Origin: Acidobacteriota bacterium | GTDB lineage: Bacteria; Acidobacteriota; UBA6911; JACQSX01 | DNA length: 64,000 bases | Reading direction: 5' to 3' | Assembly: GCA_036507075.1 (NCBI GenBank) | Contig: DASXQR010000003.1 | Coordinates: forward strand, 43,232 to 107,231 | Shown: positions 1 through 64,000 of the stretch, one piece after another | Numbering within the stretch: position 1 is the stretch's first letter | How the letters are laid out: each line of letters begins with the position of its first letter | Position numbers and translations under genes: made by a program | Notes under the pieces: generated by a model | Database searches by the model: none | Told to the model about the DNA's origin: nothing | The model's input: only the letters and a program-made list of their open reading frames with translations

Positions 1-21
1 GTCCTTTGTGTCTTTGTGGTG
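1..21. repeat. Right arm of a 9-mer-based inverted-repeat element (CTTTGTGTC family), truncated by the window edge
   Basis: gtcctttgtgtctttgtggtg; the same string occurs at about 9267-9287 and a full pair at 20599-20657. Confidence 0.7.
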
Positions 22-30
22 GATTCACCC

Positions 31-1239
31 TTATGCGGGCTGCAGTTCCACCTTCTTGCCCGCAATCGAAAGATTTTCCTTCACGAAGTTCTCATCCCAG
101 AGGTTGGAGATAACGGCGGAGATGTTCGGGTTCTGCAACGCCCACAGGTAGGCCTTCACTGGTGGTTTCCATTCGCCCGGGACGATGCGGTTGACTTTCT
201 GCACTCGCCAATCCGGAACCGGCTGCAGCGGTTTGTGGTGCGTGGCCACGGCGTGCGCCACTTTCATGGCGATCACGCCGATATTCTTTGCGGCGGCCTG
301 ACGGATGGCATCTTCCAGGTAACCGCCGTTGATCACGTTGTACGCCATCATCACAACATCATAGTGGCCCGCTTCGGTTGCCGCTCTCAAAATGCCGGCC
401 GGATCGTTGTGCGACGTCACGCCCAGGAACCTCACCTTGCCCTGCTTTTTCAAATCCAGGAAAGTTTCCACTATTTCGGGGCACTGCAGATCCTCCGGCG
501 TGTCGGCTCCATGCGGACACATGAGAATGTCAAAGTGGTCGGTCCCTACGCGCTTAAGACTTTCTTCCACTGATTCGATGATCGACTGGCGAAAGCTCGG
601 ACTTGCTTCAACCTTGTGGCGGTATTCCGGCATCATGGCGACTCGCAGGTAAGCCAGATCGAAAGCCCTCTGCTGGCCAGGATAGTAAGTGAGGAAGTAA
701 CCGGGTTTTTCCACTCCGCGTTGATCGCGCAGCTCCCGGGCGCGCTTCAGAATTGCTTCCTGCCTGGAGGCTGGCAGCTCGTCGAAGATCTGTTTGTATA
801 GCCGCCTGCGCAGGCCGTTAAAGCTGCTGACCTTGGTCGTCAGGAAGACCTTCTGGCGCTTCGCCGACGAACCGGCGAGCAGTTTGCCGTAGGCGCGCTC
901 GGTGTCGCCCCGGTTATAGGCGGGCGCCATATCGAGGTAATTCAAACCCATGTCGAGTGCCTGCTCGAGATGCGTGTAGTTGTCGAGCGTAATGGGATCG
1001 CCACCGCTGATGACCTCCGAAATCATCATTCCGGTGCGTCCCAGCCGGCGGTAAGCCATGCTTGACTGCCTGTTGCGCCATTCCAGATCGGCACTGACAG
1101 CTCCTCTGGCTGCTTCGGCCGCACCAAGTCCGGCGAACGTGCTCGCTCCGCTCAAGAAGACAACACTTGCACCGGCTCGCACGAAGTCTCGCCGGTTCAT
1201 CATTGTTCTTTCACGCGACAGAGATTGATCTGAAGGCAT
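31..1239 (-). CDS. Aldo/keto reductase family protein with Tat-like signal peptide
   Basis: AKR motifs (YRRLGRTG, LDMAPAY, SLKRVGTDHFD, GKVRFLGVTSH); N-terminal NRRDFV twin-arginine motif; AAGGAGG SD upstream of the ATG. Confidence 0.85.
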   Translation of the reverse strand: MPSDQSLSRERTMMNRRDFVRAGASVVFLSGASTFAGLGAAEAARGAVSADLEWRNRQSSMAYRRLGRTGMMISEVISGGDPITLDNYTHLEQALDMGLNYLDMAPAYNRGDTERAYGKLLAGSSAKRQKVFLTTKVSSFNGLRRRLYKQIFDELPASRQEAILKRARELRDQRGVEKPGYFLTYYPGQQRAFDLAYLRVAMMPEYRHKVEASPSFRQSIIESVEESLKRVGTDHFDILMCPHGADTPEDLQCPEIVETFLDLKKQGKVRFLGVTSHNDPAGILRAATEAGHYDVVMMAYNVINGGYLEDAIRQAAAKNIGVIAMKVAHAVATHHKPLQPVPDWRVQKVNRIVPGEWKPPVKAYLWALQNPNISAVISNLWDENFVKENLSIAGKKVELQPA

Positions 1240-1325
1240 AGCATCCTCCTTTGCGGAGCTGTTACTTTATCACCGCCTGCCGTCATTGACGATTGTTTAC
1301 GTTTCCCAAACGGAATGCGCCCACC

Positions 1326-1477
1326 GAGCCGCGACGCGTGAGCGAGCGGCACTCCATATGATCACTTCGGTGACGCCAGGTTCACACTTCTGCAGCGGCC
1401 TCAATGGGTGCTGAAACGTAAGAGGGGCTGATCTGACTTGTCAGTCTGGAGTGCCGCTCGCTTACACTTCGCGGCTC
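1326..1477. repeat. REP-like inverted pair (GAGCCGCGAC..GAGCGAGCGG family)
   Basis: 1326-1356 gagccgcgacgcgtgagcgagcggcactcca matches the reverse complement of 1447-1477 with a few mismatches. Confidence 0.8.
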
Positions 1478-1501
1478 CATTGTTGGTGCACAGTTGCAAA
1501 C

Positions 1502-1592
1502 AGCGGATTGCGGAATGCGGAATGCGGAATATAGTCAAACTTAATTCTTCAAAGCAAACCAGATTGGCTCACTATTCCGCATTCCGCATTCG
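1502..1592. repeat. Heptamer inverted-repeat element (GAATGCG / CGCATTC)
   Basis: Left arm gcggattgcggaatgcggaatgcggaata; right arm tattccgcattccgcattcg. Confidence 0.85.
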
Positions 1593-1641
1593 AGTCGGGA
1601 GTCGCGGACCATTAACTCTCTGTGCGACAATGGTGCGGCGC

Positions 1642-2868
1642 ATGAGATTCGAGCTTTTTGTCGCGCTTCGCTATCTGAAGGCAAAGCGCAAACAGGCGGT
1701 CATCTCCGTGATTACGGCGATCTCGGTCCTTGGAGTCGCTGCCGGAGTAATGGCACTGGTCATCGCGCTCGCGTTGAACACCGGCTTTCAGGTGGAATTG
1801 CAAGCGAAAATTCTGGGCGCCACTTCTCATATCACGGTGCTGCAAAGCGACGGCCGCCCGCTTAAAGAGTTCAGAGCTGTCGTCGAGAAAATAAGGAACA
1901 TCAGCGGAGTTCAGGCGATCACGCCCACTATTTACGGGCAAGTGTTCTTTGTGGGAGGCCTTCAAAACCAGGGGGTACAGCTCAAAGGGATTGATCTCGG
2001 AAACGCCCAGGTGCCTGAAATTCTAAAAACCGTCGTGAGCGGGAATTTGAGCGCGCTTTCTTCCGATTCAGCCGTGCCGGGCATCATTATCGGCAGAGAA
2101 CTTGCGCGCAAGACCGGAACGGGACTGAATTCCGTGGTGCGCGCGATTTCCTCTGAAGGCGAGCTCTCACCGGTGGGGAAGTTGCCGCGCAGCCAGACCT
2201 TCAAAGTGGTAGCGGTGTTCGAGTCTGGCTTATGGGACTTTGATGCCAACTGGGTGTTCGTCACTCTGGACTCGGCACGGCGGCTGTTCCATCTTTCCCC
2301 CGAACAGGTCACGGCGCTCGAAGTCAACCTGCGCGATATTTATCAGGCTGGCCAGGCAGGGCGCGCCGTGGAAGAGAAACTGGGAGAAGGTTACCAGGCA
2401 CTTACATGGATTGAATTGAATCGCCCTCTCTTTTCCGCCCTCCGCCTGGAGAAGCTTGCCATGTTTATCGCCATCGGTCTGATCGTGCTGGTGGCTTCGT
2501 TAAACGTTGTTACCACGCTGACGATGATGGTGATCGAAAAGCAGAAGGACATCGCCATCCTTTCCGCGATGGGCAGCGACAGCAGAATCATCATGTGGAT
2601 CTTCATGCTGCAGGGAATCATTATCGGAATCATTGGAACCGTCATCGGCATGGGGGTGGGGGTGACGGCGAGCTGGTGGCTGAATCGATATAAGGTCATC
2701 CATCTGCAGCCGGACGTTTACTCGATTCCATTCGTTCCGTTTCACACGCGCTGGGAAGATGTACTGGCGATCGCAATGGTGGCCATGTTAATCACTTTTC
2801 TGGCAACCCTGCATCCGGCCAGAGCCGCCTCGCGCCTCGATCCGGTAGAGGCGCTGCGCTACGAATAA
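1642..2868 (+). CDS. lolE: Lipoprotein-releasing ABC transporter permease LolC/E
   Basis: MRFELFVALRYLKAKR N-terminus, FtsX-type TM helices, ends LDPVEALRYE; upstream ORF extension is repeat-derived. Confidence 0.92.
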   Translation: MRFELFVALRYLKAKRKQAVISVITAISVLGVAAGVMALVIALALNTGFQVELQAKILGATSHITVLQSDGRPLKEFRAVVEKIRNISGVQAITPTIYGQVFFVGGLQNQGVQLKGIDLGNAQVPEILKTVVSGNLSALSSDSAVPGIIIGRELARKTGTGLNSVVRAISSEGELSPVGKLPRSQTFKVVAVFESGLWDFDANWVFVTLDSARRLFHLSPEQVTALEVNLRDIYQAGQAGRAVEEKLGEGYQALTWIELNRPLFSALRLEKLAMFIAIGLIVLVASLNVVTTLTMMVIEKQKDIAILSAMGSDSRIIMWIFMLQGIIIGIIGTVIGMGVGVTASWWLNRYKVIHLQPDVYSIPFVPFHTRWEDVLAIAMVAMLITFLATLHPARAASRLDPVEALRYE

Positions 2869-2869
2869 A

Positions 2870-3120
2870 GGTTCCGGGTTTGCGGGTTGACGGGTTTAAG
2901 GTTGGCGAGTTGGAGAAAGGTTGCGAGTTTGCGGGTTGGAAAAAGGTTGCGAGTTTGCGGGTTAACGGGTTTCGAGTTGGCTGATTCAAAAATTGAAGAT
3001 TCAAAATTAATAACGCCGAAATCTCGCAACCCGTAACCCGCAAACCCGTAAACCCGCAACCCGTAACCGAAAACTCGTAACCCGAAACCCGAAAACCCGA
3101 AAACTCGAAAACTCGTAACT
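2870..3120. repeat. Hepta/octamer inverted-repeat element (GGGTTAC-GGGTTTGC / GTAACCC family)
   Basis: G/T-rich left arm about 2870-2980, AT-rich spacer, A/C-rich right arm about 3022-3120. Confidence 0.85.
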
Positions 3121-3129
3121 TGGCTGCCG

Positions 3130-3804
3130 ATGCCGTTTCTGAAAGTTCGGAACCTGAATAAGAGCTACCCTTCCGGACGCACACAGCTGCATGTGTTGCG
3201 CGACCTGTCGCTGGACGTGGAAAAGGGGGATTTGATCGCCGTTTTAGGGGCATCCGGCTCGGGCAAGAGCACTCTGCTGCATATGATCGGTGGAATGGAA
3301 TGTCCCGATTCCGGCTCCATTCAATATGGTGATCTGGAACTGGTCTCACTCGCTCGAGAAGAGCTTGCCCGCTTTCGAAATTCCAGAGTTGGATTCATTT
3401 TTCAATTTCACCACCTGCTGCCTGAATTCAGCGCGCTTGAGAATGTGATGTTTCCGTTGTTGATTGGCAGGCAACCGGCGGCGCGCTGCCGTTCACTGGC
3501 GATGGAGCTGCTCGCCGCGGTGGGATTGTCAGAACGGCAGAGTCACAAACCGGGAGAATTGTCGGGTGGAGAACAGCAGCGGGTGGCCATCGCTCGGGCG
3601 CTGGTGGGGAGTCCCGATATCGTGCTGGCGGATGAGCCGACCGGCAACCTGGATGCGCACACGGCCGAGTCGGTGCACCTGTTGCTGCAGCAACTCCATC
3701 AGCAAAGGCAGTTCACCGCCATCGTGGTGACCCATAATCCGGCCCTGGCTGAGATCTGCCGGGCGAGGAAATACATGCGAGACGGGCAACTTGTTGATCC
3801 CTAG
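3130..3804 (+). CDS. lolD: Lipoprotein-releasing ABC transporter ATP-binding protein LolD
   Basis: Walker [20 protein letters not shown]olD motif, [18 protein letters not shown]. Confidence 0.92.
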
Positions 3805-3911
3805 GGCATCTTAATGCGTACGGACTCGAACGGAGATGAAAATAGTTTTCTAAGTTCGCTGAAACCAAGCGTTAAATTGAATTTAAGGGTCATTTCTGGT
3901 ACAAAAGGACC

Positions 3912-6359
3912 ATGTTTGAGAAATACACGGAGAAGGCGCGGCGCGTGATCTTTTTTGCGCGCTATGAGGCCAGCCAGTTCGGAAGCCGTTACATTGAAAC
4001 CGAACATATTCTGCTGGGTCTGATCCGTGAGGACAAGGCGCTCACCAGCCGATTTTTCCCGCGAGCTGAGTCCACCATCGAAACCATCCGAAAAGAGATT
4101 GAGGGACGCACCGTCATACACGACAAGGTCTCTACCTCCGTAGAGCTGCCTTTGAGTGATGAGTCAAAACGCGTTCTCCAGTACGCCAACGAGGAATCAG
4201 AACGGCTCCTCTGCAACTACATCGGGACCGAGCACATTCTCCTGGGGCTTCTGAGAGAAGAAAAATCAGTGGCTGCGGAAATCCTCCATGAAAAAGGCTT
4301 GCGCCTGGCCAAGGTACGTGAGGAAATCGCCGGCGCTACCACCGAGAAACAAAGCAATCCGAAGAGCAAGGACAGTCTCATCCTGGCCGAGTTCAGCCGG
4401 GATCTGACCGATGCGGCCTCCAACCGGACGCTGGACCCGCTGGTGGGACGCGAGCGAGAAATTGAAAGAGTGATCCAGATCCTGTGCCGAAGAACCAAGA
4501 ACAATCCCGTCCTGATCGGGGAACCAGGGGTGGGTAAGACAGCCATTGTTGAAGGTCTGGCTCAGAAGATCGTGCAGGGCGAAGTTCCCAGCATGCTGCT
4601 GGACAAGCGGATCCTGGCGCTGGACATTTCCCTGATCGTCGCAGGAACGAAATATCGCGGGCAGTTTGAAGAGCGTCTCAAGGCGATCATGAAGGAATTG
4701 CTGGAGAATCCGAACTTCATCATCTTTATAGATGAGCTGCACACGCTGGTGGGAGCAGGTTCCGCCGAAGGCTCTCTTGACGCCGCCAACATCCTGAAAC
4801 CGGCCCTGTCGCGCGGGGAATTGCAGTGCGTCGGGGCCACCACTCCTTATGAATACCGCCGCTCCATTGAAAAGGATCGCTCTCTGGAACGCCGCTTCCA
4901 GGCAGTGAAAGTCAATCCACCGACCGAAGCGGAGACTATCGAAATCATCCGGGGCATCAGGGATCGGTACGAATCGTTTCACCAGGTTTCCTACATCGAG
5001 GACGCGATTACTTCGTCGGTGCTGCAGTCGAATCGCTATATTCCGGACCGTTTTCTGCCCGACAAGGCCATCGACGTGCTTGACGAGGCAGGAGCAAGGG
5101 TCAAGCTTCGCAGCACGGCCGTCCCCGACGAAGTGATCAATCTGCAGAAGAAAATCAAAGTCATCATGGGGCGGATTGAAACCGCCATTTCGCTGAAGGA
5201 ATTCGAGAAAGCTGCCAAGTACAAGGACGAAGAACTTCTGGAGCGCGAAAACCTGCAGATCATCAAGGAGCGCTGGAAACTGCGCAACAAGCTTCCCATC
5301 CAGGTAACGCGCGATGATATCGATGACGTGATCTCGCGATGGACCGGCATCCCCGTCAACTCTTTGAAGGAAGAAGAATCGCAGAAGCTGCTCCGCATGG
5401 AAGACGAGCTGCACAGGCGCATCGTGAGCCAGAAAAAAGCGATTTCCGCGCTGGCCCGGGCCATCCGTCGCAGCCGCGCCGGCATGAAGAATCCCAACCG
5501 CCCGGTCGGGTCGTTCCTGTTTCTGGGACCGACGGGCGTGGGAAAGACAGAAGTGGCCAAGGGCTTGACGGAATTTCTCTTTGGAAGCGAGAAGGCCCTG
5601 GTGCGCTTCGACATGTCCGAGTATATGGAGAAGCACTCGGTCTCAAAACTGATCGGATCTCCTCCCGGCTATGTCGGTCATGAAGAAGGCGGGCAACTGA
5701 CCGAAAGGATCAAGCGCAATCCCTATTCGGTTCTGCTGTTGGACGAAATCGAAAAGGCGCACGCCGACATCTTCAATATCCTGTTGCAGGTGTTCGAAGA
5801 CGGCCAGCTTACCGATTCGCACGGAAATCAGATCGATTTCAAGAATACTATCATCATAATGACGTCAAACATCGGAGCCCGTTACCTGTCGCAAAAAGGC
5901 GCTCTGGGATTCCAGGCTTCCGTCGATAAGAGCCAGCAGAAAGTTCACGATCTGGTGCTCAATGAAGTAAAGCATCTGTTTAATCCGGAATTCCTCAACC
6001 GTCTGGACGAAATCATCATTTTTGACTCCCTCACCGACGAGGATCTGCGCCAGATTGTCGATCTGCTTATGATGCAGGTGAACAAGAACCTGGAGCAGAA
6101 GAACATTCGCATCCGGCTCGAGTCGGATGTGGCGGAATGGATCATTTCGCAGACCTGCAAGGATCGATCTTATGGCGCCCGGCCGCTTCGCCGCGCCATC
6201 CAGAAATACATCGAAGACCCCGTATCCGAGCTGCTGATTCAGGGTAAGTTGAACCGCGACCGCACCATATCCATCTATATGAGGGATGGGCAATTGTTCT
6301 ATCGTCCCACAGACGCCGAAGCAGACCAGGGGATGCAACTGCAGGTCAGCGTCTTCTGA
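3912..6359 (+). CDS. clpC: ATP-dependent Clp protease ATP-binding subunit ClpC
   Basis: Clp N-repeats; two AAA+ modules ([16 protein letters not shown]); UVR-like middle domain. Confidence 0.93.
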
Positions 6360-6494
6360 CATTGCGCGTTTGCGCGGACATTCTCCCCGATCACTTATTT
6401 CCTAACTGGTTCTCACAGGTACGCCGGAGCGCATCGAGACGTCTTGGGAACGTTTGCGAAGAATCGCCGTTTTTGTATAAGGCGGAAATGGCTG

Positions 6495-6503
6495 TGTTAT
6501 AAT
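6495..6503 (+). promoter_or_regulatory. Putative extended -10 sigma70 promoter upstream of bamA
   Basis: TGtTATAAT in the clpC-bamA intergenic region. Confidence 0.45.
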
Positions 6504-6616
6504 CATCGCTTTTTTGGATTGCCGTCTTTATAACATTGATACTGCTGCAATTAGCGGAAACCGGGGAACAACAAACAGCGCCTTGATCCGGCGCGTATCT
6601 CTGGCGACTCGGAGAC

Positions 6617-9250
6617 TTGATGCATTTTCTCAGTAAAGTCGTGGCAAACCATTCCGGGTTTGGCCGCAACCGCGTAGTGACCAGAACATCGATCTTTATC
6701 CTTTTTCTTCTGATCGGATCTTCACTGTCAGCGGCGCAACAGGTCCGGGTTATTGAAGATGTGCGGTTGGTCGGGAATCGCCGCATCCCTGAAGATACCA
6801 TTCGGTTTTACATCCAGAGCAAAAAAGGCGATCAGTACAGCGAAGATCGCATCAAGCTGGATTTCCGCAGTCTTTGGAATACCGGCTTTTTCAGGGACGT
6901 TCAGGTCATCGAGGAGGAGGGAAAGGCCGGCCCGATCATTATCTTCAGGGTGGTTGAACGGCCGCTGGTGCGGGTCATTAAATACGAAGGGTTCAAGTCT
7001 TTTAAGGAATCCGACATCCTGGAGGAATTCAAAAAGCGACGCGTCGGTTTGTCGGTCGATTCCGCTTTTGACGAAGCGAAGCTTCCCGCGGCAAGACGAG
7101 CCATAGAAGAACTATTAAAGCAGAATGGCAAGCCCCTGGGCAACGTTACCTATCAGGTCGAAGATCTATCGCAGACCTCGATGAAGATCACCTTCAATAT
7201 TGAAGAAGGTCCCAAGGTGCGCATTGGCGACATTTCTTTCGAAGGAAACAGCGTTTTTACCGATGACAAGCTGCGTGACGCGCTCAAGCTCACCAAAGAG
7301 CGAAGTTTGATGCCGATCTTCAAAGGAACCGACAAGTATCATGAAGAAAAGCTGGAGTACGACGCCAATGTAAACATGCTCGACTTGTACCGCGAAAAAG
7401 GCTACGTCAACGCCCGTATTGGCAAGCCGACCGTGGAGATCAAGGAAGGGCCGCGGGGCGTCACCCCCATGTTCCGCAAGACCAGGCAGCAGTTCTATAT
7501 CCGCATCCCCATTCAGGAAGGCGAGCAGTACAAATTCTCCAGTTTTGATATCAAGGGCGTGCAGCAGTTTCGCAAGGAAGACATCGTCAGGTTTTTTGGC
7601 TTCAAGCCGGGAGACCTGGTCAACATAAAGCACTGGCGCAAGCAGGAAGAAGAATTGAAGAAACTTTATGAGGCGCGCGGATTTCTCGATATGGAATCCG
7701 TGCCCGAATTTGACCCCGACCCGGTCAAGAAGACCGTAACGCTCAACATCACCATCAATGAAGGCCGCGCGTACGTTGTCAACCGCATCGATTTTTTGGG
7801 GAACACCAAGACCAAAGACAAGGTGCTGCGGCGTGAAATGTTTCTGGAGGAGCAGCAGGTTTTTAACGGGAAGCTGCTGGAGTTGAGCGTGGTGCGCCTC
7901 AACCAGCTCGGGTTTTTCCAGAAGATTGAAGAAAAGGACTATGAGGTCAAGAAGGATCCTGCCGCCGGCGAAGTGGATCTGACCGTGAAAGTGAAAGAAC
8001 AAAGCCAGCAGTCCATCGGCGTAACCGGCGGCGTGAGCGGGATCTCGGGAAGCTTTATCGGAATCAACTACAGCACCAATAATTTCCGGGGCCTGGGTCA
8101 GCGCATCGACGTGGAAATTCTGACCGGCACGCGCACCACCAATTACACCTTTGCGTTCACCGAGCCTTACTTTCGTGACACCAAGCTGAGTCTCGGCCTC
8201 ACTCTCTTTGACACACGACTGCGCTATGACACATTCAGCACGTTTCTTACCTTCAATCCGAACGACAATATTTCGCTCTTCACGCGCAAGAGCGCAGGTG
8301 TGACTGTCAACGGGAGCTATCCGGTAGGGAACTTCACCCGCCTGGGGCTTGGCTATTCGATTCAGAATATTTCCATCAGCGATATCAACGCGAATTTCAG
8401 CAACTTCGCATTGAACCAGTTCATATTTTTTGCGCCCGGCGGCGAGCGCGAGCGCGCGCTTTCAGGGATTATTCGCAGTGAGGTGACGCCGACTTACATC
8501 CTGAATACCAAGAATGCGTATTTTAACGCCACCAGCGGCACTTCGCTTACCGTTTCAGTTCCGGTCGCGGGCGGACCGCTGGGCGGAGACTTTGATATTT
8601 TGCGACCCAGCCTCGAGTACCAGAAGTTCTGGTGCGTGAGAAACTGCGGACCCGGCGGGCGACGTCACGTGTTTGCTTTTCGCGGGCTGGGTGAAATGGT
8701 GATGCCGTACTCGTCCACGCCGGCAGTGCCGTTCTTTGAGCGGCTTTATTCGGGCGGTGAAAACCTGTTGCGCGGTTTCGACATTCGCTCGGTGACTCCG
8801 TTTGCGATCTCGTCAACACCCAGGGTCGATCCCAACGGATTCCCGGTGATCGATCCGAACACCGGATTGCCCCAGATCGACATCTCGCCTACGTTTATCG
8901 GAGGTGATACTTTGATAAACTTAACGGGCGAGTACCGTATTCCGGTCGTGGGCCCGCTCAACGTGGCGCTGTTCGCCGATGTGGGTACCAGCACTATCTT
9001 TCTGAAGAGCAAGCTGGGCTTGTTCGGCAAGGGAACAAAGATAAACCTGCTCAGTCAGACCAATAACGTGATCCGTGCGTCGACCGGCGCAGAAATTCAG
9101 TTTTTGCTGCCTGTGATTAATGCCCCGTTTCGCCTGATCTTTGCGTACAACCCTCTGATCATGAACACCACGGCCATCATTAGCGGTCAGTTGATCCCAT
9201 TTCGGGAACAAAGGAGAGGCATTAAATTTACCATCGGCCAGACGTTCTAG
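6617..9250 (+). CDS. bamA: Outer membrane protein assembly factor BamA
   Basis: Signal peptide, POTRA repeats, LRGF motif, C-terminal Phe; exact start uncertain. Confidence 0.95.
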   Translation: MMHFLSKVVANHSGFGRNRVVTRTSIFILFLLIGSSLSAAQQVRVIEDVRLVGNRRIPEDTIRFYIQSKKGDQYSEDRIKLDFRSLWNTGFFRDVQVIEEEGKAGPIIIFRVVERPLVRVIKYEGFKSFKESDILEEFKKRRVGLSVDSAFDEAKLPAARRAIEELLKQNGKPLGNVTYQVEDLSQTSMKITFNIEEGPKVRIGDISFEGNSVFTDDKLRDALKLTKERSLMPIFKGTDKYHEEKLEYDANVNMLDLYREKGYVNARIGKPTVEIKEGPRGVTPMFRKTRQQFYIRIPIQEGEQYKFSSFDIKGVQQFRKEDIVRFFGFKPGDLVNIKHWRKQEEELKKLYEARGFLDMESVPEFDPDPVKKTVTLNITINEGRAYVVNRIDFLGNTKTKDKVLRREMFLEEQQVFNGKLLELSVVRLNQLGFFQKIEEKDYEVKKDPAAGEVDLTVKVKEQSQQSIGVTGGVSGISGSFIGINYSTNNFRGLGQRIDVEILTGTRTTNYTFAFTEPYFRDTKLSLGLTLFDTRLRYDTFSTFLTFNPNDNISLFTRKSAGVTVNGSYPVGNFTRLGLGYSIQNISISDINANFSNFALNQFIFFAPGGERERALSGIIRSEVTPTYILNTKNAYFNATSGTSLTVSVPVAGGPLGGDFDILRPSLEYQKFWCVRNCGPGGRRHVFAFRGLGEMVMPYSSTPAVPFFERLYSGGENLLRGFDIRSVTPFAISSTPRVDPNGFPVIDPNTGLPQIDISPTFIGGDTLINLTGEYRIPVVGPLNVALFADVGTSTIFLKSKLGLFGKGTKINLLSQTNNVIRASTGAEIQFLLPVINAPFRLIFAYNPLIMNTTAIISGQLIPFREQRRGIKFTIGQTF

Positions 9251-9387
9251 CACCCAATTGTTTTGTGTCCTTTGTGTCTTTGTGGTGAAAAAACTCTTAT
9301 CAGGGCCGTTGGAACAGAAACGTTTTCTTTGCCGTATAAGAATTCTGGGTCTAAAATACAAGGTTTCGTAAAGGAGATTCAAGTTAC

Positions 9388-9993
9388 ATGATCAGAAGAA
9401 TATCCACTTTTTGCGCCGCGGTCACATTGCTGACGGGTCTTTTGCTGGCGCAAGCCCCGGGCCCCTCCGCCACCCAGGCGTCCCCGAAGCCTGCCGGACC
9501 GGCGCCAACGAAGATCGGCTTTATCGACTCGCTGCGAATCGTTTATGAAACCGATGAAGGAAAAAACGAAATCTCCAAAGTCCAGGAGTTCATCAACAAA
9601 AAGCAGTCAGAGTACGACACCAAAAAAACAGACCTGGATAAGTTAAGCGAGCAGTATCAGAATCAGCAGCGCACTCTTAATCCCGAAACTCGCGGTGAGA
9701 TGGAGAAGGCTATTCAGTCCCGGGAAACAGAGCTAAAGCGATTCCAGGAAGACACGCAGGCGGAGATTGATCGCCAGCGTGACGGCATCCTGGGAAAGCT
9801 GGGCCAGAAGATTCAGACTCTGATTGACGATTATGCGCGAGAGAATGGCTTTGCGGCCATTTTTGTCCGTTCTCAAAACCAGACTTACGTGGCTCCCAGC
9901 CTGGATATCACCGACGAAGTAATCCGGCGCTACAATACAAAGTTCCCTGCTGCAAAATCACCGGTCGCTCCCGCACCGGCAAAGAAGCCCTGA
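9388..9993 (+). CDS. skp: Periplasmic chaperone Skp/OmpH
   Basis: Signal peptide, KIGFID, coiled coil, LDITDEVI; between bamA and lpxD; AAGGAG SD. Confidence 0.9.
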   Translation: MIRRISTFCAAVTLLTGLLLAQAPGPSATQASPKPAGPAPTKIGFIDSLRIVYETDEGKNEISKVQEFINKKQSEYDTKKTDLDKLSEQYQNQQRTLNPETRGEMEKAIQSRETELKRFQEDTQAEIDRQRDGILGKLGQKIQTLIDDYARENGFAAIFVRSQNQTYVAPSLDITDEVIRRYNTKFPAAKSPVAPAPAKKP

Positions 9994-9996
9994 TCC

Positions 9997-10120
9997 GGAA
10001 AGCAGAAAGCAGGAGGCAGGAAGCAGGAGGCAGGAAGCAGGAGGCCTGCTTCCTGCCTCCTGCCTCCTGCCTCCTGCCTCCTGTCTCCTGCTTCCTGCTT
10101 TCCGCCTTCCGCCTTCCGGC
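9997..10120. repeat. Heptamer inverted-repeat element (GGCAGGA / TCCTGCC)
   Basis: gcaggaggcaggaa.. directly followed by ..tcctgcctcctgcc. Confidence 0.9.
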
Positions 10121-10133
10121 CTCACGGTTTAAT

Positions 10134-11180
10134 ATGGAGCGCGAAATGGAGAACACGCTTCAGGAACTTGCAGAGATCACAGGTGGTTCGGTAGTGGGCG
10201 ACGCTTCGGCTTTGATCAGCGGGATCGCGTCGCTCGAAGAGGCAAGTCCGTCGGACCTTGTCCTGATAGCGAACCGAAAATTCCTGAGGAAGGCAGCTCA
10301 GACCTCGGCGGGCGGGTTCCTGGTCGGAGCGAATATGGAGATAAAGGACCGGAACCTGCTTCGAGTAGAGAATCCGAAACTCGCATTCGCGCAATTACTA
10401 TCTCACTTTTACCCGCCGGAGACTCTCCCGCCGGGAATTCATCCAACTGCCCTGGTGGATTCGCGGGCTTCGGTCGACCCGACGGCCAGTGTCGGAGCCC
10501 TGGTTTTCATCGGGCCGGGATGTCGGATCCAGGCGGATTGCCGCATTTTTCCCGGGAGCGTGCTGCTGCGCGATGTCACGGTGGGTCCCCGCACTGTCAT
10601 TTACTGCAATGTGTCGATTTATTCGCTGGTGGAGATAGGCAGCGATGTGACCATTCACTCCGGCAGCGTTATCGGGAGCGACGGATATGGTTTCGTGTTC
10701 GACGGAAAGGAACACCGGAAGATCCCCCAGGTCGGGGGCGTAAGAATTGGAAACAAAGTGGAGATCGGCGCAAACTGCTGCATTGATCGCGCCACTCTGG
10801 GAATGACCCTCCTGGGAGACGGCGTAAAGCTGGATAATTCAGTTCACATTGGACATAATTGCGTCATTGGTGAACATTCGCTGTTGGTTGCACAGGTGGG
10901 ACTGTCTGGTGGAACGCGCGTCGGAAAGCACGTGACGCTGGCCGGGCAGGTGGGTACCAATCCGCAGGTAGAGATCGGCGATGGCGCCGTTGTAACCGGC
11001 AAAGCGGGAGTATCCCGCAATGTCCCCGCCAACACAAAAGTCTCCGGAATGCCGCCCCTCGAGCATGACCGCTGGGTGCGGGCGCAAATTCTATATGCGC
11101 GCCTGCCCGAGATTTATGAAACCTTGAAGACCGTGGAGAGGGAAGTCAAAGAGCTGAAATCCAATCGCGGGCAGAAATGA
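10134..11180 (+). CDS. lpxD: UDP-3-O-acylglucosamine N-acyltransferase LpxD
   Basis: Hexapeptide repeats, [18 protein letters not shown]. Confidence 0.95.
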
Positions 11181-11665
11181 GCCGGGACCGGTTGAAAAAT
11201 CAAATGCAGATGGGCGATTCCAAAGTCGAAGTGCCCTCGCTGGAGGAGATTTTCAAGCTGCTCCCTCATCGCTACCCATTCCTTCTGGTGGACCGGATTC
11301 TTGAATGGGAGCCGGGAAAAAGGATCGTCGGTTTGAAGAACGTTACCATTAATGAACCATTTTTCAGCGGCCACTTTCCCGGCAAGCCGATCATGCCGGG
11401 AGTTTTGATTATCGAGGCGATGGCTCAGGTCGGAGGTGTCTTGCTACTGCATGCCGCGGGCGCCGAGGCGCAGAACAGGCTCGTATACTTCACATCGATT
11501 GAATCGGCGAGATTCCGCAAGCCGGTAGTGCCTGGAGATCAACTCCGATTGGAAGTCGAGGTATTGAAATACAAAATGCGAGTCTGCCGCATTCAGGGAA
11601 AAGCCTTCGTGGACGGCCAGCGTGTCGCCGAAGGGATTCTGATGTCATCCCTGGTGGATCGTTGA
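11177..11665 (+). CDS. fabZ: 3-hydroxyacyl-ACP dehydratase FabZ
   Basis: [32 protein letters not shown]. Confidence 0.97.
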
Positions 11666-12447
11666 ACCCGAAAGTTCATCCCACTGCTCTGATTGATCCG
11701 GGGGCCCGGCTTGCGCCGGGTGTCAAAATCGGACCGTACTGCGTAGTCGCAAACGACGTGATAATCGGCCCCGGCACTGAGATCGGTCCCCATGTCATCA
11801 TCCACGGTCCGACCGAGATTGGATCGGACTGCCGAATTCATTCACACTGCTCGATCGGCTCGGATGCTCAGGATCTGAAGTTTCGCGGAGAGACGGCCCT
11901 GCTGCGGATCGGGAACAACAATCTCATTCGCGAATTCGTAACCATCAATCGCGGTACTGCCGGCGGCGGCGCCCAGACGGCTTTGGGGGATCACAATTAC
12001 CTGATGACCGGTGTACACGTGGCGCACGACTGCATTCTTGGCAATCATATTATTCTTGCAAATGCCGCTACGCTGGCGGGACACGTGGTGATTCAGGACT
12101 ATGCGACGGTGGGAGCGTTCTCCGGAGTGCATCAATTCTGCCGCGTCGGAACACATGCTTACATCGGCGGATATTCGGTGATCACGCGCGACGCTTTGCC
12201 GTTCATCAAGACTGTAGGGAATCGAAACGAGGCCAAAACCTACGGCATTAACACACTGGGGCTGGAAAGAAGGAATTTCAAAAAGGAGGAGGTCCAGGTG
12301 TTGAAAAAGGCGTATCGGACTCTTGTTCAGTCGAAATTGCAGTTAAAGGAAGCGCTGGATCAATTGCAGGCCCAATTTCCAGATGACCAGAATGTGCAGG
12401 TGCTGATCCGGTTCGCGTCGGAGTCTGATCGGAGCTTTATACGATAA
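11662..12447 (+). CDS. lpxA: Acyl-ACP--UDP-GlcNAc O-acyltransferase LpxA
   Basis: [22 protein letters not shown] start overlapping the fabZ stop. Confidence 0.96.
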
Positions 12448-12451
12448 AGAA

Positions 12452-12572
12452 TGAACCGCAAAGGGCGCCAAGACCGCTAAGGGTTTTAATTTGCACTTAG
12501 GCGAGTCACGGTACGGTGACGCCGCCTGAGATAGATGAAAAGCTTCGCGTTCTTGGCGCTCTTCGCGGTTCA
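12452..12572. repeat. 9-mer inverted-repeat element (AACGCCAAG family)
   Basis: tgaaccgcaaagggcgccaagaccgctaag ... cttcgcgttcttggcgctcttcgcggttca. Confidence 0.85.
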
Positions 12573-12595
12573 GCGTTTTGGGCGGGTCAACTTTC

Positions 12596-13405
12596 ATGGA
12601 TCGTTATGGACTAATCGCCGGAAACGGCAAATTCCCTTTTCTGGTTCTTGAGGCGGCGCGTTCCCGCAATATTTCCATGGTCGTTGCCGCTGTCAAGGAC
12701 GAAGCTTCGCCGCAGATAGACGACGCGGCCGAGACCGTCTGCTGGATGGGAATCGGCCAGCTCGGCAAACTGATTGATTACTTCAAACGTGAAGGCGTCC
12801 GCAAAGCGCTGATGGCGGGACAAGTCAAGCACGTGCAGATATTCGGCAGCGCCACGCCCGATTGGCGCATGATTCGCATGCTGGCCAGGCTTCCACGAAA
12901 GAATACGGACACGCTTATCGGAGCGGTGGCTGAGGAACTGGGTCGTGAAGGCATCGAGCTTGTGGACTCCACGGCGTTCCTCGAGCCGCTGCTGGCGCCC
13001 GCCGGATTGATTGCAGGACCTGAGCCGAGCGGGCAGAAGAAAAAGGACATTGCCTACGGGCATGCCGTTGCAAGGGAGGTTGCCAGGCTCGATATCGGGC
13101 AGACGATTGTCGTGAAGGATCAGGCGGTGGTGGCGGTTGAGGCGATGGAGGGAACCGATGCGGTTATCCGACGCGCCGCGGAATTGTGCGGCGGCGACTT
13201 CTGCGTGATCAAAGTCGCCAAGCCGGGTCAGGATATGCGCTTTGATGTGCCAGTCGTGGGAGTGGGAACCATCGATACAATGATTGCGGCTCGCGCAGCC
13301 TTGCTTGTAATGGACGCGCGCAAAACACTGTTGCTCGATCGCGAGATTATTTCCGAGCGGGCCAACCGGCATGGAATAACCATTCTGGGAGCAGAACCTG
13401 AATGA
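12596..13405 (+). CDS. lpxI: UDP-2,3-diacylglucosamine pyrophosphatase LpxI
   Basis: GLIAGNGKFP, DIGQT, EAMEGTD, KPGQDMRFDVP. Confidence 0.92.
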   Translation: MDRYGLIAGNGKFPFLVLEAARSRNISMVVAAVKDEASPQIDDAAETVCWMGIGQLGKLIDYFKREGVRKALMAGQVKHVQIFGSATPDWRMIRMLARLPRKNTDTLIGAVAEELGREGIELVDSTAFLEPLLAPAGLIAGPEPSGQKKKDIAYGHAVAREVARLDIGQTIVVKDQAVVAVEAMEGTDAVIRRAAELCGGDFCVIKVAKPGQDMRFDVPVVGVGTIDTMIAARAALLVMDARKTLLLDREIISERANRHGITILGAEPE

Positions 13406-14391
13406 TTTCGCTGGCGGTGATCGGCGTTGGCGCTCTGGGTGAGCATCATGCCCGTCACCTTGCTTCCTTGCCCAACGCTCGCCTTGCAGCCGTGGTCGAC
13501 ATCCAACCACAGCGCGCAAACCAGGTAGCGCAGAGTCTCGGCGTGGAAGCAGCGACCGATTATCGCGTCCTGCTCGATCGCGTCCAGGCCGTGAGTCTCG
13601 CCGCTCCCACACGCCACCACGCCGACATCGCCGTCGATCTGCTGCGGCGCGGAATTCACGTGATGGTGGAAAAACCGATGGCGGATTCCTTGGCGCAGGC
13701 GGATCGCATGGTTGAGGCGGCCGCGCAAGGAGGCGCAATTCTTCAGGTCGGGCACTCGGAGCGCTTCAATCCCGCGCTGCGGGCCGTCCGGCCCTATGTC
13801 AAAGATCCACGTTTCTTTGAGGCGCATCGCCTGGGAATTTTTGCGCGGCGCAGCCTGGACATCGACGTTGTGCTCGATCTGATGATTCATGACCTGGATA
13901 TCATCCGCTCGCTGGTTGACTCCCCCGTCCGGTCGGTGCATGCGGTCGGTATTCCTATTCTCAGCTCCCGCATCGACATCGCCAATGCGCGGCTCGAATT
14001 TGAAAACGGATGCGTCGCCAATGTCACCGCCAGCCGGGTTTCCAGCGAGAAGGTAAGGAAGCTCCGTTTCTTTCAACCGCATGATTATGCCAGCGTTGAT
14101 TTCGCTGAACAGAAAGTTTCCTTTTACAGTCTCATGGAGAAGGAGGGTCAGAGGGCGATTGTGGATCGCAGGATTCAAGTGGTTACTGATGAGCCTCTGC
14201 GGCTGGAACTGGCGGCATTTGTGGATGTGGTTCAAAACGGCACACAACCCGAATGCGGTGGCAGAGAAGGTCGTGCTGCCCTGGAACTGGGACTGATGGT
14301 GGTAGAGGCGATGAAGACCCATTCGAATGCGGATTTCGGAATGCGGAATGGGCCCTCGAATGGGGAATGCGGAATGCGGAATGCGGAATAG
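13402..14391 (+). CDS. Gfo/Idh/MocA family oxidoreductase (GnnA-like by context)
   Basis: GVGALG Rossmann motif, VEKP, GHSERFNP, DLMIHD; last ~20 aa are repeat-encoded. Confidence 0.85.
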   Translation: MISLAVIGVGALGEHHARHLASLPNARLAAVVDIQPQRANQVAQSLGVEAATDYRVLLDRVQAVSLAAPTRHHADIAVDLLRRGIHVMVEKPMADSLAQADRMVEAAAQGGAILQVGHSERFNPALRAVRPYVKDPRFFEAHRLGIFARRSLDIDVVLDLMIHDLDIIRSLVDSPVRSVHAVGIPILSSRIDIANARLEFENGCVANVTASRVSSEKVRKLRFFQPHDYASVDFAEQKVSFYSLMEKEGQRAIVDRRIQVVTDEPLRLELAAFVDVVQNGTQPECGGREGRAALELGLMVVEAMKTHSNADFGMRNGPSNGECGMRNAE

Positions 14392-14465
14392 AAAGGTGAT
14401 TGGTTCCGGTTGCGAAGAGTTGAACAGAATATATTCCGCATTCCGCATTCCGAATTCCGCATTTG
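14325..14465. repeat. Heptamer inverted-repeat element (GAATGCG family) overlapping the gene 3' end
   Basis: ggaatgcggaatgcggaatgcggaata ... tattccgcattccgcattccgaattccgcatt. Confidence 0.85.
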
Positions 14466-14550
14466 GAAGTCGAATCTTCAACGAATCCTAAGGCAAACGT
14501 TGTAAAATGGCTCCTGGACGTGAGATCCGGTCGCTGAAGGAATACCAGAT

Positions 14551-16977
14551 TTGAAGGGATCGATTCAGTGCAGAGTCGCTGTCCGGAGCGCACTTGATGC
14601 GTTCGGCCGGAGGCGACTTCATTTTTTTCACCACCAAGGCACCAAGCCACTCCCTTTCATTCCCTTTCATTGCCGGGCTTTACTCCTGTCGCTTCTGCTG
14701 TCGCTCGCGCTGTCGGCATGCGGGGGAAAGAAAACCCGAATTCAGGCCCCCACGCCGGCGCCGTCTACCACTCAAACTTCAACCCGGGGGGAAACTCCGC
14801 CCGCCTCAACTGCAGGCAAGACACCTGATTCCAAGCGCACGCAGCCGCCCCGGGACCAGCGCGCCGGGAATCTGCCCCCGGCTGCGCGACCTCGAGATCA
14901 ACTGCCTTATCCGGCAATTCCTCCAGCGGCGCGCCCCGGCGGCCCCATTTTCCTGCGCGTAGCTCTGGACGTCGACCAGGCGGCTGTAGCTTTCAACGCG
15001 CCTGCGGAAACCGAACTTTGGGACCAGGAGAAACGGCTGGGCAGCATCACAGGACAGGCCGAGGTTTTGATTCCGGTGATGGGTGCCGTTCCGGAAAAGT
15101 TCTGGGTGCAGGTAGCCGCACCGGACACGGAAGATGAGGCGGATTCGGTCCTTAGTGATTTCAGAAGGAAAGGCTACTCCGGTTTATCACGCTGGAATGA
15201 AAGGCTGCAACGCTACCAGATAAGACTGGGACCTTATCAAAGCCGCAGCCGCGCCGAACAGGTTCGTTCGCAGACTACGCCGGACGCGTTCATCGTATCC
15301 GAATCGATGGAAACTTCCAGCACAGCCAGCCTGCAGTCCGAGTCAGACCAGTGGTACGGCGCGCGCTTCCAGTTGCGACCGGCAGAGGGACGGCTGCTGC
15401 GCTTTAAAGGGCGCAGTTATCGTGGGTGGTTCGAAGTTTTTGTAAATCGCAAAGGAAGTCTCACACTGGTTAATGTGGTCGAGCTGGAAGATTATCTGCG
15501 AGGCGTCGTTCCCAATGAACTGAGCCCCTATTTGTTTCCCCAGGTTGAGGCTTTGAAAGCGCAGGCGATAGCGGCCCGCACCTATGCGCTGCGCAACCGT
15601 GGGCAATTTGGCGCGGATGGTTTCGATCTTTTTTCCACAATCCGTTCTCAGGTATACGGAGGCCGTGAAAGCGAGCGGCCGCTCAGCGATGAAGCCATCC
15701 AACTGACTCAAGGATTGATCGCCACTTATCAGGGCCAGCCCATTGAAGCTCTTTATTCGGCCACCTGTGGAGGACACACAGAAGATTCATCAAATGTCTT
15801 TTCATCCAGGGAAGTTCCTTACCTGAAGGGCGTTCCCTGCATGGGTGAGCAGTTGGCGGAAGAAGGCGGCGAGGGTCTCACAATTCCGGCGGAACTCACC
15901 GTGGATTTCAGTCTCGGTTTGGTGTCTCTCAGCGGCATCGATCTGTTTGCTGAAGAAATCGAATACTCGCGGCGCATTTCCGCAGCCGAAATGCAGTCCT
16001 GGACGCGCCGCAGCGCCATGCTGGCCGGTCTGTCGGCGCCGGCGCTTTCCAGCACCGACGTGGAAGGATTTTTCTTGTGGCTCAGCAGGACAGCCGGCGC
16101 AAGTGAAGCGGAGGCGCGTTATACACCGCGTGATGCCTCCCTGGCATTGAAGGATTTTGAAGATCTGGACCTTCTCGACCTGAGACTGAGGCCGCACGTG
16201 GCCTGGCTGCTGGAAAAAGGAATTCTTCAGGCGGAAGGAAAGCGGCTCATTCCAGTGCTTCCTTTGCGAAGAGGTTACGTCTTGCAGGCGTTGGGCCGAA
16301 TGCTGCAGCTTTATCAGCAGCATTTCGTGCGCCAGGGAAGGATTACCAAACTGGCAGATGGATCCGTTCAGATTGCCGAGTCTCAGAATGCGGGCAGCTA
16401 TTCATTCTTGCCTTCGCTGCTTTTGTATCGGCGAGACGGCCGCTCCTTGTCGCCGCTGAGCAGCCTTCGTCTTCAGGGCGGCGAACCGGTCTGGTTCTTT
16501 GCCGATGACCAGGGCTTGAAGCTCCTGATGGTAGAAAACGGAAAGGGGCCGGCCGCAGGCGCGCTCGCACCTTCGGCAACCTGGGAGTATCGCATCTCAC
16601 GCGCCGATCTCTCCAAGCGCATCAACTCGCTGCTGCCGGTCGGGCCGGTGCGGGATATCGAACCAGTCTCCTACGGCGTATCCGGAAGAGTCCTCAAGCT
16701 GCGTGTAGCCAGCAGCCGCGGCGAGACGGTCCTGTCGGGAGCACGCCTGCGCACCGCGCTCGGTCTGCGCGACACTCTCTTCACGCTCGAGAGATCATTA
16801 AACGATGACGGCGTGGTTGAACGATTCATCTTTCGCGGACGCGGCTGGGGACACGGAGTGGGGCTTTGCCAGATTGGATCTGTCGGTTTGGCCCGCCAGG
16901 GAAAGAACTTTGTGGAAATCCTCAAAAGCTACTACTCGGGAATCGAGATCGAACCGATTGCTGTAGAAGGAAAATAA
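14551..16977 (+). CDS. SpoIID/LytB-domain lipoprotein with SPOR domain
   Basis: Lipobox LSAC, SPOR-like WVQVAA..YQIRLGPY, EDYLRGVVPNE, EALKAQAIAARTYA, GWGHGVGLCQ. Confidence 0.88.
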   Translation: MKGSIQCRVAVRSALDAFGRRRLHFFHHQGTKPLPFIPFHCRALLLSLLLSLALSACGGKKTRIQAPTPAPSTTQTSTRGETPPASTAGKTPDSKRTQPPRDQRAGNLPPAARPRDQLPYPAIPPAARPGGPIFLRVALDVDQAAVAFNAPAETELWDQEKRLGSITGQAEVLIPVMGAVPEKFWVQVAAPDTEDEADSVLSDFRRKGYSGLSRWNERLQRYQIRLGPYQSRSRAEQVRSQTTPDAFIVSESMETSSTASLQSESDQWYGARFQLRPAEGRLLRFKGRSYRGWFEVFVNRKGSLTLVNVVELEDYLRGVVPNELSPYLFPQVEALKAQAIAARTYALRNRGQFGADGFDLFSTIRSQVYGGRESERPLSDEAIQLTQGLIATYQGQPIEALYSATCGGHTEDSSNVFSSREVPYLKGVPCMGEQLAEEGGEGLTIPAELTVDFSLGLVSLSGIDLFAEEIEYSRRISAAEMQSWTRRSAMLAGLSAPALSSTDVEGFFLWLSRTAGASEAEARYTPRDASLALKDFEDLDLLDLRLRPHVAWLLEKGILQAEGKRLIPVLPLRRGYVLQALGRMLQLYQQHFVRQGRITKLADGSVQIAESQNAGSYSFLPSLLLYRRDGRSLSPLSSLRLQGGEPVWFFADDQGLKLLMVENGKGPAAGALAPSATWEYRISRADLSKRINSLLPVGPVRDIEPVSYGVSGRVLKLRVASSRGETVLSGARLRTALGLRDTLFTLERSLNDDGVVERFIFRGRGWGHGVGLCQIGSVGLARQGKNFVEILKSYYSGIEIEPIAVEGK

Positions 16978-17112
<135 letters not shown>

Positions 17113-18057
17113 TTGCTACACAAAAGCCAAACCAAGCCCGCTCTCATCTCCATTGTCGGTCCCACAGCCTCGGGAAAGTCGTCGTTGGCCCTGGAAATCG
17201 CCAAACATGTCGGTGGTGAGATCATCAGTTGCGACTCGCTGCAGGTGTATCGCGACTTGACGGTAGGAACGGGGAAGCCTTCGGTCGCCGAGCTGTCGCG
17301 TGTGAAACATCACCTGATCGGGATCCTGAAATTGGACGAGATTTTTTCCGCCGGCGATATGCAGCAGCGCGGCCGGGGCGTGATCGAAGAACTGGCGGCA
17401 AGAGGAGTTCCAGCGGTCGTCGCGGGTGGAACCGGCTTCTACTACCGCGCTCTGCTGTATGGTTTGTCGTCCGCGCCGGCCCGGTCGCAAGCGTTGCGCC
17501 GGCGCCTCCAACACATCGCGACGCGCAGGGGTGGTGACTTTCTGGTTCGCATGCTCGAGCGCGTCGATCCGCAAAGCGCCGCCCGCATCATGCCGCGTGA
17601 TCGAATGCGAATCGTGCGGGCGCTGGAGGTATTTTTCGCCAGTGGAATCCCGTTTTCCCGCTTCGCCGGCGGGCAAGACCAATGGCTGGATCAGTTTTGC
17701 TGGATCGGCTTGGGGCTGAATCCGGATCGAAAATCTCTTTATGATAAGATCAACTGTCGCGTGGAGCGGATGTTGCGCGGAGGCTGGCTGGAAGAGGTAA
17801 GCGATCTACTGGCGCAGGGAGCAAATCCGGAATGGAAGGCCTTTGAGGCGATCGGCTACCGGCAGGTGGTTGATTATCTGCGCCAGGGGGGCGATATCGA
17901 CGCTCTGGTGGAGCTCATCCGGCAGCAGACCCGCAATTACGCCAAGCGTCAGTGGACCTGGTTTCGCAGAGAGCCCGGGATCCGTTGGCTGCCCGGATTT
18001 GGAGAACAGCCCGAAATCATCGCGACAGCTCTAGAACACATTGACAGGTCACGTTGA
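17113..18057 (+). CDS. miaA: tRNA dimethylallyltransferase MiaA
   Basis: GPTASGKS, DSLQVYR, GGTGFY, TRNYAKRQWTWFR. Confidence 0.95.
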   Translation: MLHKSQTKPALISIVGPTASGKSSLALEIAKHVGGEIISCDSLQVYRDLTVGTGKPSVAELSRVKHHLIGILKLDEIFSAGDMQQRGRGVIEELAARGVPAVVAGGTGFYYRALLYGLSSAPARSQALRRRLQHIATRRGGDFLVRMLERVDPQSAARIMPRDRMRIVRALEVFFASGIPFSRFAGGQDQWLDQFCWIGLGLNPDRKSLYDKINCRVERMLRGGWLEEVSDLLAQGANPEWKAFEAIGYRQVVDYLRQGGDIDALVELIRQQTRNYAKRQWTWFRREPGIRWLPGFGEQPEIIATALEHIDRSR

Positions 18058-18059
18058 AG

Positions 18060-18270
18060 AGTTCACGAGTTACGGGTTTACGGGTTTGCGAGTTACGGGT
18101 TGCGGGTTTACGGGTTGCGGTTAGCTTGTTGACTTTATTAATATTCGGAGCCCGCTTGTGGCGATACTGAACCTAAACCCGTAACTCGCAAACTCGTAAC
18201 CCGCAAACTCGTAACCCGTAAACTCGTAAACCCGTAACTCGTAAACCCGTAACTCGTAAACCCGCAACGC
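18060..18270. repeat. Hepta/octamer inverted-repeat element (GGGTTAC / GTAACCC family)
   Basis: cgagttacgggtttacgggtttgcgag ... cccgtaactcgcaaactcgtaacccg. Confidence 0.88.
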
Positions 18271-18273
18271 AAG

Positions 18274-19737
18274 ATGGTTGACTTTGAGCCCGTTATTGGT
18301 TTGGAGGTTCACGCCCAACTGCTTACGCAGTCGAAAATTTTTTGCGGCTGCAGCACGCGATTCGGCGGCGAACCAAATACTCGCACCTGTCCGGTGTGCC
18401 TGGGGCTCCCTGGCGCGCTTCCGGTGTTGAATCGCGAAGCCGTCACCATGTCCATCAAGACAGCGCTCGCTTTGAATTGCCGTCTCAATCAGCGATCCGT
18501 GTTCGCGCGCAAGAACTATTTTTATCCCGACCTTCCGAAGGGATACCAGATTTCCCAGTTTGATCTACCCCTGGCCGAGGACGGATGCGTCGAATTGCTC
18601 ACCGGGGAGAGATCGGAAGCCGGAAACATCGTAAATTACAAGAAGAAAAAATTCGGCATTATCCGTCTTCACCTGGAAGAAGACGCGGGAAAATCGATTC
18701 ACGACGCAGGCGATACCACTTACGTTAATCTCAATCGCAGCGGCGTTCCGTTGATCGAAATTGTTTCCCGGCCGGACTTCCGTTCTTCTCAGGAAGCATA
18801 CGATTACGTCAGTTACCTGCGCCGCGTCCTTCTTTATCTTGGTGTAAGCGATGGCAACATGGAGGAAGGGAGCCTTCGCTGCGACGCAAACGTCTCGGTA
18901 AGACCGAAAGGCCGGGAAAAATTCGGGACTAAAACCGAGATCAAGAATTTGAACTCGTTCCGCTTTCTGCAAAAGGCGCTTGATTACGAGATCAAGCGGC
19001 AGGTTAGCGAAATCGAGGCCGGCAGGGACATTTCGCAGGAGACGCGCCTGTGGGACCCGGATCGCGAACAGACATTCGTGATGCGCTCGAAGGAGGAAGC
19101 TCATGATTATCGTTATTTTCCCGAGCCGGACCTTCCCCCGCTGGAGGTCTCCGATGATTGGCTGCAGGAGGCCAGGAACTCGATTCTTGAATTGCCGGAG
19201 GCAAAAAGAGAGCGTTTTTGCGCCCGTTTCGGCTTGAGTGATGTGGATGCTCTGCTGATCTGCTCGTCCAGGGAATCTGCCGATTATTACGAAAAAGCAG
19301 CCGTCAGGAGCAAGAATCCTGGTGGAGTGGCCCGCTGGTTCATCGGAGATTTTTCCGCTCTGTTGAAGCGCGACGGCGGCGATCTCTCGCAAGTTAAGAT
19401 TCGACCCGAGCACCTGGCTGAAATGGTCGAGATGATTGATTCGGGCGAGATAAGTGGAAAGATCGCGAAACAGATTTTCGAGGAGATCTGGTCGACGGGG
19501 GAATCCCCTCAGGATGCGGCACGCCGGCTGGGTATGCGCCAGATCAGCGACAGCGCGGCGCTCGGCCAGATCGTGGAATCCGTAATTGCATCCAATCCCG
19601 GGCAGGTTGCAGACTATCGAGCCGGCAAGACAAAGCTGCTGGCATTCTTCGTCGGCCAGGTGATGAAGGAAACCAGGGGCCAGGCGAACCCGCACTTGTT
19701 AAACGAGCTGCTGAGGAGAAAACTGGGGCAAGTCTAG
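18274..19737 (+). CDS. gatB: Asp/Glu-tRNA amidotransferase subunit B
   Basis: [41 protein letters not shown]. Confidence 0.97.
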
Positions 19738-19867
19738 AAGGCGGCGGAAGGCTGGAGGCAGGAAGCAGGAGGCAGGAGGCGGAAGGCAGGAAGCAGGAGG
19801 CGGAAGGCAGGACGCAGGAGGCAGGAAGCAGGAGACTGCCTCCTGCCTCCTGCCTTCCGCTTTCCGC
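19737..19867. repeat. Heptamer inverted-repeat element (GGCAGGA family)
   Basis: Long ggcaggaagcaggagg left arm; short ctgcctcctgcctcctgccttccgc right arm. Confidence 0.88.
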
Positions 19868-19945
19868 GTTGTCTTTACCGGTGATTGTCTCTAAAATACG
19901 CGCGTAACCGGGGCCCGTTCACTTAACCAATAGCTAAGGAGAACC

Positions 19946-20335
19946 ATGAGCAATCCAAACTACACACCTCCGCCGCCCACTCCGCCGCCCACTACGAATC
20001 CGCCTTCGAGCGGCGACTCGAACCGTGCCATAATGGTCGTGCTCAGTTATCTTTGGCTGCTTGCGCTGATCCCGTTGCTCGTGGAAAAGAACGACAACGA
20101 GGTGCGGTGGCATGCCAAAAATGGCTTGGTGCTGACCGCAGCGGAATTCATTGTGTGGATCGTGCTGACGGTGGTCAGCGCCGTAGTACCCGTTCTTGGG
20201 GCGCTGGCAGGCTGTGCGGTGATGCCATTTGTCTGGCTGGGCTTCCTTATTCTCCATATCGTCGCTATGGTGAAGGGATTACAGGGAGGCCGTTTCTATA
20301 TTCCAGGCCTTTCCCAGTATGCGGACAAGTTTTAA
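19946..20335 (+). CDS. DUF4870-like small membrane protein
   Basis: Pro-rich N-terminus, LSYL..EVRWHAK motif, three TM helices; AAGGAG SD. Confidence 0.7.
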   Translation: MSNPNYTPPPPTPPPTTNPPSSGDSNRAIMVVLSYLWLLALIPLLVEKNDNEVRWHAKNGLVLTAAEFIVWIVLTVVSAVVPVLGALAGCAVMPFVWLGFLILHIVAMVKGLQGGRFYIPGLSQYADKF

Positions 20336-20657
20336 GCTGGTATTTCTGCTGTTTTTAACCGCTGTTCTGGCGGTTCATTCGGGCCTGGCTCTGAGGACGG
20401 AATTGGCAGGTTTCCGCCTCTACCAGGCCACTCTCTCGCCTGTTTTTGCGAAGACGGGAGTGATCCACTGTCGTTTTCAGCCGACCTGTTCGGCTTACGC
20501 CGACCGTGTGCTCAGAGCCAACGGTTTCTACAAGGGAAACGTCGAAATCGCGCGACGACTGGCAGCCTGTTCCCCAGCCGGTTATCTTTACGAAAAAATC
20601 ACCACAAAGGCACAAAGGACACAAAGAATATTCGTGTTCTTCGTGCCTTTGTGGTGA
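20319..20657 (+). CDS. yidD: Membrane protein insertion efficiency factor YidD-like
   Basis: YQATLSP..CRFQPTCSAY..RLAACSP motif. Confidence 0.72.
   Translation: MRTSFKLVFLLFLTAVLAVHSGLALRTELAGFRLYQATLSPVFAKTGVIHCRFQPTCSAYADRVLRANGFYKGNVEIARRLAACSPAGYLYEKITTKAQRTQRIFVFFVPLW
20599..20657. repeat. 9-mer inverted-repeat element (ACACAAAGG family)
   Basis: tcaccacaaaggcacaaaggacacaaag ... ttcgtgttcttcgtgcctttgtggtga. Confidence 0.85.
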
Positions 20658-20863
20658 TTTTCCCCCTTTCTAAGGACAAGGCCTCGTCGCTCCTCTCGGA
20701 ACGTCAAAAAACTGTCGCTTCTGACGCTTCGAAATACTTCTTTTCTAAGAAGTTACAGGGCTCACAGAACCCATCAACTATAATTTTTTGCTGTAAACCG
20801 GTTTGAGCTCTGTGCGTCTATACAGCACGTTGAGTGTTTGTTGAGCAATAGGAGGTTGCTGAC

Positions 20864-22813
20864 ATGCCTTCCAAATCAAAATTTACCGTCCTTCTGGTAA
20901 TCATTTGTGCCGTCCTGTGGCTGACTGTGGAAGCTTTGCCGCGCGAGGGACGATCTACCGATGAGCGCCCTGTGACGAATGTGAACGTGGCGGATTGCAG
21001 TTACTATCCTGGGCACGAGCGATTGTATGTAGCCAATCCGAAGAAGGAACGGGAAGAGATCGCTTTCAGGCTGCGCCAGGTGTCCTCTTCGCTGCCGCAA
21101 ACGGGCTCCTTTTCTGCGCCGGCGCCCAAGAATTACATCGATACCTGGGTTTTCGACAAGATGGCCCGCGATAATGTCAGCTCGGCTAATCTCACCGGCG
21201 ATGCTGAGTTTCTGCGACGCGTCTACCTGGATGCCACCGGTCGCATTCCCACGCAGGAAGCCCTGATCAATTTCTTGAACGACACAACGGGCGATAAGCG
21301 CGAGAAGATGGTCGACTCGCTTTTGGGCACCCCCGAATATGCCGATCGCTGGGCCAATTTTTTTGGAGATTTGATCCAGGTCGTGATCAACTCCACGCAG
21401 ATCAACCTCTATCCGGAAGCACGCAACGCTTTTCATAATTTCATCCGCACCTCTATTGGTGAGAACAAACCTTACGACCAGTTTGCGCGCGAGCTTATCA
21501 ATGGCTCCGGAGTCAACCGCACCAACGGCGCGGCCAATTTCTTTGTCCGCTGGCGGCAGCAGAATGCGGGGCGCGTGCTGCAGGATACTTATGACAACCT
21601 TGCAGCGGCAGTAGGCAAGGATTTTCTGGGGATGAGTCTGGAGTGCATCTCCTGCCACGACGGCGCGGGACATACCAACACGATTAACCTCTACCTGTCC
21701 GATGAGACCCGCTACGACCTGTGGGAACTGGCTGCCTTCTTTTCCAAGACTGAAATGGCCAGCCCCTATGTGGTAGGGAACCAGGTGGTAGGCTACACGG
21801 TTCAGGATCGAAACACCCTTCCCGGCTATATCCTGAACACCACCACCGGCAACAAAACGCCGCGCGTGGGCACCACTCCGAATGAAATTGTGCCTGCAAG
21901 ATATCTGGTGGACAGCTCACCCAATGACAACAAAGGCCCGAATGCGGGCGAAAGCAATCGTGCCGCCCTGGCGCGCATGGTGACCGCCGACCACCAGTTT
22001 GCGCGGGCCACGGTGAATTATCTCTGGAAGGAATTGTTCGGGCTGGGAATCGTGGAGCCCGCCGAGAACTTTGACTTGAAGCGGATCAGCGCCAAGACCG
22101 AGCTTCCTGAGGGGTGGACCTTGCAGGCCACCCATCCGGAATTGCTCGAGGCATTGGCAAACGATTTTGAAGCTCACAAGTATGACCTCAAATACATGAT
22201 CGGCACGATCATGAAATCGGCGGCTTATCAACTTTCTTCTTCTTATTCGGGGGAATGGTCGGACGCGTACATTCCCTATTTTGCGCGCAAGTTCCCGCGC
22301 CGGCTCAAAGGAGAAGAGATTCACGACATCGTCGTTCAGGCCACTAACGTGCCGCCTAATCCTGCCTACCAGGTGCCGGCCGCCTATGCCGCTCCGGGGA
22401 CTCAGGGCACATTTGTGACCTACAGTTGGGCCATGCAGTTGCCCGACCCGACTGAGCCTCGGACGGCTGCCAGGGTCTTCATGGATGCCTTCGTCCGCGG
22501 GAATCGAGATGATCGTCCGCGCTCGGACGAGGGCTCGATCACTCAGGCTCTAACGCTGTTGAACAACACCTTTGTTACCACCCGCGTGAGGTCGTCGAAT
22601 GCAAACAGCACCGTGGGGAAGTTGTTTGCCAACAAAAGCCTCACGCCTTCGGATGCAGTCAACCAGCTTTATCTGACAACGCTGTCCCGTTATCCGACTG
22701 CGACTGAACTGAGCACAGCGATTGCGTATCTGGGAGCCCAGATCACCAGTTCAAAGTTGGAGGACTTGCAATTCGCGCTGGTCAACAAGGTGGACTTTAT
22801 TTTCAACTACTGA
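20864..22813 (+). CDS. DUF1549/DUF1553 (PSD1-like) exported protein with CxxCH
   Basis: NYIDTWV, EFLRRVYLD..GRIPT, CISCHD, THPELLEALA; AGGAGG SD. Confidence 0.85.
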   Translation: MPSKSKFTVLLVIICAVLWLTVEALPREGRSTDERPVTNVNVADCSYYPGHERLYVANPKKEREEIAFRLRQVSSSLPQTGSFSAPAPKNYIDTWVFDKMARDNVSSANLTGDAEFLRRVYLDATGRIPTQEALINFLNDTTGDKREKMVDSLLGTPEYADRWANFFGDLIQVVINSTQINLYPEARNAFHNFIRTSIGENKPYDQFARELINGSGVNRTNGAANFFVRWRQQNAGRVLQDTYDNLAAAVGKDFLGMSLECISCHDGAGHTNTINLYLSDETRYDLWELAAFFSKTEMASPYVVGNQVVGYTVQDRNTLPGYILNTTTGNKTPRVGTTPNEIVPARYLVDSSPNDNKGPNAGESNRAALARMVTADHQFARATVNYLWKELFGLGIVEPAENFDLKRISAKTELPEGWTLQATHPELLEALANDFEAHKYDLKYMIGTIMKSAAYQLSSSYSGEWSDAYIPYFARKFPRRLKGEEIHDIVVQATNVPPNPAYQVPAAYAAPGTQGTFVTYSWAMQLPDPTEPRTAARVFMDAFVRGNRDDRPRSDEGSITQALTLLNNTFVTTRVRSSNANSTVGKLFANKSLTPSDAVNQLYLTTLSRYPTATELSTAIAYLGAQITSSKLEDLQFALVNKVDFIFNY

Positions 22814-22820
22814 AGATTCG

Positions 22821-24308
22821 ATGGCAGACGTAACAGCCAGGAGAAATGTCATGAGCAAACGAAATTGTCGGTGCACTGGAGAACACAGCCGGGAACTGCA
22901 GTTCGTCTCCGGGCCGGGTTTCAGCCGGCGGCAGTTTTTCCGGGTCGCCGGGACAGGACTGACAGGGTACTACTTTGCACGCGTCGCACGCCCGATTGAC
23001 GTCCTTGCACAGTCCAAGGTCGAAACGGCAAACACGGCAAAGAACTGCATCTTTGTTTTTCTGGCCGGAGCACCGAGCCATGTCGATATGTTCGATTATA
23101 AGGAAGACGCCGACGTGATGCGTCCCGTCGATGTGGGAGCGAGCATGGGACCGGAAACGTTCAACGGCATTCGGATGCCGCGCAGACTTCTTCCCGGTCT
23201 TTCCGATCAGCTCGGAGATCTGCTGATTGTCCGGTCGGTACTGGCCAAGGCCCTGGTGCACCAACTGGCGCAAACCTGGGCGCAGATCGGGCGAAACCCG
23301 ACCGGCGCGCTGGGCAACATCAGCCCTAACATCGGCGCGGTGGTCGCTTTGGAAAAAGAGGCGACTCGAAAGCCGACCGACGTGATGCCCGGATTTGTTG
23401 CGATCAACGCCGGCAACATCCCCGGAGCCGGCTACCTGTCATCGCGGTACGCCCCGTTTCAGGTGCAGCCGAGTCCCGCCGGACTGGCGGGCCTTACGCA
23501 TCCGGACGGGAAGACCCGCTTTGACAGCCGTTGGAAGCTGATCCAGGATCTGGATTCCAAATTGAGGATCGACTCGCCCTACGGCAAAAGCGTTGAGGAC
23601 ATGGGCGAATTTTACGATTCCGCCCTGCAGTTGATGGGCAGCCCGGAAGTGAACGCCGCTTTCCAGTACACCACCGATGAGCAGACTCGATACGGCGGTG
23701 CCAGTTCGAGCTTCGGCGGAGCGTGCATCGTAGCGCGGAATGTCCTGAAAATGAACAACGGCACGCGTTTCATCACCATTAATTCGAACGGTTGGGACAT
23801 GCACAGCAATATCTACACCGGGAACGGAAGCCTGTTTACGCTGGCGCCGCAGATCGATACCGGTCTGACGCAGTTGATCAAAGACCTGAAAGCGACTGCT
23901 TCGCCCGAGACTCCCGGCAAAACCCTGTTCGACGAGACCTTGATTGTATTGCAAGGCGAATTCGGCCGCACGCCGGTTTACAACGGTCAGGGCGGACGCG
24001 ATCATTTTCTGCGTCAGTTTTCGGTATTTGCCGGAGGCGGTGCTGCGGGCGCAAAGGTGCTCGGCGCCACCGACAAGACCGGAAATGCGGCCGTGGATTT
24101 TGGTTGGCATGCCAACCGGGACATTCGCAACGAAGACATTTTTGCCAGCATCTACAGCGCGCTTGGAATCGATTACACCACCGTGCGCTACGATGATCCG
24201 CTGGGACGCGGATTCGAGTATGTTCCGTTCGCCAAGGACGGCGTATACGAACCGGTGACTGAGATTTTCAAGACGAAGTCGAGCTCACGCACGCGTCGAG
24301 TCATCTGA
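22821..24308 (+). CDS. DUF1501 family protein (Tat motif)
   Basis: SRRQFF, FLAGAPSHVDMFD, GWDMH, GEFGRTP, GRDH. Confidence 0.87.
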   Translation: MADVTARRNVMSKRNCRCTGEHSRELQFVSGPGFSRRQFFRVAGTGLTGYYFARVARPIDVLAQSKVETANTAKNCIFVFLAGAPSHVDMFDYKEDADVMRPVDVGASMGPETFNGIRMPRRLLPGLSDQLGDLLIVRSVLAKALVHQLAQTWAQIGRNPTGALGNISPNIGAVVALEKEATRKPTDVMPGFVAINAGNIPGAGYLSSRYAPFQVQPSPAGLAGLTHPDGKTRFDSRWKLIQDLDSKLRIDSPYGKSVEDMGEFYDSALQLMGSPEVNAAFQYTTDEQTRYGGASSSFGGACIVARNVLKMNNGTRFITINSNGWDMHSNIYTGNGSLFTLAPQIDTGLTQLIKDLKATASPETPGKTLFDETLIVLQGEFGRTPVYNGQGGRDHFLRQFSVFAGGGAAGAKVLGATDKTGNAAVDFGWHANRDIRNEDIFASIYSALGIDYTTVRYDDPLGRGFEYVPFAKDGVYEPVTEIFKTKSSSRTRRVI

Positions 24309-24314
24309 AAACCA

Positions 24315-24453
24315 GCCGCCGATTTACACGAATTGGACACGGATAGAAATAGGCCGCCGATTTACGCAAATTGCGCTGATTGATACTCTTCCGTGTTAAT
24401 TCGTGTAAATCGGCGGCCTGCTTCTATCCCTCTCAATTCGTGTAAATCAGCGG
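24315..24453. repeat. Double 9-mer-type inverted repeat (GATTTACAC/GAATT family) between convergent genes
   Basis: Two gccgccgatttac.. left arms and two ..gtaaatcggcggc / gtaaatcagcgg right arms. Confidence 0.82.
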
Positions 24454-24830
24454 TCCCTACTGGCGACCGCCGTGTCTGTGACGTTGTAAACCTTCGACTC
24501 CCCTTTGAACCAGATTTTGGAGAGAACCCGGGCTGTGCCTGCAAATGTGTACGCCTGGCCGTTGCTCGACTGTTTGGGTGACTGCTCTTCGGAGAGGGAC
24601 AGGTCCACGTTTTTTCCCGACTCTGAAGTCAGGTGCAGCACCAGCTTGTTTCCCGGTTGTTCTCGTTCCACTTTCACTTTGTAATCTCCCGACGGAATCA
24701 CGGTGGTTCCAACCTGTGAATCCCGCGACAAGTGAATTCTGATCTGTCCGGTCTTAGATTCCGGTTCGGCTGCCGGCAGAACTGAAAGCGCGGCAAAACC
24801 CATTATTAAGATGGAAAGCAGCTTTTTCAT
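24447..24830 (-). CDS. Small secreted beta-rich hypothetical protein
   Basis: MKKLLSILIMGFAALS signal peptide with GGAGGAG SD; VGTTVIPSGDYKV motif. Confidence 0.72.
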   Translation of the reverse strand: MKKLLSILIMGFAALSVLPAAEPESKTGQIRIHLSRDSQVGTTVIPSGDYKVKVEREQPGNKLVLHLTSESGKNVDLSLSEEQSPKQSSNGQAYTFAGTARVLSKIWFKGESKVYNVTDTAVASRDR

Positions 24831-24882
24831 GATCTCCTCCTTGGGCCGGACAATCCGGCTCTGAAGTTTGGACATTTTTGAG

Positions 24883-24976
24883 AGTGGAGAGACGGCTCGA
24901 TGGCCGTCTCGGGGGAAGTCGAGGGCAGGGCAATCCCGCGACATTCCCTGAGACGTCCCTCAGGACGTCTCTCCGC
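24883..24976. repeat. REP-like doublet (GGAGAGACGGC..GCCGTCTC)
   Basis: Two hairpins in inverted orientation; related copy at 45621-45715. Confidence 0.75.
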
Positions 24977-25046
24977 GTGGCGAAGCCGCGCATTGAGACG
25001 GCATTCAGCCGTCAATTGTTTTTCGCTACGCTTCACGTTGGCACTG

Positions 25047-25066
25047 TTAACCGACCAGTCGGTTAA
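25047..25066. promoter_or_regulatory. Putative TetR-type operator
   Basis: TTAACCGAC-ca-GTCGGTTAA, perfect 9-bp arms, just past tetR and upstream of the small secreted-protein gene. Confidence 0.55.
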
Positions 25067-25089
25067 ATAATTGTCGCAAAAAAAAACAC

Positions 25090-25692
25090 TTACGGCTTGA
25101 GCACGAAATCGAGAGTTGTCTGAATAGCATCGCGTTTGAATTTTTCGAATGGGCCGCCCTCGTAGAGCCATCGGATCGACAGCCCGTCCACCAGTGCCCG
25201 AATTCCCGATGCCGTTCTCTCCGGCGACTGCCTGCGAAAGCTGCCTTCGGTAATTCCACGGGTCACAATTCCGGTTTCCAGGCACCAGCAACGGTGGTAA
25301 AAGTTCCGGGCCAGTTCGGCATATCGCGGATCTCGCGTTGCCAGACCCAGAAAATCGAGGTACGCGCGGTAGAAGGCCCCGTTCCTTTCGGCGCTGATGA
25401 AAATACAATCGAGCACGGCGCGCAACTGATCGGCCGCTTTTTTCTTGCTTCGGATCGCTTCTTCCACCCGCTGGCCGATGCCTGATATCAGCCACTCGAA
25501 TACGGCCAGAAACAGGTCTTCTTTCGATTTAAAGTAATAAAGTGTGGTCCCCTTGCTGACGCCTGCGCGGCTGGCGACATCCTGTAGTGTGACAGCCGAA
25601 AAGCCTTTTTCAGCCACCTCGGCATAGGTTGCCGTAATCAACTCCTGTCTGCGTCGGGCTTCGTCTTCGGCGTAGGCAATTCGGGCAACCAT
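25090..25692 (-). CDS. TetR/AcrR family transcriptional regulator (BetI-like C-terminus)
   Basis: KGFSAVTLQDVASRAGVSKGTTLYYFKSKEDL HTH; start taken at MVARI with AAGGA SD. Confidence 0.9.
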   Translation of the reverse strand: MVARIAYAEDEARRRQELITATYAEVAEKGFSAVTLQDVASRAGVSKGTTLYYFKSKEDLFLAVFEWLISGIGQRVEEAIRSKKKAADQLRAVLDCIFISAERNGAFYRAYLDFLGLATRDPRYAELARNFYHRCWCLETGIVTRGITEGSFRRQSPERTASGIRALVDGLSIRWLYEGGPFEKFKRDAIQTTLDFVLKP

Positions 25693-25755
25693 AAATCCTT
25701 TACAATGCAAAACTCTGCGAAAGTCGTACGATCCTGCACTATGAAAGTCTGGAAG

Positions 25756-25801
25756 CTTGGTGCCTTGGTGGTAGAAAAAACTGAACCACCAAGACACCAA
25801 G
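25756..25801. repeat. 8-mer inverted repeat (CACCAAGG family)
   Basis: cttggtgccttggtggt ... accaccaagacaccaag; related copies at 14629-14646 and 56240-56285. Confidence 0.75.
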
Positions 25802-25883
25802 CGAGACTTTCCTCTCGGGTACCGGGCCACTGCAGAGCGTAAGCCTGTCAGTTTGCGATGTTGAAACCGTCAGTCCTTCGCAA

Positions 25884-25931
25884 TATCTGACTGAACGGTC
25901 AGATAATAAGCTGCTTTCGGAATCCGGTCAA
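25884..25931 (-). promoter_or_regulatory. Putative tetR promoter with overlapping palindromic operator
   Basis: Minus-strand TTGACC-17 bp-TATTAT; palindrome TATCTGAC-n6-GTCAGATA at 25884-25905. Confidence 0.6.
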
Positions 25932-25940
25932 CAGGAAAAA

Positions 25941-26258
25941 TCACTGAATCCTTTCCGAGGAGGTCTTCAAAGCATCCAGGTCGCCGCCTGCATCCCCAAT
26001 TTGCCGCTGCATCTCGGCGTGCCAGTTGTCGATCAACTGAATCAGTTCTCTCAAATTCCCGTAGTAGAGCGGCTCGCGGGTAGTCTCACGATGCCCTTTC
26101 TCATCGTTGCGGGGAATCACAGGCGGGTTGCATTCGGCGCAAAAACTGAGGTACTGCAAGAGAAGATTCAAGACACCGGCAGGAATGGAAAGATGAATCG
26201 GAGTTTTGGCCAGTTCCTCCAGCTTTTGTTTCTCTTCATCGTTCGGTTCGTTTGGCAT
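25941..26258 (-). CDS. Hypothetical protein
   Basis: 105 aa ORF with protein-like composition, a CAEC motif and AAGG upstream. Confidence 0.55.
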   Translation of the reverse strand: MPNEPNDEEKQKLEELAKTPIHLSIPAGVLNLLLQYLSFCAECNPPVIPRNDEKGHRETTREPLYYGNLRELIQLIDNWHAEMQRQIGDAGGDLDALKTSSERIQ

Positions 26259-26277
26259 AGTTTACCTTGATTAAGCG

Positions 26278-26785
26278 AAAAACCGTCTACGTCCACGTGC
26301 ACGACTACGGCAACGTTCACGGCAACGTTCACGGCAACGTCCATGATTATGTCTCGCAGTCAGGCTCTGGCACCGATCAGTACCGCTGGGTGCCAGGGAA
26401 CCGGACAGTGCAGACGTCAACGTTGGCGTACGTTGGCGTGGACGTCGACGTGGTCGTGTTACCGGATCGTGAAATGTGGTTTTTTTGACCAGATTCTCAT
26501 GTGAAAGAATCGGACACGGATAGCGGCTTTGCCGCCAGCTCTTGCGGAAAGGCTTCGCCTTTCCGTCGAGAACCACTCCACAAAAATCCGAGGCTGTGCC
26601 TCGGAATTTGCGAGGCACAGCCTCGCACCGAAAAATAACAGACCAACGGAAAGGTGAAGCCTTTCCGCAAGAGCTGGCGGCAAAGCCGCGTGATTTTTTC
26701 CATCACCTTTGGTTATGGCCTTACGGCCACCGTGTGCACGTGAACGTGGACGGTTTTTTGTTTGACTGCGGCTTCGCCGTGTGTC
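26278..26785. repeat. Composite element: 6-mer (CACGTC-type) inverted arms enclosing a multi-hairpin REPIN-like unit
   Basis: Outer aaaaaccgtctacgtccacgtgcac / gtgcacgtgaacgtggacggtttttt; inner 44-bp arms at 26523-26566 and 26646-26689. Confidence 0.82.
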
Positions 26786-26798
26786 CGTGGTGAAAACT

Positions 26799-28538
26799 TC
26801 ATCTAACGGCGCCCCGGAATTTTCCGCGCCGCATTTCCTCGGCAATAAAGTCAGCGGCCCGCGCCGCCAGCGCCATGATGGTTAACGTAGGGTTTTTCTC
26901 GGTCGAAGAAGTGAAACTGCTGCCGTCTACTACGAACAAATTGGCAATCTCATGGCTCTGATTGTTCTTGTTCAGCATGGAATTTCGGGGATCATTTCCC
27001 ATGCGGCAGGTTCCGGCGTCATGGATGCTGTATCCCGGTGGTCTCGGCTCTCTGGCTTGCCGCACGATTTCGATGCCGGCAGCGCGGAACATTTCTTCCG
27101 CCGTGTCGATCATATCCTTTACCATCGCCTTCTCGTTGTCGCCCCAGGTGACGTGAAACTTAAGCACCGGAATTCCCCACTCGTCGGTCCGCGACTTGTC
27201 AATCTCCACATAATTATCCGCACGCGGCAGAACCTCCCCGAAAGCGGTCATGCCTGCCGTGGTGTTGTACATCTCGCGCACCCTGGCTTTAAAATCGGCG
27301 CCGAATCCCTTGATGGACCGGGCATAACCCGGGAACTCTCCACCGCCGGCCTCGGTTTCAAACCCATAACCGCGGATGAAATCTTTGCGCTGATCGGTGA
27401 CGTTGCGAAATTTAGGCAGATAGGGCGGCGAACCATAGGGGCGGGCATCTGCGCTCACCGGCGCGGTCCCCTTCAACGAAGGGATGATGCCGCTGATGCT
27501 TCCTCCCATGATGTGCTCGCAGAAATACTTTCCCAGAACACTGCTGGAATTTCCAAGGCCCTGCGGGTACCGTCGTGACGTGGAGTTCAACAGCAGGCGC
27601 GTGCTCTCCAGCGACGAGGCGCCCAGTACGACGACGCGCCCGCGGACCTGAAATTCACTCCGGGTTTCGCGGTCTATGAAACTGACTCCGGAGACATGAT
27701 TTCCATTTTTTGAAAGCAGTACTTCGCGCACCATAGCATTGGGCCGAAGCGTAAACCGGCCCGTCTGTTCCGCCAGCGGAATCAAAACGCCCAGCGATGA
27801 AAATGAAGAACGCGTATCGCAGATGCGATCGCAGTGCCCGCAGAAATGACATCCCGGCCGGCCGCCGTGCGGCACGGTGGCAGTGGCGGAGCGCCCGTGA
27901 ATCAGGTTTCGTCCCGAAAATTTTTCCACTCCCCTTTTCAGGATTTTTTCGCCGCAGGTCATCGGCACGGGCGGCAGGAAGAGGCTGTCCGGATTGTTGG
28001 GAAGCCCCTCATAAGTGCCGCAGATTCCAACCACAGATTCAACGTGGCGGTAGTAAGGCTCGATTTCGTCGTAGGTGAGCGGCCAGTTGATTCCATATCC
28101 ATCCAGGCTGGCGCGGCGGAAATCGTCCGGGCTGAAGCGCAACGACACCAGTCCCCAATGCAGAGTCTTTCCGCCCACGGCGCGGGCGCGGACCCAAACA
28201 AAATTTGTTCCTTCCGCTTTCGTATATGGATTCTTTGTCTCATCGATGAAGGACTGTTTGCTCCATGGGTTGGCCGCATAACAGTACTTGGCCCGCTCCC
28301 GTGGTGAGAAAGATCCCCGAAAGGGAAAGTCCCACACCGGCCGGTGGTGATTAAAGTCTTCGATCTTGTGGTAAGGGCCGGCCTCGAGCATCAAGACTTC
28401 CAGGCCCCTCTCTGCCAGCTCTTTGGCCGCCATTCCGCCGGCCGCGCCCGAGCCGACCACGATGGCGTCGTAGGTCTTCTTTAGATCGAGTTGTTTCATA
28501 CTTTTCACATTAGGCGCAAGAGTGCTGCCAAGGTACAT
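26799..28538 (-). CDS. GMC family oxidoreductase, flavoprotein subunit
   Basis: IVVGSGAAGG FAD motif, GGKTLHWG, CHFCGHCDRIC, HDAGTCRMG, NPTLTIMALA; start may be 28499. Confidence 0.92.
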   Translation of the reverse strand: MYLGSTLAPNVKSMKQLDLKKTYDAIVVGSGAAGGMAAKELAERGLEVLMLEAGPYHKIEDFNHHRPVWDFPFRGSFSPRERAKYCYAANPWSKQSFIDETKNPYTKAEGTNFVWVRARAVGGKTLHWGLVSLRFSPDDFRRASLDGYGINWPLTYDEIEPYYRHVESVVGICGTYEGLPNNPDSLFLPPVPMTCGEKILKRGVEKFSGRNLIHGRSATATVPHGGRPGCHFCGHCDRICDTRSSFSSLGVLIPLAEQTGRFTLRPNAMVREVLLSKNGNHVSGVSFIDRETRSEFQVRGRVVVLGASSLESTRLLLNSTSRRYPQGLGNSSSVLGKYFCEHIMGGSISGIIPSLKGTAPVSADARPYGSPPYLPKFRNVTDQRKDFIRGYGFETEAGGGEFPGYARSIKGFGADFKARVREMYNTTAGMTAFGEVLPRADNYVEIDKSRTDEWGIPVLKFHVTWGDNEKAMVKDMIDTAEEMFRAAGIEIVRQAREPRPPGYSIHDAGTCRMGNDPRNSMLNKNNQSHEIANLFVVDGSSFTSSTEKNPTLTIMALAARAADFIAEEMRRGKFRGAVR

Positions 28539-28540
28539 TC

Positions 28541-28642
28541 AAATGCGGATTTCGGAATTCGGAATGCGGAATATACTTAACTTGAGTTGTCAAAGCCGAA
28601 GCCAACACCCTTGCCATTCCACATTCCGCATTCCCAAATCCA
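28541..28642. repeat. Heptamer inverted-repeat element (GAATGCG family)
   Basis: aatgcggatttcggaattcggaatgcggaat ... cattccacattccgcattcccaaatcc. Confidence 0.8.
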
Positions 28643-28714
28643 CACTCGTTAATACGCTGGCCAGTCTTTCTAGAAATGAAAGAAACGCCGACTTATTGTC
28701 AAATTACATTGAGC

Positions 28715-29311
28715 TCATCCATGCTCTTCATGCCGGCAGGCGGCTGGAAAAGCCGTGTTGAACGAATTACCGGTGTAATTCAGCTCTTCCAGCAAGCCCG
28801 GTTCCGAAGTGTAGTAGCCGACGATTGTCAGTCCCTTGATTGAGTTGAAGAAGCGACGACCGGGCTCCAGATCCGGAGGCAGCGTGTCATTAAGATCGCT
28901 GATTTCCGCCAGCAGCGCGGCGCGTTGCTCTGTGCTCGCGCCAAGGAAATCGGTTTTTGTTCGCCGGCGCGCAAAATCATCGATCCAGGACAATCCCTGC
29001 AGGAAAGTATCTTTGGAGTCGGCTTCAGTAAGCACAGTGTCGATGTATTCGTTGACGCGCGCCTTCCTTGCTCCAGGAGTGGAAGTTTCCGGAATGATCA
29101 TCTCCGCGATGGCCGCGACCAGTTCGTTTTGATGCGCGTTGAACACCTGTGGCTTCCACGATTCCGGTGACTGTTGCAACCAGCGGTGAACATGCTCTCC
29201 GTATAAAGATGAGAAGGGCGGCATGAGGGAAGAGATTTCAAACAGGCCTACCATCACCGCCAGGCGCCTCAATGCCTCGCGCCTGGAGAATTCATCAATT
29301 TGTTCTGACAT
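28715..29311 (-). CDS. Gluconate 2-dehydrogenase subunit 3 family (Tat carrier for the GMC subunit)
   Basis: SRREALRR, IIPETSTPGA, GYYTSE; upstream of the GMC gene. Confidence 0.85.
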   Translation of the reverse strand: MSEQIDEFSRREALRRLAVMVGLFEISSLMPPFSSLYGEHVHRWLQQSPESWKPQVFNAHQNELVAAIAEMIIPETSTPGARKARVNEYIDTVLTEADSKDTFLQGLSWIDDFARRRTKTDFLGASTEQRAALLAEISDLNDTLPPDLEPGRRFFNSIKGLTIVGYYTSEPGLLEELNYTGNSFNTAFPAACRHEEHG

Positions 29312-29378
29312 GAAGCGAAATTACTACGTGGCACCCGAACTGGCAACAGCAAATTGAGTGTGGCGATTGGTGACTCCT

Positions 29379-29715
29379 TCATTAGTCATCATTCATTCGT
29401 CATTAGTCATTGGTCATTTGGGAGACAGCAGAAGTCGAAAGTCGAAAGCGCACGTTCGCTACACCGTCAGTACCGCGACCGCAAGGGAGCGATACGCCGG
29501 ATTGACAAATCGACCCGGATTGACAAATCGATACCCCGTGTCCTGTATGCAATGGTGGCACGGCACAGAGCGGCCATCAGGTTGTTAAGGGTCGCCGGGA
29601 CGCCCACTCCGGCATATTGCTCCCTTGCGGTCGCGGTACTGATGACGCAGCGAGACCCTGGACTTTGACTGGCCTTGGACTCCGGCGCAGACCAATGACT
29701 AATGACCAATGACCA
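29379..29715. repeat. Nested element: GTCATTG/CAATGAC heptamer arms around a 28-bp REP-like inverted pair and a 17-bp direct repeat
   Basis: REP arms 29467-29494 / 29615-29642; ccggattgacaaatcga at 29497 and 29515. Confidence 0.82.
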
Positions 29716-29755
29716 ACACCGAGCTATACTACCGTCACATTTGCCGAGGTGTGGT

Positions 29756-31948
29756 GTGATCTCTTCCGCTTTCAGAAGATCGCTTTTCGTTTTCGCGGCG
29801 TTCTCCTGTTCGTATCTGTCTGCTCAGGTTGCCTGGGTTGCAAAGTTTGAGGACGCCGTAAAACAGGCGACTGTCGAAAACAAGTTCATCGTGCTGGATA
29901 TCGGCGCCAGTTCGTCACCGCCTTGCCAGCAGATGGCCCGTGAAGTCTATCCCGACAAAGATTTCATCCGGTTTTCACGAACCCAGGTTTTCATGCTTTT
30001 GGACGTTGAAAATGATCCCGAAGGCGTTCACCTGGCCGGGAAATTCGATGTCAATCTCTACCCGACCGTTCTGGTCCTCAGTTCCAACGGAGAGGAAATC
30101 AGCCGCATCACCGGAGGACGCAGCACCGACGGATTGATTCGCGACCTGAAAGAGATTTTTGCCGATCCCGTCCCTTATCGGGAACTGGTGGACAGAGCAA
30201 GGACGGATGCCGGCAACTTCAAACTGCAGTACAAAGCGGGGGAGCGGGCGCTCAACAGGCAGGATCTTTCAATTGCGCGCCAGTTTCTACAGCGCGCAGC
30301 AGACCTCTCGCAGGATCGTGACATTGTCGAGAGAGCAAACGTTCTCACACTGCTCTCGGTGGCTGATTTCCAGGATGGCAAACATCAAGAGAGCATTAAA
30401 GCGCTGGACGAGCTGGAAAAGCTCGATCCAAAAACCGCGCAGTCTCCCCATCTGAAATTCCAGCGCGCCCGATCGCTGATGGCCATCAAGAAATTCGACG
30501 AGGCGTCCAGGGTGCTCACTGATCTTATCCATTCCACCCGGTCCCGATCCGATATAGACGACGCAAAGAAGATGCTGGCCAATTTGCCTGCCAGGTTCCG
30601 AGGAACCGGAAAGGACTACGCCGAACTTCTGGAAAAGGCCAAAGAAGAGCTCAGGAAAGGAAAAACGGCGGCGGCGCTGGAGCTTGCGAAGAAAGCCGTA
30701 GAGGCCGCGCCACAGGCCGCCGAAGCGCACATGCTTCTGGCAGCGGCTCAATTTCAGCAATCTTCAGCCGAGGCCGATCGGGACAGAAAGAACCACCTGG
30801 TGGCGTCCGCTTTGAACGAACTAAGAATAGCGCGACGGCTCGACCTTGACGATTTGATCACCTATCGCAGCGCGAAACGTTATCTGGCCTCGAGGCTATT
30901 GGCCGAAATGCCGAATTCGAAAGAATCTCAGCAGCGTTACGTGGAGGCGGAAGCTCTTTTCAACACCGCCGACACTCTGCTGAAGAGCGGCAGAACAAAT
31001 GAAGCCCGGCAGCAGTTGATCCTTTCCCTGCTCGCGGATCCGGAGTACCCGCTGGTCTGGAGGAACCTGGAGGATCTGGCCCGAACCGAAGGACATGATC
31101 TGGAGCGCCATTCCGATTTGATCCCGCTTTCACTTCTGACATTGGATGACGCGGGCGGACACGACCGGCGCAACTTTCCCGACTTGCCCGCCGAAGCGAT
31201 TCCAGCCTGGCAGGAATACGTCAAAAACAAATTGCTCTGGAAACAGGAGAGATTCCAGAAAACCTTTCCCACGGAACCCTTCTATCACACCACATTCACG
31301 GAAGAACTGGATTCGCTCAACAGGTTGGTTGAGAAGTGGGATTCGATGCGTAAAGAAAAGTCCTCCCTGCAGGATCCGACCCTGGACTTTCTCCGTCAGA
31401 TCTGGATTGATGGCCAGTTGGACGCCTTCATCTTTCTGGAACTTTTCACCGAAGAGTACCGGGGTCCGTATGAAAACTGGAAGAAGGAAAACCCAAATGC
31501 GGCCCTTGCCTACATCTCTCGCTATCTACTGGGTTCTCCCCGGGCCAGGTCGCGCGGCAATTACAATTCTTCGGCTGTCGATGCCTACAACGCCGGAGTT
31601 GAACTTTACCAGAAGGGAGACAAAAGGCAGGCGGTCGAACAATATCACAGGGCACTGGCGCAGGAACCGCGCATGGTGCCTGCTCTCCAGAATCTGACGA
31701 TGATTTATCTGGAGTTGAATGAACTCGAGCGAGCGCGCCAAACTGTGAAGCTTTGGGCAGAGGCCGAGCCCGAGTCCGCGCGTCCGCTGGGGATTGACGC
31801 GCAATTCGCCTATAACGACGGCGACTACGCCGCCGCCCGCGATCTTTTGCAGCGAGCTCTGTCGCTGGAAAGAGATGCAGAAGAAAAATTGCGCCTGCAG
31901 CAGAATCTGTCGGCTGCGGAGAAAATGCTGGCGCGCAAAAAGCCGTGA
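29756..31948 (+). CDS. Exported thioredoxin-like plus TPR repeat protein
   Basis: Signal peptide, Trx-like domain (KFIVLD..SPPC..YPTVLVL), multiple TPR helices; GTG start with GAGGT SD preferred over the repeat-embedded ATG at 29702. Confidence 0.78.
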   Translation: MISSAFRRSLFVFAAFSCSYLSAQVAWVAKFEDAVKQATVENKFIVLDIGASSSPPCQQMAREVYPDKDFIRFSRTQVFMLLDVENDPEGVHLAGKFDVNLYPTVLVLSSNGEEISRITGGRSTDGLIRDLKEIFADPVPYRELVDRARTDAGNFKLQYKAGERALNRQDLSIARQFLQRAADLSQDRDIVERANVLTLLSVADFQDGKHQESIKALDELEKLDPKTAQSPHLKFQRARSLMAIKKFDEASRVLTDLIHSTRSRSDIDDAKKMLANLPARFRGTGKDYAELLEKAKEELRKGKTAAALELAKKAVEAAPQAAEAHMLLAAAQFQQSSAEADRDRKNHLVASALNELRIARRLDLDDLITYRSAKRYLASRLLAEMPNSKESQQRYVEAEALFNTADTLLKSGRTNEARQQLILSLLADPEYPLVWRNLEDLARTEGHDLERHSDLIPLSLLTLDDAGGHDRRNFPDLPAEAIPAWQEYVKNKLLWKQERFQKTFPTEPFYHTTFTEELDSLNRLVEKWDSMRKEKSSLQDPTLDFLRQIWIDGQLDAFIFLELFTEEYRGPYENWKKENPNAALAYISRYLLGSPRARSRGNYNSSAVDAYNAGVELYQKGDKRQAVEQYHRALAQEPRMVPALQNLTMIYLELNELERARQTVKLWAEAEPESARPLGIDAQFAYNDGDYAAARDLLQRALSLERDAEEKLRLQQNLSAAEKMLARKKP

Positions 31949-31954
31949 AATACC

Positions 31955-32058
31955 GAACCGCCAAGAACGCCAAGAACGCCAAGCCTCAAGTTCTGTCCGG
32001 CGGTCACATTGTTATTCTCGCCCTGGTTTGCCTGAATATCTTGGCGTTCTTGGCGGTT
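31955..32058. repeat. 9-mer inverted-repeat element (AACGCCAAG family)
   Basis: gaaccgccaagaacgccaagaacgccaag ... cttggcgttcttggcggtt. Confidence 0.88.
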
Positions 32059-32070
32059 TAAGTTGTTCGT

Positions 32071-32970
32071 TCAGATTTCAGCCATCACCCGCTGCATGAA
32101 TTGTATTGATTCGCGGGCGATTTTTTCCGCTCCCGGTTTAAAATCGAACACTTCCAGCGAGACCCAACCCGGAAAACGGATTTCCTTTAACGCCCGAAAC
32201 ACCGGTTTGAAATCCAGGCCACGCGTACCGGGGTAGCTGCCGTCCATTTCATTGACATGGACGTGCCGGATTATTCCTGCATGTTTCTTAATCAGCCGAT
32301 CGAGCGGTTCTGTTTCATCGGCTGTGTTGTGAACGTCGAACATACTCTGCAGCGCGTGGTGGCGCACCCGCTTTACCACGTCGGCAGCTTCCTTCATTGT
32401 GTTCACGACGTCGCATTGCTGGTTGCTCGGGATCGGCTCCATGCAGATTGTGATGCCGCGCTCGCCGGCGTGAGGTGCGACCTTCACGAACCCATTTACA
32501 AGGTTCTGCACTGCCTTCGCTGCGGGAACCCCACGGGAGGTTCGTTGCTTGGGAGAACCGAATACCATGATCTTACCGCCGACATCGGCGCACAGATCGA
32601 CCAGTTTTCGCACGTAATCCCAACTATCATTGCGGATTTTCTCGTCCGGCGTTGTGACATGCAGCCACTGGGGCGTGATCAGAAGCCAGTGCAGTCCCGA
32701 GCAGACCAGTCCGTTGTCGCCAAGGACGGATTTGATTTCTTTGCGCCGTTTTGGAGAAATTGAATCCACATGATCGGACAGCCAGAACGGTGCAATCTCA
32801 AGCGCCCTGTACCCGATACTGCTGATAAAAGGCGCAGTTTTCTCGACGCTCCAGCCTTCGAAGATTTCACTGCAGATGGAGTATCTCGGTTTCCAGACCG
32901 CCTTTTTGTTTTGCAGCGGCGTCATTGCTGTCGCCAGTCCTGAGAAAACGAACTCACGTCGTCGCATCAT
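32071..32970 (-). CDS. Sugar phosphate isomerase/epimerase (D-tagatose 3-epimerase-like TIM barrel)
   Basis: EIAPF, VFGSPKQR, MEP, FDVHN, HVHVNE, VSLEVF; N-terminal RRREF. Confidence 0.85.
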   Translation of the reverse strand: MMRRREFVFSGLATAMTPLQNKKAVWKPRYSICSEIFEGWSVEKTAPFISSIGYRALEIAPFWLSDHVDSISPKRRKEIKSVLGDNGLVCSGLHWLLITPQWLHVTTPDEKIRNDSWDYVRKLVDLCADVGGKIMVFGSPKQRTSRGVPAAKAVQNLVNGFVKVAPHAGERGITICMEPIPSNQQCDVVNTMKEAADVVKRVRHHALQSMFDVHNTADETEPLDRLIKKHAGIIRHVHVNEMDGSYPGTRGLDFKPVFRALKEIRFPGWVSLEVFDFKPGAEKIARESIQFMQRVMAEI

Positions 32971-33072
32971 CTTTTTCGCGCTTTCTCTTTCGCGTTTTCG
33001 CGCGTTCGCCGTTTATCATACGACTGGTCGGCCTGGAAGCAAACATCTTCCTAACGTGGTAAATTAAGGTTT

Positions 33073-33798
33073 ATGCAGCAAACGGCAACTCCACATCAGA
33101 TCAACGTCAGTGAGAGCGGAGCGGAGCGTGACGGACGCCCGCAAACTCTGGACCGGCGTCTTTTCATGCAGCTCCAGGTTTTCGGCGGCTGTAAGGAACC
33201 GCAGCAGATCGCCGCCGAAATGAAGCAGAGGAGCTTTGGCGGCGTGCTTTATCAGGACCTCAACGACCCGCGTGGCATCGGGATCCTGGCAATGAGCGAG
33301 GATCCCGCCTTCTTTGCAGCCGACTTTCGAGAGATGCTCAACTCCGGTTCGTTTCTGGCGCTCGTGCACAAGCCCGAATTCACCATGCTGGGACGCACCT
33401 ACTCATCAGGATATGAGCAGGATTTGGAAGACTGGCTATTGCTGCGGCCTCGGAGGACGGTGCTTAACCGCGACTGGCCCTGGGCGATATGGTATCCGCT
33501 TCGCCGTTCGGGCGCATTTGCGCGACTCGACCCGAAAGAGCAGGGCGCCATCCTTCGGGAACACGCTGCCATCGGGCGAGCTTACGGAGAAGCGGACCTG
33601 GCTCACGATATTCGCCTGGCGTGTCACGGCCTGGACACCCGGGACAACGAATTCGTAATCGGCCTGGTGGGCCCTGATCTGCATCCGCTTTCACACATCG
33701 TTCAGACGATGCGCAAGACGCGCCAGACCGCCGAGTTTATCCAAACAATGGGCCCTTTCTTCGTCGGACGCGTCTTGTGGCAGAGTCCGATGTCGTGA
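33073..33798 (+). CDS. Chlorite dismutase/HemQ superfamily protein
   Basis: WYPLRR..LREHAAIG..GLD..EFVIG pattern. Confidence 0.75.
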   Translation: MQQTATPHQINVSESGAERDGRPQTLDRRLFMQLQVFGGCKEPQQIAAEMKQRSFGGVLYQDLNDPRGIGILAMSEDPAFFAADFREMLNSGSFLALVHKPEFTMLGRTYSSGYEQDLEDWLLLRPRRTVLNRDWPWAIWYPLRRSGAFARLDPKEQGAILREHAAIGRAYGEADLAHDIRLACHGLDTRDNEFVIGLVGPDLHPLSHIVQTMRKTRQTAEFIQTMGPFFVGRVLWQSPMS

Positions 33799-33855
33799 CC
33801 CACACGGCGACTAACTTCATTAACACCTTGCCTTTTGTACGGTACCTTTCTACCT

Positions 33856-33977
33856 CGGAATGCGGAATGCGGAATGGGGAATGCGGAATGCGGAGTGCAG
33901 AATATGGAATTCCCCATTCCCCATTCGCCATTCCCCATTCCGCATTCGCCATTCCGCATTCCGCATTCCCCATTCGC
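33856..33977. repeat. Heptamer inverted-repeat element (GAATGCG family) between convergent genes
   Basis: ggaatgcggaatgcggaatgggga ... ccccattccgcattcgccattccgcatt. Confidence 0.88.
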
Positions 33978-34838
33978 CTACCGCTCGGTTCTGATCCGTG
34001 TCCGCACCCGAGTAATCTGCAGATTGAAATAGGTAAAGCAGCATTCACCATTATTCACCTTTACGGCAATCACGTTCTCGTCGGCCGTGAGAAAACTGCG
34101 GGGAATGCTCACTGGGGGAACCGTTCCGTTTTCTCCGCATCGTTTTAGCGGATCATTGACGCAGCCTCCCCCATCCTTCGATCCCCACCGGCCGACGTAA
34201 TGGCCATTTACGTATACCCATATTCCATCATCGCTGGAGAATACGATCTTCGAATCCTCGTCGGGGTCGGCAACAAAAAACCTGCGTCTGTAGTAGCGCG
34301 CGCGGTTCGTCGTATCGCCAAAAGAGTTATCGTCAGGCAGGTTGATCCGGCTCCAGTCGTCATCATCGAATTCAATTTCATACCAGGCTCGGCCAATTAC
34401 ATCGCGGACGGATTTTTTGGTGTCAAAGACCGGAGATGCCAGCCAGTGGGCGTTGGCCTCCAGTAGCAGCACGCCGTTGTAAAGAGGGTTGGCACGGTCG
34501 TCGAAAATCTCCAGATCCAATTCGATGCGGTCGGGTTCTGAGCGCCCGTACGCCCGTCCCCGGCCGGCACCGTCAATACGTTCGAGCGTGATCCTAATGC
34601 GCGCACCCTCGGTCGTGCCCTGAATCCGATAATTGCCGCGGTCGCGAAGGCGAAGATGGCCCGTTACATTCTCGCCGATAGTGAGGTTGGCTGATGCGCT
34701 GATCGGGCTGTAGGGCGCCTGCTGGTCAACCACAAAGTTAGGAGTGAGAAACCCGCTATAGCTGGTCGCTCTTACCGATACAATTGAGTTTAGGAATGCG
34801 AGCGCCAGCAGCACGGCGCGCAGTCTTGTCGTCATCAT
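33978..34838 (-). CDS. Secreted hypothetical protein with PA14/galactose-binding-like C-terminal domain
   Basis: Signal peptide; RYYRRRF..SSDDGIWVYVNG..ENVIAVKVNN pattern. Confidence 0.6.
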   Translation of the reverse strand: MMTTRLRAVLLALAFLNSIVSVRATSYSGFLTPNFVVDQQAPYSPISASANLTIGENVTGHLRLRDRGNYRIQGTTEGARIRITLERIDGAGRGRAYGRSEPDRIELDLEIFDDRANPLYNGVLLLEANAHWLASPVFDTKKSVRDVIGRAWYEIEFDDDDWSRINLPDDNSFGDTTNRARYYRRRFFVADPDEDSKIVFSSDDGIWVYVNGHYVGRWGSKDGGGCVNDPLKRCGENGTVPPVSIPRSFLTADENVIAVKVNNGECCFTYFNLQITRVRTRIRTER

Positions 34839-34912
34839 CTCTTTGGATTGAGCGAGAAAGAAAAAGGATCAATTGAGGTATCAGCAGGTAGAATGAACGG
34901 ACCATTAATACG

Positions 34913-36061
34913 ATGAAAAACTGGAAAACGATTCTGATCATCGCCGTCATCGCCGCCGCGGCCATTGTGGTGTTCTATACTTTCGCGCGCCAGGAGAACC
35001 CCAACAAGCTGGTGCTTTCCGGATTTGTCGATCAGCAGGAAATTCATGTGGGTTCCCGCCAGGGAGGCAGAGTGGTCCAGGTGCTGGTGGAAGAAGGCTC
35101 TCTGGTGCAGAAAGACCAGCCACTCGTGCGACTTGATCCGGAGGATCTGATTGCTCGAAGAGCGGCGTTGGAGGCTGATCTGGCCAGCAGCCAGGCCAAT
35201 CTGTTGAAACTGGAGCACGGCGCGCGCAAGGAGGAGATTGCGCAGGCTCGAGCAAGCGCTGCCGCCGCCATGTCTCGCTACTCTTTGTTGAAATCCGGCG
35301 CCCGCAAGGAGGAGATCGCTCAGGCTGAAGCCGAGCTGGCCGCTGCCCAGGCGGTAGAGAGAGACGCCAAGATCGAGGCTGACAGGATGCAGCAACTGTT
35401 CGACAAAGGCGTCGTCTCGCAAAAGGAGCGCGACAACGCCTTCTATCGCTATCAAAGCCAGGCTGCGCAGGTGCGGGCTCGCCAGCAAAAGGTGCAGGAG
35501 CTTCGAATCGGCAATCGGGAAGAAGAAATACAGGCGGCCTATCACGATTATCAGCGGGAGCTGGCGCGCCTTCGATTGCTGGAGGCGGGTACTCGACAGG
35601 AGGAAATCGCGGAAGCCCGCGCCCGCGTGGCACGCATGCGTGCTCAAATTCAAGAGCTCGACGTGAATATTGCTGAGAGCGAAATCCGCTCTCCTGCCAA
35701 GGCTCGCGTGGAAGTAATTTCAGTCCGACCCGGAGATCTGGTGCAGCCCGGTGTTCCGGTGATGCGACTGCTGGAACCGGACCGCGTTTGGGTACGCGTG
35801 TATGTTCCCGAACCAAAGCTTGGACTGGTTCGCGTGGGTCAAAAGGCGGAGATCCGCATCGACACATTTCCAAATCGCATCTTCTCGGGTGTGGTCGAGC
35901 AGATCAATTCGGAGTCTGAATTCACGCCCCGAAACGTCCAGAGTAGGGATGAACGAAATCATCAGGTGTTCGGTGTAAAGATCCGCATTGATAATCAACT
36001 GGGGGAGATCAAATCGGGTATGGCCGCCGACGTCGCTCTGCTTCTGGGCACCCAAAGCTAA
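34913..36061 (+). CDS. HlyD family efflux periplasmic adaptor (YbhG-like)
   Basis: N-terminal TM, lipoyl-like GGRVVQVLVEEG, long coiled coil, EFTPRNVQ motif. Confidence 0.9.
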   Translation: MKNWKTILIIAVIAAAAIVVFYTFARQENPNKLVLSGFVDQQEIHVGSRQGGRVVQVLVEEGSLVQKDQPLVRLDPEDLIARRAALEADLASSQANLLKLEHGARKEEIAQARASAAAAMSRYSLLKSGARKEEIAQAEAELAAAQAVERDAKIEADRMQQLFDKGVVSQKERDNAFYRYQSQAAQVRARQQKVQELRIGNREEEIQAAYHDYQRELARLRLLEAGTRQEEIAEARARVARMRAQIQELDVNIAESEIRSPAKARVEVISVRPGDLVQPGVPVMRLLEPDRVWVRVYVPEPKLGLVRVGQKAEIRIDTFPNRIFSGVVEQINSESEFTPRNVQSRDERNHQVFGVKIRIDNQLGEIKSGMAADVALLLGTQS

Positions 36062-36268
36062 AAACTGAACCGCCAAGAACGCCAGGAGCGCTAAGCTTTG
36101 AAGAGTGAACCGCCAAGAACGCTAAGAACGCCAAGCACTGGGAGCCATAAAATTTGACAATCGCTCACCAGTCGTTGAAGTATAAAAATAATTTCAAAGC
36201 TTAGCGCTCTTGGCGTTCTTGGCGGTTCAGTTTTCAAAGCTTGGTGTTCTTAGCGTTCGTGGCGGTTC
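36061..36268. repeat. Double 9-mer inverted-repeat element (AACGCCAAG family)
   Basis: Two gaaccgccaagaacgc.. left arms and two ..gcgttcttggcggttc-type right arms. Confidence 0.88.
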
Positions 36269-36277
36269 CCTCTTTCC

Positions 36278-37249
36278 ATGGCTCCTGTAATTACCGCTGA
36301 GAATCTAACTATTCAGTTTGGAACGGTGCGCGCCGTGGACCGGGTGACTTTTCACGTCGAATCAGGCGATATCTTCGGCCTGATGGGCCCCAATGGCTCG
36401 GGAAAGACGACGATCGTGCGCGCGCTTTGCGGGCTTGTCACTCCCAGAGAAGGGCACGGAACGGTGCTTGGACTTGATATTGCCACGCAATCCGAGCAAA
36501 TCCGCCAGCAGGTGGGCTACATGTCGCAGAAGTTCAGTCTCTATGAGGACCTTACGGTCCGGGAAAACATCGATTTTTATGCGGGCGTCTACGGCCTCAC
36601 GGGTGCTGAAGCGGAGAAGCGCAAGCGTGAAGTAATCGAACTGACCCATATCGGCCCTTACTTAAGCCGCCGAGGAGCGCATCTATCAGGCGGGTGGCGC
36701 CAGCGCCTCGCTTTGTCCTGTTCGCTCCTTCACGAGCCGCGGGTTCTCTTTCTGGATGAGCCTACGGCAGGAATCGATCCCGTGGCCCGGAGAGATTTGT
36801 GGGATCTTCTGTTCACGTTATCCGGGGCCGGAGTTACCTTTTTTGTAACCACCCATTACATGGACGAGGCCGAAAGGTGCAGCCGTGTTGGTTACATCTA
36901 TCTTTCCAGAATGATCGCGCTGGGGACGCCGGATGACTTAAAACGACGGCCCGAAGTGACACCGGCGGGACAGCGGCGCGTTGAAATTGTTCTCCCCAAT
37001 ACGTCGGCCGGCATGGCGTTTCTTCTCAAGCAGTGCCCTTATGTAAAAGATGCAACCATCTTCGGCCAGTCCATACACCTCCTGATCGACGAGGAGGTTT
37101 CCAACAACCAGATCACCGAAGACCTGGCCAGGGGCGGCCATCCAAGCGCGGTGGTGAAAGATATTGGTTCCCCTTCGCTGGAAGATGTCTTTGTCACCCT
37201 GACGGCGCTGTATGCCGCCACCAGCGAGTCCGAGGGCGTCCCGGTCTGA
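36278..37249 (+). CDS. ABC transporter ATP-binding protein (YbhF-like)
   Basis: [38 protein letters not shown]. Confidence 0.92.
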
Positions 37250-37259
37250 CGTTGATTTG

Positions 37260-37352
37260 AAAATGGGGACAGACCCCGTTTTGATTTGAAAATGGGGACA
37301 GACCCCGTTTTGAAAAACTTGCAGTGGGAAAAAATGGGGACAGACCCCCATT
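37260..37352. repeat. Three REP-like hairpins (AAAATGGGGACAGACCCC)
   Basis: Copies at 37260, 37289 and 37331; each forms a stem with an ACAGA loop. Confidence 0.85.
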
Positions 37353-37401
37353 TCAGCGCCCGTCCTTGGCGCTCTCTTGGTGTTCTTGGCGGTGAAGATT
37401 T

Positions 37402-38541
37402 ATGGATAATCCAGGCTTACGATCGTTTCGCGGCTTTTGGCCGATACTGAAGAAAGAGTCGATTCATATCAGACGTGATCCGGCCGCCCTCTTTTTTGCG
37501 CTGTTTATTCCTGTGGTTGAAATGTTTCTGATCGGCTACGCCGTAAATATCAACGTACGGGACGTAAGCACGGTCGTCTACGACGAAGCTCACACCCAGG
37601 AGAGCCGCGAATTCCTGCAGCGTTTTGCCAACAGCCACGCGTATGCTTTCAAGAAGTACGTTTATTCGGATGAGGAAATGACGCGCGAAATCGTGGCGGG
37701 GCGCGCCCAGGTCGGTATCAAGATACCCCATGACTTTTCACGTCGCCTGCTGGCGGGAGATTCCGCGCCGGTTCTGGTTCTGGTGGACGGTTCGAATGCG
37801 ACGGTTGCGGGAGAAGTCGGCAATGTCGCCATCGGAATTGCGTTGCAGGCATCGCTGGAACGCGTGCTTTCTCAAGTTCATCACTCTCGGGCCAGGCTCC
37901 CGGTGGAGGTCCGGCGTAAAGTTTTGTTCAATCCTGACTCACGCTCGGCCAATTTCTTCATTCCCGGTCTGGTGGTTGTGCTGATTCAGATTATTACCGT
38001 GATACTGACGGCGTTTTCCATCGTGCGCGAGCGCGAACGGGGAACCCTGGAACAGCTTTTTATGACGCCGGTCGGAACTCTTGGCCTGTTGATAGGCAAA
38101 ATCGTCCCCTACGGCATTCTGGCTTTTCTGGAACTGTGCTGGATTCTTCTGATTATGCGCTGGATCTTTCTGGTGCCGATCGCCGGAAGCGTAACTCTGC
38201 TGCTGGCGCTCTCGTTGCTTTTCATTCTTGCCATGCTGAGCGTGGCTCTGCTCATTTCCACGAAGGCACGCACGCAGCAGGAAGCGAATCAGATGGCGTT
38301 TGGGACGATGCTGCCGGCCATTTTTCTTTCAGGATATGTTTTTCCCTTCGACAGTATGCCGCCTTTCTTTCAGTGGATCGGACTGTTGATACCCACAACT
38401 TACCTGATTGATATCTGCCGGGGGATCGTGCTGCGGGGAGCGGGAATTGCAGAGCTTTGGCCCCAGGCGCTGGTGTTGCTTGGGTTCAGCGTGGTGCTGA
38501 TTTTCTTAAGCGCGATGCGATTCCAGAAAAAGACGATGTAG
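37402..38541 (+). CDS. ABC-2 transporter permease (YbhS/R-like)
   Basis: [30 protein letters not shown]. Confidence 0.92.
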
Positions 38542-38544
38542 GTC

Positions 38545-38803
38545 GAAGGTCAAAAGCCGAACGTCAAGCCTGGATTATTCACAAAAAGCTTAACCGCGAA
38601 GAACGCAAAGAACGCCAAGAGAGCGCAAGGGACGGGGGCTGAAACTTGAAGTATGAAGGCCTCAAACCGTGTCCTAAGTCTGCCTGGCGCCTTCATACTT
38701 CAAGTTTCAGCCCCCGTCCCTTGCGCTATTCTTAGCGCTCTTAGCGTTCTTGGCGGTGAAGATTTGTGAATAATCCAGGCTTGACGTTCGGCTTTTGACC
38801 TTC
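38545..38803. mobile_element. 259-bp near-perfect palindromic MITE-like element between convergent genes
   Basis: Perfect 41-bp outer and 39-bp inner arms with degenerate 9-mers between; 28-nt loop. Confidence 0.75.
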
Positions 38804-39692
38804 AGACATTCAGCCTCTGAACTACTGCCTCGTATTCATATCGCCTCTTGATCGCCCCACAGTGCAGAAAAACGGTGAGCGCCTGCTGGTAAAGGTCGCG
38901 TGTTATTTCCAGCGCGCCATTCCAGCACCCGAGCCGCTGGTAGCGTGCGATCGTGGAGGTAAGTACTTCAAGTTCGACGGCGGGGAAAAGATCTTTCTCC
39001 AACCGGACAATATCGTTGGCGTTAGCCTGATTGACAAAATCACGGCCGTTTCGATAGGCCTTCAGAAAGGCCCGAGCCTTTTCCGTCTTGAGGAATTCAG
39101 TCGAAGCCATCAGACTGCTGAAAGCCACCGCCGGCATAGCCTCCCCAACGGAAGCCACAACATTGCCCACCCCGTCGTTTTCCAGCTCTTGGGCAGCCGG
39201 CCCCTGCAGGTGAACATAGTCGCCCGCCCCCTGCCGAAACCTTGCATCCATTTGCTCAGGAGCGCCGGCATCGATCAGTGCCACCTGCTTCCATTCGACT
39301 TGATTTATTTCCGCAGCGTAGCGCAGCATCACCAGAGGCTGGGAGCCATGATCGGCCACCAGCGTGCTGCCCTCCAGCCGTTTCCAGTCGAAGGCTTCGC
39401 CCGGCTTTCGAGCCACAATAAAAAATCCGTCCCGGCGGTTGATTTGGGCAAAGTGCGCCGGGAGATCGGAGGCACCGCTGTCCATTGCGGCCCAATTGGA
39501 AGAAACAGCGGACTGCATTACTTCCACGTCGCCTCTTCGAATTAGTTCGTGAGACCTCTGTCCTGGCTGAAGAACCGAGTAGGTACTCTGAAGTCCTTCC
39601 GCCTTCAGGAAACCGCCGTTAATTGTAGCCAGCAACGGGCTGTAAAAGGCGGAATGGCGGGACGCCATGATCCGGATCGGTTCGCCTGGCAT
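38802..39692 (-). CDS. NMT1/THI5-like ABC substrate-binding fold protein
   Basis: HSAFYSPLL..GGFLKAEGL, FAQINRRDGFFIVAR; start taken at MPGEP. Confidence 0.75.
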   Translation of the reverse strand: MPGEPIRIMASRHSAFYSPLLATINGGFLKAEGLQSTYSVLQPGQRSHELIRRGDVEVMQSAVSSNWAAMDSGASDLPAHFAQINRRDGFFIVARKPGEAFDWKRLEGSTLVADHGSQPLVMLRYAAEINQVEWKQVALIDAGAPEQMDARFRQGAGDYVHLQGPAAQELENDGVGNVVASVGEAMPAVAFSSLMASTEFLKTEKARAFLKAYRNGRDFVNQANANDIVRLEKDLFPAVELEVLTSTIARYQRLGCWNGALEITRDLYQQALTVFLHCGAIKRRYEYEAVVQRLNV

Positions 39693-39790
39693 ATACAAAA
39701 CGCTATCATATTTTTGCGACGGCGATTTAGGCTTAGCGCTCCTTGTGTAGCAAGTTGGCAACTTCTTGCTTTTCTGGCAAAGTTTCCAGG

Positions 39791-39992
39791 CCGTCCACGA
39801 GCACGAGCACGTCAACATCCACGACTACGTCTACGTTTTCTGGATACGGCGGCGATTGGTAGACTGCAGAGAATTAAAGGCTGTTTAGAGGATGATGTTG
39901 TCGTGATCGTGGACCTGAGACGTAGTCGTCGACGTGCTCGTGCTCGTGGGCGTGGACGGCTTTTTGGGTTGCGGTCTACGGCTGCGCTGCGG
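39791..39992. repeat. 6-mer inverted-repeat element (GCACGA family)
   Basis: ccgtccacgagcacgagcacgtc ... gacgtgctcgtgctcgtgggcgtggacgg. Confidence 0.82.
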
Positions 39993-40072
39993 TTTTTGAA
40001 GTGAAGATTTTTGAATAATCCCGGCTGGTCGAGTGATATTTTCATAGCAAACTCTTCGGAGGTCTTGCGTCC

Positions 40073-42373
40073 ATGCTGATTCGATGCGTGCTCAGAGCCT
40101 TGATCTTGATCTTGATTGCGACAATAGCCGCGCAGGCAGAAAGTGCCGATCAAAAAACTCTGTTCGGATATTCCGGAGATGGTGCCGCGCGACAGCGGAC
40201 CCTGGAGGCCCGCTTTGATTCCTATCTCCGCAAAGACAACCTTCGGGACTGGATGAAGCGGCTCTCAGCGCGCCCCCACCACGTGGGGTCTCCCTTTGGC
40301 AGGGAAGTCGCAGAATTTATCGCTTCTCAATTTCGGGCCTGGGGATATGAGACCGAGATTGAAACTTTCAAGGTTCTTTTTCCCACGCCGAACCAGCGGG
40401 TGCTGGAAATGGTGGAACCGGAAAAGTTCACCGCCCGCCTGCTGGAACCGGAGTTGAAGGAAGACGCCACTTCCGGACGCACGCAGGAAGCCCTGCCCGC
40501 TTACAATGCGTACTCGATTGACGGAGATGTGACGGGCAAGCTGGTGTATGTCAATTATGGAGTTCCCAGGGACTACGAAGATCTTGACCAGCGCGGAATT
40601 GACGTGAAAGGTAAAATCGTGATCGCGCGCTACGGCGGCTCATGGCGAGGAATCAAACCCAAGGTGGCTGCGGAACACGGTGCCGTCGGTTGCATCATTT
40701 ATTCGGATCCCCGTGACGATGGATATTTTCAGGGTGACGTTTACCCCAAAGGCGCGTGGCGCAATGATACAGGCGCGCAGCGCGGATCGGTGGCGGACAT
40801 GCCGATCCACCCGGGTGACCCGCTTACCCCGGGAACAGGTGCAACCGAAAATGCCAGGCGGCTGGAAATGAAAGACGTTCGAACCTTCACTAGGATTCCC
40901 GTACTGCCGGTCTCTTATGCCGACGCCCTGCCGCTGCTTCGATCTCTGGAAGGTCCCGTAGCGCCGCAGTCCTGGCGTGGTGCGCTGCCCATCACCTACC
41001 ATCTTGGGCCCGGACCGGCGACGGTTCATCTGAAGCTCGCGTTCGAATGGAAACTGGTGCCCGCTTATGACGTGATAGCAAAACTGCGAGGGACTGAATT
41101 GCCGGACGAGTGGATTCTGCGCGGTAACCATCACGATGCCTGGGTTTTTGGGGCCAACGATCCGCTCAGCGGCACGGTAGCCGTAATGGAAGAGGCACGG
41201 GCTGTTGCCGAACTGGCAAAGAGCGGCTGGAAATCGAAACGGACCATCGTCTATGCGGTATGGGACGGCGAAGAGCCAGGACTTCTCGGCTCCACGGAAT
41301 GGGTCGAAACCCATGCTGACATCCTCGACAAGCATGCCGCCGTGTACATCAATTCGGACACAAACGGCCGCGGTTTCCTGCAGGTCGGTGGTTCGCATGC
41401 GCTGGAGAAGATGGTGAGCGATGTGGCGCGCGACGTCATCGATCCGGAGAAGAAGATCACGGTTTTTGAGCGCGCGCGTGCTCTCAGAACACTGAGGCTG
41501 GCGGCCGACGATGAATCGGTGGGGCCTGCGCGCGAGATCCCACGATCTCCCAGTGAGGGGGCAACGCCTGATCTGCGCATCAGCGCTCTCGGCTCCGGAT
41601 CCGACTACACGCCGTTCCTGCAGCATCTGGGCATTTCTACGCTCAACATCGGGTATGGCGGCGAGAATGGTGGAGGAGAGTACCATTCCATTTATGATTC
41701 CTACGATCACTACACGCGTTTTAAGGATCCCGGGTTTGACTACGGCATCGCGTTGGTGCAAACGTGTGGAAGGCTTGTTCTAAGGCTCGCCGAGGCCGAC
41801 TTTCTGCCGTTGGTTTTCGCCAATCTCTCCTCTGCGATTGACGGTTATTTACGAGAGGTGACCCAACTGACAGATGAAATGCGCGAACGAACGGCGGAAA
41901 AGAATCGAAACGTCGCCGAGAAAGCGTACTTTGCCGTCTTTGATCCCCTGCAGCCATACGTTTTGCCCAAACCGGAGGATGCTGTTCCATTCATAAATTT
42001 TGCGCCGCTGCAGAATGCGACCGCCCGGCTGCGAGAAAGCGCACGCGCCTACGATCGCGCCATTAAGCAGAGCACGGAAGGCGGTCGGAAGCTGTCTGGC
42101 GAGCGCCTGAAACAACTTGATCAGGCATTGCTCCGGACAGAACGCTTCATGTTGCGGAGCGAAGGATTGCCCCGGCGGCCCTGGTTCAGGCACCAGATTT
42201 ACGCGCCGGGCGCGTATACGGGATATGGAGTCAAAACATTCCCTGGCGTAAGGGAAGCCATCGAGCAGCGCGCCTGGCGAGAGGCAGCGGAACAGATAGA
42301 ATTTCTGAGCCAGACGATCGAAAAACTGGCCGATCAGATCGACACGGCCGCCAGGATTGTCAAATCAGAGTAA
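40073..42373 (+). CDS. M28 peptidase, glutamate carboxypeptidase II/transferrin-receptor-like
   Basis: PA domain (VYVNYG), GNHHDAW, WDGEEPGLLGSTEW, GSGSDY, YHSIYD, TFR dimer domain. Confidence 0.92.
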   Translation: MLIRCVLRALILILIATIAAQAESADQKTLFGYSGDGAARQRTLEARFDSYLRKDNLRDWMKRLSARPHHVGSPFGREVAEFIASQFRAWGYETEIETFKVLFPTPNQRVLEMVEPEKFTARLLEPELKEDATSGRTQEALPAYNAYSIDGDVTGKLVYVNYGVPRDYEDLDQRGIDVKGKIVIARYGGSWRGIKPKVAAEHGAVGCIIYSDPRDDGYFQGDVYPKGAWRNDTGAQRGSVADMPIHPGDPLTPGTGATENARRLEMKDVRTFTRIPVLPVSYADALPLLRSLEGPVAPQSWRGALPITYHLGPGPATVHLKLAFEWKLVPAYDVIAKLRGTELPDEWILRGNHHDAWVFGANDPLSGTVAVMEEARAVAELAKSGWKSKRTIVYAVWDGEEPGLLGSTEWVETHADILDKHAAVYINSDTNGRGFLQVGGSHALEKMVSDVARDVIDPEKKITVFERARALRTLRLAADDESVGPAREIPRSPSEGATPDLRISALGSGSDYTPFLQHLGISTLNIGYGGENGGGEYHSIYDSYDHYTRFKDPGFDYGIALVQTCGRLVLRLAEADFLPLVFANLSSAIDGYLREVTQLTDEMRERTAEKNRNVAEKAYFAVFDPLQPYVLPKPEDAVPFINFAPLQNATARLRESARAYDRAIKQSTEGGRKLSGERLKQLDQALLRTERFMLRSEGLPRRPWFRHQIYAPGAYTGYGVKTFPGVREAIEQRAWREAAEQIEFLSQTIEKLADQIDTAARIVKSE

Positions 42374-42445
42374 TAAATTCTTAAATAACTTCGTGAAATT
42401 CGTGTAAATTCGTGAAAATTCGTGCTCGTAAAATTCGTGCTTCCG

Positions 42446-43381
42446 ATGTCGCCTGTTAGATTGCTTCTGACCGCACTTATCCCCCCGGCGCTTTTACTGA
42501 GCGCCTGTAGTCGCCATCCCGACTCCGCCGGCGCCGTCATGGATGGCGAACCTTCCAGGCAGGAAATTTCTTTCGCCCCTTCTCTCCCGGGGACCAAAGA
42601 CATGGTTTTTATTCCCGGCGGCAAATTTCTAATGGGCGCAGGCGATGGGATGCCTTACGAGGCGCCGGCGCATGAAGTCTCGGTCAAGTCGTTCCGGATC
42701 GATAAGCATGAGGTTACCGTGCGCGAGTTTTCCCGGTTTGTCAAAGAGACCGGATTCAAGACAGAAGCCGAAAAATTCGGATGGTCAGGCATTTTTAACG
42801 CCAGGACCGCCGAATGGGAAAAAGTCGACGGAGCAAACTGGCGACACCCCGACGGGCTTTCTTCTTCAGCCAGGGACGACGAGCCGGTCACCCAGGTTTC
42901 CTGGAATGACGCCTTGGCTTATGCCCGTTGGGCGCATAAGAGGCTTCCCACCGAAGCGGAGTGGGAATACGCTGCACGAGGCGGAATAGTGGGAAAAAAA
43001 TATGCGTGGGGCGACGAGCTTCGGCCTCACGGAAAGCCACCCGCAAACTGGTGGCAGGGTCACTTCCCGGAACATAACACAGGCGAGGACGGATATCTGG
43101 GACGAGCTCCGGTTGAAAAATTTCCACCGAATGGCTACGGCCTGTACGACATGACGGGAAATGTCTGGGAGTGGTGCGCGGACTGGTTTGATTCTGAATA
43201 TTACGCAGCCAGCCCCCGCGAAAACCCCGCCGGCCCGGGCAAAGGCGTCGAGCGCGTTATCCGGGGCGGCTCCTTCCTGTGCAGCGAGAATTACTGCACC
43301 AATTACAGAGTGGCGGGAAGAAGCCACGCCACGCCCGACAGTGGACTGAATAACCTGGGATTCCGCTGCGTCAAGGATTGA
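42446..43381 (+). CDS. Formylglycine-generating enzyme family lipoprotein
   Basis: Lipobox LSAC, RLPTEAEWEYAARG, GNVWEW, RGGSFLCSENYC, GFRC. Confidence 0.9.
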   Translation: MSPVRLLLTALIPPALLLSACSRHPDSAGAVMDGEPSRQEISFAPSLPGTKDMVFIPGGKFLMGAGDGMPYEAPAHEVSVKSFRIDKHEVTVREFSRFVKETGFKTEAEKFGWSGIFNARTAEWEKVDGANWRHPDGLSSSARDDEPVTQVSWNDALAYARWAHKRLPTEAEWEYAARGGIVGKKYAWGDELRPHGKPPANWWQGHFPEHNTGEDGYLGRAPVEKFPPNGYGLYDMTGNVWEWCADWFDSEYYAASPRENPAGPGKGVERVIRGGSFLCSENYCTNYRVAGRSHATPDSGLNNLGFRCVKD

Positions 43382-43455
43382 TCACGAATTTCCACGAATT
43401 CTCGCAAAGAGGCAAACCCAAAGAGTGGAGCCTCTTGGGGCCAGGGTTTCAAGAC

Positions 43456-44202
43456 ATGAAGCAAGCCTTCAGTTCTCTGCTTGTCGTTCTGCTTTTAGCC
43501 GGGCCCGGCTTTGAAGCCAGAGATGATTTTGAGGACGGCATGCAAGCGCTGCGCAGGAAGGAATATTCCACGGCTCTTTCCAAAATTGAAAGCGCCCTGG
43601 CCGCAGATCCGGACAACCTTCGTTATGCGAGTTACTATCGTCAGGCCGCGATCCAGTCCAAGCAGTACCAACGCTGTCTGAATTTCTTCGAAAAGCTGGC
43701 ACAGACCAACCCCGCGTCCTCCAATGTCGCCCTCAATTACGGTTTCGCCTGCGTGGACAAGATTCCTGATGCCGGAGTCTTTTCTCAGGTAATTCTTGCC
43801 AACAGAGCAATCTCGCTGTTTACCAAGGCCCTGGAGCTCCAAAAGAGCTGGATTGTCTACTACACTCGGGGTAACAGTTACTTGTACTGGCCGAAGGTGT
43901 TCAACCGCACCCGCCTGGCGGTGGCCGATCTGGAAGAGGCTCTGAACCTGCAAAAACTGGATAGGAAACGCAGCTACTACGTTCGCACTTACATATCTCT
44001 GGGTGACGCCTACTTGAGAATGGACAGTGTCGACAAAGCCAAGGCTGTCTGGCAGGAGGGATTGGCGTCATTTTCCGGAGATGCCCAACTGCGACAGCGA
44101 TTGTCTATGAACCTGGAAAGACTCAAGACGCTCATTTACAATACTTACAATCCCGCAAAACGCGTGGACACCAGGCTGGATGAGCTCTGGATGGAGCCAT
44201 AA
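43456..44202 (+). CDS. Exported TPR-repeat protein
   Basis: Signal-like MKQAFSSLLVVLLLA, TPR helices; ORF is open back to TTG 43378. Confidence 0.7.
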   Translation: MKQAFSSLLVVLLLAGPGFEARDDFEDGMQALRRKEYSTALSKIESALAADPDNLRYASYYRQAAIQSKQYQRCLNFFEKLAQTNPASSNVALNYGFACVDKIPDAGVFSQVILANRAISLFTKALELQKSWIVYYTRGNSYLYWPKVFNRTRLAVADLEEALNLQKLDRKRSYYVRTYISLGDAYLRMDSVDKAKAVWQEGLASFSGDAQLRQRLSMNLERLKTLIYNTYNPAKRVDTRLDELWMEP

Positions 44203-44207
44203 TTCGC

Positions 44208-45620
44208 GTGACGCCCGAAGAGTTTCGGACGATCGGATACAAAATCATCGACTGGATTGCCGAATATCGCGCCAGGGCAGCTGAACTACCTGTAATGCCA
44301 AGAGTGGGACCGGGCGACATCAAAGCCCAGCTTCCCACAGGGCCCCCCGAGCACCCCGAATCTTTTGCGGACATTTTGCAGGATCTTGACCGCATCATAT
44401 TACCCGGGTTGTTGCATTGGCAGCACCCGCGGTTCTTCGGATATTTTCCGTCCAATGGCCTTCTGTCCAGCGTTCTGGGCGATTACGTAAGCACCGGCCT
44501 GGGAGTATTGGGACTTTCCTGGCAATCCAGTCCCGCAGTCACCGAACTGGAGGAAGTGGTAACAGATTGGATGCGCCGCATGGTGGGTCTTTCAGAAAAC
44601 TGGATTGGTGTCATTCAAGACACCGCTTCTACTTCGACGCTAGTGGCGTTGTTGTGTGCCCGCGAGAAAACCACCCGCTACAGCCTCAGCCGCGGCGGCT
44701 TGCAGGCAGAGAAGCAGCCACTGGTGATCTATATCTCAGAGCAGAGTCACAGTTCCGTGAACAAGGCCGCCCTTCTTGCCGGATTCGGCAAGGAGAACAT
44801 CCGAATGGTAGTAACGGACGAAGGGAACGCAATGCGCTCAGACGAGCTCGATGAGCTCATCGAAACAGACATCTCCGCAGGTTTGCGGCCCTGCGCCATC
44901 ACCGCCACAACCGGGACGACCATATCGACGGCTTTGGATCCCCTGGAGCCGATCAGCCGGATTGCGCAAAAATACGGCGTCTGGTTGCATGTGGACGCGG
45001 CCATGGCCGGATCAGCCATGATTCTTCCCGAGTGCCGGTGGATGTGGCATGGAATCGAAAACGCCGATTCACTTGTCCTCAACAGTCACAAATGGCTCGG
45101 TGCTGCTTTCGATTGTTCGCTCTACTACGTTCGTGATCCCGACCATCTGGTGCGCGTCATGTCGACCAATCCGAGCTATCTGCGATCTGAGGCGGACAGC
45201 GAGGTCAAAAATCTGCGCGATTGGGGACTTCCACTGGGACGGCGCTTCCGCGCGCTGAAGCTCTGGTTTCTGATCCGGGAGCAGGGAATCGCCGGCTTGC
45301 AGGCGCGTCTTCGCCGGGACATCGCAAATGCGCAATGGCTGGCCGGACAGGTAAGCGCCGCACCCAACTGGAGAGTGTTGGCGCCGGTTCCTTTGCAGAC
45401 GATCTGCGTTCGTCACGAACCAGCCGGTCTGGAAGGGGATGCCCTTGACCGGCATACTCTGGCCTGGGTCGACCGCGTGAACCGCTCCGGTGGTGCTTAT
45501 TTGACCCCCGCAATCCTGCAGGGCAAATGGATGGTGCGGATCTCAATTGGATCGGTCCCCACCGAGCGCGAAGATGTTGAGGTCCTATGGCAATTGATGC
45601 GCCAGGAGGCAGAGACGTGA
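44208..45620 (+). CDS. PLP-dependent aromatic-L-amino-acid decarboxylase (group II)
   Basis: HWQHPRFFGYFP, LHVDAA, NSHKW, LGRRFRALKLW. Confidence 0.92.
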   Translation: MTPEEFRTIGYKIIDWIAEYRARAAELPVMPRVGPGDIKAQLPTGPPEHPESFADILQDLDRIILPGLLHWQHPRFFGYFPSNGLLSSVLGDYVSTGLGVLGLSWQSSPAVTELEEVVTDWMRRMVGLSENWIGVIQDTASTSTLVALLCAREKTTRYSLSRGGLQAEKQPLVIYISEQSHSSVNKAALLAGFGKENIRMVVTDEGNAMRSDELDELIETDISAGLRPCAITATTGTTISTALDPLEPISRIAQKYGVWLHVDAAMAGSAMILPECRWMWHGIENADSLVLNSHKWLGAAFDCSLYYVRDPDHLVRVMSTNPSYLRSEADSEVKNLRDWGLPLGRRFRALKLWFLIREQGIAGLQARLRRDIANAQWLAGQVSAAPNWRVLAPVPLQTICVRHEPAGLEGDALDRHTLAWVDRVNRSGGAYLTPAILQGKWMVRISIGSVPTEREDVEVLWQLMRQEAET

Positions 45621-45715
45621 AGTGGAGAGACGGCCCGAGGGCCGTCTCAGGGAATATCGCTGGATCGCTCTGCCGTCGACTTCGCCTGAGACGGCCCCCA
45701 GGCCGTCTCTCCTCT
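45621..45715. repeat. REP-like doublet (GGAGAGACGGCC..GGCCGTCTC)
   Basis: gagacggcccgagggccgtctc ... gagacggcccccaggccgtctc. Confidence 0.8.
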
Positions 45716-45790
45716 CTCTTTGGTTTTGTAAACAGCGCTCGCGTCGGATATGGTAGACGGTTGTGAGACGTCAAATACTGGAAGGTGCTC

Positions 45791-46447
45791 ATGAATAAGA
45801 CGGTCTTTCGCGCAGTGCTGTTGGCACAAGTCCTGACAATGTTTTCATTGCTGCTGCCGGCCCAAACCGCCAAGGGGAGAACTGCCAGGTCGACTGCATC
45901 GACCAAGGCCAAAGGATCTCCTGCTGCATCGATCAAGGCCAAGGGATCTACTGTCGTAAGGATGGAGACTTCGCTCGGGCCGATTGTTTTGCAGCTAAAT
46001 CCCGACAAGGCCCCCATTTCCGTCAAGAACTTTCTGGCATACGTCGATTCTGGTTTTTACAACGGAACGATATTCCACCGGGTGATTCCAACCTTTATGA
46101 TCCAGGGTGGAGGGTTCACGCCCGCCATGGTCAAGAAGACGACCAGGCCGCCGATCAAAAATGAGGCCGGCAACGGGCTGAGCAACAAAAGAGGAACAAT
46201 CGCAATGGCCCGGACGCCAGAAGTGGACAGCGCCAGCGCGCAGTTTTTCATCAACGTCCGCGACAACTCGGCAAGTCTAGATCACCGCGATAACTCCCCC
46301 GATGCCTACGGTTATGCGGTTTTCGGCAAAGTGATTTCAGGAATGGATGTGGTCGATAAAATCAAGAATGTGGCCACTACAACCAAAGGCAGTTATCAGA
46401 ACGTCCCCGTCCGCCCTGTAACCATTAAGTCTGTCAAACGCACATAG
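45791..46447 (+). CDS. ppiA: Periplasmic cyclophilin-type peptidyl-prolyl isomerase
   Basis: [34 protein letters not shown]; signal peptide. Confidence 0.9.
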
Positions 46448-46567
46448 GCAGAGACGGCGACTAGCGGCGCGGCCGTGGACCGTTGATTAGATTGGCGGCA
46501 GCAAACGGGTCAACTCCGGTCAACTTCTCGCTTTTTTAACAGAGTTTTGTCTGGCGCCTACATTCCT

Positions 46568-46659
46568 TCACCGCAGAGGCGCAGAGAACGCAGGGAATGC
46601 GCAGAGTTTTGTTTGCGTGTCTCTGCGCAACCTCTGCGTTCTCTGCGCCTCTGCGGTGA
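46568..46659. repeat. 9-mer inverted-repeat element (CGCAGAG family)
   Basis: tcaccgcagaggcgcagagaacgcag ... ctctgcgttctctgcgcctctgcggtga. Confidence 0.88.
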
Positions 46660-46748
46660 TTTTTGAATTCGATGACTCGTAATCCGTGATACTAATGACC
46701 ATTGACCGATGACCATTTCGGTTTCGTCCCTGGTTTTCACGGTGCGTC

Positions 46749-47408
46749 ATGCCTCAGATTTTTCATCGCAGTACAAACACACTTTCCAAGGCAAGCATTT
46801 TCGGAGCGGTCTTCTTCCTGGCGGCCCTTCTGTGGGTTATCGCCGAGGTAAACCGTTCCGCTTACAATACTGGAGCCTGGGTTGAACGAGCACAACCGGT
46901 GCAGTTCAGCCACAAGCATCATGTCGGTGATGACGGCATTGACTGTCGCTACTGCCATGCGTCTGTGGAGTATTCTGCTTCCGCCGGAATGCCAAGCACT
47001 CGAGTCTGCATGAATTGTCATTCACAGATCTGGTCCGAGAGCCCCTACCTGCAGCCGGTGCGCGAGAGCTGGCGCTCCGGGATGCCGATTCACTGGATCA
47101 GAGTCCATGATCTTCCTGACTTCGTGTATTTCAATCACAGCATCCACGTAAATAAGGGTGTCGGTTGCGTGACCTGTCACGGGCGGGTGGATCAGATGCC
47201 GCTGATGGCGCAGGTATCCTCGCTGCAGATGGAGTGGTGCCTTGACTGTCATCGTCATCCTGAGCGAGTGCTGCGGCCCCACGACCAGATTTACAACATG
47301 GCGTGGGAACCGCCGCCAAACCAGATTGCCCAGGGTCGCAGGCTGATGAACGAGTACGGGATACCTTCGCCGGTCCTGTTGACGAACTGTTCCACCTGTC
47401 ATCGATAA
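46749..47408 (+). CDS. actA: Alternative complex III pentaheme cytochrome c subunit
   Basis: Five CxxCH motifs (CRYCH, CMNCH, CVTCH, CLDCH, CSTCH); QPVQFSHKHH. Confidence 0.93.
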   Translation: MPQIFHRSTNTLSKASIFGAVFFLAALLWVIAEVNRSAYNTGAWVERAQPVQFSHKHHVGDDGIDCRYCHASVEYSASAGMPSTRVCMNCHSQIWSESPYLQPVRESWRSGMPIHWIRVHDLPDFVYFNHSIHVNKGVGCVTCHGRVDQMPLMAQVSSLQMEWCLDCHRHPERVLRPHDQIYNMAWEPPPNQIAQGRRLMNEYGIPSPVLLTNCSTCHR

Positions 47409-47415
47409 CTTCGCC

Positions 47416-50400
47416 ATGGCACCGGAAACCAATTCCAGAGGTTTGATCGCGCTTCGCGAAAGATTGAGCGGCGCCGGCGGGAAGGATTATTGGCGCAGTC
47501 TCGAGGAGCTTGCCGGCACGAAGGAATTTGAAGATTTCGTCGCAAGAGAATTTCCAGCCCAAGCCTCGGAATGGACCGATCCGGTGGGACGCAGAACCTT
47601 TCTGAAACTGATGGCCGCCTCGCTGGCGCTGGCCGGATTGGAAGCCTGCGCGCACCAACCGCCCGAAGAGGTCGTGCCGTTTGTGCGACAGCCCGAAGAA
47701 ATGGTTCCGGGAAAGGCGCTGTTCTTTGCCACCGCGATGACGCTTTCGGGGGTTGCCACGGGGTTGCTCGCCAAGAGCGTGGAGGGTCGTCCTATTAAGA
47801 TTGAAGGCAACCCGGAACACGCATCCAGTCTGGGAGCCACCGACATTTTGACTCAAGCCTCGCTGCTGACCTTGTATGATCCGGATCGCTCGCAAACCGT
47901 TACTTATCGCGGCGATATCCGGTCGTGGTCCTCCTTCCTTGTCGACATTCAGGTGACTCTGGAGAGGCTCCGCATAAAGCAGGGAGCGGGCCTGTATTTC
48001 CTTACTGAAACCATTACCTCGCCCACCGTCGCCGAGCAACTGAACGCGATAAGGTCCGACCTAGGGCAGGCGCAATGGCACCAGTACGACCCGGCGAATC
48101 GGGACTACGCCCGGGCAGGCGCGCTGCTTGCGTTGGGAAATGACGTAGAGACTGTTTACGCCGTGGATAAGGCCGACAGGATTATTTCGCTGGGCTCGGA
48201 TTTCCTGAGCTGCGGCCGCGGCCATCTGAAATACATTCGCGATTTCAGCGCCAGGCGGCGGGTTGCTCAGCCGGGCGATTCGATGAATCGGCTTTATGTT
48301 GTCGAGTGTACTCCCTCCAACACCGGCGCGAAGGCGGACCACCGGCTTTCAGTCCGCCCGAGTGAGATGGAGATCCTGGCGCGCGTCTTAGCTTCCGCAG
48401 TCGGCGCATCCTTCCCGGAAGGAACAGGAGCGCAGCAGCCGGGCCGGACAACGGAAGCGCAGGCAAAGTGGATTTCTGCAGCGGCCAGGGACTTGAGCGA
48501 GCATTCAGGGCAGTCGGTCGTGATTGCGGGAAACGAGCAGCCGCCCGCTGTCCACGCGCTCGCCCACGCGATGAATCAAAGACTGGGGAACGTCGGGAAA
48601 ACCGTGCTGTACACCAGCCCAATTGAAGCAAATTCCACCGATCAGACACAGTCGCTTCGCCAGCTCACTTCCGACATGGATGCCGGCAAGGTGGACGTGT
48701 TGGCCATCGTGGGCGGAAATCCAGTCTACAACGCCCCGGCTGACCTTAACTTTGCGCAGCGCATGGGGAAAGTGAACCTGCGCATCCATCTCAGTCTTTA
48801 TGAGGACGAAACCTCGGACCTGTGTCACTGGCACATTCCCGAGGCGCACTACCTGGAATCGTGGGGCGACAGCCGCGCGTATGACGGAACTGTGATGCTG
48901 ACGCAGCCGTTGATTGCTCCTCTTTATTACGGAAAGACAGCTCACGAATTCCTGGCCGCTTTCTCGGGCAAGCCGGAGCAATCCGGCTATGACATCCTGC
49001 GCGACTATTGGAAGAAGAATTGGACACGATTCGGGTCGGGTGATTTTGAACACTGGTGGAGGAAGTCTGTTCACGACGGCTTTGTGACCAACAGCGAATT
49101 CCTTCCAAACCCCGGCGCAGGCACTCAGGTCAATGCCGGGAAATCATCGCCGCCGCCAGGGCGCGCCGCCGGCGCATTCGAACAACAGCAGCCTATGGCA
49201 CCGTCGCCCGGCCTGCCCGGGCAAGCAGGTTCCCTTGAAATTCTGTTTCGCACGGATCCGGCCGTTTACGATGGACGATTCGCCAACAATGGCTGGTTAC
49301 AGGAGCTGCCCAAGCCGCTGACCAAGCTCACCTGGGACAATGCCGCAATGGTCAGTCCGAAAACAGCCGAGCGGCTGGGATTTTCGATGAGCGCAGGCGT
49401 GGAAGGTGGAAATTACTCCGTTGACGTCGTGGAACTGGGATATCGCGGACGAACTGTGCAGGCGCCGATTTGGATCCTGCCGGGCCAGCCGGATGACAGC
49501 GTAACCGTTCATCTTGGATACGGCCGATCCCGCGCCGGAAGAGTGGGCACGGCGGCCGGGTTCAATGCCTTTGCCATCCGGACTTCCGACAGTCCATGGT
49601 TTGCCACCGGTTTGAGCATTCGAAAGACCAGAATGCGCCATCGAGTTTCGTGCACGCAGTTACATCACACCATGGAAAACCGCGATCCGGTGCGCTCCGC
49701 GACGCTGGAAGAGTATCGCCGGCATCCGGATTTTGTTCGCGGGCATGCAGGCGATTCAGAAGATTCTCCGTCGCTCTATCCACGCCACGAATACAAAGGC
49801 TACGCCTGGGGGATGGCCATCGACACGACTGCCTGCGTCGGGTGCAGCGCGTGCGTTGTGGCTTGCCAGGCAGAGAATAACATTCCTGTGGTTGGAAAAG
49901 AGCAGGTTGGGCGCAGTCGCGAGATGCACTGGATTCGAGTGGATCGCTACTACCAGGGCAGCAGTGACGATCCGCGGACTTATTTCCAGCCGGTTCCGTG
50001 CATGCACTGTGAAAACGCACCCTGCGAGCCGGTTTGTCCCGTGGGGGCGACGGTTCACAGTGCCGAAGGATTGAACGAGATGGTCTACAACCGGTGCGTC
50101 GGCACCCGTTACTGCTCGAACAACTGCCCATATAAGGTGCGGCGCTTCAATTTTCTGCTTTATTCGGACTGGAACACTCCCAGCCTGAAGCTGGCGCGCA
50201 ATCCGGAGGTGACTGTTCGGAGCCGCGGGGTCATGGAAAAGTGCACCTATTGCGTGCAGCGCATCAATGCCGCGCGTATTGAAGCAGAAAAGGAAAACCG
50301 TTCGATCCGCGATGGGGAAATTGTCACCGCGTGCCAGGCATCGTGTCCGGCGGAAGCGATCGTTTTCGGAAATATCAAGGATCCGAACAGCCGGGTTGCG

Positions 50401-50514
50401 AAGCTGAAAGCTCAGCCGCGCAATTATTCGCTGCTGGCGGATTTAAATACGCAGCCGCGCACCACTTATCTGGCCGTGGTGCGCAATCCCAATCCCGAAC
50501 TGGAAAAGTCCTAG
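47416..50514 (+). CDS. actB: ACIII molybdopterin-oxidoreductase-like / Fe-S subunit
   Basis: YWRSLEEL leader, GRRTFL Tat motif, C-terminal NrfC-like Cys clusters. Confidence 0.93.
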
Positions 50515-50515
50515 T

Positions 50516-51904
50516 ATGCAACAGACACCGCGCCAGGCAGGTCAGGCCAAGCCGGGTTACCCGTCGCGGGTGCTCGGTCCCGGGCATACTCTTGGCACTG
50601 TCACCGACAAGATAAGCTCGATTGTTTTGACCCGTCGCACTCCGTGGGGCTGGTTCATCGGATTCGGTATTTCATTCACGCTGGTCATGATCATGACGTT
50701 GGCCATCGGATACCTGGTGGTAAAGGGCACAGGAATCTGGGGCGTGAACGTCCCGGTTGGCTGGGGTTTTGCCATCGTGAACTTTGTCTGGTGGATCGGG
50801 ATCGGCCACGCGGGAACGCTGATTTCCGCCATCCTTCTTCTGCTGCGGCAGCAATGGCGCACGTCCATCAATCGCTTCGCCGAAGCGATGACGCTGTTCG
50901 CGGTCGCCTGCGCCGCCCTTTATCCGGTTCTGCATCTTGGCCGCCCCTGGCTCGCGTATTGGCTTTTTCCATATCCCAACACAATGCAGATCTGGCCGCA
51001 GTTCCGCAGCCCGTTGATCTGGGATGTATTCGCTGTTTCGACCTATGGCACTGTCTCTCTGCTGTTCTGGTTTGTCGGATTAATTCCGGATCTGGCGACG
51101 CTTCGCGATCGGTCTCGCAGCCGCTTGGGACGGATCGCTTACGGGATTCTGGCAATGGGCTGGCGCGGGTCGGCTCGGCATTGGCATCGCTACGAGACAG
51201 CCTACCTGCTGCTGGCCGGGCTTGCCACGCCGCTGGTGATTTCAGTTCATACGGTGGTGAGTCTTGATTTTGCTGTTTCGATTGTCCCCGGCTGGCATTC
51301 CACGATTTTTCCGCCTTATTTTGTCGCGGGCGCGATTTACTCCGGTTTCGCCATGGTAATGACGCTGGCCATACCATTGCGCAAGGTCTATGGACTGGAA
51401 GACTTCATTACCTTGCGGCATATCCAGAACATGGCGAAGGTGATGCTGGCGACCGGGTTGATCGTGGCGTATGGCTACCTGATTGAAGTTTTTATGGGCT
51501 GGTACAGTGCAAATACCTATGAGAAGTTCGTGGTGTTCAATCGCATGACGGGACCGTACGCAAAGTTTTATTGGGCGTTGATACTGTGCAATGTGATCAC
51601 ACCCCAGTTGTTGTGGTTCCGCCGGGTCAGGAACAACATCGGCCTGCTTTTTGTGCTTTCCATTGTGGTAAATATCGGAATGTGGTTGGAGCGGTTTGTC
51701 ATCGTGATTACCAGCCTGCACCGTGATTTTCTTCCTTCCTCCTGGGGCATGTACTGGCCCACGGTATTTGATTGGGCGACTTACGTCGGGACGATCGGTC
51801 TGTTTTTGAGCCTGCTCTTTTTGTTTATCCGTTTTCTGCCGATGATATCCATCTTTGAGATGAGAACCATCCTGCCCGAAGCCGACGTGGCTAATCGAGA
51901 GTAA
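50516..51904 (+). CDS. actC: ACIII NrfD-family membrane subunit
   Basis: [35 protein letters not shown]. Confidence 0.93.
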
Positions 51905-51906
51905 CC

Positions 51907-52414
51907 GGAGGCAGGAGGCAGGAGGCGGAAGGCAGAAGGCGGAAGGCGGAAGGCGGAAGGCGGAAGGCGGAAGGCAGGAGGCAGGGGGCAGGGGGCAGGA
52001 GGCAGCAGGCAGGAGGCAGCAGGCAGGAGCGTGATCGACGCCATCAGTACCGCGATCCGTCATCGACGCCATCAGTACCGCGATCCGTTAGGTCGCGGCG
52101 GGGAATGTAAGTCGACTCGTTGCCACCGCTGGATCGAAGGCAGAAGGCGGAAGGCGGAAGGCGGAAGGTAGGAAGCAGGAGGCAGGAAGCAGGAGGCAGG
52201 AGGCAGGGGGCAGGAGCGTGATCGACGCCATCAGTACCGCGATCCGTTAGGTCGCGGCGGGGACTGTAAGTCGACTCGTTGCCACCGCTGGATCGAAGGC
52301 AGAAGGCGGAAGGCAGAAGGCAGAAGGCAGAAGGCGGACACTGAAAGACTGAAAGACTGAAAGACTGAAAGACTGAAAGACTAACGACGAACCACAGACT
52401 ACGGACCACTGACT
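51907..52414. repeat. Composite insert: GGCAGGA/GGCGGAA arrays, copies of a ~79-bp element, ACTGAAAG octamers
   Basis: Element copies at 52034 (partial), 52062 and 52221; octamers about 52340-52382. Confidence 0.9.
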
Positions 52415-52420
52415 ATTCCA

Positions 52421-52963
52421 ATGCCCATAACAAGACCGGCTACTTACGGGTTGATGGCAGAATTCGAAGATGCTTTGAGCCTTGTTGCTGCGGCGCGGCG
52501 CGCCTACCAGGAGGGCTATCGAAGACTGGACGCGTTTTCACCCTTTCCCATTGAGGAGTTGGCCGAGGCGATCGGATTCCACCGCAATAACTTGCCGATG
52601 ATCGTTTTGATCGGCGGCGTGCTGGGATGCGCAGGCGGGTATCTGCTTCAATATTATGTTTCCGTGATCGCGTATCCTTTAAACGTCGGTGGAAAACCGT
52701 TACACAGCTGGCCATCTTTTATTCCCGTCACGTTCGAGACGACGGTTCTCGTGGCAGCGCTGGCGGCTGTGCTTGGGATGCTGGCGCTAAACGGGCTGCC
52801 CTTGCCTTACCACCCTGTTTTCAACGTCAAAGACTTCGAAAGAGCGACAAGGGATCGATTTTTCCTGTTAATTGAATCGCTGGATCCAAGGTTCGATCGC
52901 GAGCAGACCGCGGCATTTTTGAGAAGCCTGAATCCTGTTCAGGTCTCCGATGTTGACCACTGA
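52421..52963 (+). CDS. actD: ACIII subunit D (DUF3341)
   Basis: YGLMAEF, DAFSPFPI, GGKPLHSWPSFIPVTFE. Confidence 0.9.
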   Translation: MPITRPATYGLMAEFEDALSLVAAARRAYQEGYRRLDAFSPFPIEELAEAIGFHRNNLPMIVLIGGVLGCAGGYLLQYYVSVIAYPLNVGGKPLHSWPSFIPVTFETTVLVAALAAVLGMLALNGLPLPYHPVFNVKDFERATRDRFFLLIESLDPRFDREQTAAFLRSLNPVQVSDVDH

Positions 52964-53076
52964 GGACCAAGCGGAATGCGGAATGGGGAATGCGGAATGC
53001 GGAATGGGGAATGCGGAACGATGAGCCTTGAAGCTGAGCGAAAGGGAAAGAGTAAGACTCTACGGGCCTTGGGCAA

Positions 53077-53928
53077 ATGAAACTAAGTCACAAATACCTG
53101 ATCGAAACAGAAATTACCCGGGTGAATCGAAGAGTGGATCAACCTCTTTCCCCTCATTCCTCCGGTCCCGCTCCCACTCTCCCACTCTCCCGCTCTCCCA
53201 CTCTCCCACTCTCCCACTCTCCCACTCGCCCACTCGCCCGCTCTCTCGCTCTCTCGCTCTCCCGCTTCCTGCTTCGCTGTATCTGCGCAGCTTTATGCCT
53301 GGCCGTCGCGGGCTGTCGCCGCGACATGCAGGACACGCCCCGGTATGAGGCTTATGAGGCAAGCCCGTTCTTTAAGGACGGCCTTTCTTCACGATCCCTC
53401 GTGCCGGGCACGATTCCTCGCGGATATCTTAAAGAGGATCCGGCATTCTATTTCGGAAAATTGGCAGGCGGCGCAGCGCCTGCGCGCGTCCGCACCCCCA
53501 TATTGACCGCCAGTGGGACTGCGACCACTGCTTTGCCGGAGTCGGACCTGATCACCCGGATTCCGCTTTCCGTCACAAGGCCGTTATTGGATCGTGGACA
53601 GGATCGCTTTGACATTTACTGCGCCCCCTGCCATGGGCGTGTCGGTGACGGTGGAGGAATGATCGCGCGTCGAGGTTTTCGTCCGCCTCCCACATTTCAC
53701 AGTGACCGGCTTCGGCAGGCTGCTGCAGGACACTTTTTTGACGTGATAACCAGCGGGTTCGGCGCCATGCCGGATTACGCCTCTCAATTGTCGCCGCAGG
53801 ATCGATGGGGGGTGATTGCCTATATCCGGGCGCTCCAGTTGAGCCAATGGGCTTCAGTTTCAGACGTTCCGGAGGAAGAGCGGCGCAAGCTGGAGATCGA
53901 TCGGCAAGGACCAAAGGTCGCCCGGTGA
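53077..53928 (+). CDS. actE: ACIII monoheme cytochrome c lipoprotein
   Basis: Lipobox AVAGC, DMQDTP, CAPCHG; N-terminus contains an octamer array. Confidence 0.88.
   Translation: MKLSHKYLIETEITRVNRRVDQPLSPHSSGPAPTLPLSRSPTLPLSHSPTRPLARSLALSLSRFLLRCICAALCLAVAGCRRDMQDTPRYEAYEASPFFKDGLSSRSLVPGTIPRGYLKEDPAFYFGKLAGGAAPARVRTPILTASGTATTALPESDLITRIPLSVTRPLLDRGQDRFDIYCAPCHGRVGDGGGMIARRGFRPPPTFHSDRLRQAAAGHFFDVITSGFGAMPDYASQLSPQDRWGVIAYIRALQLSQWASVSDVPEEERRKLEIDRQGPKVAR
53171..53266 (+). repeat. 12 x CTCCCACT-type octamer array, in frame within the actE 5' end
   Basis: Counted 12 degenerate units = 96 nt. Confidence 0.9.
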
Positions 53929-54004
53929 GAAGGCGGAAGGCGGAAGGCAGAAGGCAAGGAGCAGGAGGCAGAAGGCAGAAGGCGGAAGGCAGGCAGGAGG
54001 GTCG

Positions 54005-54158
54005 TCGCACGCCAGCCGAACCGCGCGCGTCAGCAAGCGGACCCTCGATTTTGCGGTTCTCACGGGGCTCTAATCATTCGGAAGCTCTCAGATAGCCTCC
54101 CGGCTGGAATCAGAGTTGGGACTGCGAGGGTCCGCTTGCTGACGCGCGCGGTTCAGCT
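54005..54158. mobile_element. REPIN/MITE-like element, copy 1
   Basis: Inverted ends gaaccgcgcgcgtcagcaagcggaccctcg / cgagggtccgcttgctgacgcgcgcggttc; interior matches 61508-61666 in reverse. Confidence 0.8.
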
Positions 54159-54269
54159 AAGGAGGAGGCGGCAGGAGGCAGGGAGGCAGGCGGCAGGAGG
54201 CAGGGAGGACTATGAAGGGGACGGAACGGTTATGAAGGAGAAGGAAGGGGAGGAGCGGAGGGCTGGGTT

Positions 54270-55484
54270 ATGAAGGAGGCTGACGCGTTTGTAGATGAAC
54301 TTACTCAGCCGCTCTCCACAATCTTTCCGGAGGTGGCAGGCATCCGCCGCAATGCCCTGACTGCCGGAGGCGCGTCGCTGATGTTGAGCGCCATCGGATG
54401 GTTCTTCAATCCCGTTCAGTTTTATCGGTCCTATTTGATCGCTGCCATCTTCTGGCTTGGAGTGGGCCTGGGTTGCCTCTCTATATTAATGGTGCAGTAT
54501 CTTTCGGGAGGCGCGTGGGGACTTGTCATCCGCAGGTTGCTTGAAGCGGGCGCCGGGACTTTGCGGGTAGTTCCCGCTTTGTTTGTTCCACTGGTCTTCG
54601 GCATTCATCAGCTTTACACCTGGTCGCGTGCCGAAGAAGTAAAGCACAGCGAAGTGCTGCAGCAGAAAACCGCGTATCTCAACCTGCCGTTTTTTTCCCT
54701 TAGGGCGCTGATCTATTTTGCCGCGTGGTTTGTTCTCGCACATCTCTTTCAGAATTGGTCGCTGGAACAGGATCGCACCGCGGATCGCGCCATTTTGCGC
54801 CGCCTCCAGCTTTTCAGCGGCCCCGGGTTGGTTCTCATCGCTCTCACCGTTACTTTTGCCTCAGTGGACTGGATCATGTCGCTGGACCCGAAATGGTTCT
54901 CCACGATCTTCGGATTGCTGCTGGCAGCTACGCAGGCCTTGAGCGCTTTTGCATTCGTGGTGGCGCTGTGTGTGTGGCTGCACCGGCGGGGACCGCTGGC
55001 GATGCTTTCGGCGGAACACTTTCAGGACTTTGGGAAGCTTCTTCTCGCGTTTGTGATGGTCTGGGCTTATCTTGGGTTTTCGCAGTTTCTGGTCATCTGG
55101 TCTGGAAATTTGCCCGAAGAGATACCCTGGTATCTGCGCCGGCTGCACGGAGGCTGGAATTGGATGGCGCTGCTGCTGGTTGTTTTCCAATTCGTGCTTC
55201 CCTTTCTCGTTCTGCTTTCGCGTGATCTGAAGCGCAACCCGCGCCTGCTCGGTTTGGTGGCGGGATGGGTGTTCCTAATGAGTTTTGTCCATCTTTTCTG
55301 GATGATCGCCCCTGAATTTCATCATCAAGGCTTTTATCTTCACTGGATGGATGTGACAACACTGGCGGGAGTGGGTGGTCTTTGGTTTGGTTACTTTTTG
55401 ACGCAACTGGGGCGCGCGCCGCTCCTGCCGATTCACGATCCCTACCTGGCAGAGGCGCTCAGTCATGGCGCGAGCCACGCGTAA
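54270..55484 (+). CDS. actF: ACIII membrane subunit F
   Basis: Polytopic; DWIMSLDPKWFSTIFG, FSQFLVIWSGNLPEE. Confidence 0.88.
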   Translation: MKEADAFVDELTQPLSTIFPEVAGIRRNALTAGGASLMLSAIGWFFNPVQFYRSYLIAAIFWLGVGLGCLSILMVQYLSGGAWGLVIRRLLEAGAGTLRVVPALFVPLVFGIHQLYTWSRAEEVKHSEVLQQKTAYLNLPFFSLRALIYFAAWFVLAHLFQNWSLEQDRTADRAILRRLQLFSGPGLVLIALTVTFASVDWIMSLDPKWFSTIFGLLLAATQALSAFAFVVALCVWLHRRGPLAMLSAEHFQDFGKLLLAFVMVWAYLGFSQFLVIWSGNLPEEIPWYLRRLHGGWNWMALLLVVFQFVLPFLVLLSRDLKRNPRLLGLVAGWVFLMSFVHLFWMIAPEFHHQGFYLHWMDVTTLAGVGGLWFGYFLTQLGRAPLLPIHDPYLAEALSHGASHA

Positions 55485-55651
55485 GGACGCACTTGCTGCG
55501 TCCTCGAGTTTTGACATTTACAGCCACGCGGCATGCCGCGCGTTTCGAGTTTCGGCCGTAGAGACGCGGCATGCCGCGTCTGAAGTGGACGCGACATGTC
55601 GCGTCCGGAGCGCCGCAAAGCGGCGCCGGGCGCGATTTATCGCGTCTCTAC
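55481..55651. repeat. Cluster of GTAG-type REP hairpins
   Basis: GTAGAGACGCGGCATGCCGCGTCT at 55558, cgcgatttatcgcgtctctac at about 55631, further hairpins. Confidence 0.8.
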
Positions 55652-55691
55652 GGTTCTGAATTCGCGTCAAAAGCGGTGAGAGATCGTATCG

Positions 55692-56204
55692 ATGAGCCAC
55701 TCAGAAGAGACCCCTGATACCAGCCACATCCAGAACCCGGAAGTTTCTCACGAGCGGAGTGATGTAAGCGTTCGCGGCATCCTGATTTTTGGCGTGGGCC
55801 TGATCATTTCGGCGGTAGTGATTCATCTGCTGCTGTGGTGGTTGATGATTTTCTTTGAGCATCGGGAAATCGCAAAGGAGCCCAAGGCATCACCTATGGC
55901 AGGCGGGCGACAGCGCTTGCCGCCCGAACCGCGCCTGCAACTGGCGCCGGGGCACGAAGTACACCCTGACATTGAAATGAAGAAGCTTCTTGATAAAGAG
56001 CGGGAAGTGCTTGGCAGTTACGGTTGGATTGATCCCGCCTCCGGCGTGGTGAGAGTCCCGATCGAGCGCGCCAAGGATTTGATTGCACAGCGCGGAATAC
56101 GGGAAGGCGGAAGGCAGAAAGCAGAAGGCGGGAGGGAGAAAGCGGAAGGCGGAAGGCAGAAAGCGGAAGGCGGAAGGCAGAAAGCGGAAGGTAAAAAATT
56201 CTAA
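55692..56204 (+). CDS. actG: ACIII subunit G-like single-TM protein
   Basis: HERSDV, one TM, PPEPRLQ, YGWID..VPIERA; position between actF and sco; repeat-encoded tail. Confidence 0.72.
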   Translation: MSHSEETPDTSHIQNPEVSHERSDVSVRGILIFGVGLIISAVVIHLLLWWLMIFFEHREIAKEPKASPMAGGRQRLPPEPRLQLAPGHEVHPDIEMKKLLDKEREVLGSYGWIDPASGVVRVPIERAKDLIAQRGIREGGRQKAEGGREKAEGGRQKAEGGRQKAEGKKF

Positions 56205-56205
56205 A

Positions 56206-57141
56206 ATGCCTGTCGATTGCAGAATGAGGTTTCGGAAGCCTGGTGCCTTGGTGGTAAGAAAAAATGGAACCACCAAGGCACCAAGCCAGGTTTTCCACCT
56301 GGGTGCCGGAAACGGCTGTGTGAAGAGTTACTCAAGGGCGTGGTTAACTTTGATTCTCATTGCCGTCGTGTCCGCGTCGCTTCGCGCCCAGACAGGACTT
56401 CCACCGATGCTGCGCCAGGTGGGAATCCAACAGAGATTGGGCGGACAGATTCCCCTCGATCTGCGCTTTCGGAACGAGCGAAATGAAGTTGTCAGAATTG
56501 GCGACTACTTTGGCGAGCGCCCCGTAGTTCTGGCGCTTGTTTACTACGAATGCCCGATGCTCTGTACTCAGGTCTTGAACGGCCTGGCCGGCGCGCTCAG
56601 AGCGGTGCCGATGGAACCAGGCGAGCAGTTCGACATTCTGGCAATCAGCTTCAACGCGAAGGAAACAGCGGAACTTGCCGCCCGTAAAAAAGAGACCTAC
56701 CTGGAACGATACGGTCGGGCCAGTGCCGGAAAAGGCTGGCATTTTCTTACCGGGGACCAGGAGCCTATCGATCGGCTCGCAGGGTCGGTCGGTTTTCGAT
56801 ACTCCTATGATCCGGCCAGCAGGCAGTTTGCCCATGCCAGCGGCATTATGGTTCTCACTCCCGACGGAAAAATCAGCCGTTACCTTCCGGGAATTGAATA
56901 CGACCCGCGCGATCTGAAGCTGGCGCTGCTGGAAGCATCGGGCGGGCGTATCGGTTCACCTGCCGACCGGCTGCTGCTTTACTGTTACCAGTATGATCCA
57001 GCCACCGGCAAATATGGTCCGGTAATAATGAACCTGGTAAGGCTTTCCGCGATCGCCACAGTGCTGGCGCTCGCCGCATTGATGCTGCTGCTCCGCCGTA
57101 AAAGCGCCCAGCCGGCAGATTCTGAATTCGGGGGAAACTGA
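56206..57141 (+). CDS. sco: SCO family copper chaperone
   Basis: YYECPMLC, WHFLTG, FAHASG; start uncertain. Confidence 0.9.
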   Translation: MPVDCRMRFRKPGALVVRKNGTTKAPSQVFHLGAGNGCVKSYSRAWLTLILIAVVSASLRAQTGLPPMLRQVGIQQRLGGQIPLDLRFRNERNEVVRIGDYFGERPVVLALVYYECPMLCTQVLNGLAGALRAVPMEPGEQFDILAISFNAKETAELAARKKETYLERYGRASAGKGWHFLTGDQEPIDRLAGSVGFRYSYDPASRQFAHASGIMVLTPDGKISRYLPGIEYDPRDLKLALLEASGGRIGSPADRLLLYCYQYDPATGKYGPVIMNLVRLSAIATVLALAALMLLLRRKSAQPADSEFGGN

Positions 57142-57144
57142 TTC

Positions 57145-58170
57145 ATGACCCCGTGGATTCCCTTCATGCCCGAGCGCGCATCGACCTTTGCCTGGAGAGT
57201 CGACGCTCTCTATTTTTATCTTCTCGGTGTGACGATCGTGTTTTCAGTGCTGATTGCAGGGCTGATCTTTTATTTTGCCGTCAGGTACCGTCGCAGGGTT
57301 CCCGACGAAATACCGGAGCCGATCGAGGGCTCGCTCAAGCTGGAAGTTGCCTGGACAGTAATTCCTTTCCTGCTGGCCAGCAGCATGTTTGTCTGGGGGG
57401 CCAGTGTATATTTCTCCCAATACCGCGTTCCGTCCGATGTGATGGAGCTGTATGTCGTCGGCAAGCAGTGGATGTGGAAGTTCCAGCACATAGAAGGCCA
57501 GCGTGAAATCAATGAGCTCCATGTCCCCGTGGGCCGGAAAGTCAAACTGACGCTGGCCAGCGAAGATGTGATCCACAGTTTCTTTGTTCCCGCCTTTCGC
57601 ATCAAGCATGATGTCGTGCCGGGACGGTTTTCAACTATCTGGTTCGAAGCGACCAAGACGGGGCAGTATCATTTATTTTGCGCTGAATACTGCGGCACCA
57701 ATCATTCCGGAATGATCGGTTGGATTCATGTGATGGAGCCGGCAGATTATGAGAACTGGCTGAGCGGCGGCGCAGCGGAAGGCTCCATGGCTTCAATCGG
57801 AGAGAAGATATTTCAGGATCTCGGCTGCATTACTTGTCACAGATCCGACACGCAAGGCAGGGGACCTGTCTTGGCGGGCCTTTTCGGGAAACAGCAGTTA
57901 CTGCAGAACGGAGAGACCATCCTTGCAGACGAGAATTATCTGCGCGAGTCCATTTTGAATCCCCGGGCGAAAGTGGTGCAGGGCTTTCAACCCATCATGC
58001 CTACATTTCAAGGGCAGGTAAGCGAGGAGCAGGTGCTCCAGTTGATTGCCTATATTCGGTCCATCGGCTCGCTGCCGGAAACTGAGCAGCCGTTGCCTGG
58101 AGCGCCGCCTTCCGCGCCGTCCCCTTCCGGCCGAAGAACGCGGCTGCAAACGGCTCCGAAAAACAGATGA
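57145..58170 (+). CDS. coxB: Cytochrome c oxidase subunit II with fused cytochrome c (caa3)
   Basis: [24 protein letters not shown]uA motif, CITCH. Confidence 0.96.
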
Positions 58171-59774
58171 GTACAGCAGCGGCAGAGGTTGAAGCAGGGT
58201 CTAATTACATCAACGTCAGCTACGGCGTGAAGTCGTGGTTGTTAACGCTCGATCATAAACGGATCGCTCTCCTTTACCTGGCATCGGTTACGCTGTTTTT
58301 CTTTCTGGGCGGCGCCTATGCGATCCTGATTCGACTGGAGTTGATGACGCCTGCCGGCGACCTGGTGCAGGCGCATACCTACAATAAAATGTTCACGCTG
58401 CACGGCGTGATCATGGTGTTCTTTTTTCTCATCCCGGCCATCCCGGCTGTTCTGGGAAACTTTCTGGTACCGATCATGATTGGGGCAAAGGATCTGGCGT
58501 TCCCCAGACTGAACCTGGCAAGCTGGTACATTTACATGCTGGGAGCTCTGTTCACGCTTTACGTCGTTCTGAGAGGAGGCGTGGATACAGGCTGGACGTT
58601 TTATACGCCGTACAGCTCGGCCTTCTCGAACACTTATGTGATTGTCACAGGATTGGGAATCTTCATAACGGGATTTTCTTCGATTCTCACAGGCCTCAAT
58701 TTTATCGTCACCATTCATACCATGCGGGCTCCGGGAATGACCTGGTTCCGGCTGCCGCTTTTCATCTGGTCCCACTATGCAACGAGCATCATCATGGTGC
58801 TGGGAACCCCGGTGCTGGCCATCACTCTGGTTCTTCTGATCCTGGAGCGTACTATTCACATCGGGATTTTTGATCCCACGCTGGGTGGAGATCCGATCTT
58901 GTTCCAGCATCTCTTTTGGTTTTACTCGCACCCGGCCGTTTACATTATGGTTCTGCCGGCGATGGGAGTGACCAGCGAGTTGGTGGCCAATATGTCGCGC
59001 AAGTCGATTTTCGGTTACCGGTTTGTGGCGTTTGCCAGCATCGCGATTGCCGTGTTCGGCTTTCTGGTCTGGGGCCATCACATGTTTGTCACCGGCCAGT
59101 CGGTGTATGCAGGGATGATTTTTTCATTTCTGAGCTATGCCGTGGCGATTCCCTCGGCAGTGAAGGTCTTCAACTGGACAGCCACTCTTTACCGAGGCTC
59201 TGTGTCCTGGCAGACGCCGATGCTTTACGCGCTGGGATTCATCGGCTTATTCACCATTGGAGGAATGACCGGCCTTTTTCTGGCAGCGTTAGGAGTCGAC
59301 ATTCACGTGACGGACACCTACTTTGTAGTGGCCCATTTCCACTACATCATGGTTGGCGGCACGCTGATGGGATACCTCGGCGGGCTGCATTTCTGGTGGC
59401 CCAAGATTACCGGCCGAATGTATCCGGAGGCGTGGGCCAGATTTGCGGCCCTGGTCGTTTTTGTCGGCTTTAATCTGACCTTCTTTCCGCAGTTCGTACT
59501 CGGTTACATGGGAATGCCGCGCCGCTATCACGCGTATCCGGAGGAATTCCAGGTTCTGAACGTGATGTCGTCCGCCGGCGCGTCGATCCTCGGGGTGGGA
59601 TTGCTGATTCCGATGGCGTATCTGATCTGGTCGATGCGTTACGGTCGCCCGGCGGGCCCAAACCCCTGGATGGCCGCGGGCTTGGAATGGCAGACCTCGT
59701 CTCCGCCTCCTCCGGAAAATTTCCACGTGACGCCGGTTGTGAGGGAAGAGGCATACACGTTTCGGAAGACGTGA
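58167..59774 (+). CDS. coxA: Cytochrome c oxidase subunit I, type A2
   Basis: [40 protein letters not shown]. Confidence 0.97.
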
Positions 59775-60135
59775 AGGCAGAAGGCAGAAGGCGGAAGGCG
59801 GAAAGCAGAAGGCAGAAGGCGGCAGGCGGAAGGCAGAAGGCAGGAGGCAGGAGGCAGGAGGCAGGAGGCAGAGGCAGGAGGCAGGAGGCAGGAGGAGGAG
59901 GCGTGGTCGACGCCATCAGTACCGCGATCCGCTAGGTCGCGGCGGGGAATGTAAGTCGACTCGTTACCACCACTGGATCGAAGGCGAACGGCGGAAGGCA
60001 GGAAGCGGGAGGCGGGAGGCGGGAGGCGGAAGACAGTTGAACAGAGCCGAGCGCGAAAGGTGGGAGTCGTAACTCGACACTCGTAACCCGAAACCCGATA
60101 ACCCGAAACTCGATAACCCGAAACCCGTAACTCGA
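59775..60135. repeat. Composite insert: GGCAGAA/GGCAGGA arrays, one ~79-bp element, GTAACCC arm
   Basis: Element at 59907-59984; cgtaacccgaaacccgataacccg at 60066-60135. Confidence 0.88.
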
Positions 60136-60149
60136 AGTCAGGAGAAATC

Positions 60150-60809
60150 GTGGCGGAAAGTCATGTCAGTCCCCATCCGGCGCTGGCGCATCATTTTGAG
60201 AATCTGGAACAACAGCGGGAAGCGGGTACGCTGGGAATGTGGGTTTTCCTGGTCACGGAAATCATGTTCTTCGGCGGCATGTTCCTGGCCTATCTGGTAT
60301 ATCGATCGGCATTTCCCCGTATGTTCGCTGAGGCCAGCAGCCAGCTTGACCTGACACTGGGCGCCGTGAACACCGTGGTGCTCATTTGCAGCAGTTTCAC
60401 CATGGCTCTGGCGGTTTTCGGCGCGCAGGTCGGCAACAGGAGGATGCTGGTTTTCTTTTTGCTGCTCACCATTCTGCTCGGCCTTGCTTTTCTGGGAATC
60501 AAGTCCCTCGAGTACCGTCATAAGTTTGAGCATCATCTGTTTCCGGGAAGTCATTTTAGATATCAGGGTTCCAATGCCCGTGAGGCGCAGATTTTCTTCG
60601 GACTCTACTTTGCCATGACCGGCATGCACGCTCTGCATATGATCATCGGTGTGGGTCTGTTGTCCGTGCTGGCGTGGATGGCAAAACGAGGCCGCTTTTC
60701 GCCGGAGTATTTCTCTCCAGTCGAACTTTCGGGGCTTTACTGGCACTTTGTTGACATTATCTGGATCTTTCTCTTCCCGCTGCTCTATTTGATAGGAAGG
60801 CACCCTTAG
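60150..60809 (+). CDS. coxC: Cytochrome c oxidase subunit III
   Basis: GMWVFLVTEIMFFGG, TGMHALH, YWHFVDIIW; AGGAG SD. Confidence 0.95.
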   Translation: MAESHVSPHPALAHHFENLEQQREAGTLGMWVFLVTEIMFFGGMFLAYLVYRSAFPRMFAEASSQLDLTLGAVNTVVLICSSFTMALAVFGAQVGNRRMLVFFLLLTILLGLAFLGIKSLEYRHKFEHHLFPGSHFRYQGSNAREAQIFFGLYFAMTGMHALHMIIGVGLLSVLAWMAKRGRFSPEYFSPVELSGLYWHFVDIIWIFLFPLLYLIGRHP

Positions 60810-61052
60810 AGGCAGGAGGCAGGAGGCAGGAAGCAGGAGGCAGAAGGCAGTTTTTGCCACCGTTTACTCGGCGTTAGGAAAAACCGAACCGCGCGCGTCA
60901 GCAAGCGGACACTCTCAGCTAACCGCCCCCTATCGGTAGACTCTTGACCTTTGCAGGCCATACTCTCCGACTGGGAGCCAGAAGGCAGGGAGCAGGAGGC
61001 AGGAGGGGCCCTGCCCGCGAGCCGAACCGCGCGCGTGAGCAAGCGGACCCTC
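60809..61052. repeat. GGCAGGA arrays with two solo ACCGCGCGCGT(C/G)AGCAAGCGG arms
   Basis: Arms at about 60884-60913 and 61021-61052 in the same orientation. Confidence 0.8.
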
Positions 61053-61134
61053 CTGAGAAACGTAGCGAAATTTAAGAATCAAATGACAATAATCAGGAGT
61101 TCTTGAATCTTGAATTCGTAATTCGTAAATTTTT

Positions 61135-61425
61135 ATGCATATCGTCCCTCGCAAAACTTACCTGCTGATCTTTGTAACACTGTTGGCGCTGACGGCTCTC
61201 ACGGTGGCCGCGGCATTCGTCAATCTGGGACGGATGAACGCCGTAGTAGCGCTTACGATCGCCTGCGTTAAAGCTCTTCTGGTTACTCTCTATTTCATGC
61301 ATGCGCGATACAGCTCAAAGCTCACGTGGGTCATCATCGCCTCGGGGGCGCTGTGGCTCGGCATTATGCTCACTTTGACCATAACCGACTATCTGAGCCG
61401 CGGCGCGATGGGAACTTCGCTGTAG
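61135..61425 (+). CDS. coxD: caa3-type oxidase subunit IV
   Basis: Three TM helices, KALLVTLYFMH motif. Confidence 0.88.
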   Translation: MHIVPRKTYLLIFVTLLALTALTVAAAFVNLGRMNAVVALTIACVKALLVTLYFMHARYSSKLTWVIIASGALWLGIMLTLTITDYLSRGAMGTSL

Positions 61426-61773
61426 CAGAAGGCGGAAGGCAGAAGGCAGAAGGCGGAAGGCGGAAGGCAGGAGGCAGAAGGCAGGAGGCAGGAGGCGGGG
61501 GGGCTTGGCACGCCGGCCGAACCGCGCGCGTCAGCAAGCGGACCCTCGCGGTCCCAATTCTGATTCCAGCCGGGAGGCGTTCTGAAGCTTCCCGATGATT
61601 AGAGCCCCCTGAGAACCGCAAAATCGAGGGTCCGCTTGCTTGACGCGCGGTTCGGCTTGCGTGCGAGGATCCTCTTACCTCCTGCCTCTTGCCCTCCTGC
61701 CTCCGGCCCCCGCCTCCTGCCTCCTGCCTCCTGCCTCCTGCCTCCTGCCTCCTGCTTCCTGCCTTCCGCCTTC
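61425..61773. mobile_element. GGCAGGA/TCCTGCC arms enclosing REPIN/MITE-like element copy 2 (61508-61666)
   Basis: Left array 61425-61497, right array 61677-61773; interior is the reverse complement of 54005-54158. Confidence 0.8.
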
Positions 61774-61803
61774 CTCCACCGAGAACCTTTCTGCTAAATA
61801 GGG

Positions 61804-61832
61804 TTGCGAATATGGTACCAAACTGGTACTAT
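61804..61832 (+). promoter_or_regulatory. Putative suf promoter with overlapping palindromic operator
   Basis: TTGCGA-17 bp-TACTAT with TG extension; ATGGTACCA-aac-TGGTACTAT palindrome at 61812-61832. Confidence 0.6.
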
Positions 61833-61851
61833 TTATATGGGAGCGTTGGTT

Positions 61852-62322
61852 ATGATCCGAATGAGTAAACAGACCGACTATGGGATCGTCCTGCTGACGC
61901 ACCTGGCGAGTACGCCTGACGCATCGTACAGTGCTCGGGAACTGGCTGCAGTGATGCATCTTCCGCTGCCCATGGTGAGCAAGATCCTAAAGCTGTTGAC
62001 CAGAGAGGGCTTGCTGTTTTCTTACCGGGGCCCATCGGGAGGTTACCGTCTGGCTCGGCAGCCAAACCAGATAACAGTGGCGGAAATGATCAATGCTTTG
62101 GAAGGGCCCTTTGCTTTCATGGAGTGCATTGAAACGCCGGGGACCTGCAGGCAGGAGTCATTTTGTCCGGTACGAGGCAATTGGTACACGATCAACAGTA
62201 CCGTGGTCAGGGCACTCCGTGGAATCACATTGTCGGATATGACGGGCACCATACCCGGTATGCCAGGAGCAGGCGCAAGTCCGCAGCATCCCGGCGGCGG
62301 ACAATTGCCGGTCATCGCGTAA
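61852..62322 (+). CDS. Rrf2 family SUF-system regulator
   Basis: [21 protein letters not shown], three Cys ([15 protein letters not shown]); upstream of sufB. Confidence 0.9.
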
Positions 62323-62464
62323 GCGTTTCACGTCCGGTGTTATATCCTGGTCGGCCCTCTGCAGATTCTGTTCTCTCGGGTCGCAGGTGCAGCGCCGTCG
62401 GCTGTTGCAGGGTTGCAGCGCGCAGCGGAAAAGTTATTTTTGTTATCGAGGATCTAATAACATC

Positions 62465-63913
62465 ATGCCTACAGAGACAAAGGAAATTCAGGAACTGGCA
62501 AACCAGGAGTACAAATACGGTTTTCACACCGACATCGAGACTGAATCGGTTCCGCCTGGTTTAAACGAAGAAATTATTCGCCTGATTTCAGAAAAGAAGA
62601 ACGAGCCTGAGTTCATGCTGGAATGGCGGTTGAAGGCATACCGCCACTGGCTGACGATGGAAGAGCCGAAGTGGGCGAATATTCGCTATCCCTCCATCGA
62701 TTACCAGAGCATCATTTATTATTCAGCCCCCAAATCGCGGGCCGACGGGCCCCAGAGCCTGGACGAGGTCGATCCAAAGCTGCTGGAAACCTACAAGAAG
62801 CTGGGCGTGCCGCTGGAAGAGCAGGCGCTCCTTGCGGGAGTCGCCATAGACGCCGTGTTCGACAGCGTCTCGGTTGCCACTACCTTCAAGGAAAAGCTGG
62901 CCGGGCTGGGAATTATTTTCTGCTCATTCTCTGAGGCGGTGCAGAACCATCCCGATCTGGTGAAAAAGTATCTCGGTTCGGTGGTTCCGTACAGCGATAA
63001 CTTCTTTGCCACGCTGAATTCGGCGGTTTTCACCGACGGCTCCTTCGCCTACATTCCCAAAGGTGTGCGCTGTCCGATGGAGCTTTCCACCTACTTCCGT
63101 ATTAACGCGGCAAAAACGGGGCAGTTTGAACGGACTTTGATCATCGCCGAGGAAGGCAGTTACGTCAGCTATCTTGAAGGATGCACCGCCCCGATGCGAG
63201 ACGAAAACCAGCTCCACGCAGCCGTTGTCGAGCTGGTGGCGCTCGATGATGCTCAAATCAAGTATTCCACAATCCAGAACTGGTACCCGGGGGACAACGA
63301 AGGAAAGGGTGGAATTTACAACTTTGTCACCAAGCGCGGCAAGTGTCTGGGTGTGAACTCAAAGATCTCCTGGACTCAGGTGGAAACCGGTTCGGCGATC
63401 ACCTGGAAATATCCGAGCTGCATTTTGCAGGGGGACAACTCCATTGGTGAGTTCTATTCGGTCGCGCTGACCAAGGCAAGACAGCAGGCCGACACGGGCA
63501 CCAAGATGATCCACATTGGAAAGAACACGCGCAGCACCATCGTTGCGAAAGGAATATCGGCCGGCCATGGACAGAACACGTACCGCGGGCTGGTTAAGAT
63601 CCTCAAGGGAGCTGCCGGTGCCCGCAATTACACACAATGTGATTCGATGCTGATCGGTGATAAGTGCGGAGCGCACACGTTTCCCTACATCGAAATCAAG
63701 AACAGCACCGCGCACATGGAACATGAAGCTTCCACTTCGAAGATCGGAGAGGATCAGATTTTCTATCTGAAGCAGAGGGGTTTGTCCGCCGAGGATGCCG
63801 TGTCGATGATCGTGAACGGTTTCTGTAAAAAGGTCTTCAAGGAGCTGCCGATGGAGTTTGCTGTTGAGGCGCAAAAACTTCTCAGCGTAAGTCTTGAAGG
63901 CAGTGTTGGGTAG
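62465..63913 (+). CDS. sufB: Fe-S cluster assembly protein SufB
   Basis: [33 protein letters not shown] end; GAGG SD. Confidence 0.97.
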
Positions 63914-63916
63914 CGG

Positions 63917-64000
63917 AAGGCAGAAGGCAGAAGGCAGAAGGCAGAAGGCAGAAGGCAGAAGGCAGAAGGCAGAAGGCAGAAGGCAGAAGGCAGAAGGCAG
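63917..64000 (+). repeat. Perfect (AAGGCAG)12 array running off the window end
   Basis: 84 nt of identical heptamers after the sufB stop. Confidence 0.95.

Follow-up and report, generated by a model that had tools for sequence, protein, structure and literature searches.

The intergenic hairpins of the stretch of DNA analysed here (the window, 64,000 nucleotides) are best read as gene-less, non-autonomous copies of cassettes, predicted to spread as single-stranded DNA through the cassette proteins during natural competence; we place the probability of this reading at about 0.55. On this view they are REPIN-like and non-autonomous, work with partner proteins of a new kind, and in this lineage have been drawn into competence.

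Paired tandem-repeat arms in the window and genome

Tandem-repeat arms are present at about 30 of the 50 window junctions (counted by eye). The original prediction placed arms of particular short units at 20 coordinates, and all 20 carry tandem arms with that unit or its rotation or complement. The elements are listed below, with z-scores for folding as single-stranded DNA relative to dinucleotide shuffles.

1-18: family K right arm (CACAAAG type), truncated by the window start
1503-1591: family A pair (GGAATGC / GCATTCC), divergent junction upstream of lolC/E; z -5.1
2869-3122: family C pair (GGGTT[AGT]C), lolC/E–lolD junction, where the relative G001 has a family H pair; z -8.2
9262-9284: lone family K right arm, 3' of bamA
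9997-10120: family B pair (GGCAG[GA]A / GGCGGAA), between an ompH-like gene and lpxD; spacer ~2 nt; z -11.5
12452-12576: family J pair (AACGCCAAG, termini TGAACCGC..GCGGTTCA), lpxA–lpxI junction; z -6.2
14325-14465: family A pair, its left arm the translated C-terminus of a Gfo/Idh/MocA gene (two relatives' versions stop ~20 codons sooner); z -8.7
16978-17113: family A pair, between a SpoIID/LytB gene and miaA; z -4.5
18058-18270: family C pair, miaA–gatB; z -10.4
19737-19866: family B pair starting within the gatB stop codon; spacer ~2 nt; z -4.5
20598-20662: family K pair (ACACAAAGG, termini TCACCAC..GTGGTGA); z -8.6
25756-25803: short family K hairpin of reversed polarity (CTTGGTG, then CACCAAG); z -9.6
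26283-26465: family I pair (6-mers CACGTC/CACGAC); z -6.8
28541-28645: family A pair with the common GGATTTC variant start (25-mer with this start in 56 genome copies); z -3.1
29379-29718: family D pair (GTCATTG) around a nested non-tandem REP-like hairpin; z -7.4
31954-32062: family J pair, convergent junction; z -6.3
32970-33014: lone family M right arm (CGCGAAAG type)
33856-33978: family A pair, convergent junction; z -10.2
36066-36270: family J pair, doubled (nested); z -15.6
37250-37400: ATGGGGACAGACCCC repeats, a motif that also flanks a Y1 gene on contig C163, and a family J right arm
38542-38800: nested near-perfect palindrome of 259 nt, with H-like outer arms, then J arms and an inner non-repeat stem; z -32.6
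39791-39962: family I pair; z -4.6
42386-42441: lone family N right arm (CACGAATT type)
45624-45716: non-tandem REP-like hairpin (GAGACGGCCC; word in 259 genome copies)
46568-46660: family O pair (CGCAGAG type), upstream of the act/cox operon; z -13.8
51905-52420: three unpaired family B left arms alternating with a repeated REP-like unit; z +1.3
52970-53265: left arm of family A with a non-matching right arm of family G (GGGAGAGT); z +2.1
53928-54215: family B left arms flanking a REP-like hairpin (GAACCGCGCGCGTCAGCAAGCGG; 32 genome copies)
55485-55660: group of short non-tandem REP-like palindromes
56100-56195: family B left arm, the translated C-terminus of the gene at 55692-56204
56240-56286: short family K hairpin of reversed polarity; z -6.1
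59773-60140: coxA–coxC junction, with left arms of family B, a REP-like unit and a right arm of family C; G001 carries a family K arm at the orthologous site
60809-61130: left arms of family B alongside REP-like half hairpins, coxC–subunit IV
61425-61778: family B pair around a nested REP-like hairpin; z -12.1
63914-64000: family B left arm directly 3' of the sufB stop, truncated by the window end

As predicted, no transposase is present: an NCBIfam scan of the 51 window ORFs finds neither transposase nor cassette genes, and the genome's matches to PF05635, PF13366 and PF01797 all lie outside the window. The proposed inverted pairing of arms holds for most sites, with 25 of 30 folded sites reaching z <= -3.1, and fails at five (51905, 52970, 56100, 59773 and 60809) that consist of unpaired or mismatched arms; the hairpins at 25756 and 56240 are paired in reversed polarity.

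Across the genome, 2,437 arms lie between genes and 223 within them, the intergenic number comparing with 18 and 14 in two shuffles of intergenic DNA. Left arms are followed by right arms in 616 pairs, against 25.9±4.5 in 200 label permutations (maximum 35), and the reverse order occurs only 42 times. The units had been thought unshared between sites; they instead group into about 16 families, of which family A is the commonest (313 arms). Polarity is fixed with the purine-rich arm 5', the 8-10-mer families have fixed termini, and family start words recur in 56, 96, 245, 82 and 83 exact copies. Complementarity reaches past the termini more often within than between elements (28% vs 9% in family J, 27% vs 5% in L, 8% vs 2% in K). 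Own and other arms are about equally identical in several 7/8-mer families, which counts against the preferred reading. The expectation of short unique spacers applies to 194 of 413 spacers; the other 219 match elsewhere, and at 9997 and 19737 hardly any spacer exists. Since 130 of the 413 fall into 25 same-family clusters, whole elements must have been copied.

Pairing, polarity, common start words and spacer clusters tell against simple slippage, in which such repeats arise independently with neither pairing nor polarity, and the fixed termini, common variant patterns and discrete filled or empty orthologous junctions likewise bear out the earlier view that plain slippage is insufficient. 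The target-site duplication of a DDE-dependent MITE is not seen: 6-nt direct repeats near the termini of six 8-10-mer families are not commoner than in swapped flanks.

Orthologous junctions, proposed as a check, show discrete gain and family replacement, with filled, empty and family-replaced states seen across the relatives G001-G003 and G005. The lpxA and lpxI genes abut (gap 0) in G001, G002 and G003 and are separated by an element here; fabZ and lpxA overlap here, and two relatives carry two different families between them. Upstream of its ortholog of the first act/cox gene, G001 holds a complete four-helix-bundle cassette. An assembly artefact has a probability close to nil. The assembly is fragmented (233 contigs), and the one element compared with other runs was compared as contigs; yet a contig from run X2, a second study, runs across 11853-14300, the 12452 element included, without a single difference, which effectively refutes the artefact for that element (run X1 may be the source sample), and the same architecture is found in relatives and named isolates.

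The elements had been described as occupying most junctions and lying right after stop codons. The first is true of the window and not of the genome, where 1436 of 4253 junctions (34%) are occupied. As to the second, left arms start a median of 7 nt past the stop in the 6-8-mer families (n=587) and 20 nt in the other group (n=513); the element at 1502 lies in a divergent promoter region, and at 14325 and 56100 the arms fall inside the last codons. Proximity to stops, together with occupancy peaking at convergent junctions (45% vs 31% and 36%), would suit a host-driven origin, in which old cassettes seed arms that slippage and fold-back repair expand and recombination moves, and which are retained for their use as terminators, mRNA stabilisers or RNase III sites, with the cassette genes as passengers. 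The related 23S intervening sequence, which is cut out by RNase III while its ORF decays according to the available text of PMC4990558, points the same way. We consider this origin unlikely, given that lone arms in co-directional junctions have no strand bias (209 left vs 219 right), that 244 of 678 divergent junctions are occupied, and that empty orthologous junctions work without elements and families swap for one another.

Cassette genes bracketed by the same arms

The same arm families flank four-helix-bundle (PF05635) and GxxExxY (PF13366) genes, both here and across phyla, so that a link offered in the original prediction proves real. Arms of 6-8-mers surround four-helix-bundle genes, and CAC/CGC-type 8-10-mers surround GxxExxY genes. 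In other organisms, locus-matched inverted arms are found at 41 of 76 four-helix-bundle loci (2% with swapped flanks) and at 39 of 69 GxxExxY loci (8%). An arm profile is common to 73% of 30 four-helix-bundle pairs and 44% of 55 GxxExxY pairs at >=65% identity, falling below 55% identity to <=1% and <=4% respectively. Judged from these sequences, the arm unit tracks the protein clade. In a quick tree, one clade with a support of 96 unites proteins of G001 with those of a cyanobacterium and a verrucomicrobium, and GGGGAG-type arms accompany all three. For four-helix-bundle proteins as a whole, Mantel rho reaches only 0.10 against a null maximum of 0.092, and co-phylogeny of arms and proteins could arise through linkage alone; both count against the preferred reading.

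Arm load is at least 42 matches to the B-arm pattern in six of ten genomes with a B-clade gene, and at most 12 in 120 genomes of the phylum with no detected B-clade gene; the six high-load carriers represent two lineages only, and the other four show 0-2 matches. No cognate gene for family A, or for several other families, is found in this assembly (95.7% complete), as host-driven maintenance of orphan arms would allow, and several cassette genes here are broken, which also weighs against cassette-driven spread. Cassette remnants in spacers are rare, with a promoter score >14 in 1 of 371 and one protein match, and this, like the 194 unique spacers, counts against the preferred reading. RAYT-like Y1 genes with hairpins of their own are present here as well: 12 Y1 loci have long non-tandem hairpins on their flanks. 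The genes that sit directly between tandem arms are those of PF05635 and PF13366.

In the preferred reading of cassette-driven spread, each cassette protein clade would recognise its cognate arm. The GxxExxY PD-(D/E)XK domain, whose catalytic D-E-K and Q-x3-Y columns are invariant in 10 aligned proteins, may nick hairpin single-stranded DNA. We know of no catalytic function for the four-helix bundle; this Avd-like protein may bind the arms and borrow a host or element nuclease. New copies would land at gene ends, often at the centre of an existing hairpin, and operons would tolerate them because reading frames and downstream starts stay usable.

Templated de novo synthesis, in which a reverse transcriptase (RT) and the Avd-like bundle add telomere-like repeats to broken DNA ends, is very improbable, and the original prediction's synthesis process is not supported as the main one. 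PF05635 is reported in the available part of PMC10053308 to be homologous to the Avd of diversity-generating retroelements, and strict polarity and unique spacers would fit. Against this, the genome's intact RT resembles a group II intron enzyme and has no arms around it, no RT was found in the arm-rich genomes G004 (77% complete) and G144, copies have clustered spacers and internal variants in common, and strict in-register chimeras between families are rare (5).

A competence-like motif upstream of cassettes

Beyond what the original prediction had seen, the cassette genes have a putative competence-like promoter in common. In this bacterial family a fixed-spacing motif lies upstream of 21 of 25 cassette and Y1-transposase genes and also precedes comEA, comEC, comF, comM, dprA, recA, ssb and a pilin; at cassette loci in four genomes of the family it is upstream of 22 of 25, spanning many protein clades. 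A PWM trained on 19 cassette/Y1 genes only gives 56 matches at >=25 bits and none in three column-shuffled controls. Among non-seed matches at >=21 bits, 37 have a downstream ORF; 32 of these were scanned, and 13 encode comEA, recA, ssb, pilin, comM, recG, radC, comEC, ERCC4-HhH, comF-like, recQ, dprA or uvrD domains. In same-family genomes the motif is upstream of comM in 3/3 and dprA in 3/3. The motif is a putative competence promoter. A candidate locus for its regulator encodes XRE, ECF and anti-sigma proteins.

The motif is restricted to this bacterial family, which counts against the preferred reading: distant cassette loci exceed the null in only 2/79 and 0/73, 45 other genomes of the phylum have <=2 matches each vs 44 here, and 17 distant dprA/cassette upstream pairs are no more alike than swapped pairs. 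Distant cassettes often leave no room for any promoter.

That cassettes have this motif in common with DNA-uptake genes suggests spread during DNA uptake, and its presence in many unrelated cassette clades, unneeded by passengers, speaks against host-driven maintenance. It would equally suit a domesticated transformation filter resembling SsnA/NTS, in which competence-induced proteins cut or tag incoming single-stranded DNA by the presence or absence of arms, arms tune which DNA recombines, and spread is secondary. The repeat-gene-repeat layout matches NTS-ssnA-NTS, whose nuclease restricts transforming DNA (PMC11893778, as far as the available text goes), and the GxxExxY nuclease residues are conserved. 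We regard such a filter as quite unlikely, since fast family turnover at the same junctions, broken cassette genes and cross-phylum clade spread look selfish and the motif is absent outside this family, although it is compatible with cassette-driven spread and the two need not exclude each other.

Comparison with known systems

A close parallel is the REPIN/RAYT system (Bertels and Rainey 2011, PMC3116915). In the portion of that paper available to us, as here, there are extragenic inverted doublets with a variable spacer, hairpins in single-stranded DNA, hundreds of copies, a partner gene flanked by its own repeats and compensatory changes, and the doublets of this genome are likewise over-represented relative to chance. 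REPIN arms are 20-40 nt REP palindromes, whereas arms here are degenerate tandem 6-10-mers and do not each form a short REP palindrome bearing a conserved tag; REP-like hairpins without tandem repeats are found as separate, nested structures. The REPIN partner is an HUH Y1 protein (RAYT), and here it is PF05635 or PF13366 with the common competence-like motif. A diversity-generating retroelement or RT-Avd system does not fit, since neither a four-helix-bundle gene nor arms lie close to the RT loci on contigs C146 and C119.

Ssn nucleases with NTS/SRM repeats (Chenal et al. 2025, PMC11893778), in the part of the account available, also place a small single-domain nuclease gene between its own hairpin repeats, with a link to natural transformation. 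Ssn is a GIY-YIG protein, whereas the genes inside tandem arms here are PF13366 and PF05635, a predicted PD-(D/E)XK and a predicted four-helix bundle.

ORF-bearing 23S rRNA intervening sequences encode the same protein family (S23p; PDB 2GSC) within terminal inverted repeats, have tandem heptamers ahead of that ORF and take the place of a hairpin tetraloop, resembling the nested insertions proposed here (Warrier et al. 2016, PMC4990558, available text). PF05635 ORFs within terminal inverted repeats are found at cassette loci outside the window. The intervening sequences sit in rRNA, whereas the elements here lie at protein-gene junctions (the window has no Rfam match), are mostly gene-less and number thousands of arms.

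Heptamer arrays of Xanthomonas (GGGAATC) and Nostoc (GGGGA(C/T)T) (Rehm et al. 2015, PMC4692102) and paired 7/8-mer sites of Geobacter metallireducens (Aklujkar et al. 2009, PMC2700814) are also intergenic tandem repeats near stops, often in inverted pairs at variable distance, with 70 and 75 inverted pairs in two Xanthomonas genomes. They were read as quadruplexes or regulator sites, the available portions of these papers giving no partner gene or mobility mechanism, and comprise one to four families compared with about 16 here. We tentatively suggest, at somewhat under even odds, that PF05635 and PF13366, two large orphan protein families, are mobilising partners of a widespread, undescribed class of tandem-armed single-stranded DNA hairpins, each clade reading its own unit and inserting into gene-end hairpins without target duplication, and that in this bacterial family many unrelated cassettes, along with RAYT-like Y1 genes, have convergently taken on the host's competence promoter so as to act on DNA being taken up. 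If so, mobilisation by PF05635 and PF13366 would be one mechanism for both bacterial heptamer arrays and ORF-bearing 23S intervening sequences.

Paired repeat arms in the window and the genome

The window is a housekeeping stretch that includes lol, clpC, bamA, lpx, miaA, gatB, an alternative-complex-III/cox operon (in which the act gene names are presumed from operon order) and suf. Repeat arms are present at all 20 of the coordinates where the original prediction placed them, as judged by Tandem Repeats Finder and direct reading, which also reveal about a dozen further arm sites. Folding of 30 window sites gives z ≤ -3.1 in 25, and the other five have unpaired or mismatched arms. One short hairpin, belonging to unit family K, has its arms in the opposite order and occurs twice in the window:

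25756-25803, short family K hairpin of reversed polarity
56240-56286, short family K hairpin of reversed polarity

Its start word is found 141 times in the genome, and the same back-to-back form lies 3' of GxxExxY genes. Two window genes have arm-derived C-termini (14325-14391 and 56100-56204) that are missing from the proteins of relatives. A second lpxD paralogue is located outside the window on the same contig (G000:C3 20477-21466, where G000 is the source genome and C3 the contig), the window lpxD being at 10134-11180. An assembly artefact is extremely improbable as the origin of the arrays; the lpxA-lpxI element has zero differences in a contig of a second study, in a contig-level comparison that spans window positions 10300-14300, a range without the 7-mer arrays, and in which the runs X3 and X4 are short, uninformative pieces.

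The G000 assembly (6.1 Mb, 233 contigs, 95.7% complete) contains 1132 period-7 arrays, 1077 of them intergenic, with intergenic sequence making up 18% of the DNA. Using 16 families defined by our own regular expressions, which miss some arms and give lower bounds, we find at least 2437 intergenic arms versus 14-18 in shuffled sequences, and 616 pairs with the purine-rich arm first versus 26±4.5 on permutation, such that the expected excess of inverted pairing over a shuffled model is borne out. Pairs in the reversed order number 42 genome-wide, and 39 of these are the one short family K hairpin. The share of junctions with an arm is 886 of 2902 where the flanking genes are co-directional, 306 of 673 where they converge and 244 of 678 where they diverge. 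The proposed placement just after stop codons likewise holds, with the first arm no more than 30 nt from the stop in 54% of cases versus 35% expected; left arms start a median of 7 nt after the stop in the 6-8-mer families and 20 nt in the others, and an arm falls within the final 130 nt of 52 of 4001 genes (gene calls are from our own dicodon model, with approximate start positions).

Gain, replacement and copying of elements

Orthologous junctions were compared with those of three same-family relatives (G001, G002 and G003; LpxD identity 66-69%). The lpxA and lpxI genes abut in all three and are separated by a family J element in G000; fabZ and lpxA overlap in G000 and have a family H pair between them in G001 and a family C pair in G003; coxB and coxA overlap in G000 and have an H pair in G001. 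The lolC-lolD junction carries family C in G000 and family H in G001, and in G001 the act operon is preceded by a complete four-helix-bundle cassette, a cassette being a four-helix-bundle (PF05635) or GxxExxY (PF13366) gene bracketed by arms. The filled and empty sites that had been anticipated are thus seen, as discrete gain and replacement among relatives too far apart for exact insertion points. At the ompH-lpxD junction the window has a 124-nt family B pair where G001 has 1126 nt of several non-tandem REP-like hairpins stacked like Russian dolls, in which no gene is evident (L087, G001:C328).

Start words of the families recur exactly in 56-245 copies, and among 413 spacers 130 fall into 25 same-family clusters, 194 are unique and the remainder match other intergenic elements. 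The arms arise by copying and not by independent slippage. Synthesis by a reverse transcriptase is a highly doubtful means of producing them. Genes for reverse transcriptases of ~500 aa with a YADD motif are present at L321 (G003) and L322 (G001), and are unlike the group II intron reverse transcriptase of G000. Spacers were also considered as captured host genes, an idea dropped when the 63 'genic' matches were found by eye to be element sequence at gene edges or doubtful calls. Complementarity past the termini is greater within elements than between them, and 6-nt direct repeats, as expected of target duplication, are not in excess at the termini. Ten pairs sit within a pair of another family, and crossing pairs are absent. 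We infer that elements were inserted into existing hairpins or were homogenized by fold-back, the data fitting either.

Candidate partner genes and their arms

G000 has seven four-helix-bundle, six GxxExxY and 12 Y1 transposase (PF01797) loci, several of which are broken. The four-helix-bundle genes are flanked by 6-8-mer arms (families B, C, D, E, G and I), the GxxExxY genes by CAC/CGC-type arms (families J, K and N), and the Y1 genes by long non-tandem hairpins; for example, the C199 four-helix-bundle gene has B arms and the C83 GxxExxY gene J arms. For family A the assembly yields no cognate gene. Sigma-70-family genes (34 in the genome) adjoin three of 13 cassette loci, above expectation (C199:14027, C37:5024, C152:80590). 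In two relatives a broken GxxExxY cassette lies directly 3' of dprA (G001:C383:8760-8999 and G003:C73:3253-3480).

The original prediction proposed a link between such arms and these two gene types in other genomes. Among 80 loci of each type from other organisms, less 4 and 11 respectively with flanks under 200 nt, locus-matched inverted arms are present at 41 of 76 four-helix-bundle and 39 of 69 GxxExxY loci, versus 2% and 8% with swapped flanks and 12 and 26 in direct orientation; at many of them the arm, by eye, begins at the stop of the upstream gene. Arm units are common to close protein pairs and not to distant ones, among loci with a sufficient arm profile and protein length.

High loads of family B arms occur in six of ten carriers of the B-clade (the four-helix-bundle clade found with these arms, on a quick tree with 11 of 73 branches starred and long branches meeting) with no such load among 120 genomes of the phylum in which a B-clade member was not found; four carriers have almost no B arms, and the high-load carriers represent only two lineages. 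Family G, a weak test, has high counts in G001 and G003 only, with three matches in a cyanobacterial carrier and none in a verrucomicrobial one. Co-phylogeny of arm and protein is predicted by linkage alone.

PDB entries 2GSC and 2RLD, of five chains each, are matches to the four-helix bundle, and PF05635 is reported to be homologous to Avd (PMC10053308). GxxExxY is listed in PMC3424549 as a PD-(D/E)XK family with function not known and many transfers. Its D, E, K, Q and Y alignment columns are invariant and its predicted structure has a pLDDT of 95.8; no PDB sequence relative was found at E≤1, and the fold is a putative assignment from Pfam and alignment residues only.

A competence-like motif and relationship to known systems

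Boxes resembling TTCGCA-N17-GTTATGT, with fixed spacing, are common to 19 cassette and Y1 genes of G000, and a matrix search added two Y1 genes, placing the motif at 21 of 25; the other four genes either lack their 5' end or lie at the edge of a contig. Matrix matches of ≥25 bits number 56 versus 0 in controls. ORFs 3' of the motif, scanned at 32 of 37 positions, include 13 identified as comEA, comEC, comF-like, comM, dprA, radC, pilin, recA, ssb, recG, recQ, uvrD or ERCC4 nuclease genes. In the same-family genomes the motif is upstream of 22 of 25 cassette loci and also of comM and dprA. Distant cassette loci have it in 2 of 79 and 0 of 73 cases, and 45 other phylum genomes have at most two matches apiece. 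A promoter common to dprA/comM and cassettes was looked for beyond this bacterial family and not found, including in 17 distant genomes (two of 19 dprA loci lacked a start or sufficient flank). Because the motif is confined to the family, competence coupling is a family trait and does not define the element class; many unrelated cassette clades apparently acquired it here. Three cassette loci of the same-order genome G005 (L091, L096 and L120) show by eye a variant upstream motif, TCGTAC with a GT box 16-17 nt on, which is not seen upstream of G005 dprA or comM.

A cluster encoding XRE-HTH, ECF sigma and zinc-finger/TPR anti-sigma-like proteins (G000:C17:70859-72967; L324, L325) is a candidate regulator of the motif-bearing regulon. 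It has orthologues in G002 (L341) and G001 (L342), a divergent small ORF has the motif upstream in all three genomes, and G000 has a second motif at the sigma gene end. Strong motif copies also precede G000 genes with no Pfam match (C28:2406, C28:992, C97:18558, C48:57106, C192:99296, C30:18398 and C83:144467), which are candidates for new competence or mobile genes. For this uncultured lineage from soil, the motif defines a predicted competence regulon together with a locus that may regulate it.

Host structure and selection might maintain the arms, with the cassette genes as passengers, which we consider unlikely. The elements could be a domesticated Ssn-like transformation filter, which we regard as slightly less probable still than maintenance by the host. 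We favor, with a probability of about 55%, the reading that the gene-less hairpins are non-autonomous elements that would be spread as ssDNA by cognate small proteins through a predicted chemistry, with spread coinciding with competence in this lineage. The motif suggests mobile elements that make use of transformation instead of blocking it. Since the predicted substrate adjoins the protein in each cassette, a protein-arm panel is directly assayable, as for Ssn. Two common proteins whose function is not known, the abundance of 7-8-mer arrays in bacteria and ORF-bearing rRNA intervening sequences would all be connected through one testable element class.

In the literature searched, chiefly open-access, we found no description of a link of these proteins to arms or competence. 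The paired heptamer arrays of Xanthomonas and Geobacter are similar to these elements, and are described without a partner gene in the available parts of those accounts. The system is real and genome-wide, and is a new variant within the repeat-plus-partner-protein elements: it resembles REPIN/RAYT and Ssn/NTS in its way of working but differs from both in protein and repeat type, and its cassettes share protein and architecture with the 23S intervening sequences but differ from them in location.

Follow-up and report, generated by a model that had tools for sequence, protein, structure and literature searches.

The actD–actE junction analysed here is best explained, with a probability of roughly 0.6, by the beheading of actE: an out-of-frame repeat insert has probably cut the gene off from its original start inside actD, translation would begin anew at a start within the insert, and the two ATGA overlaps found there would be a by-product. 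Beside this stands a more robust result from the relatives, in which insert DNA at the same junction appears to have been absorbed repeatedly, in frame, into the signal peptide of ActE. An earlier sequence-only reading of the window (a stretch of 64,000 nucleotides from an Acidobacteriota bacterium) had proposed that ribosomes are handed across the insert by a relay of mini-ORFs, and that inserts may be tolerated only where coupling has been restored, unless it is the insertion process itself that regenerates it.

The junction belongs to a cluster for alternative complex III and cytochrome oxidase, with QrcA/C-like, DsrP-like, CoxB and CoxA-family matches, and its parts from actD through actE lie on the + strand. 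The gene actD (52421..52963) encodes alternative complex III subunit D (Pfam PF11821 ActD, E 2e-66), and most of the named relatives of ActD are from Acidobacteriota. It is followed by a gene for a monoheme cytochrome c lipoprotein (53077..53928; PF13442, E 4e-14), which appears intact in the Pfam scan and stands in the same gene order as in relatives; we take it to be actE from its position after actD, its domain and its lipobox. Gene order and homology also give what we take to be actF, coxC and coxD. After the oxidase genes, at 61837–63913 on the same strand, lie a gene for an Rrf2-family regulator and one that is presumably SufB-like.

The genome is 6.1 Mb long in 233 contigs and contains hundreds of 7-, 8- and 9-mer arrays. 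Its gene set of 4309 genes was derived with our own Markov model, to which actE, scoring 7.6 with the cut at 8, was added by hand. Contigs of X2, possibly the source of the DNA, match the window with zero differences over 52400–53000, 52989–53200 and 53198–53950; these pieces join only inside arrays, and the array copy number is therefore without independent confirmation. The X3 contigs provide a single 151-nt piece (53019–53169, one difference, depth 2), and the X4 and X5 contigs small pieces only.

Both mini-ORFs were reproduced at the positions originally given for them, as were the ATGA overlaps. ORF1 (52950..53024; 24 aa, MLTTEDQAECGMGNAECGMGNAER) runs from ATG 52950 to TGA 53022–53024. 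ORF2 (53021..53080; 19 aa, MSLEAERKGKSKTLRALGK) runs from ATG 53021 to TGA 53078–53080 and has an ATGA at each end; its TGA overlaps ATG 53077 of a 283-aa ORF (53077–53928). There are two ATGA within 52940–53320, and both belong to the chain. The three stop/start steps of the chain are −14, −4 and −4, and the description of an ATGA relay thus does not extend to the first hand-over, where the actD stop (52961–52963) and ATG 52950 form a 14-nt overlap. Nor does the chain bridge the whole insert: it crosses the initial 113 nt, but the remainder of the roughly 300 nt, with the CTCCCACT array, is translated as additional N-terminal sequence of ActE. Initiation at ATG 53077 is possible, but this codon is one among three candidates (53077, 53122 and 53134).

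The distance from the actD stop to the lipobox Cys of ActE (53314) is 350 nt here, compared with 40–90 nt in many relatives. The insert begins with a purine-rich left arm (52971..53018), identified by TRF as 6.9 units of GCGGAAT/GGGGAAT heptamers with a perfect 21-nt period; the GCGGAAT-type unit is the commonest array family of the genome, with 338 TRF rows. Next comes a core (53019..53170) that is unique by blastn, tblastn and Pfam: with 53019–53165 as query against its own genome, the best other match in blastn and tblastn had an E value of 1.6. We considered the core as the remnant of a cargo gene and rejected this, given that it has no homolog in its own genome and no Pfam match. Within it, 53119..53137, which carries GTG 53134 and a GGGTGA site, is 74–79% complementary to the CTCCCACT array and looks like what decay has left of the left arm of an 8-mer element, and 53143..53160, with 9–11-nt matches to the left arm, is probably all that remains of the heptamer element's right arm. 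The pyrimidine-rich right arm (53171..53263; TRF and translation) consists of 11.6 units of CTCCCACT octamers and reads PTLPLSHS... in the actE frame. The two arms are of different families, and the partner of each is present only in decayed form, so the insert looks like two nested, worn elements. A search for a target-site duplication gave direct repeats between its two ends of 5 nt at most.

The insert folds weakly. The region 52930–53320 folds worse than 100 of 100 shuffles (z +2.2), 53040–53270 has a z of −1.1, and in a sample of 150 array spacers just 11% fold more weakly than the insert; there is therefore no strong hairpin for a relay to melt.

Elsewhere in the window, at 52030–52300 and 59900–59990, GAAGGCA-type arrays flank a non-tandem core of about 85 nt. 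The initial 25 nt of this core are found at 52035, 52063, 52222 and 59907 but at no other place in the genome, and the core may be either a local duplication or a nested element.

Comparison with relatives shows ATG 52950 to be the ancestral start of actE, 14 nt inside actD. The ancestral start region (52950..52955) comprises an ATG at −13 and a TTG at −10, counted from the end of the actD stop, and was recognised from the relatives and from codon bias. In a genome of the same family (L002), actE starts at the identical −13 position. The ATG at −13 is present in 20 of 82 junctions, 16 of which are open through to the lipobox Cys of ActE, and 39 of the 82 are open from either −13 or −10. The codon bias is pronounced: in junctions that are in phase and have no ATG, the Val codon that creates the TTG is GTT in 45/51 cases compared with 63/434 elsewhere in actD, and in in-phase junctions the Asp codon that creates the ATG is GAT in 21/25 compared with 83/239. 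Out-of-phase relatives have GAT in 3/7 and GTT in 5/18. The present genome keeps both the ATG at −13 and the TTG at −10 despite its out-of-frame actE. ORF1, described as a mini-ORF, is a real ORF, but its ATG is the old actE start, which had been overlooked; ORF1 is therefore the severed head of ActE. ORF1 has no Pfam match, and its exact peptide is absent from the protein collection.

A search for close relatives in which to follow the conservation of the ATGA overlaps gave none: among the six genomes searched of its order, this one alone represents the genus. The best relatives of ActD are 71–75% identical, and the next homologs of ActE, among the 120 matches listed, are at most 63% identical.

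A broad view of this junction comes from 274 actD–actE loci, which, with 12 that could not be used set aside, gave 251 distinct junctions. Reading from the overlapped start is open in frame in 210 of the 251 junctions, compared with 29 of 502 control frames, counts in which kin are non-independent and the control frames hold fewer starts. The same holds for the 75 junctions that bear arrays (64/75 open in frame from the old start, control 9/150) and for gaps of at least 100 nt (97/120, control 13/240). Of the 28 array inserts at actC–actD, none is in frame. Among 41 in-frame inserts at actD–actE there are 34 different unit consensuses, which points to many separate insertions. The leaders read from the old start in relatives have a median length of 45 residues and a maximum of 190. 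In these leaders the purine arm encodes basic or polar residues and the pyrimidine arm often hydrophobic ones; the array ends no more than 15 codons from the Cys in 26 of the 41, so that the right arm would supply part of the hydrophobic stretch. Within the present genome, in-frame reading from an ATG is found in front of 9 of 165 signal-peptide-like genes and at 1 of 479 other junctions, the signal-peptide-like class being a hydropathy heuristic that is partly circular. The actD–actE junction thus forms a natural series, with 251 versions of one overlap, 75 of them carrying repeat inserts built from a wide variety of units; the majority of these inserts are kept in frame, and a minority would be rescued by new starts. 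The location of the inserts in this series suggests that mobile repeats are tolerated in cleavable signal peptides.

Inserts of other kinds are also seen at actD–actE. Four junctions (L182, L177, L157 and L067) contain non-tandem palindromic elements of 240–556 nt that are fully open in the actE frame, with predicted leaders of up to 190 residues. At two more (L094 and L168) small genes have been inserted, each ending with a similar short ORF, which we take to resemble a CopG/antitoxin gene.

The out-of-frame relatives suggest how an insert that breaks the frame is usually survived. There are 23 with a gap of at least 90 nt that is not open, 21 of which were shuffled. In this small test, strict, overlap and relaxed chains numbered 2, 4 and 9 against expectations of 1.57, 3.33 and 8.41, and 12 of the 21 had no chain of any kind. 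Of the 22 out-of-frame relatives with an in-frame start, 10 had an SD-like site at least as strong as −7.8 kcal/mol, and a new start would be the usual rescue of out-of-frame inserts at this junction. The two relatives with strict chains (L085 and L279) lack a good SD (−4.1 and −4.0). One relative (L082) has a full cassette at actD–actE (3520–4050), consisting of GATCGAG arms and a PF05635 four-helix-bundle gene (E 1e-26), and no chain; another (L095) has what appears to be an internally deleted derivative of the cassette at the same junction. The pair may be a snapshot of how gene-less elements arise. PF05635 cargo is found at nine places in the present genome, and the insert in the window is Pfam-blank.

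For the new start of actE, the candidates differ in their ribosome binding sites. ATG 53077..53079 has no real Shine–Dalgarno sequence (−2.5 kcal/mol), and GTG 53134 has the SD-like GGGTGA at −9.5 kcal/mol, within the top 10% of 1606 starts and at a long spacing; these energies were calculated with the standard anti-SD tail, which may differ from the host's own 16S end. The SD-like site of GTG 53134 lies in the arm that is able to pair with the right arm. Downstream, a predicted hydrophobic stretch (53264..53316) ends in the lipobox V-A-G-C (53305–53316, Cys codon 53314), recognised by the pattern [LV][ASTVI][GAS]C, at which, according to PMC8689077, lipoprotein signal peptides are cleaved. 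The predicted leader of ActE is 79 residues long from 53077 and 60 from 53134, both beyond the typical 16–26. The 283-aa product from ATG 53077 is a recorded gene call; another recorded ActE call is of 200 aa, with the whole signal missing, and absorbed inserts would explain such mis-starts by gene callers.

A genome-wide count of ATGA chains at repeat-filled junctions against shuffled spacers, the check put forward with the relay, came out at chance frequency, the result that the sequence-only reading had itself named as refuting it. There are 2607 co-directional junctions, 680 of them with arrays, and the 649 with a spacer of at least 60 nt were tested. Strict ATGA chains occur at 7 of the 649 (5.3±2.1 in shuffles, the observed number being reached in 25 of 100), chains of any −4/−1 overlaps at 63 (55.0±6.5; 12 of 100), and chains under a relaxed rule at 182 (171.5±12.1; 20 of 100). 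With the elements kept intact, 651 junctions gave 3 strict chains, compared with 5 and 3 after frame slides of one and two bases and with 2.4±1.7 after spacer swaps. Links of the overlap type are missing altogether from 594–638 of the roughly 650 array junctions, depending on the rule (597 by the overlap rule, 638 by the strict one). Before signal-peptide-like genes that are not read in frame, overlap chains are found at 11 of 151 junctions, compared with 18 of 468 elsewhere (p 0.12). Two-step strict chains, such as the one in the window, are rarer: under a core-anchored rule the window site is the only one among 651 (swap null 0.3±0.5), and under an anchor-based rule there are 3 among 649.

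The cluster in the window gives the same picture, in that only one of its six long array-filled junctions has a chain. At actC–actD, actE–actF, coxA–coxC, coxC–coxD and coxD–rrf2 there are none, even by the relaxed rule, which speaks against the idea that inserts are tolerated only with coupling rebuilt. Among 81 relatives, 73 have actE and actF directly coupled, and the junction is array-free in all of them; in this genome the junction has an insert and a new strong SD at 54250–54272 (−10 kcal/mol). The companion idea, that the insertion process regenerates coupling, fails on the chance-level counts, both genome-wide and in the out-of-frame relatives.

We propose the following sequence of events. 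The gene actE was originally initiated, as the comparison shows, 14 or 11 nt inside the 3′ end of actD. Hairpin-type elements with 7–9-mer arms insert right after the actD stop, between the actE start and the signal peptide, and the inserts that survive are mostly in frame and extend the signal peptide, the frame being directly visible and cleavage presumed. Here a compound, decayed insert is out of frame, such that initiation at the old start would lead only to ORF1, a dead-end peptide of 24 aa, and ActE would be initiated anew inside the insert, at GTG 53134 with its SD-like site or at ATG 53077. Ribosomes leaving actD would presumably still restart at 52950 and some might trickle through ORF2, but most ActE would come from the new start, with the relay neither required nor built by the element.

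One observation that runs counter to this explanation is that a strict double chain is only 0.4–1.6% likely with the left arm fixed, at a junction under strong coupling pressure. Others are the absence of an SD at ATG 53077, the long spacing and possible pairing of the SD-like site of GTG 53134, the retention of both the ATG at −13 and the TTG at −10, the weak SDs of L085 and L279, and the slightly higher share of overlap chains before signal-peptide-like genes (p 0.12). In detail, a strict chain arose in 0.36% of 5000 local shuffles of the non-repeat core and in 1.6% with ATG 53077 fixed. It is possible, then, that a relay has been selected at this single site, with ribosomes passing from the old start through ORF1 and ORF2 to ATG 53077 as the main source of ActE and the overlaps fixed as compensation. 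Part of the proposed hand-over stands, since actD and actE seem constrained to stay linked (210/251), ATG 52950 is conserved, and −4 overlaps do couple; an exact chain sits on that conserved start, ATG 53077 has no SD of its own, the window holds the lone two-step strict chain by the core-anchored rule, and ribosome-delivering short ORFs have been proposed in MIRUs (PMC12548453) and integron attC/attI (PMC8876359). Against it, an excess of chains is absent in four nulls; shuffling the whole spacer (52964–53076) raises the chance of a strict chain to 10–16%, and any −4/−1 overlap chain appears locally in 20–51% of shuffles; the anchor-based rule finds two-step strict chains at 3 junctions; flux would be expected to fall over three serial restarts; and a competing start with an SD-like site is present. 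Because the low prior for selected relays has to be weighed against the local improbability, we regard a local relay as somewhat unlikely. Slightly more doubtful is its fuller version, a natural selected three-step relay in which a fossil start still feeds actE and two ATGA overlaps rescue an out-of-frame insert, as a rare second solution where elements are otherwise recycled into signal peptides across Acidobacteriota. A local relay, if real, would provide a natural example on which serial reinitiation could be tested.

A general rule, by which the element or selection restores coupling at each operon junction that is entered, in the manner of MIRUs, could appeal to the window junction and to isolated chains elsewhere (six other strict ones). 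It is already refuted by the chance-level counts, and we give it practically no weight: nearly all array junctions lack an overlap-type link, five of the six in the window's own cluster are chainless, as is the full cassette of L082 at actD–actE, and a unique core means that no built-in ORF is common to the copies. Mini-ORF chains elsewhere accordingly need a shuffled control. The junction might instead be an in-frame leader that was recently broken, by TGA 53022 and an array slip, in which case ActE would depend on read-through combined with a frameshift, be produced poorly, or be phase-variable. Relatives normally read the insert in frame, the frame of 52950 has a single stop up to 53348, and the gain or loss of 7- and 8-nt units shifts the frame. 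However, none of five tested unit gains or losses reopens the frame to ActE, and a broken leader would therefore need two separate events; the arrays are stop-free, so that one stop in a core of 50 codons is probably unremarkable, and actE appears intact. We consider this reading improbable, and the beheading of actE followed by a new start remains our preferred explanation.

Mycobacterial MIRUs insert at a start codon with target duplication. They are the closest known system, yet the insert in the window is not a member. As summarised in PMC12548453, MIRUs (Supply et al. 1997) are operon-junction repeats with a short ORF whose −4 overlap couples it to the next gene, an arrangement proposed to leave expression unchanged. 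A relay in the window, if it functions, would act in the manner of a MIRU or of an integron short ORF. The stop of ORF2 likewise overlaps ATG 53077, as a candidate start, at −4 spacing. In MIRUs, however, the ORF and the overlap are built into the element, whereas here ORF1 is the old head of a host gene and the sequence that holds ORF2 is unique; chains are not in excess in the element family, the duplicated ATGA target is absent, and the first array begins 21 nt past the old ATG rather than at the start codon, with no ATGA at its left end.

In tested E. coli pairs, −4 overlaps couple and an SD is not always required, according to PMC6728339; such termination–reinitiation pairs are real genes with −4 or −1 overlaps, and the window resembles them in its two ATGA (−4) overlaps. 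For three E. coli pairs PMC10666635 gives a drop in coupling of 80–100% at 38 nt spacing, which makes scanning across the insert unlikely. The integron attI ORF-11 and the attC short ORFs are described in PMC8876359 as non-functional and are proposed to carry ribosomes over a repeat hairpin to a weak start; they have their own SD or a stable stem-loop, unlike the weakly folding insert here. Inverted heptamer pairs in Xanthomonas and Nostoc are, according to PMC4692102, abundant between genes, enriched between co-directional ones and near stop codons; those GGGNATC G-quadruplex heptamers have four G-tracts, in contrast to the GCGGAAT/GGGGAAT unit and the octamer family of the window, and absorption into reading frames does not figure in the abstract of that study. 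In-frame repeats in signal peptides are on record as single in-silico cases (PMC2759123), whereas here many unrelated tandem-arm elements hit one junction repeatedly and the survivors are mostly in frame. The tandem-arm PF05635 cassette has a purine left arm and a complementary right arm; in the window insert the arms come from two families, each with a decayed partner. Titles and the openings of abstracts yielded no literature on tandem-arm cassettes or on their absorption into the ActE signal peptide.

A second case of absorption is found within the window at 56102–56206, where a 170-aa ORF (55692–56204) takes its C-terminal tail from the in-frame translation of a GGAAGGC array. The next gene, presumably SCO-like, is directly coupled at ATG 56206 and has a long leader before its signal-like stretch. 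Secreted-looking proteins on G000 contigs C48, C60, C121, C172, C217, C224, C225 and C226 have charged and hydrophobic signal parts that are apparently translated repeat arms.

Follow-up and report, generated by a model that had tools for sequence, protein, structure and literature searches.

The chain of overlapping micro-ORFs that leads into actF in this Acidobacteriota bacterium is probably a by-product of repeat DNA and not a dedicated ribosome-passing device. Its three ATGs belong to the units in one degenerate copy of a genome-wide 10-bp tandem-repeat family. The existence of this repeat is beyond chance; the relay, given the repeat, is not. The feature is real, and it is an added case of the dispersed tandem-repeat type, with a relay that is explained by its own family. 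Overall, the best reading is one of microhomology-anchored repeat DNA filtered by selection. The stretch of DNA analysed (hereafter the window) comprises 64,000 nucleotides of contig C3, in a genome of 6.1 Mb and 233 contigs.

The actE-actF junction and its repeat insert

The locus is the junction between actE and actF in an alternative complex III operon, which is followed by cytochrome c oxidase genes (gene order actA-F, coxB/A/C/D). The upstream gene, actE (53077..53928, + strand), encodes the monoheme cytochrome c lipoprotein of the complex, and its TGA lies inside a GTGA of which the GTG (53925) is in the actF frame. The downstream gene (54270..55484, + strand, 404 aa) encodes ActF by a match to PDB 6lod_F (E 1e-93), with no family assigned by NCBIfam or Pfam. 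Between the two lies a repeat insert of 341 nt, consisting of a heptamer array, a hairpin core, a second heptamer array and a decamer array. Its left arm is a purine-rich heptamer array of the GAAGGC[AG] type that begins at the actE stop (53929..53992, + strand). The hairpin core (54014..54158) has 34-nt arms (54014-54047 and 54125-54158) that are 97% complementary, and the arm has 167 copies in the genome at up to three mismatches. The second purine-rich array, of the GGCAGGA type (54160..54209, + strand), shares the strand of the left arm. Among 52 paired hairpin cores, only this one has a purine-rich right flank, which looks as if a second left arm may have been truncated at the actF start codon. 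The degenerate decamer array (54207..54276, + strand) then runs into the actF start. Four units of 10 nt occupy 54207-54246; they are followed by a unit of 8 nt, a 10-nt segment that bears the SD and, at 54265-54274, a perfect modal unit with the actF start codon inside it. Anchoring of the array on the start of actF is therefore supported, as its last unit coincides with the start codon.

Contigs from two DNA runs, either of which could be the source sample, span the junction from 54125 onward with identical letters, so the junction is not a slip of one assembly. Contigs of four sequencing runs contained no same-organism variant of the junction and none that spanned the hairpin core, and indels near 54181-54187 were seen only in low-depth contigs, which possibly represent other repeat copies. 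An Rfam scan of 53800-54400 (E up to 1) gave no matches, and scans of the same interval for sigma-70 promoters and for terminators found none of either.

Most long spacers of the operon contain short tandem arrays, several of which begin on a stop codon. At the actD-actE junction (52976-53080), the ATGs of a GGAATGC-type array form micro-ORFs that end on ATGA 53021 and ATGA 53077; this relay is again repeat-made, and probably the same as the first relay described in the original prediction. An octamer array lies in frame within the signal-peptide region of actE (53171-53263). The same site holds a different heptamer array in one relative (L021, 1-165) and a third unit in another (L004), and an orthologous site with such a variety of units suggests that arrays arise by some general process. 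The gene after actF has captured a GGAAGGC-type array (56102-56191) in frame, and this forms its C-terminal tail. A second dispersed element, of about 119 nt, is present between heptamer arrays as two copies 159 nt apart and 94% alike (52030-52335), with a third copy after coxA (59896-60030). A canonical inverted copy of the hairpin core, 92% alike over 151 nt, lies at 61425-61775 with a purine-rich left arm and a pyrimidine-rich right arm.

The relay of micro-ORFs

The relay was originally described from three ATGs at 54212, 54232 and 54270, each within TATGAAGG, and this description was confirmed, with every coordinate and peptide correct. The window has only one further + strand copy of TATGAAGG, at 38652; the other pair of this word lies in a long hairpin at 38600-38770, which is not a decamer array. 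The 13-mer GGTTATGAAGGAG is indeed present at 54228 and 54266, and these are its only two copies in the whole genome, both strands searched. Micro-ORF 1 (54212..54235, + strand, MKGTERL) is formed by two ATG units 20 nt apart, and its TGA overlaps ATG 54232. Micro-ORF 2 (54232..54273, + strand, MKEKEGEERRAGL) is in the actE frame and ends with a TGA that overlaps the actF ATG at 54270, as the 8-nt unit reduces the spacing from 40 to 38. This second link depends on a unit 2 nt short, by arithmetic about a one in three event.

The GGCAGGA array had also been credited with supplying the SD of the first ATG. Its purine-rich repeats do give SD-like sites, but the GGAGG that was named (54204-54208) is only 3 nt away from the ATG, and an AGGAGG at 54195-54200, 11 nt before ATG 54212, is better spaced. 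The SD-like sites of the three ATGs score -10.3, -8.3 and -10.0 kcal/mol against a generic anti-SD, which was used since a 16S 3'-end motif has one hit in this genome, with no evident rRNA context, so that SD energies here are comparative only. The predicted fold of 54190-54300 is weak (-15.8 kcal/mol).

Upstream, the relay has no connection with actE. The 283 nt from the actE stop to the first relay ATG (53929-54211) are free of ATG and contain the 34-bp hairpin, and what precedes the relay is no more than a loose series of TTG starts within this hairpin. The frame of GTG 53925 closes at 54093, 117 nt short of it. In mycobacteria, the ORF of a MIRU also takes over from the upstream gene. No such takeover from actE was found in 53925-54211, and since no ATG-started frame leads from actE to the relay, the relay does not carry actE ribosomes and is not a MIRU-type bridge.

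The frame of micro-ORF 2 raises a different history, in which the insert entered the 3' end of actE in frame and gave it a long junk tail to TGA 54271 that preserved the coupling, a stop at 53926 came later and cut this tail, and micro-ORF 2 is the remnant. The actE frame does run without a stop through 114 codons, from 53929 as far as the TGA that overlaps the actF ATG, and repeats have been captured in frame at the actE N-terminus, the actG C-terminus and dgoK. However, a frame this open arises by chance with P 0.09 (first-order Markov resampling), and the pattern recurs in 17 of 561 spacers that contain arrays and in 32 of 687 that do not, a count in which the actE-actF junction itself falls below the gene-score cut-off. 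Other arrays in the operon likewise begin at a stop codon. Relic capture is accordingly the most improbable of the histories that we weighed.

A genome-wide decamer family

A short BLAST of 54200-54290 against its own genome gives matches on many contigs. The unit can be written as GGG-(TTAT, GAAT, GAAG, GGAT, GACG)-GAA, and under a strict definition the genome holds 39 arrays with 259 units, the modal unit occurring 76 times, while a relaxed definition gives 43 arrays. Neither the reversed nor the complemented control genome contains a strict array. Twenty of the 39 form 10 inward-pointing (convergent inverted) pairs, the actF copy being unpaired, and a decamer array precedes the hairpin-core arm in 13/39. 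For the most part, then, the family is the outer arm of intergenic hairpins; by eye, the interiors of the 10 pairs contain no gene-like frame. Where a relaxed array has an upstream gene on the same strand, the stop codon is inside the array or at most 30 nt away in 18 of 20 cases. With G-runs of three to five in each unit, the arrays might also form G-quadruplexes.

The two-unit decamer pattern has 34 matches in its own genome and none in 400 other genomes of the phylum, and at one mismatch the decamer pattern is missing from all five of the nearest genomes, two of which are only 63% and 77% complete. Its absence from the genomes searched indicates that the arrangement is young and not conserved among them. 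We found no publication on the decamer, or on repeat-made ATGA chains in Acidobacteriota, in a literature search that covered subscription papers thinly.

The relay follows from the arithmetic of the unit. As 20 equals 2 modulo 3, an ATG and an ATGA 20 nt downstream give the -4 geometry, and any two ATG units at this distance make an ORF of 7 codons whose stop overlaps the next ATG. An ATGA relay is present inside 33 of the 39 strict arrays, and in the 38 other arrays, where there is no gene start, the last ATGA is reached by a chain of depth at least 1 in 21 and of depth at least 2 in 13. Genome-wide, chains of depth at least 2 precede 17 of 902 predicted ATGA starts (1.9%) and 234 of 7,374 non-coding ATGAs (3.2%), so that relay chains are not enriched at gene starts; such gene-start rates are approximate, as our own dicodon gene finder misplaced several starts of the operon. 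The SD-like sites are similarly a property of the family. The median SD energy of 152 array ATGs is -6.9 kcal/mol compared with -3.2 kcal/mol for 600 sampled gene starts (generic anti-SD), and 43% of the former but 14% of the latter reach -8 kcal/mol or lower.

The ancestral junction and the start of actF

Fifty-nine loci were collected from relatives, of which the 35 with actE adjoining an ActF at least 44% identical were counted and the other 24 left out; many of the 35 are close kin and not independent. These insert-free relatives show the original arrangement, namely direct coupling of actE and actF, mostly by ATGA overlap; here the insert separates the two genes. The spacing is a -4 overlap in 19/35 and falls within -14 to +10 in 34/35, GGAGGGC precedes the actF start in 16/35, and the repeat insert is present in none of the 35 junctions. 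The ActF of the closest relative, L021, has 405 aa and is 75% identical, with no gaps over residues 9-403. L021 also has the ATGA overlap and an 8-nt SD segment identical to that of actF (CGGAGGGC, 54256..54263, + strand), in which GGAGG lies 8 nt before the ATG, whereas its spacer and second codon differ. From this alignment, the start position of actF and its SD are ancestral, and the sequence surrounding the ATG now has the form of a repeat unit. The segment could instead be repeat-derived, given that an array on contig C42 matches 54257-54276 at 19/20. A new actF start with a repeat-made N-terminal extension was considered and ruled out, as the start is collinear with that of the closest relative; more distant ActF relatives start about 10 residues later.

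With an SD of its own, in the strongest 6% of the 600 sampled starts, actF has no need to borrow one from the repeat. This bears on the proposal that the array is an exapted loader, kept for its SD-rich sequence after coupling was broken, whose micro-ORFs recruit ribosomes past the hairpin and either hand them to actF or damp it by occlusion. SD-like sites are found at all three ATGs within a weakly folded region, and -4 overlaps are an efficient coupling geometry; short uORFs can deliver ribosomes, according to the available part of one report (PMC12548453), and both uORF coupling and RBS occlusion are described for Sinorhizobium in the accessible portion of another (PMC13285730). The relay is also present in a second decamer array that ends on a start. 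Nevertheless, the depth of the relay and the strength of its SD sites are those of the family background, the relay is conserved in 0/35 of the relatives' junctions, and it has no link to actE. We regard the loader as unlikely, though less so than the other histories weighed here.

Arrays that end on start codons

The original prediction also proposed a duplication of the start-codon context, possibly target-site-like. Part of this stands. Among 92 genomic copies of GGTTATGAAGG examined, the next two bases are GG in 57, GT in 23 and AG in two, and both AG copies are at this junction. This private variant, common to unit 3 and the actF start, makes some local copying of the 13-mer likely. The units themselves belong to the genome-wide decamer family and are not a private duplicate. 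With regard to a target-site-like duplication, the ends of the insert share only NTGA (53925, 54270) and array spacers do not keep frame; the nearest empty site, with an ActF 75% identical, is too diverged for the insert ends to be compared.

A wholly private event, in which the actF start region was copied during insertion and the copies became micro-ORFs, would fit the exact 13-mer with its non-consensus AG (2/92), a 25-nt pair with 80% identity, and the position of GTGA 53925 and ATGA 54270 in one frame, 345 nt apart. Yet a family at 39 loci or more, nearly all of them away from starts, has the duplicated word as its modal unit, and the closest relative has another spacer and second codon. 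Preservation of frame across inserts was ruled out by the 561 array spacers, which have no frame bias (175/182/204, p 0.29), whereas 607 short spacers are biased. A genome search for duplicated contexts of at least 11 nt found them less often at predicted starts (8/2,033) than at non-coding ATGs (1,735/26,566). A private duplication is thus improbable.

The actF junction does not stand alone, as it would have to if start-context repeats were a singularity of this locus: ATG-bearing arrays sit on ancestral starts at five other junctions. A predicted start lies inside two of the 43 relaxed decamer arrays, one of them the actF array itself, compared with a rough expectation of about 0.009 for random placement in non-coding DNA; docking on starts is therefore non-random and could be selected. 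Both of these arrays carry an intact relay into the gene, of depth 2 and 1, respectively. The second is at the dgoK/FAA-hydrolase junction (C56:27681-27723, - strand), where the array forms the last codons and the stop of dgoK and the FAA-hydrolase gene starts with ATGAA 6 nt inside it. Homologs in five relatives start at the same place or within one codon of it. A decamer array on C217 that opens into a 436-codon frame was left out of the counts, as its extension runs across a hairpin and another 231 nt lie before the predicted start, and arrays flagged on C100, C124 and C184 were rejected because they lie at the end of a predicted ORF.

Four heptamer arrays with ATGAC units, chosen by eye, also end on likely starts, at 412-441 (L088), 1442-1621 (L089), 227-249 (L090) and 1399-1438 (L092). 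By resemblance, we take the genes to be ispA, an MFS transporter, a DinB-like gene and an amidohydrolase. For all four, the starts of homologs lie no more than a few codons from the array ATG, although one relative each of the DinB-like gene and the amidohydrolase lacks an in-frame start there. The array of the MFS transporter gene is 180 nt long. None of the four has an SD at the array ATG (0 to -0.3 kcal/mol, on the comparative scale used above). At the ispA start, two relatives (L102, L103) have heptamer arrays too and a third has a bare ATGAC, which suggests that the match came first and the array later.

It is conceivable that ATG-bearing repeats dock on starts that match their unit (Met-Lys for the decamer, Met-Thr for the ATGAC heptamer) and that docked arrays are self-building ribosome-loading ramps, since ATGA overlaps are inevitable with periods of 20 and 14 nt. 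We consider this distinctly unlikely. Docking on starts is also the exception among arrays at large. Of 2,751 merged tandem arrays of all families in the genome (TRF score 40), those of period 7-10 lie at most 5 nt behind a sense stop in 329 cases and at most 5 nt before a sense start in 24. The modal 12-mer of the decamer is at a predicted start in 1/82 copies. Among array strands with at least two ATGs, 38/656 open in frame into a gene, most of them probably by chance.

In the by-product reading that we prefer, arrays would take hold or expand at sites with a short match to their unit (TGAA, ATGAA, ATGAC), and stop and start codons would often supply such matches. One unit may have overwritten, or aligned on, the actF spacer and second codon, with local copying between the start-codon unit and the unit 38 nt upstream. 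Selection would have demanded only that the SD and ATG of actF survive, and actF, formerly coupled to actE, would now rely on its own SD for initiation. Ribosomes may also initiate at the upstream ATGs, with no sign of selection for such starts, so that some ribosome loading is possible as a side effect. The closest genome found has an ActF only 75% identical, so that we infer the order of these events.

Comparison with known repeat systems

Repeats of the REP, REPIN and MITE-like kind are dispersed non-coding palindromes between genes. The hairpin core resembles them in being a dispersed, intergenic palindrome with about 167 arm copies, but its arms are extended by variable tandem arrays. Closer in kind are the G-rich heptamers of Xanthomonas (GGGAATC) and Nostoc, which in the available part of their description form degenerate intergenic arrays, often as convergent inverted pairs and mostly at or over sense-strand stops, and for which that part reports no regulatory role (PMC4692102). 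The decamer family has the same features, with many dispersed arrays of one unit, an intergenic, stop-hugging G-rich strand and convergent pairs. It differs in that the unit is a decamer, mixed with heptamer families and the hairpin core, and that the actF copy runs sense-strand into a start codon, a rare orientation. Unlike the Xanthomonas and Nostoc heptamers, the decamer unit contains ATGA and so makes micro-ORFs. Heptamer-derived satellites are in any case common in some bacteria, as stated in the accessible section of a further study (PMC6749651).

The TAACTGA repeats of Beggiatoaceae are also similar, as forward sets of short direct repeats just before starts, some overlapping upstream stops, with a translational role that the available portion of the report proposes and does not demonstrate (PMC4679880). 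Most of these sets are at starts and, as far as the same portion goes, they have no SD character (PMC4679880), whereas here only 2/43 arrays are at starts and the SD-like unit holds the ATG. Mycobacterial MIRUs resemble the actF array in having a repeat at a start codon and a short ORF with -4 coupling to the gene that follows, and they are described, in what is accessible of the source, as inserting at start codons as a rule (PMC12548453). The -4 coupled ORF is present here, but insertion at start codons is not the rule (2/43; 12-mer 1/82), and the decamer family has no fixed ORF and consists mostly of hairpin arms at stop codons. With NTGA coupling and uORF delivery, at least as the available parts of two reports present them, the junction shares the geometry of both links, and the ancestral actE-actF junction was such an overlap (PMC12548453, PMC13285730). 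In contrast to such devices, the start, stop and frame of the micro-ORFs, which are putative, are conserved in 0/35 of the relatives' junctions.

What start-docked repeats may mean

Convincing relays and SD sites come for free with short repeats that have ATGA in their unit and a period, or twice the period, of 2 modulo 3, so claims about relays need a null at the level of the repeat family. If the micro-ORFs at this junction do load ribosomes, repeat DNA would repair a coupling that repeat DNA broke. If docked arrays were loading ramps, repeats could break a coupled respiratory junction while the downstream subunit stays expressed, at a level tuned by the length of the array. Arrays end on ancestral starts above random placement, and this bears on the origin of these little-studied repeats through microhomology at gene boundaries.
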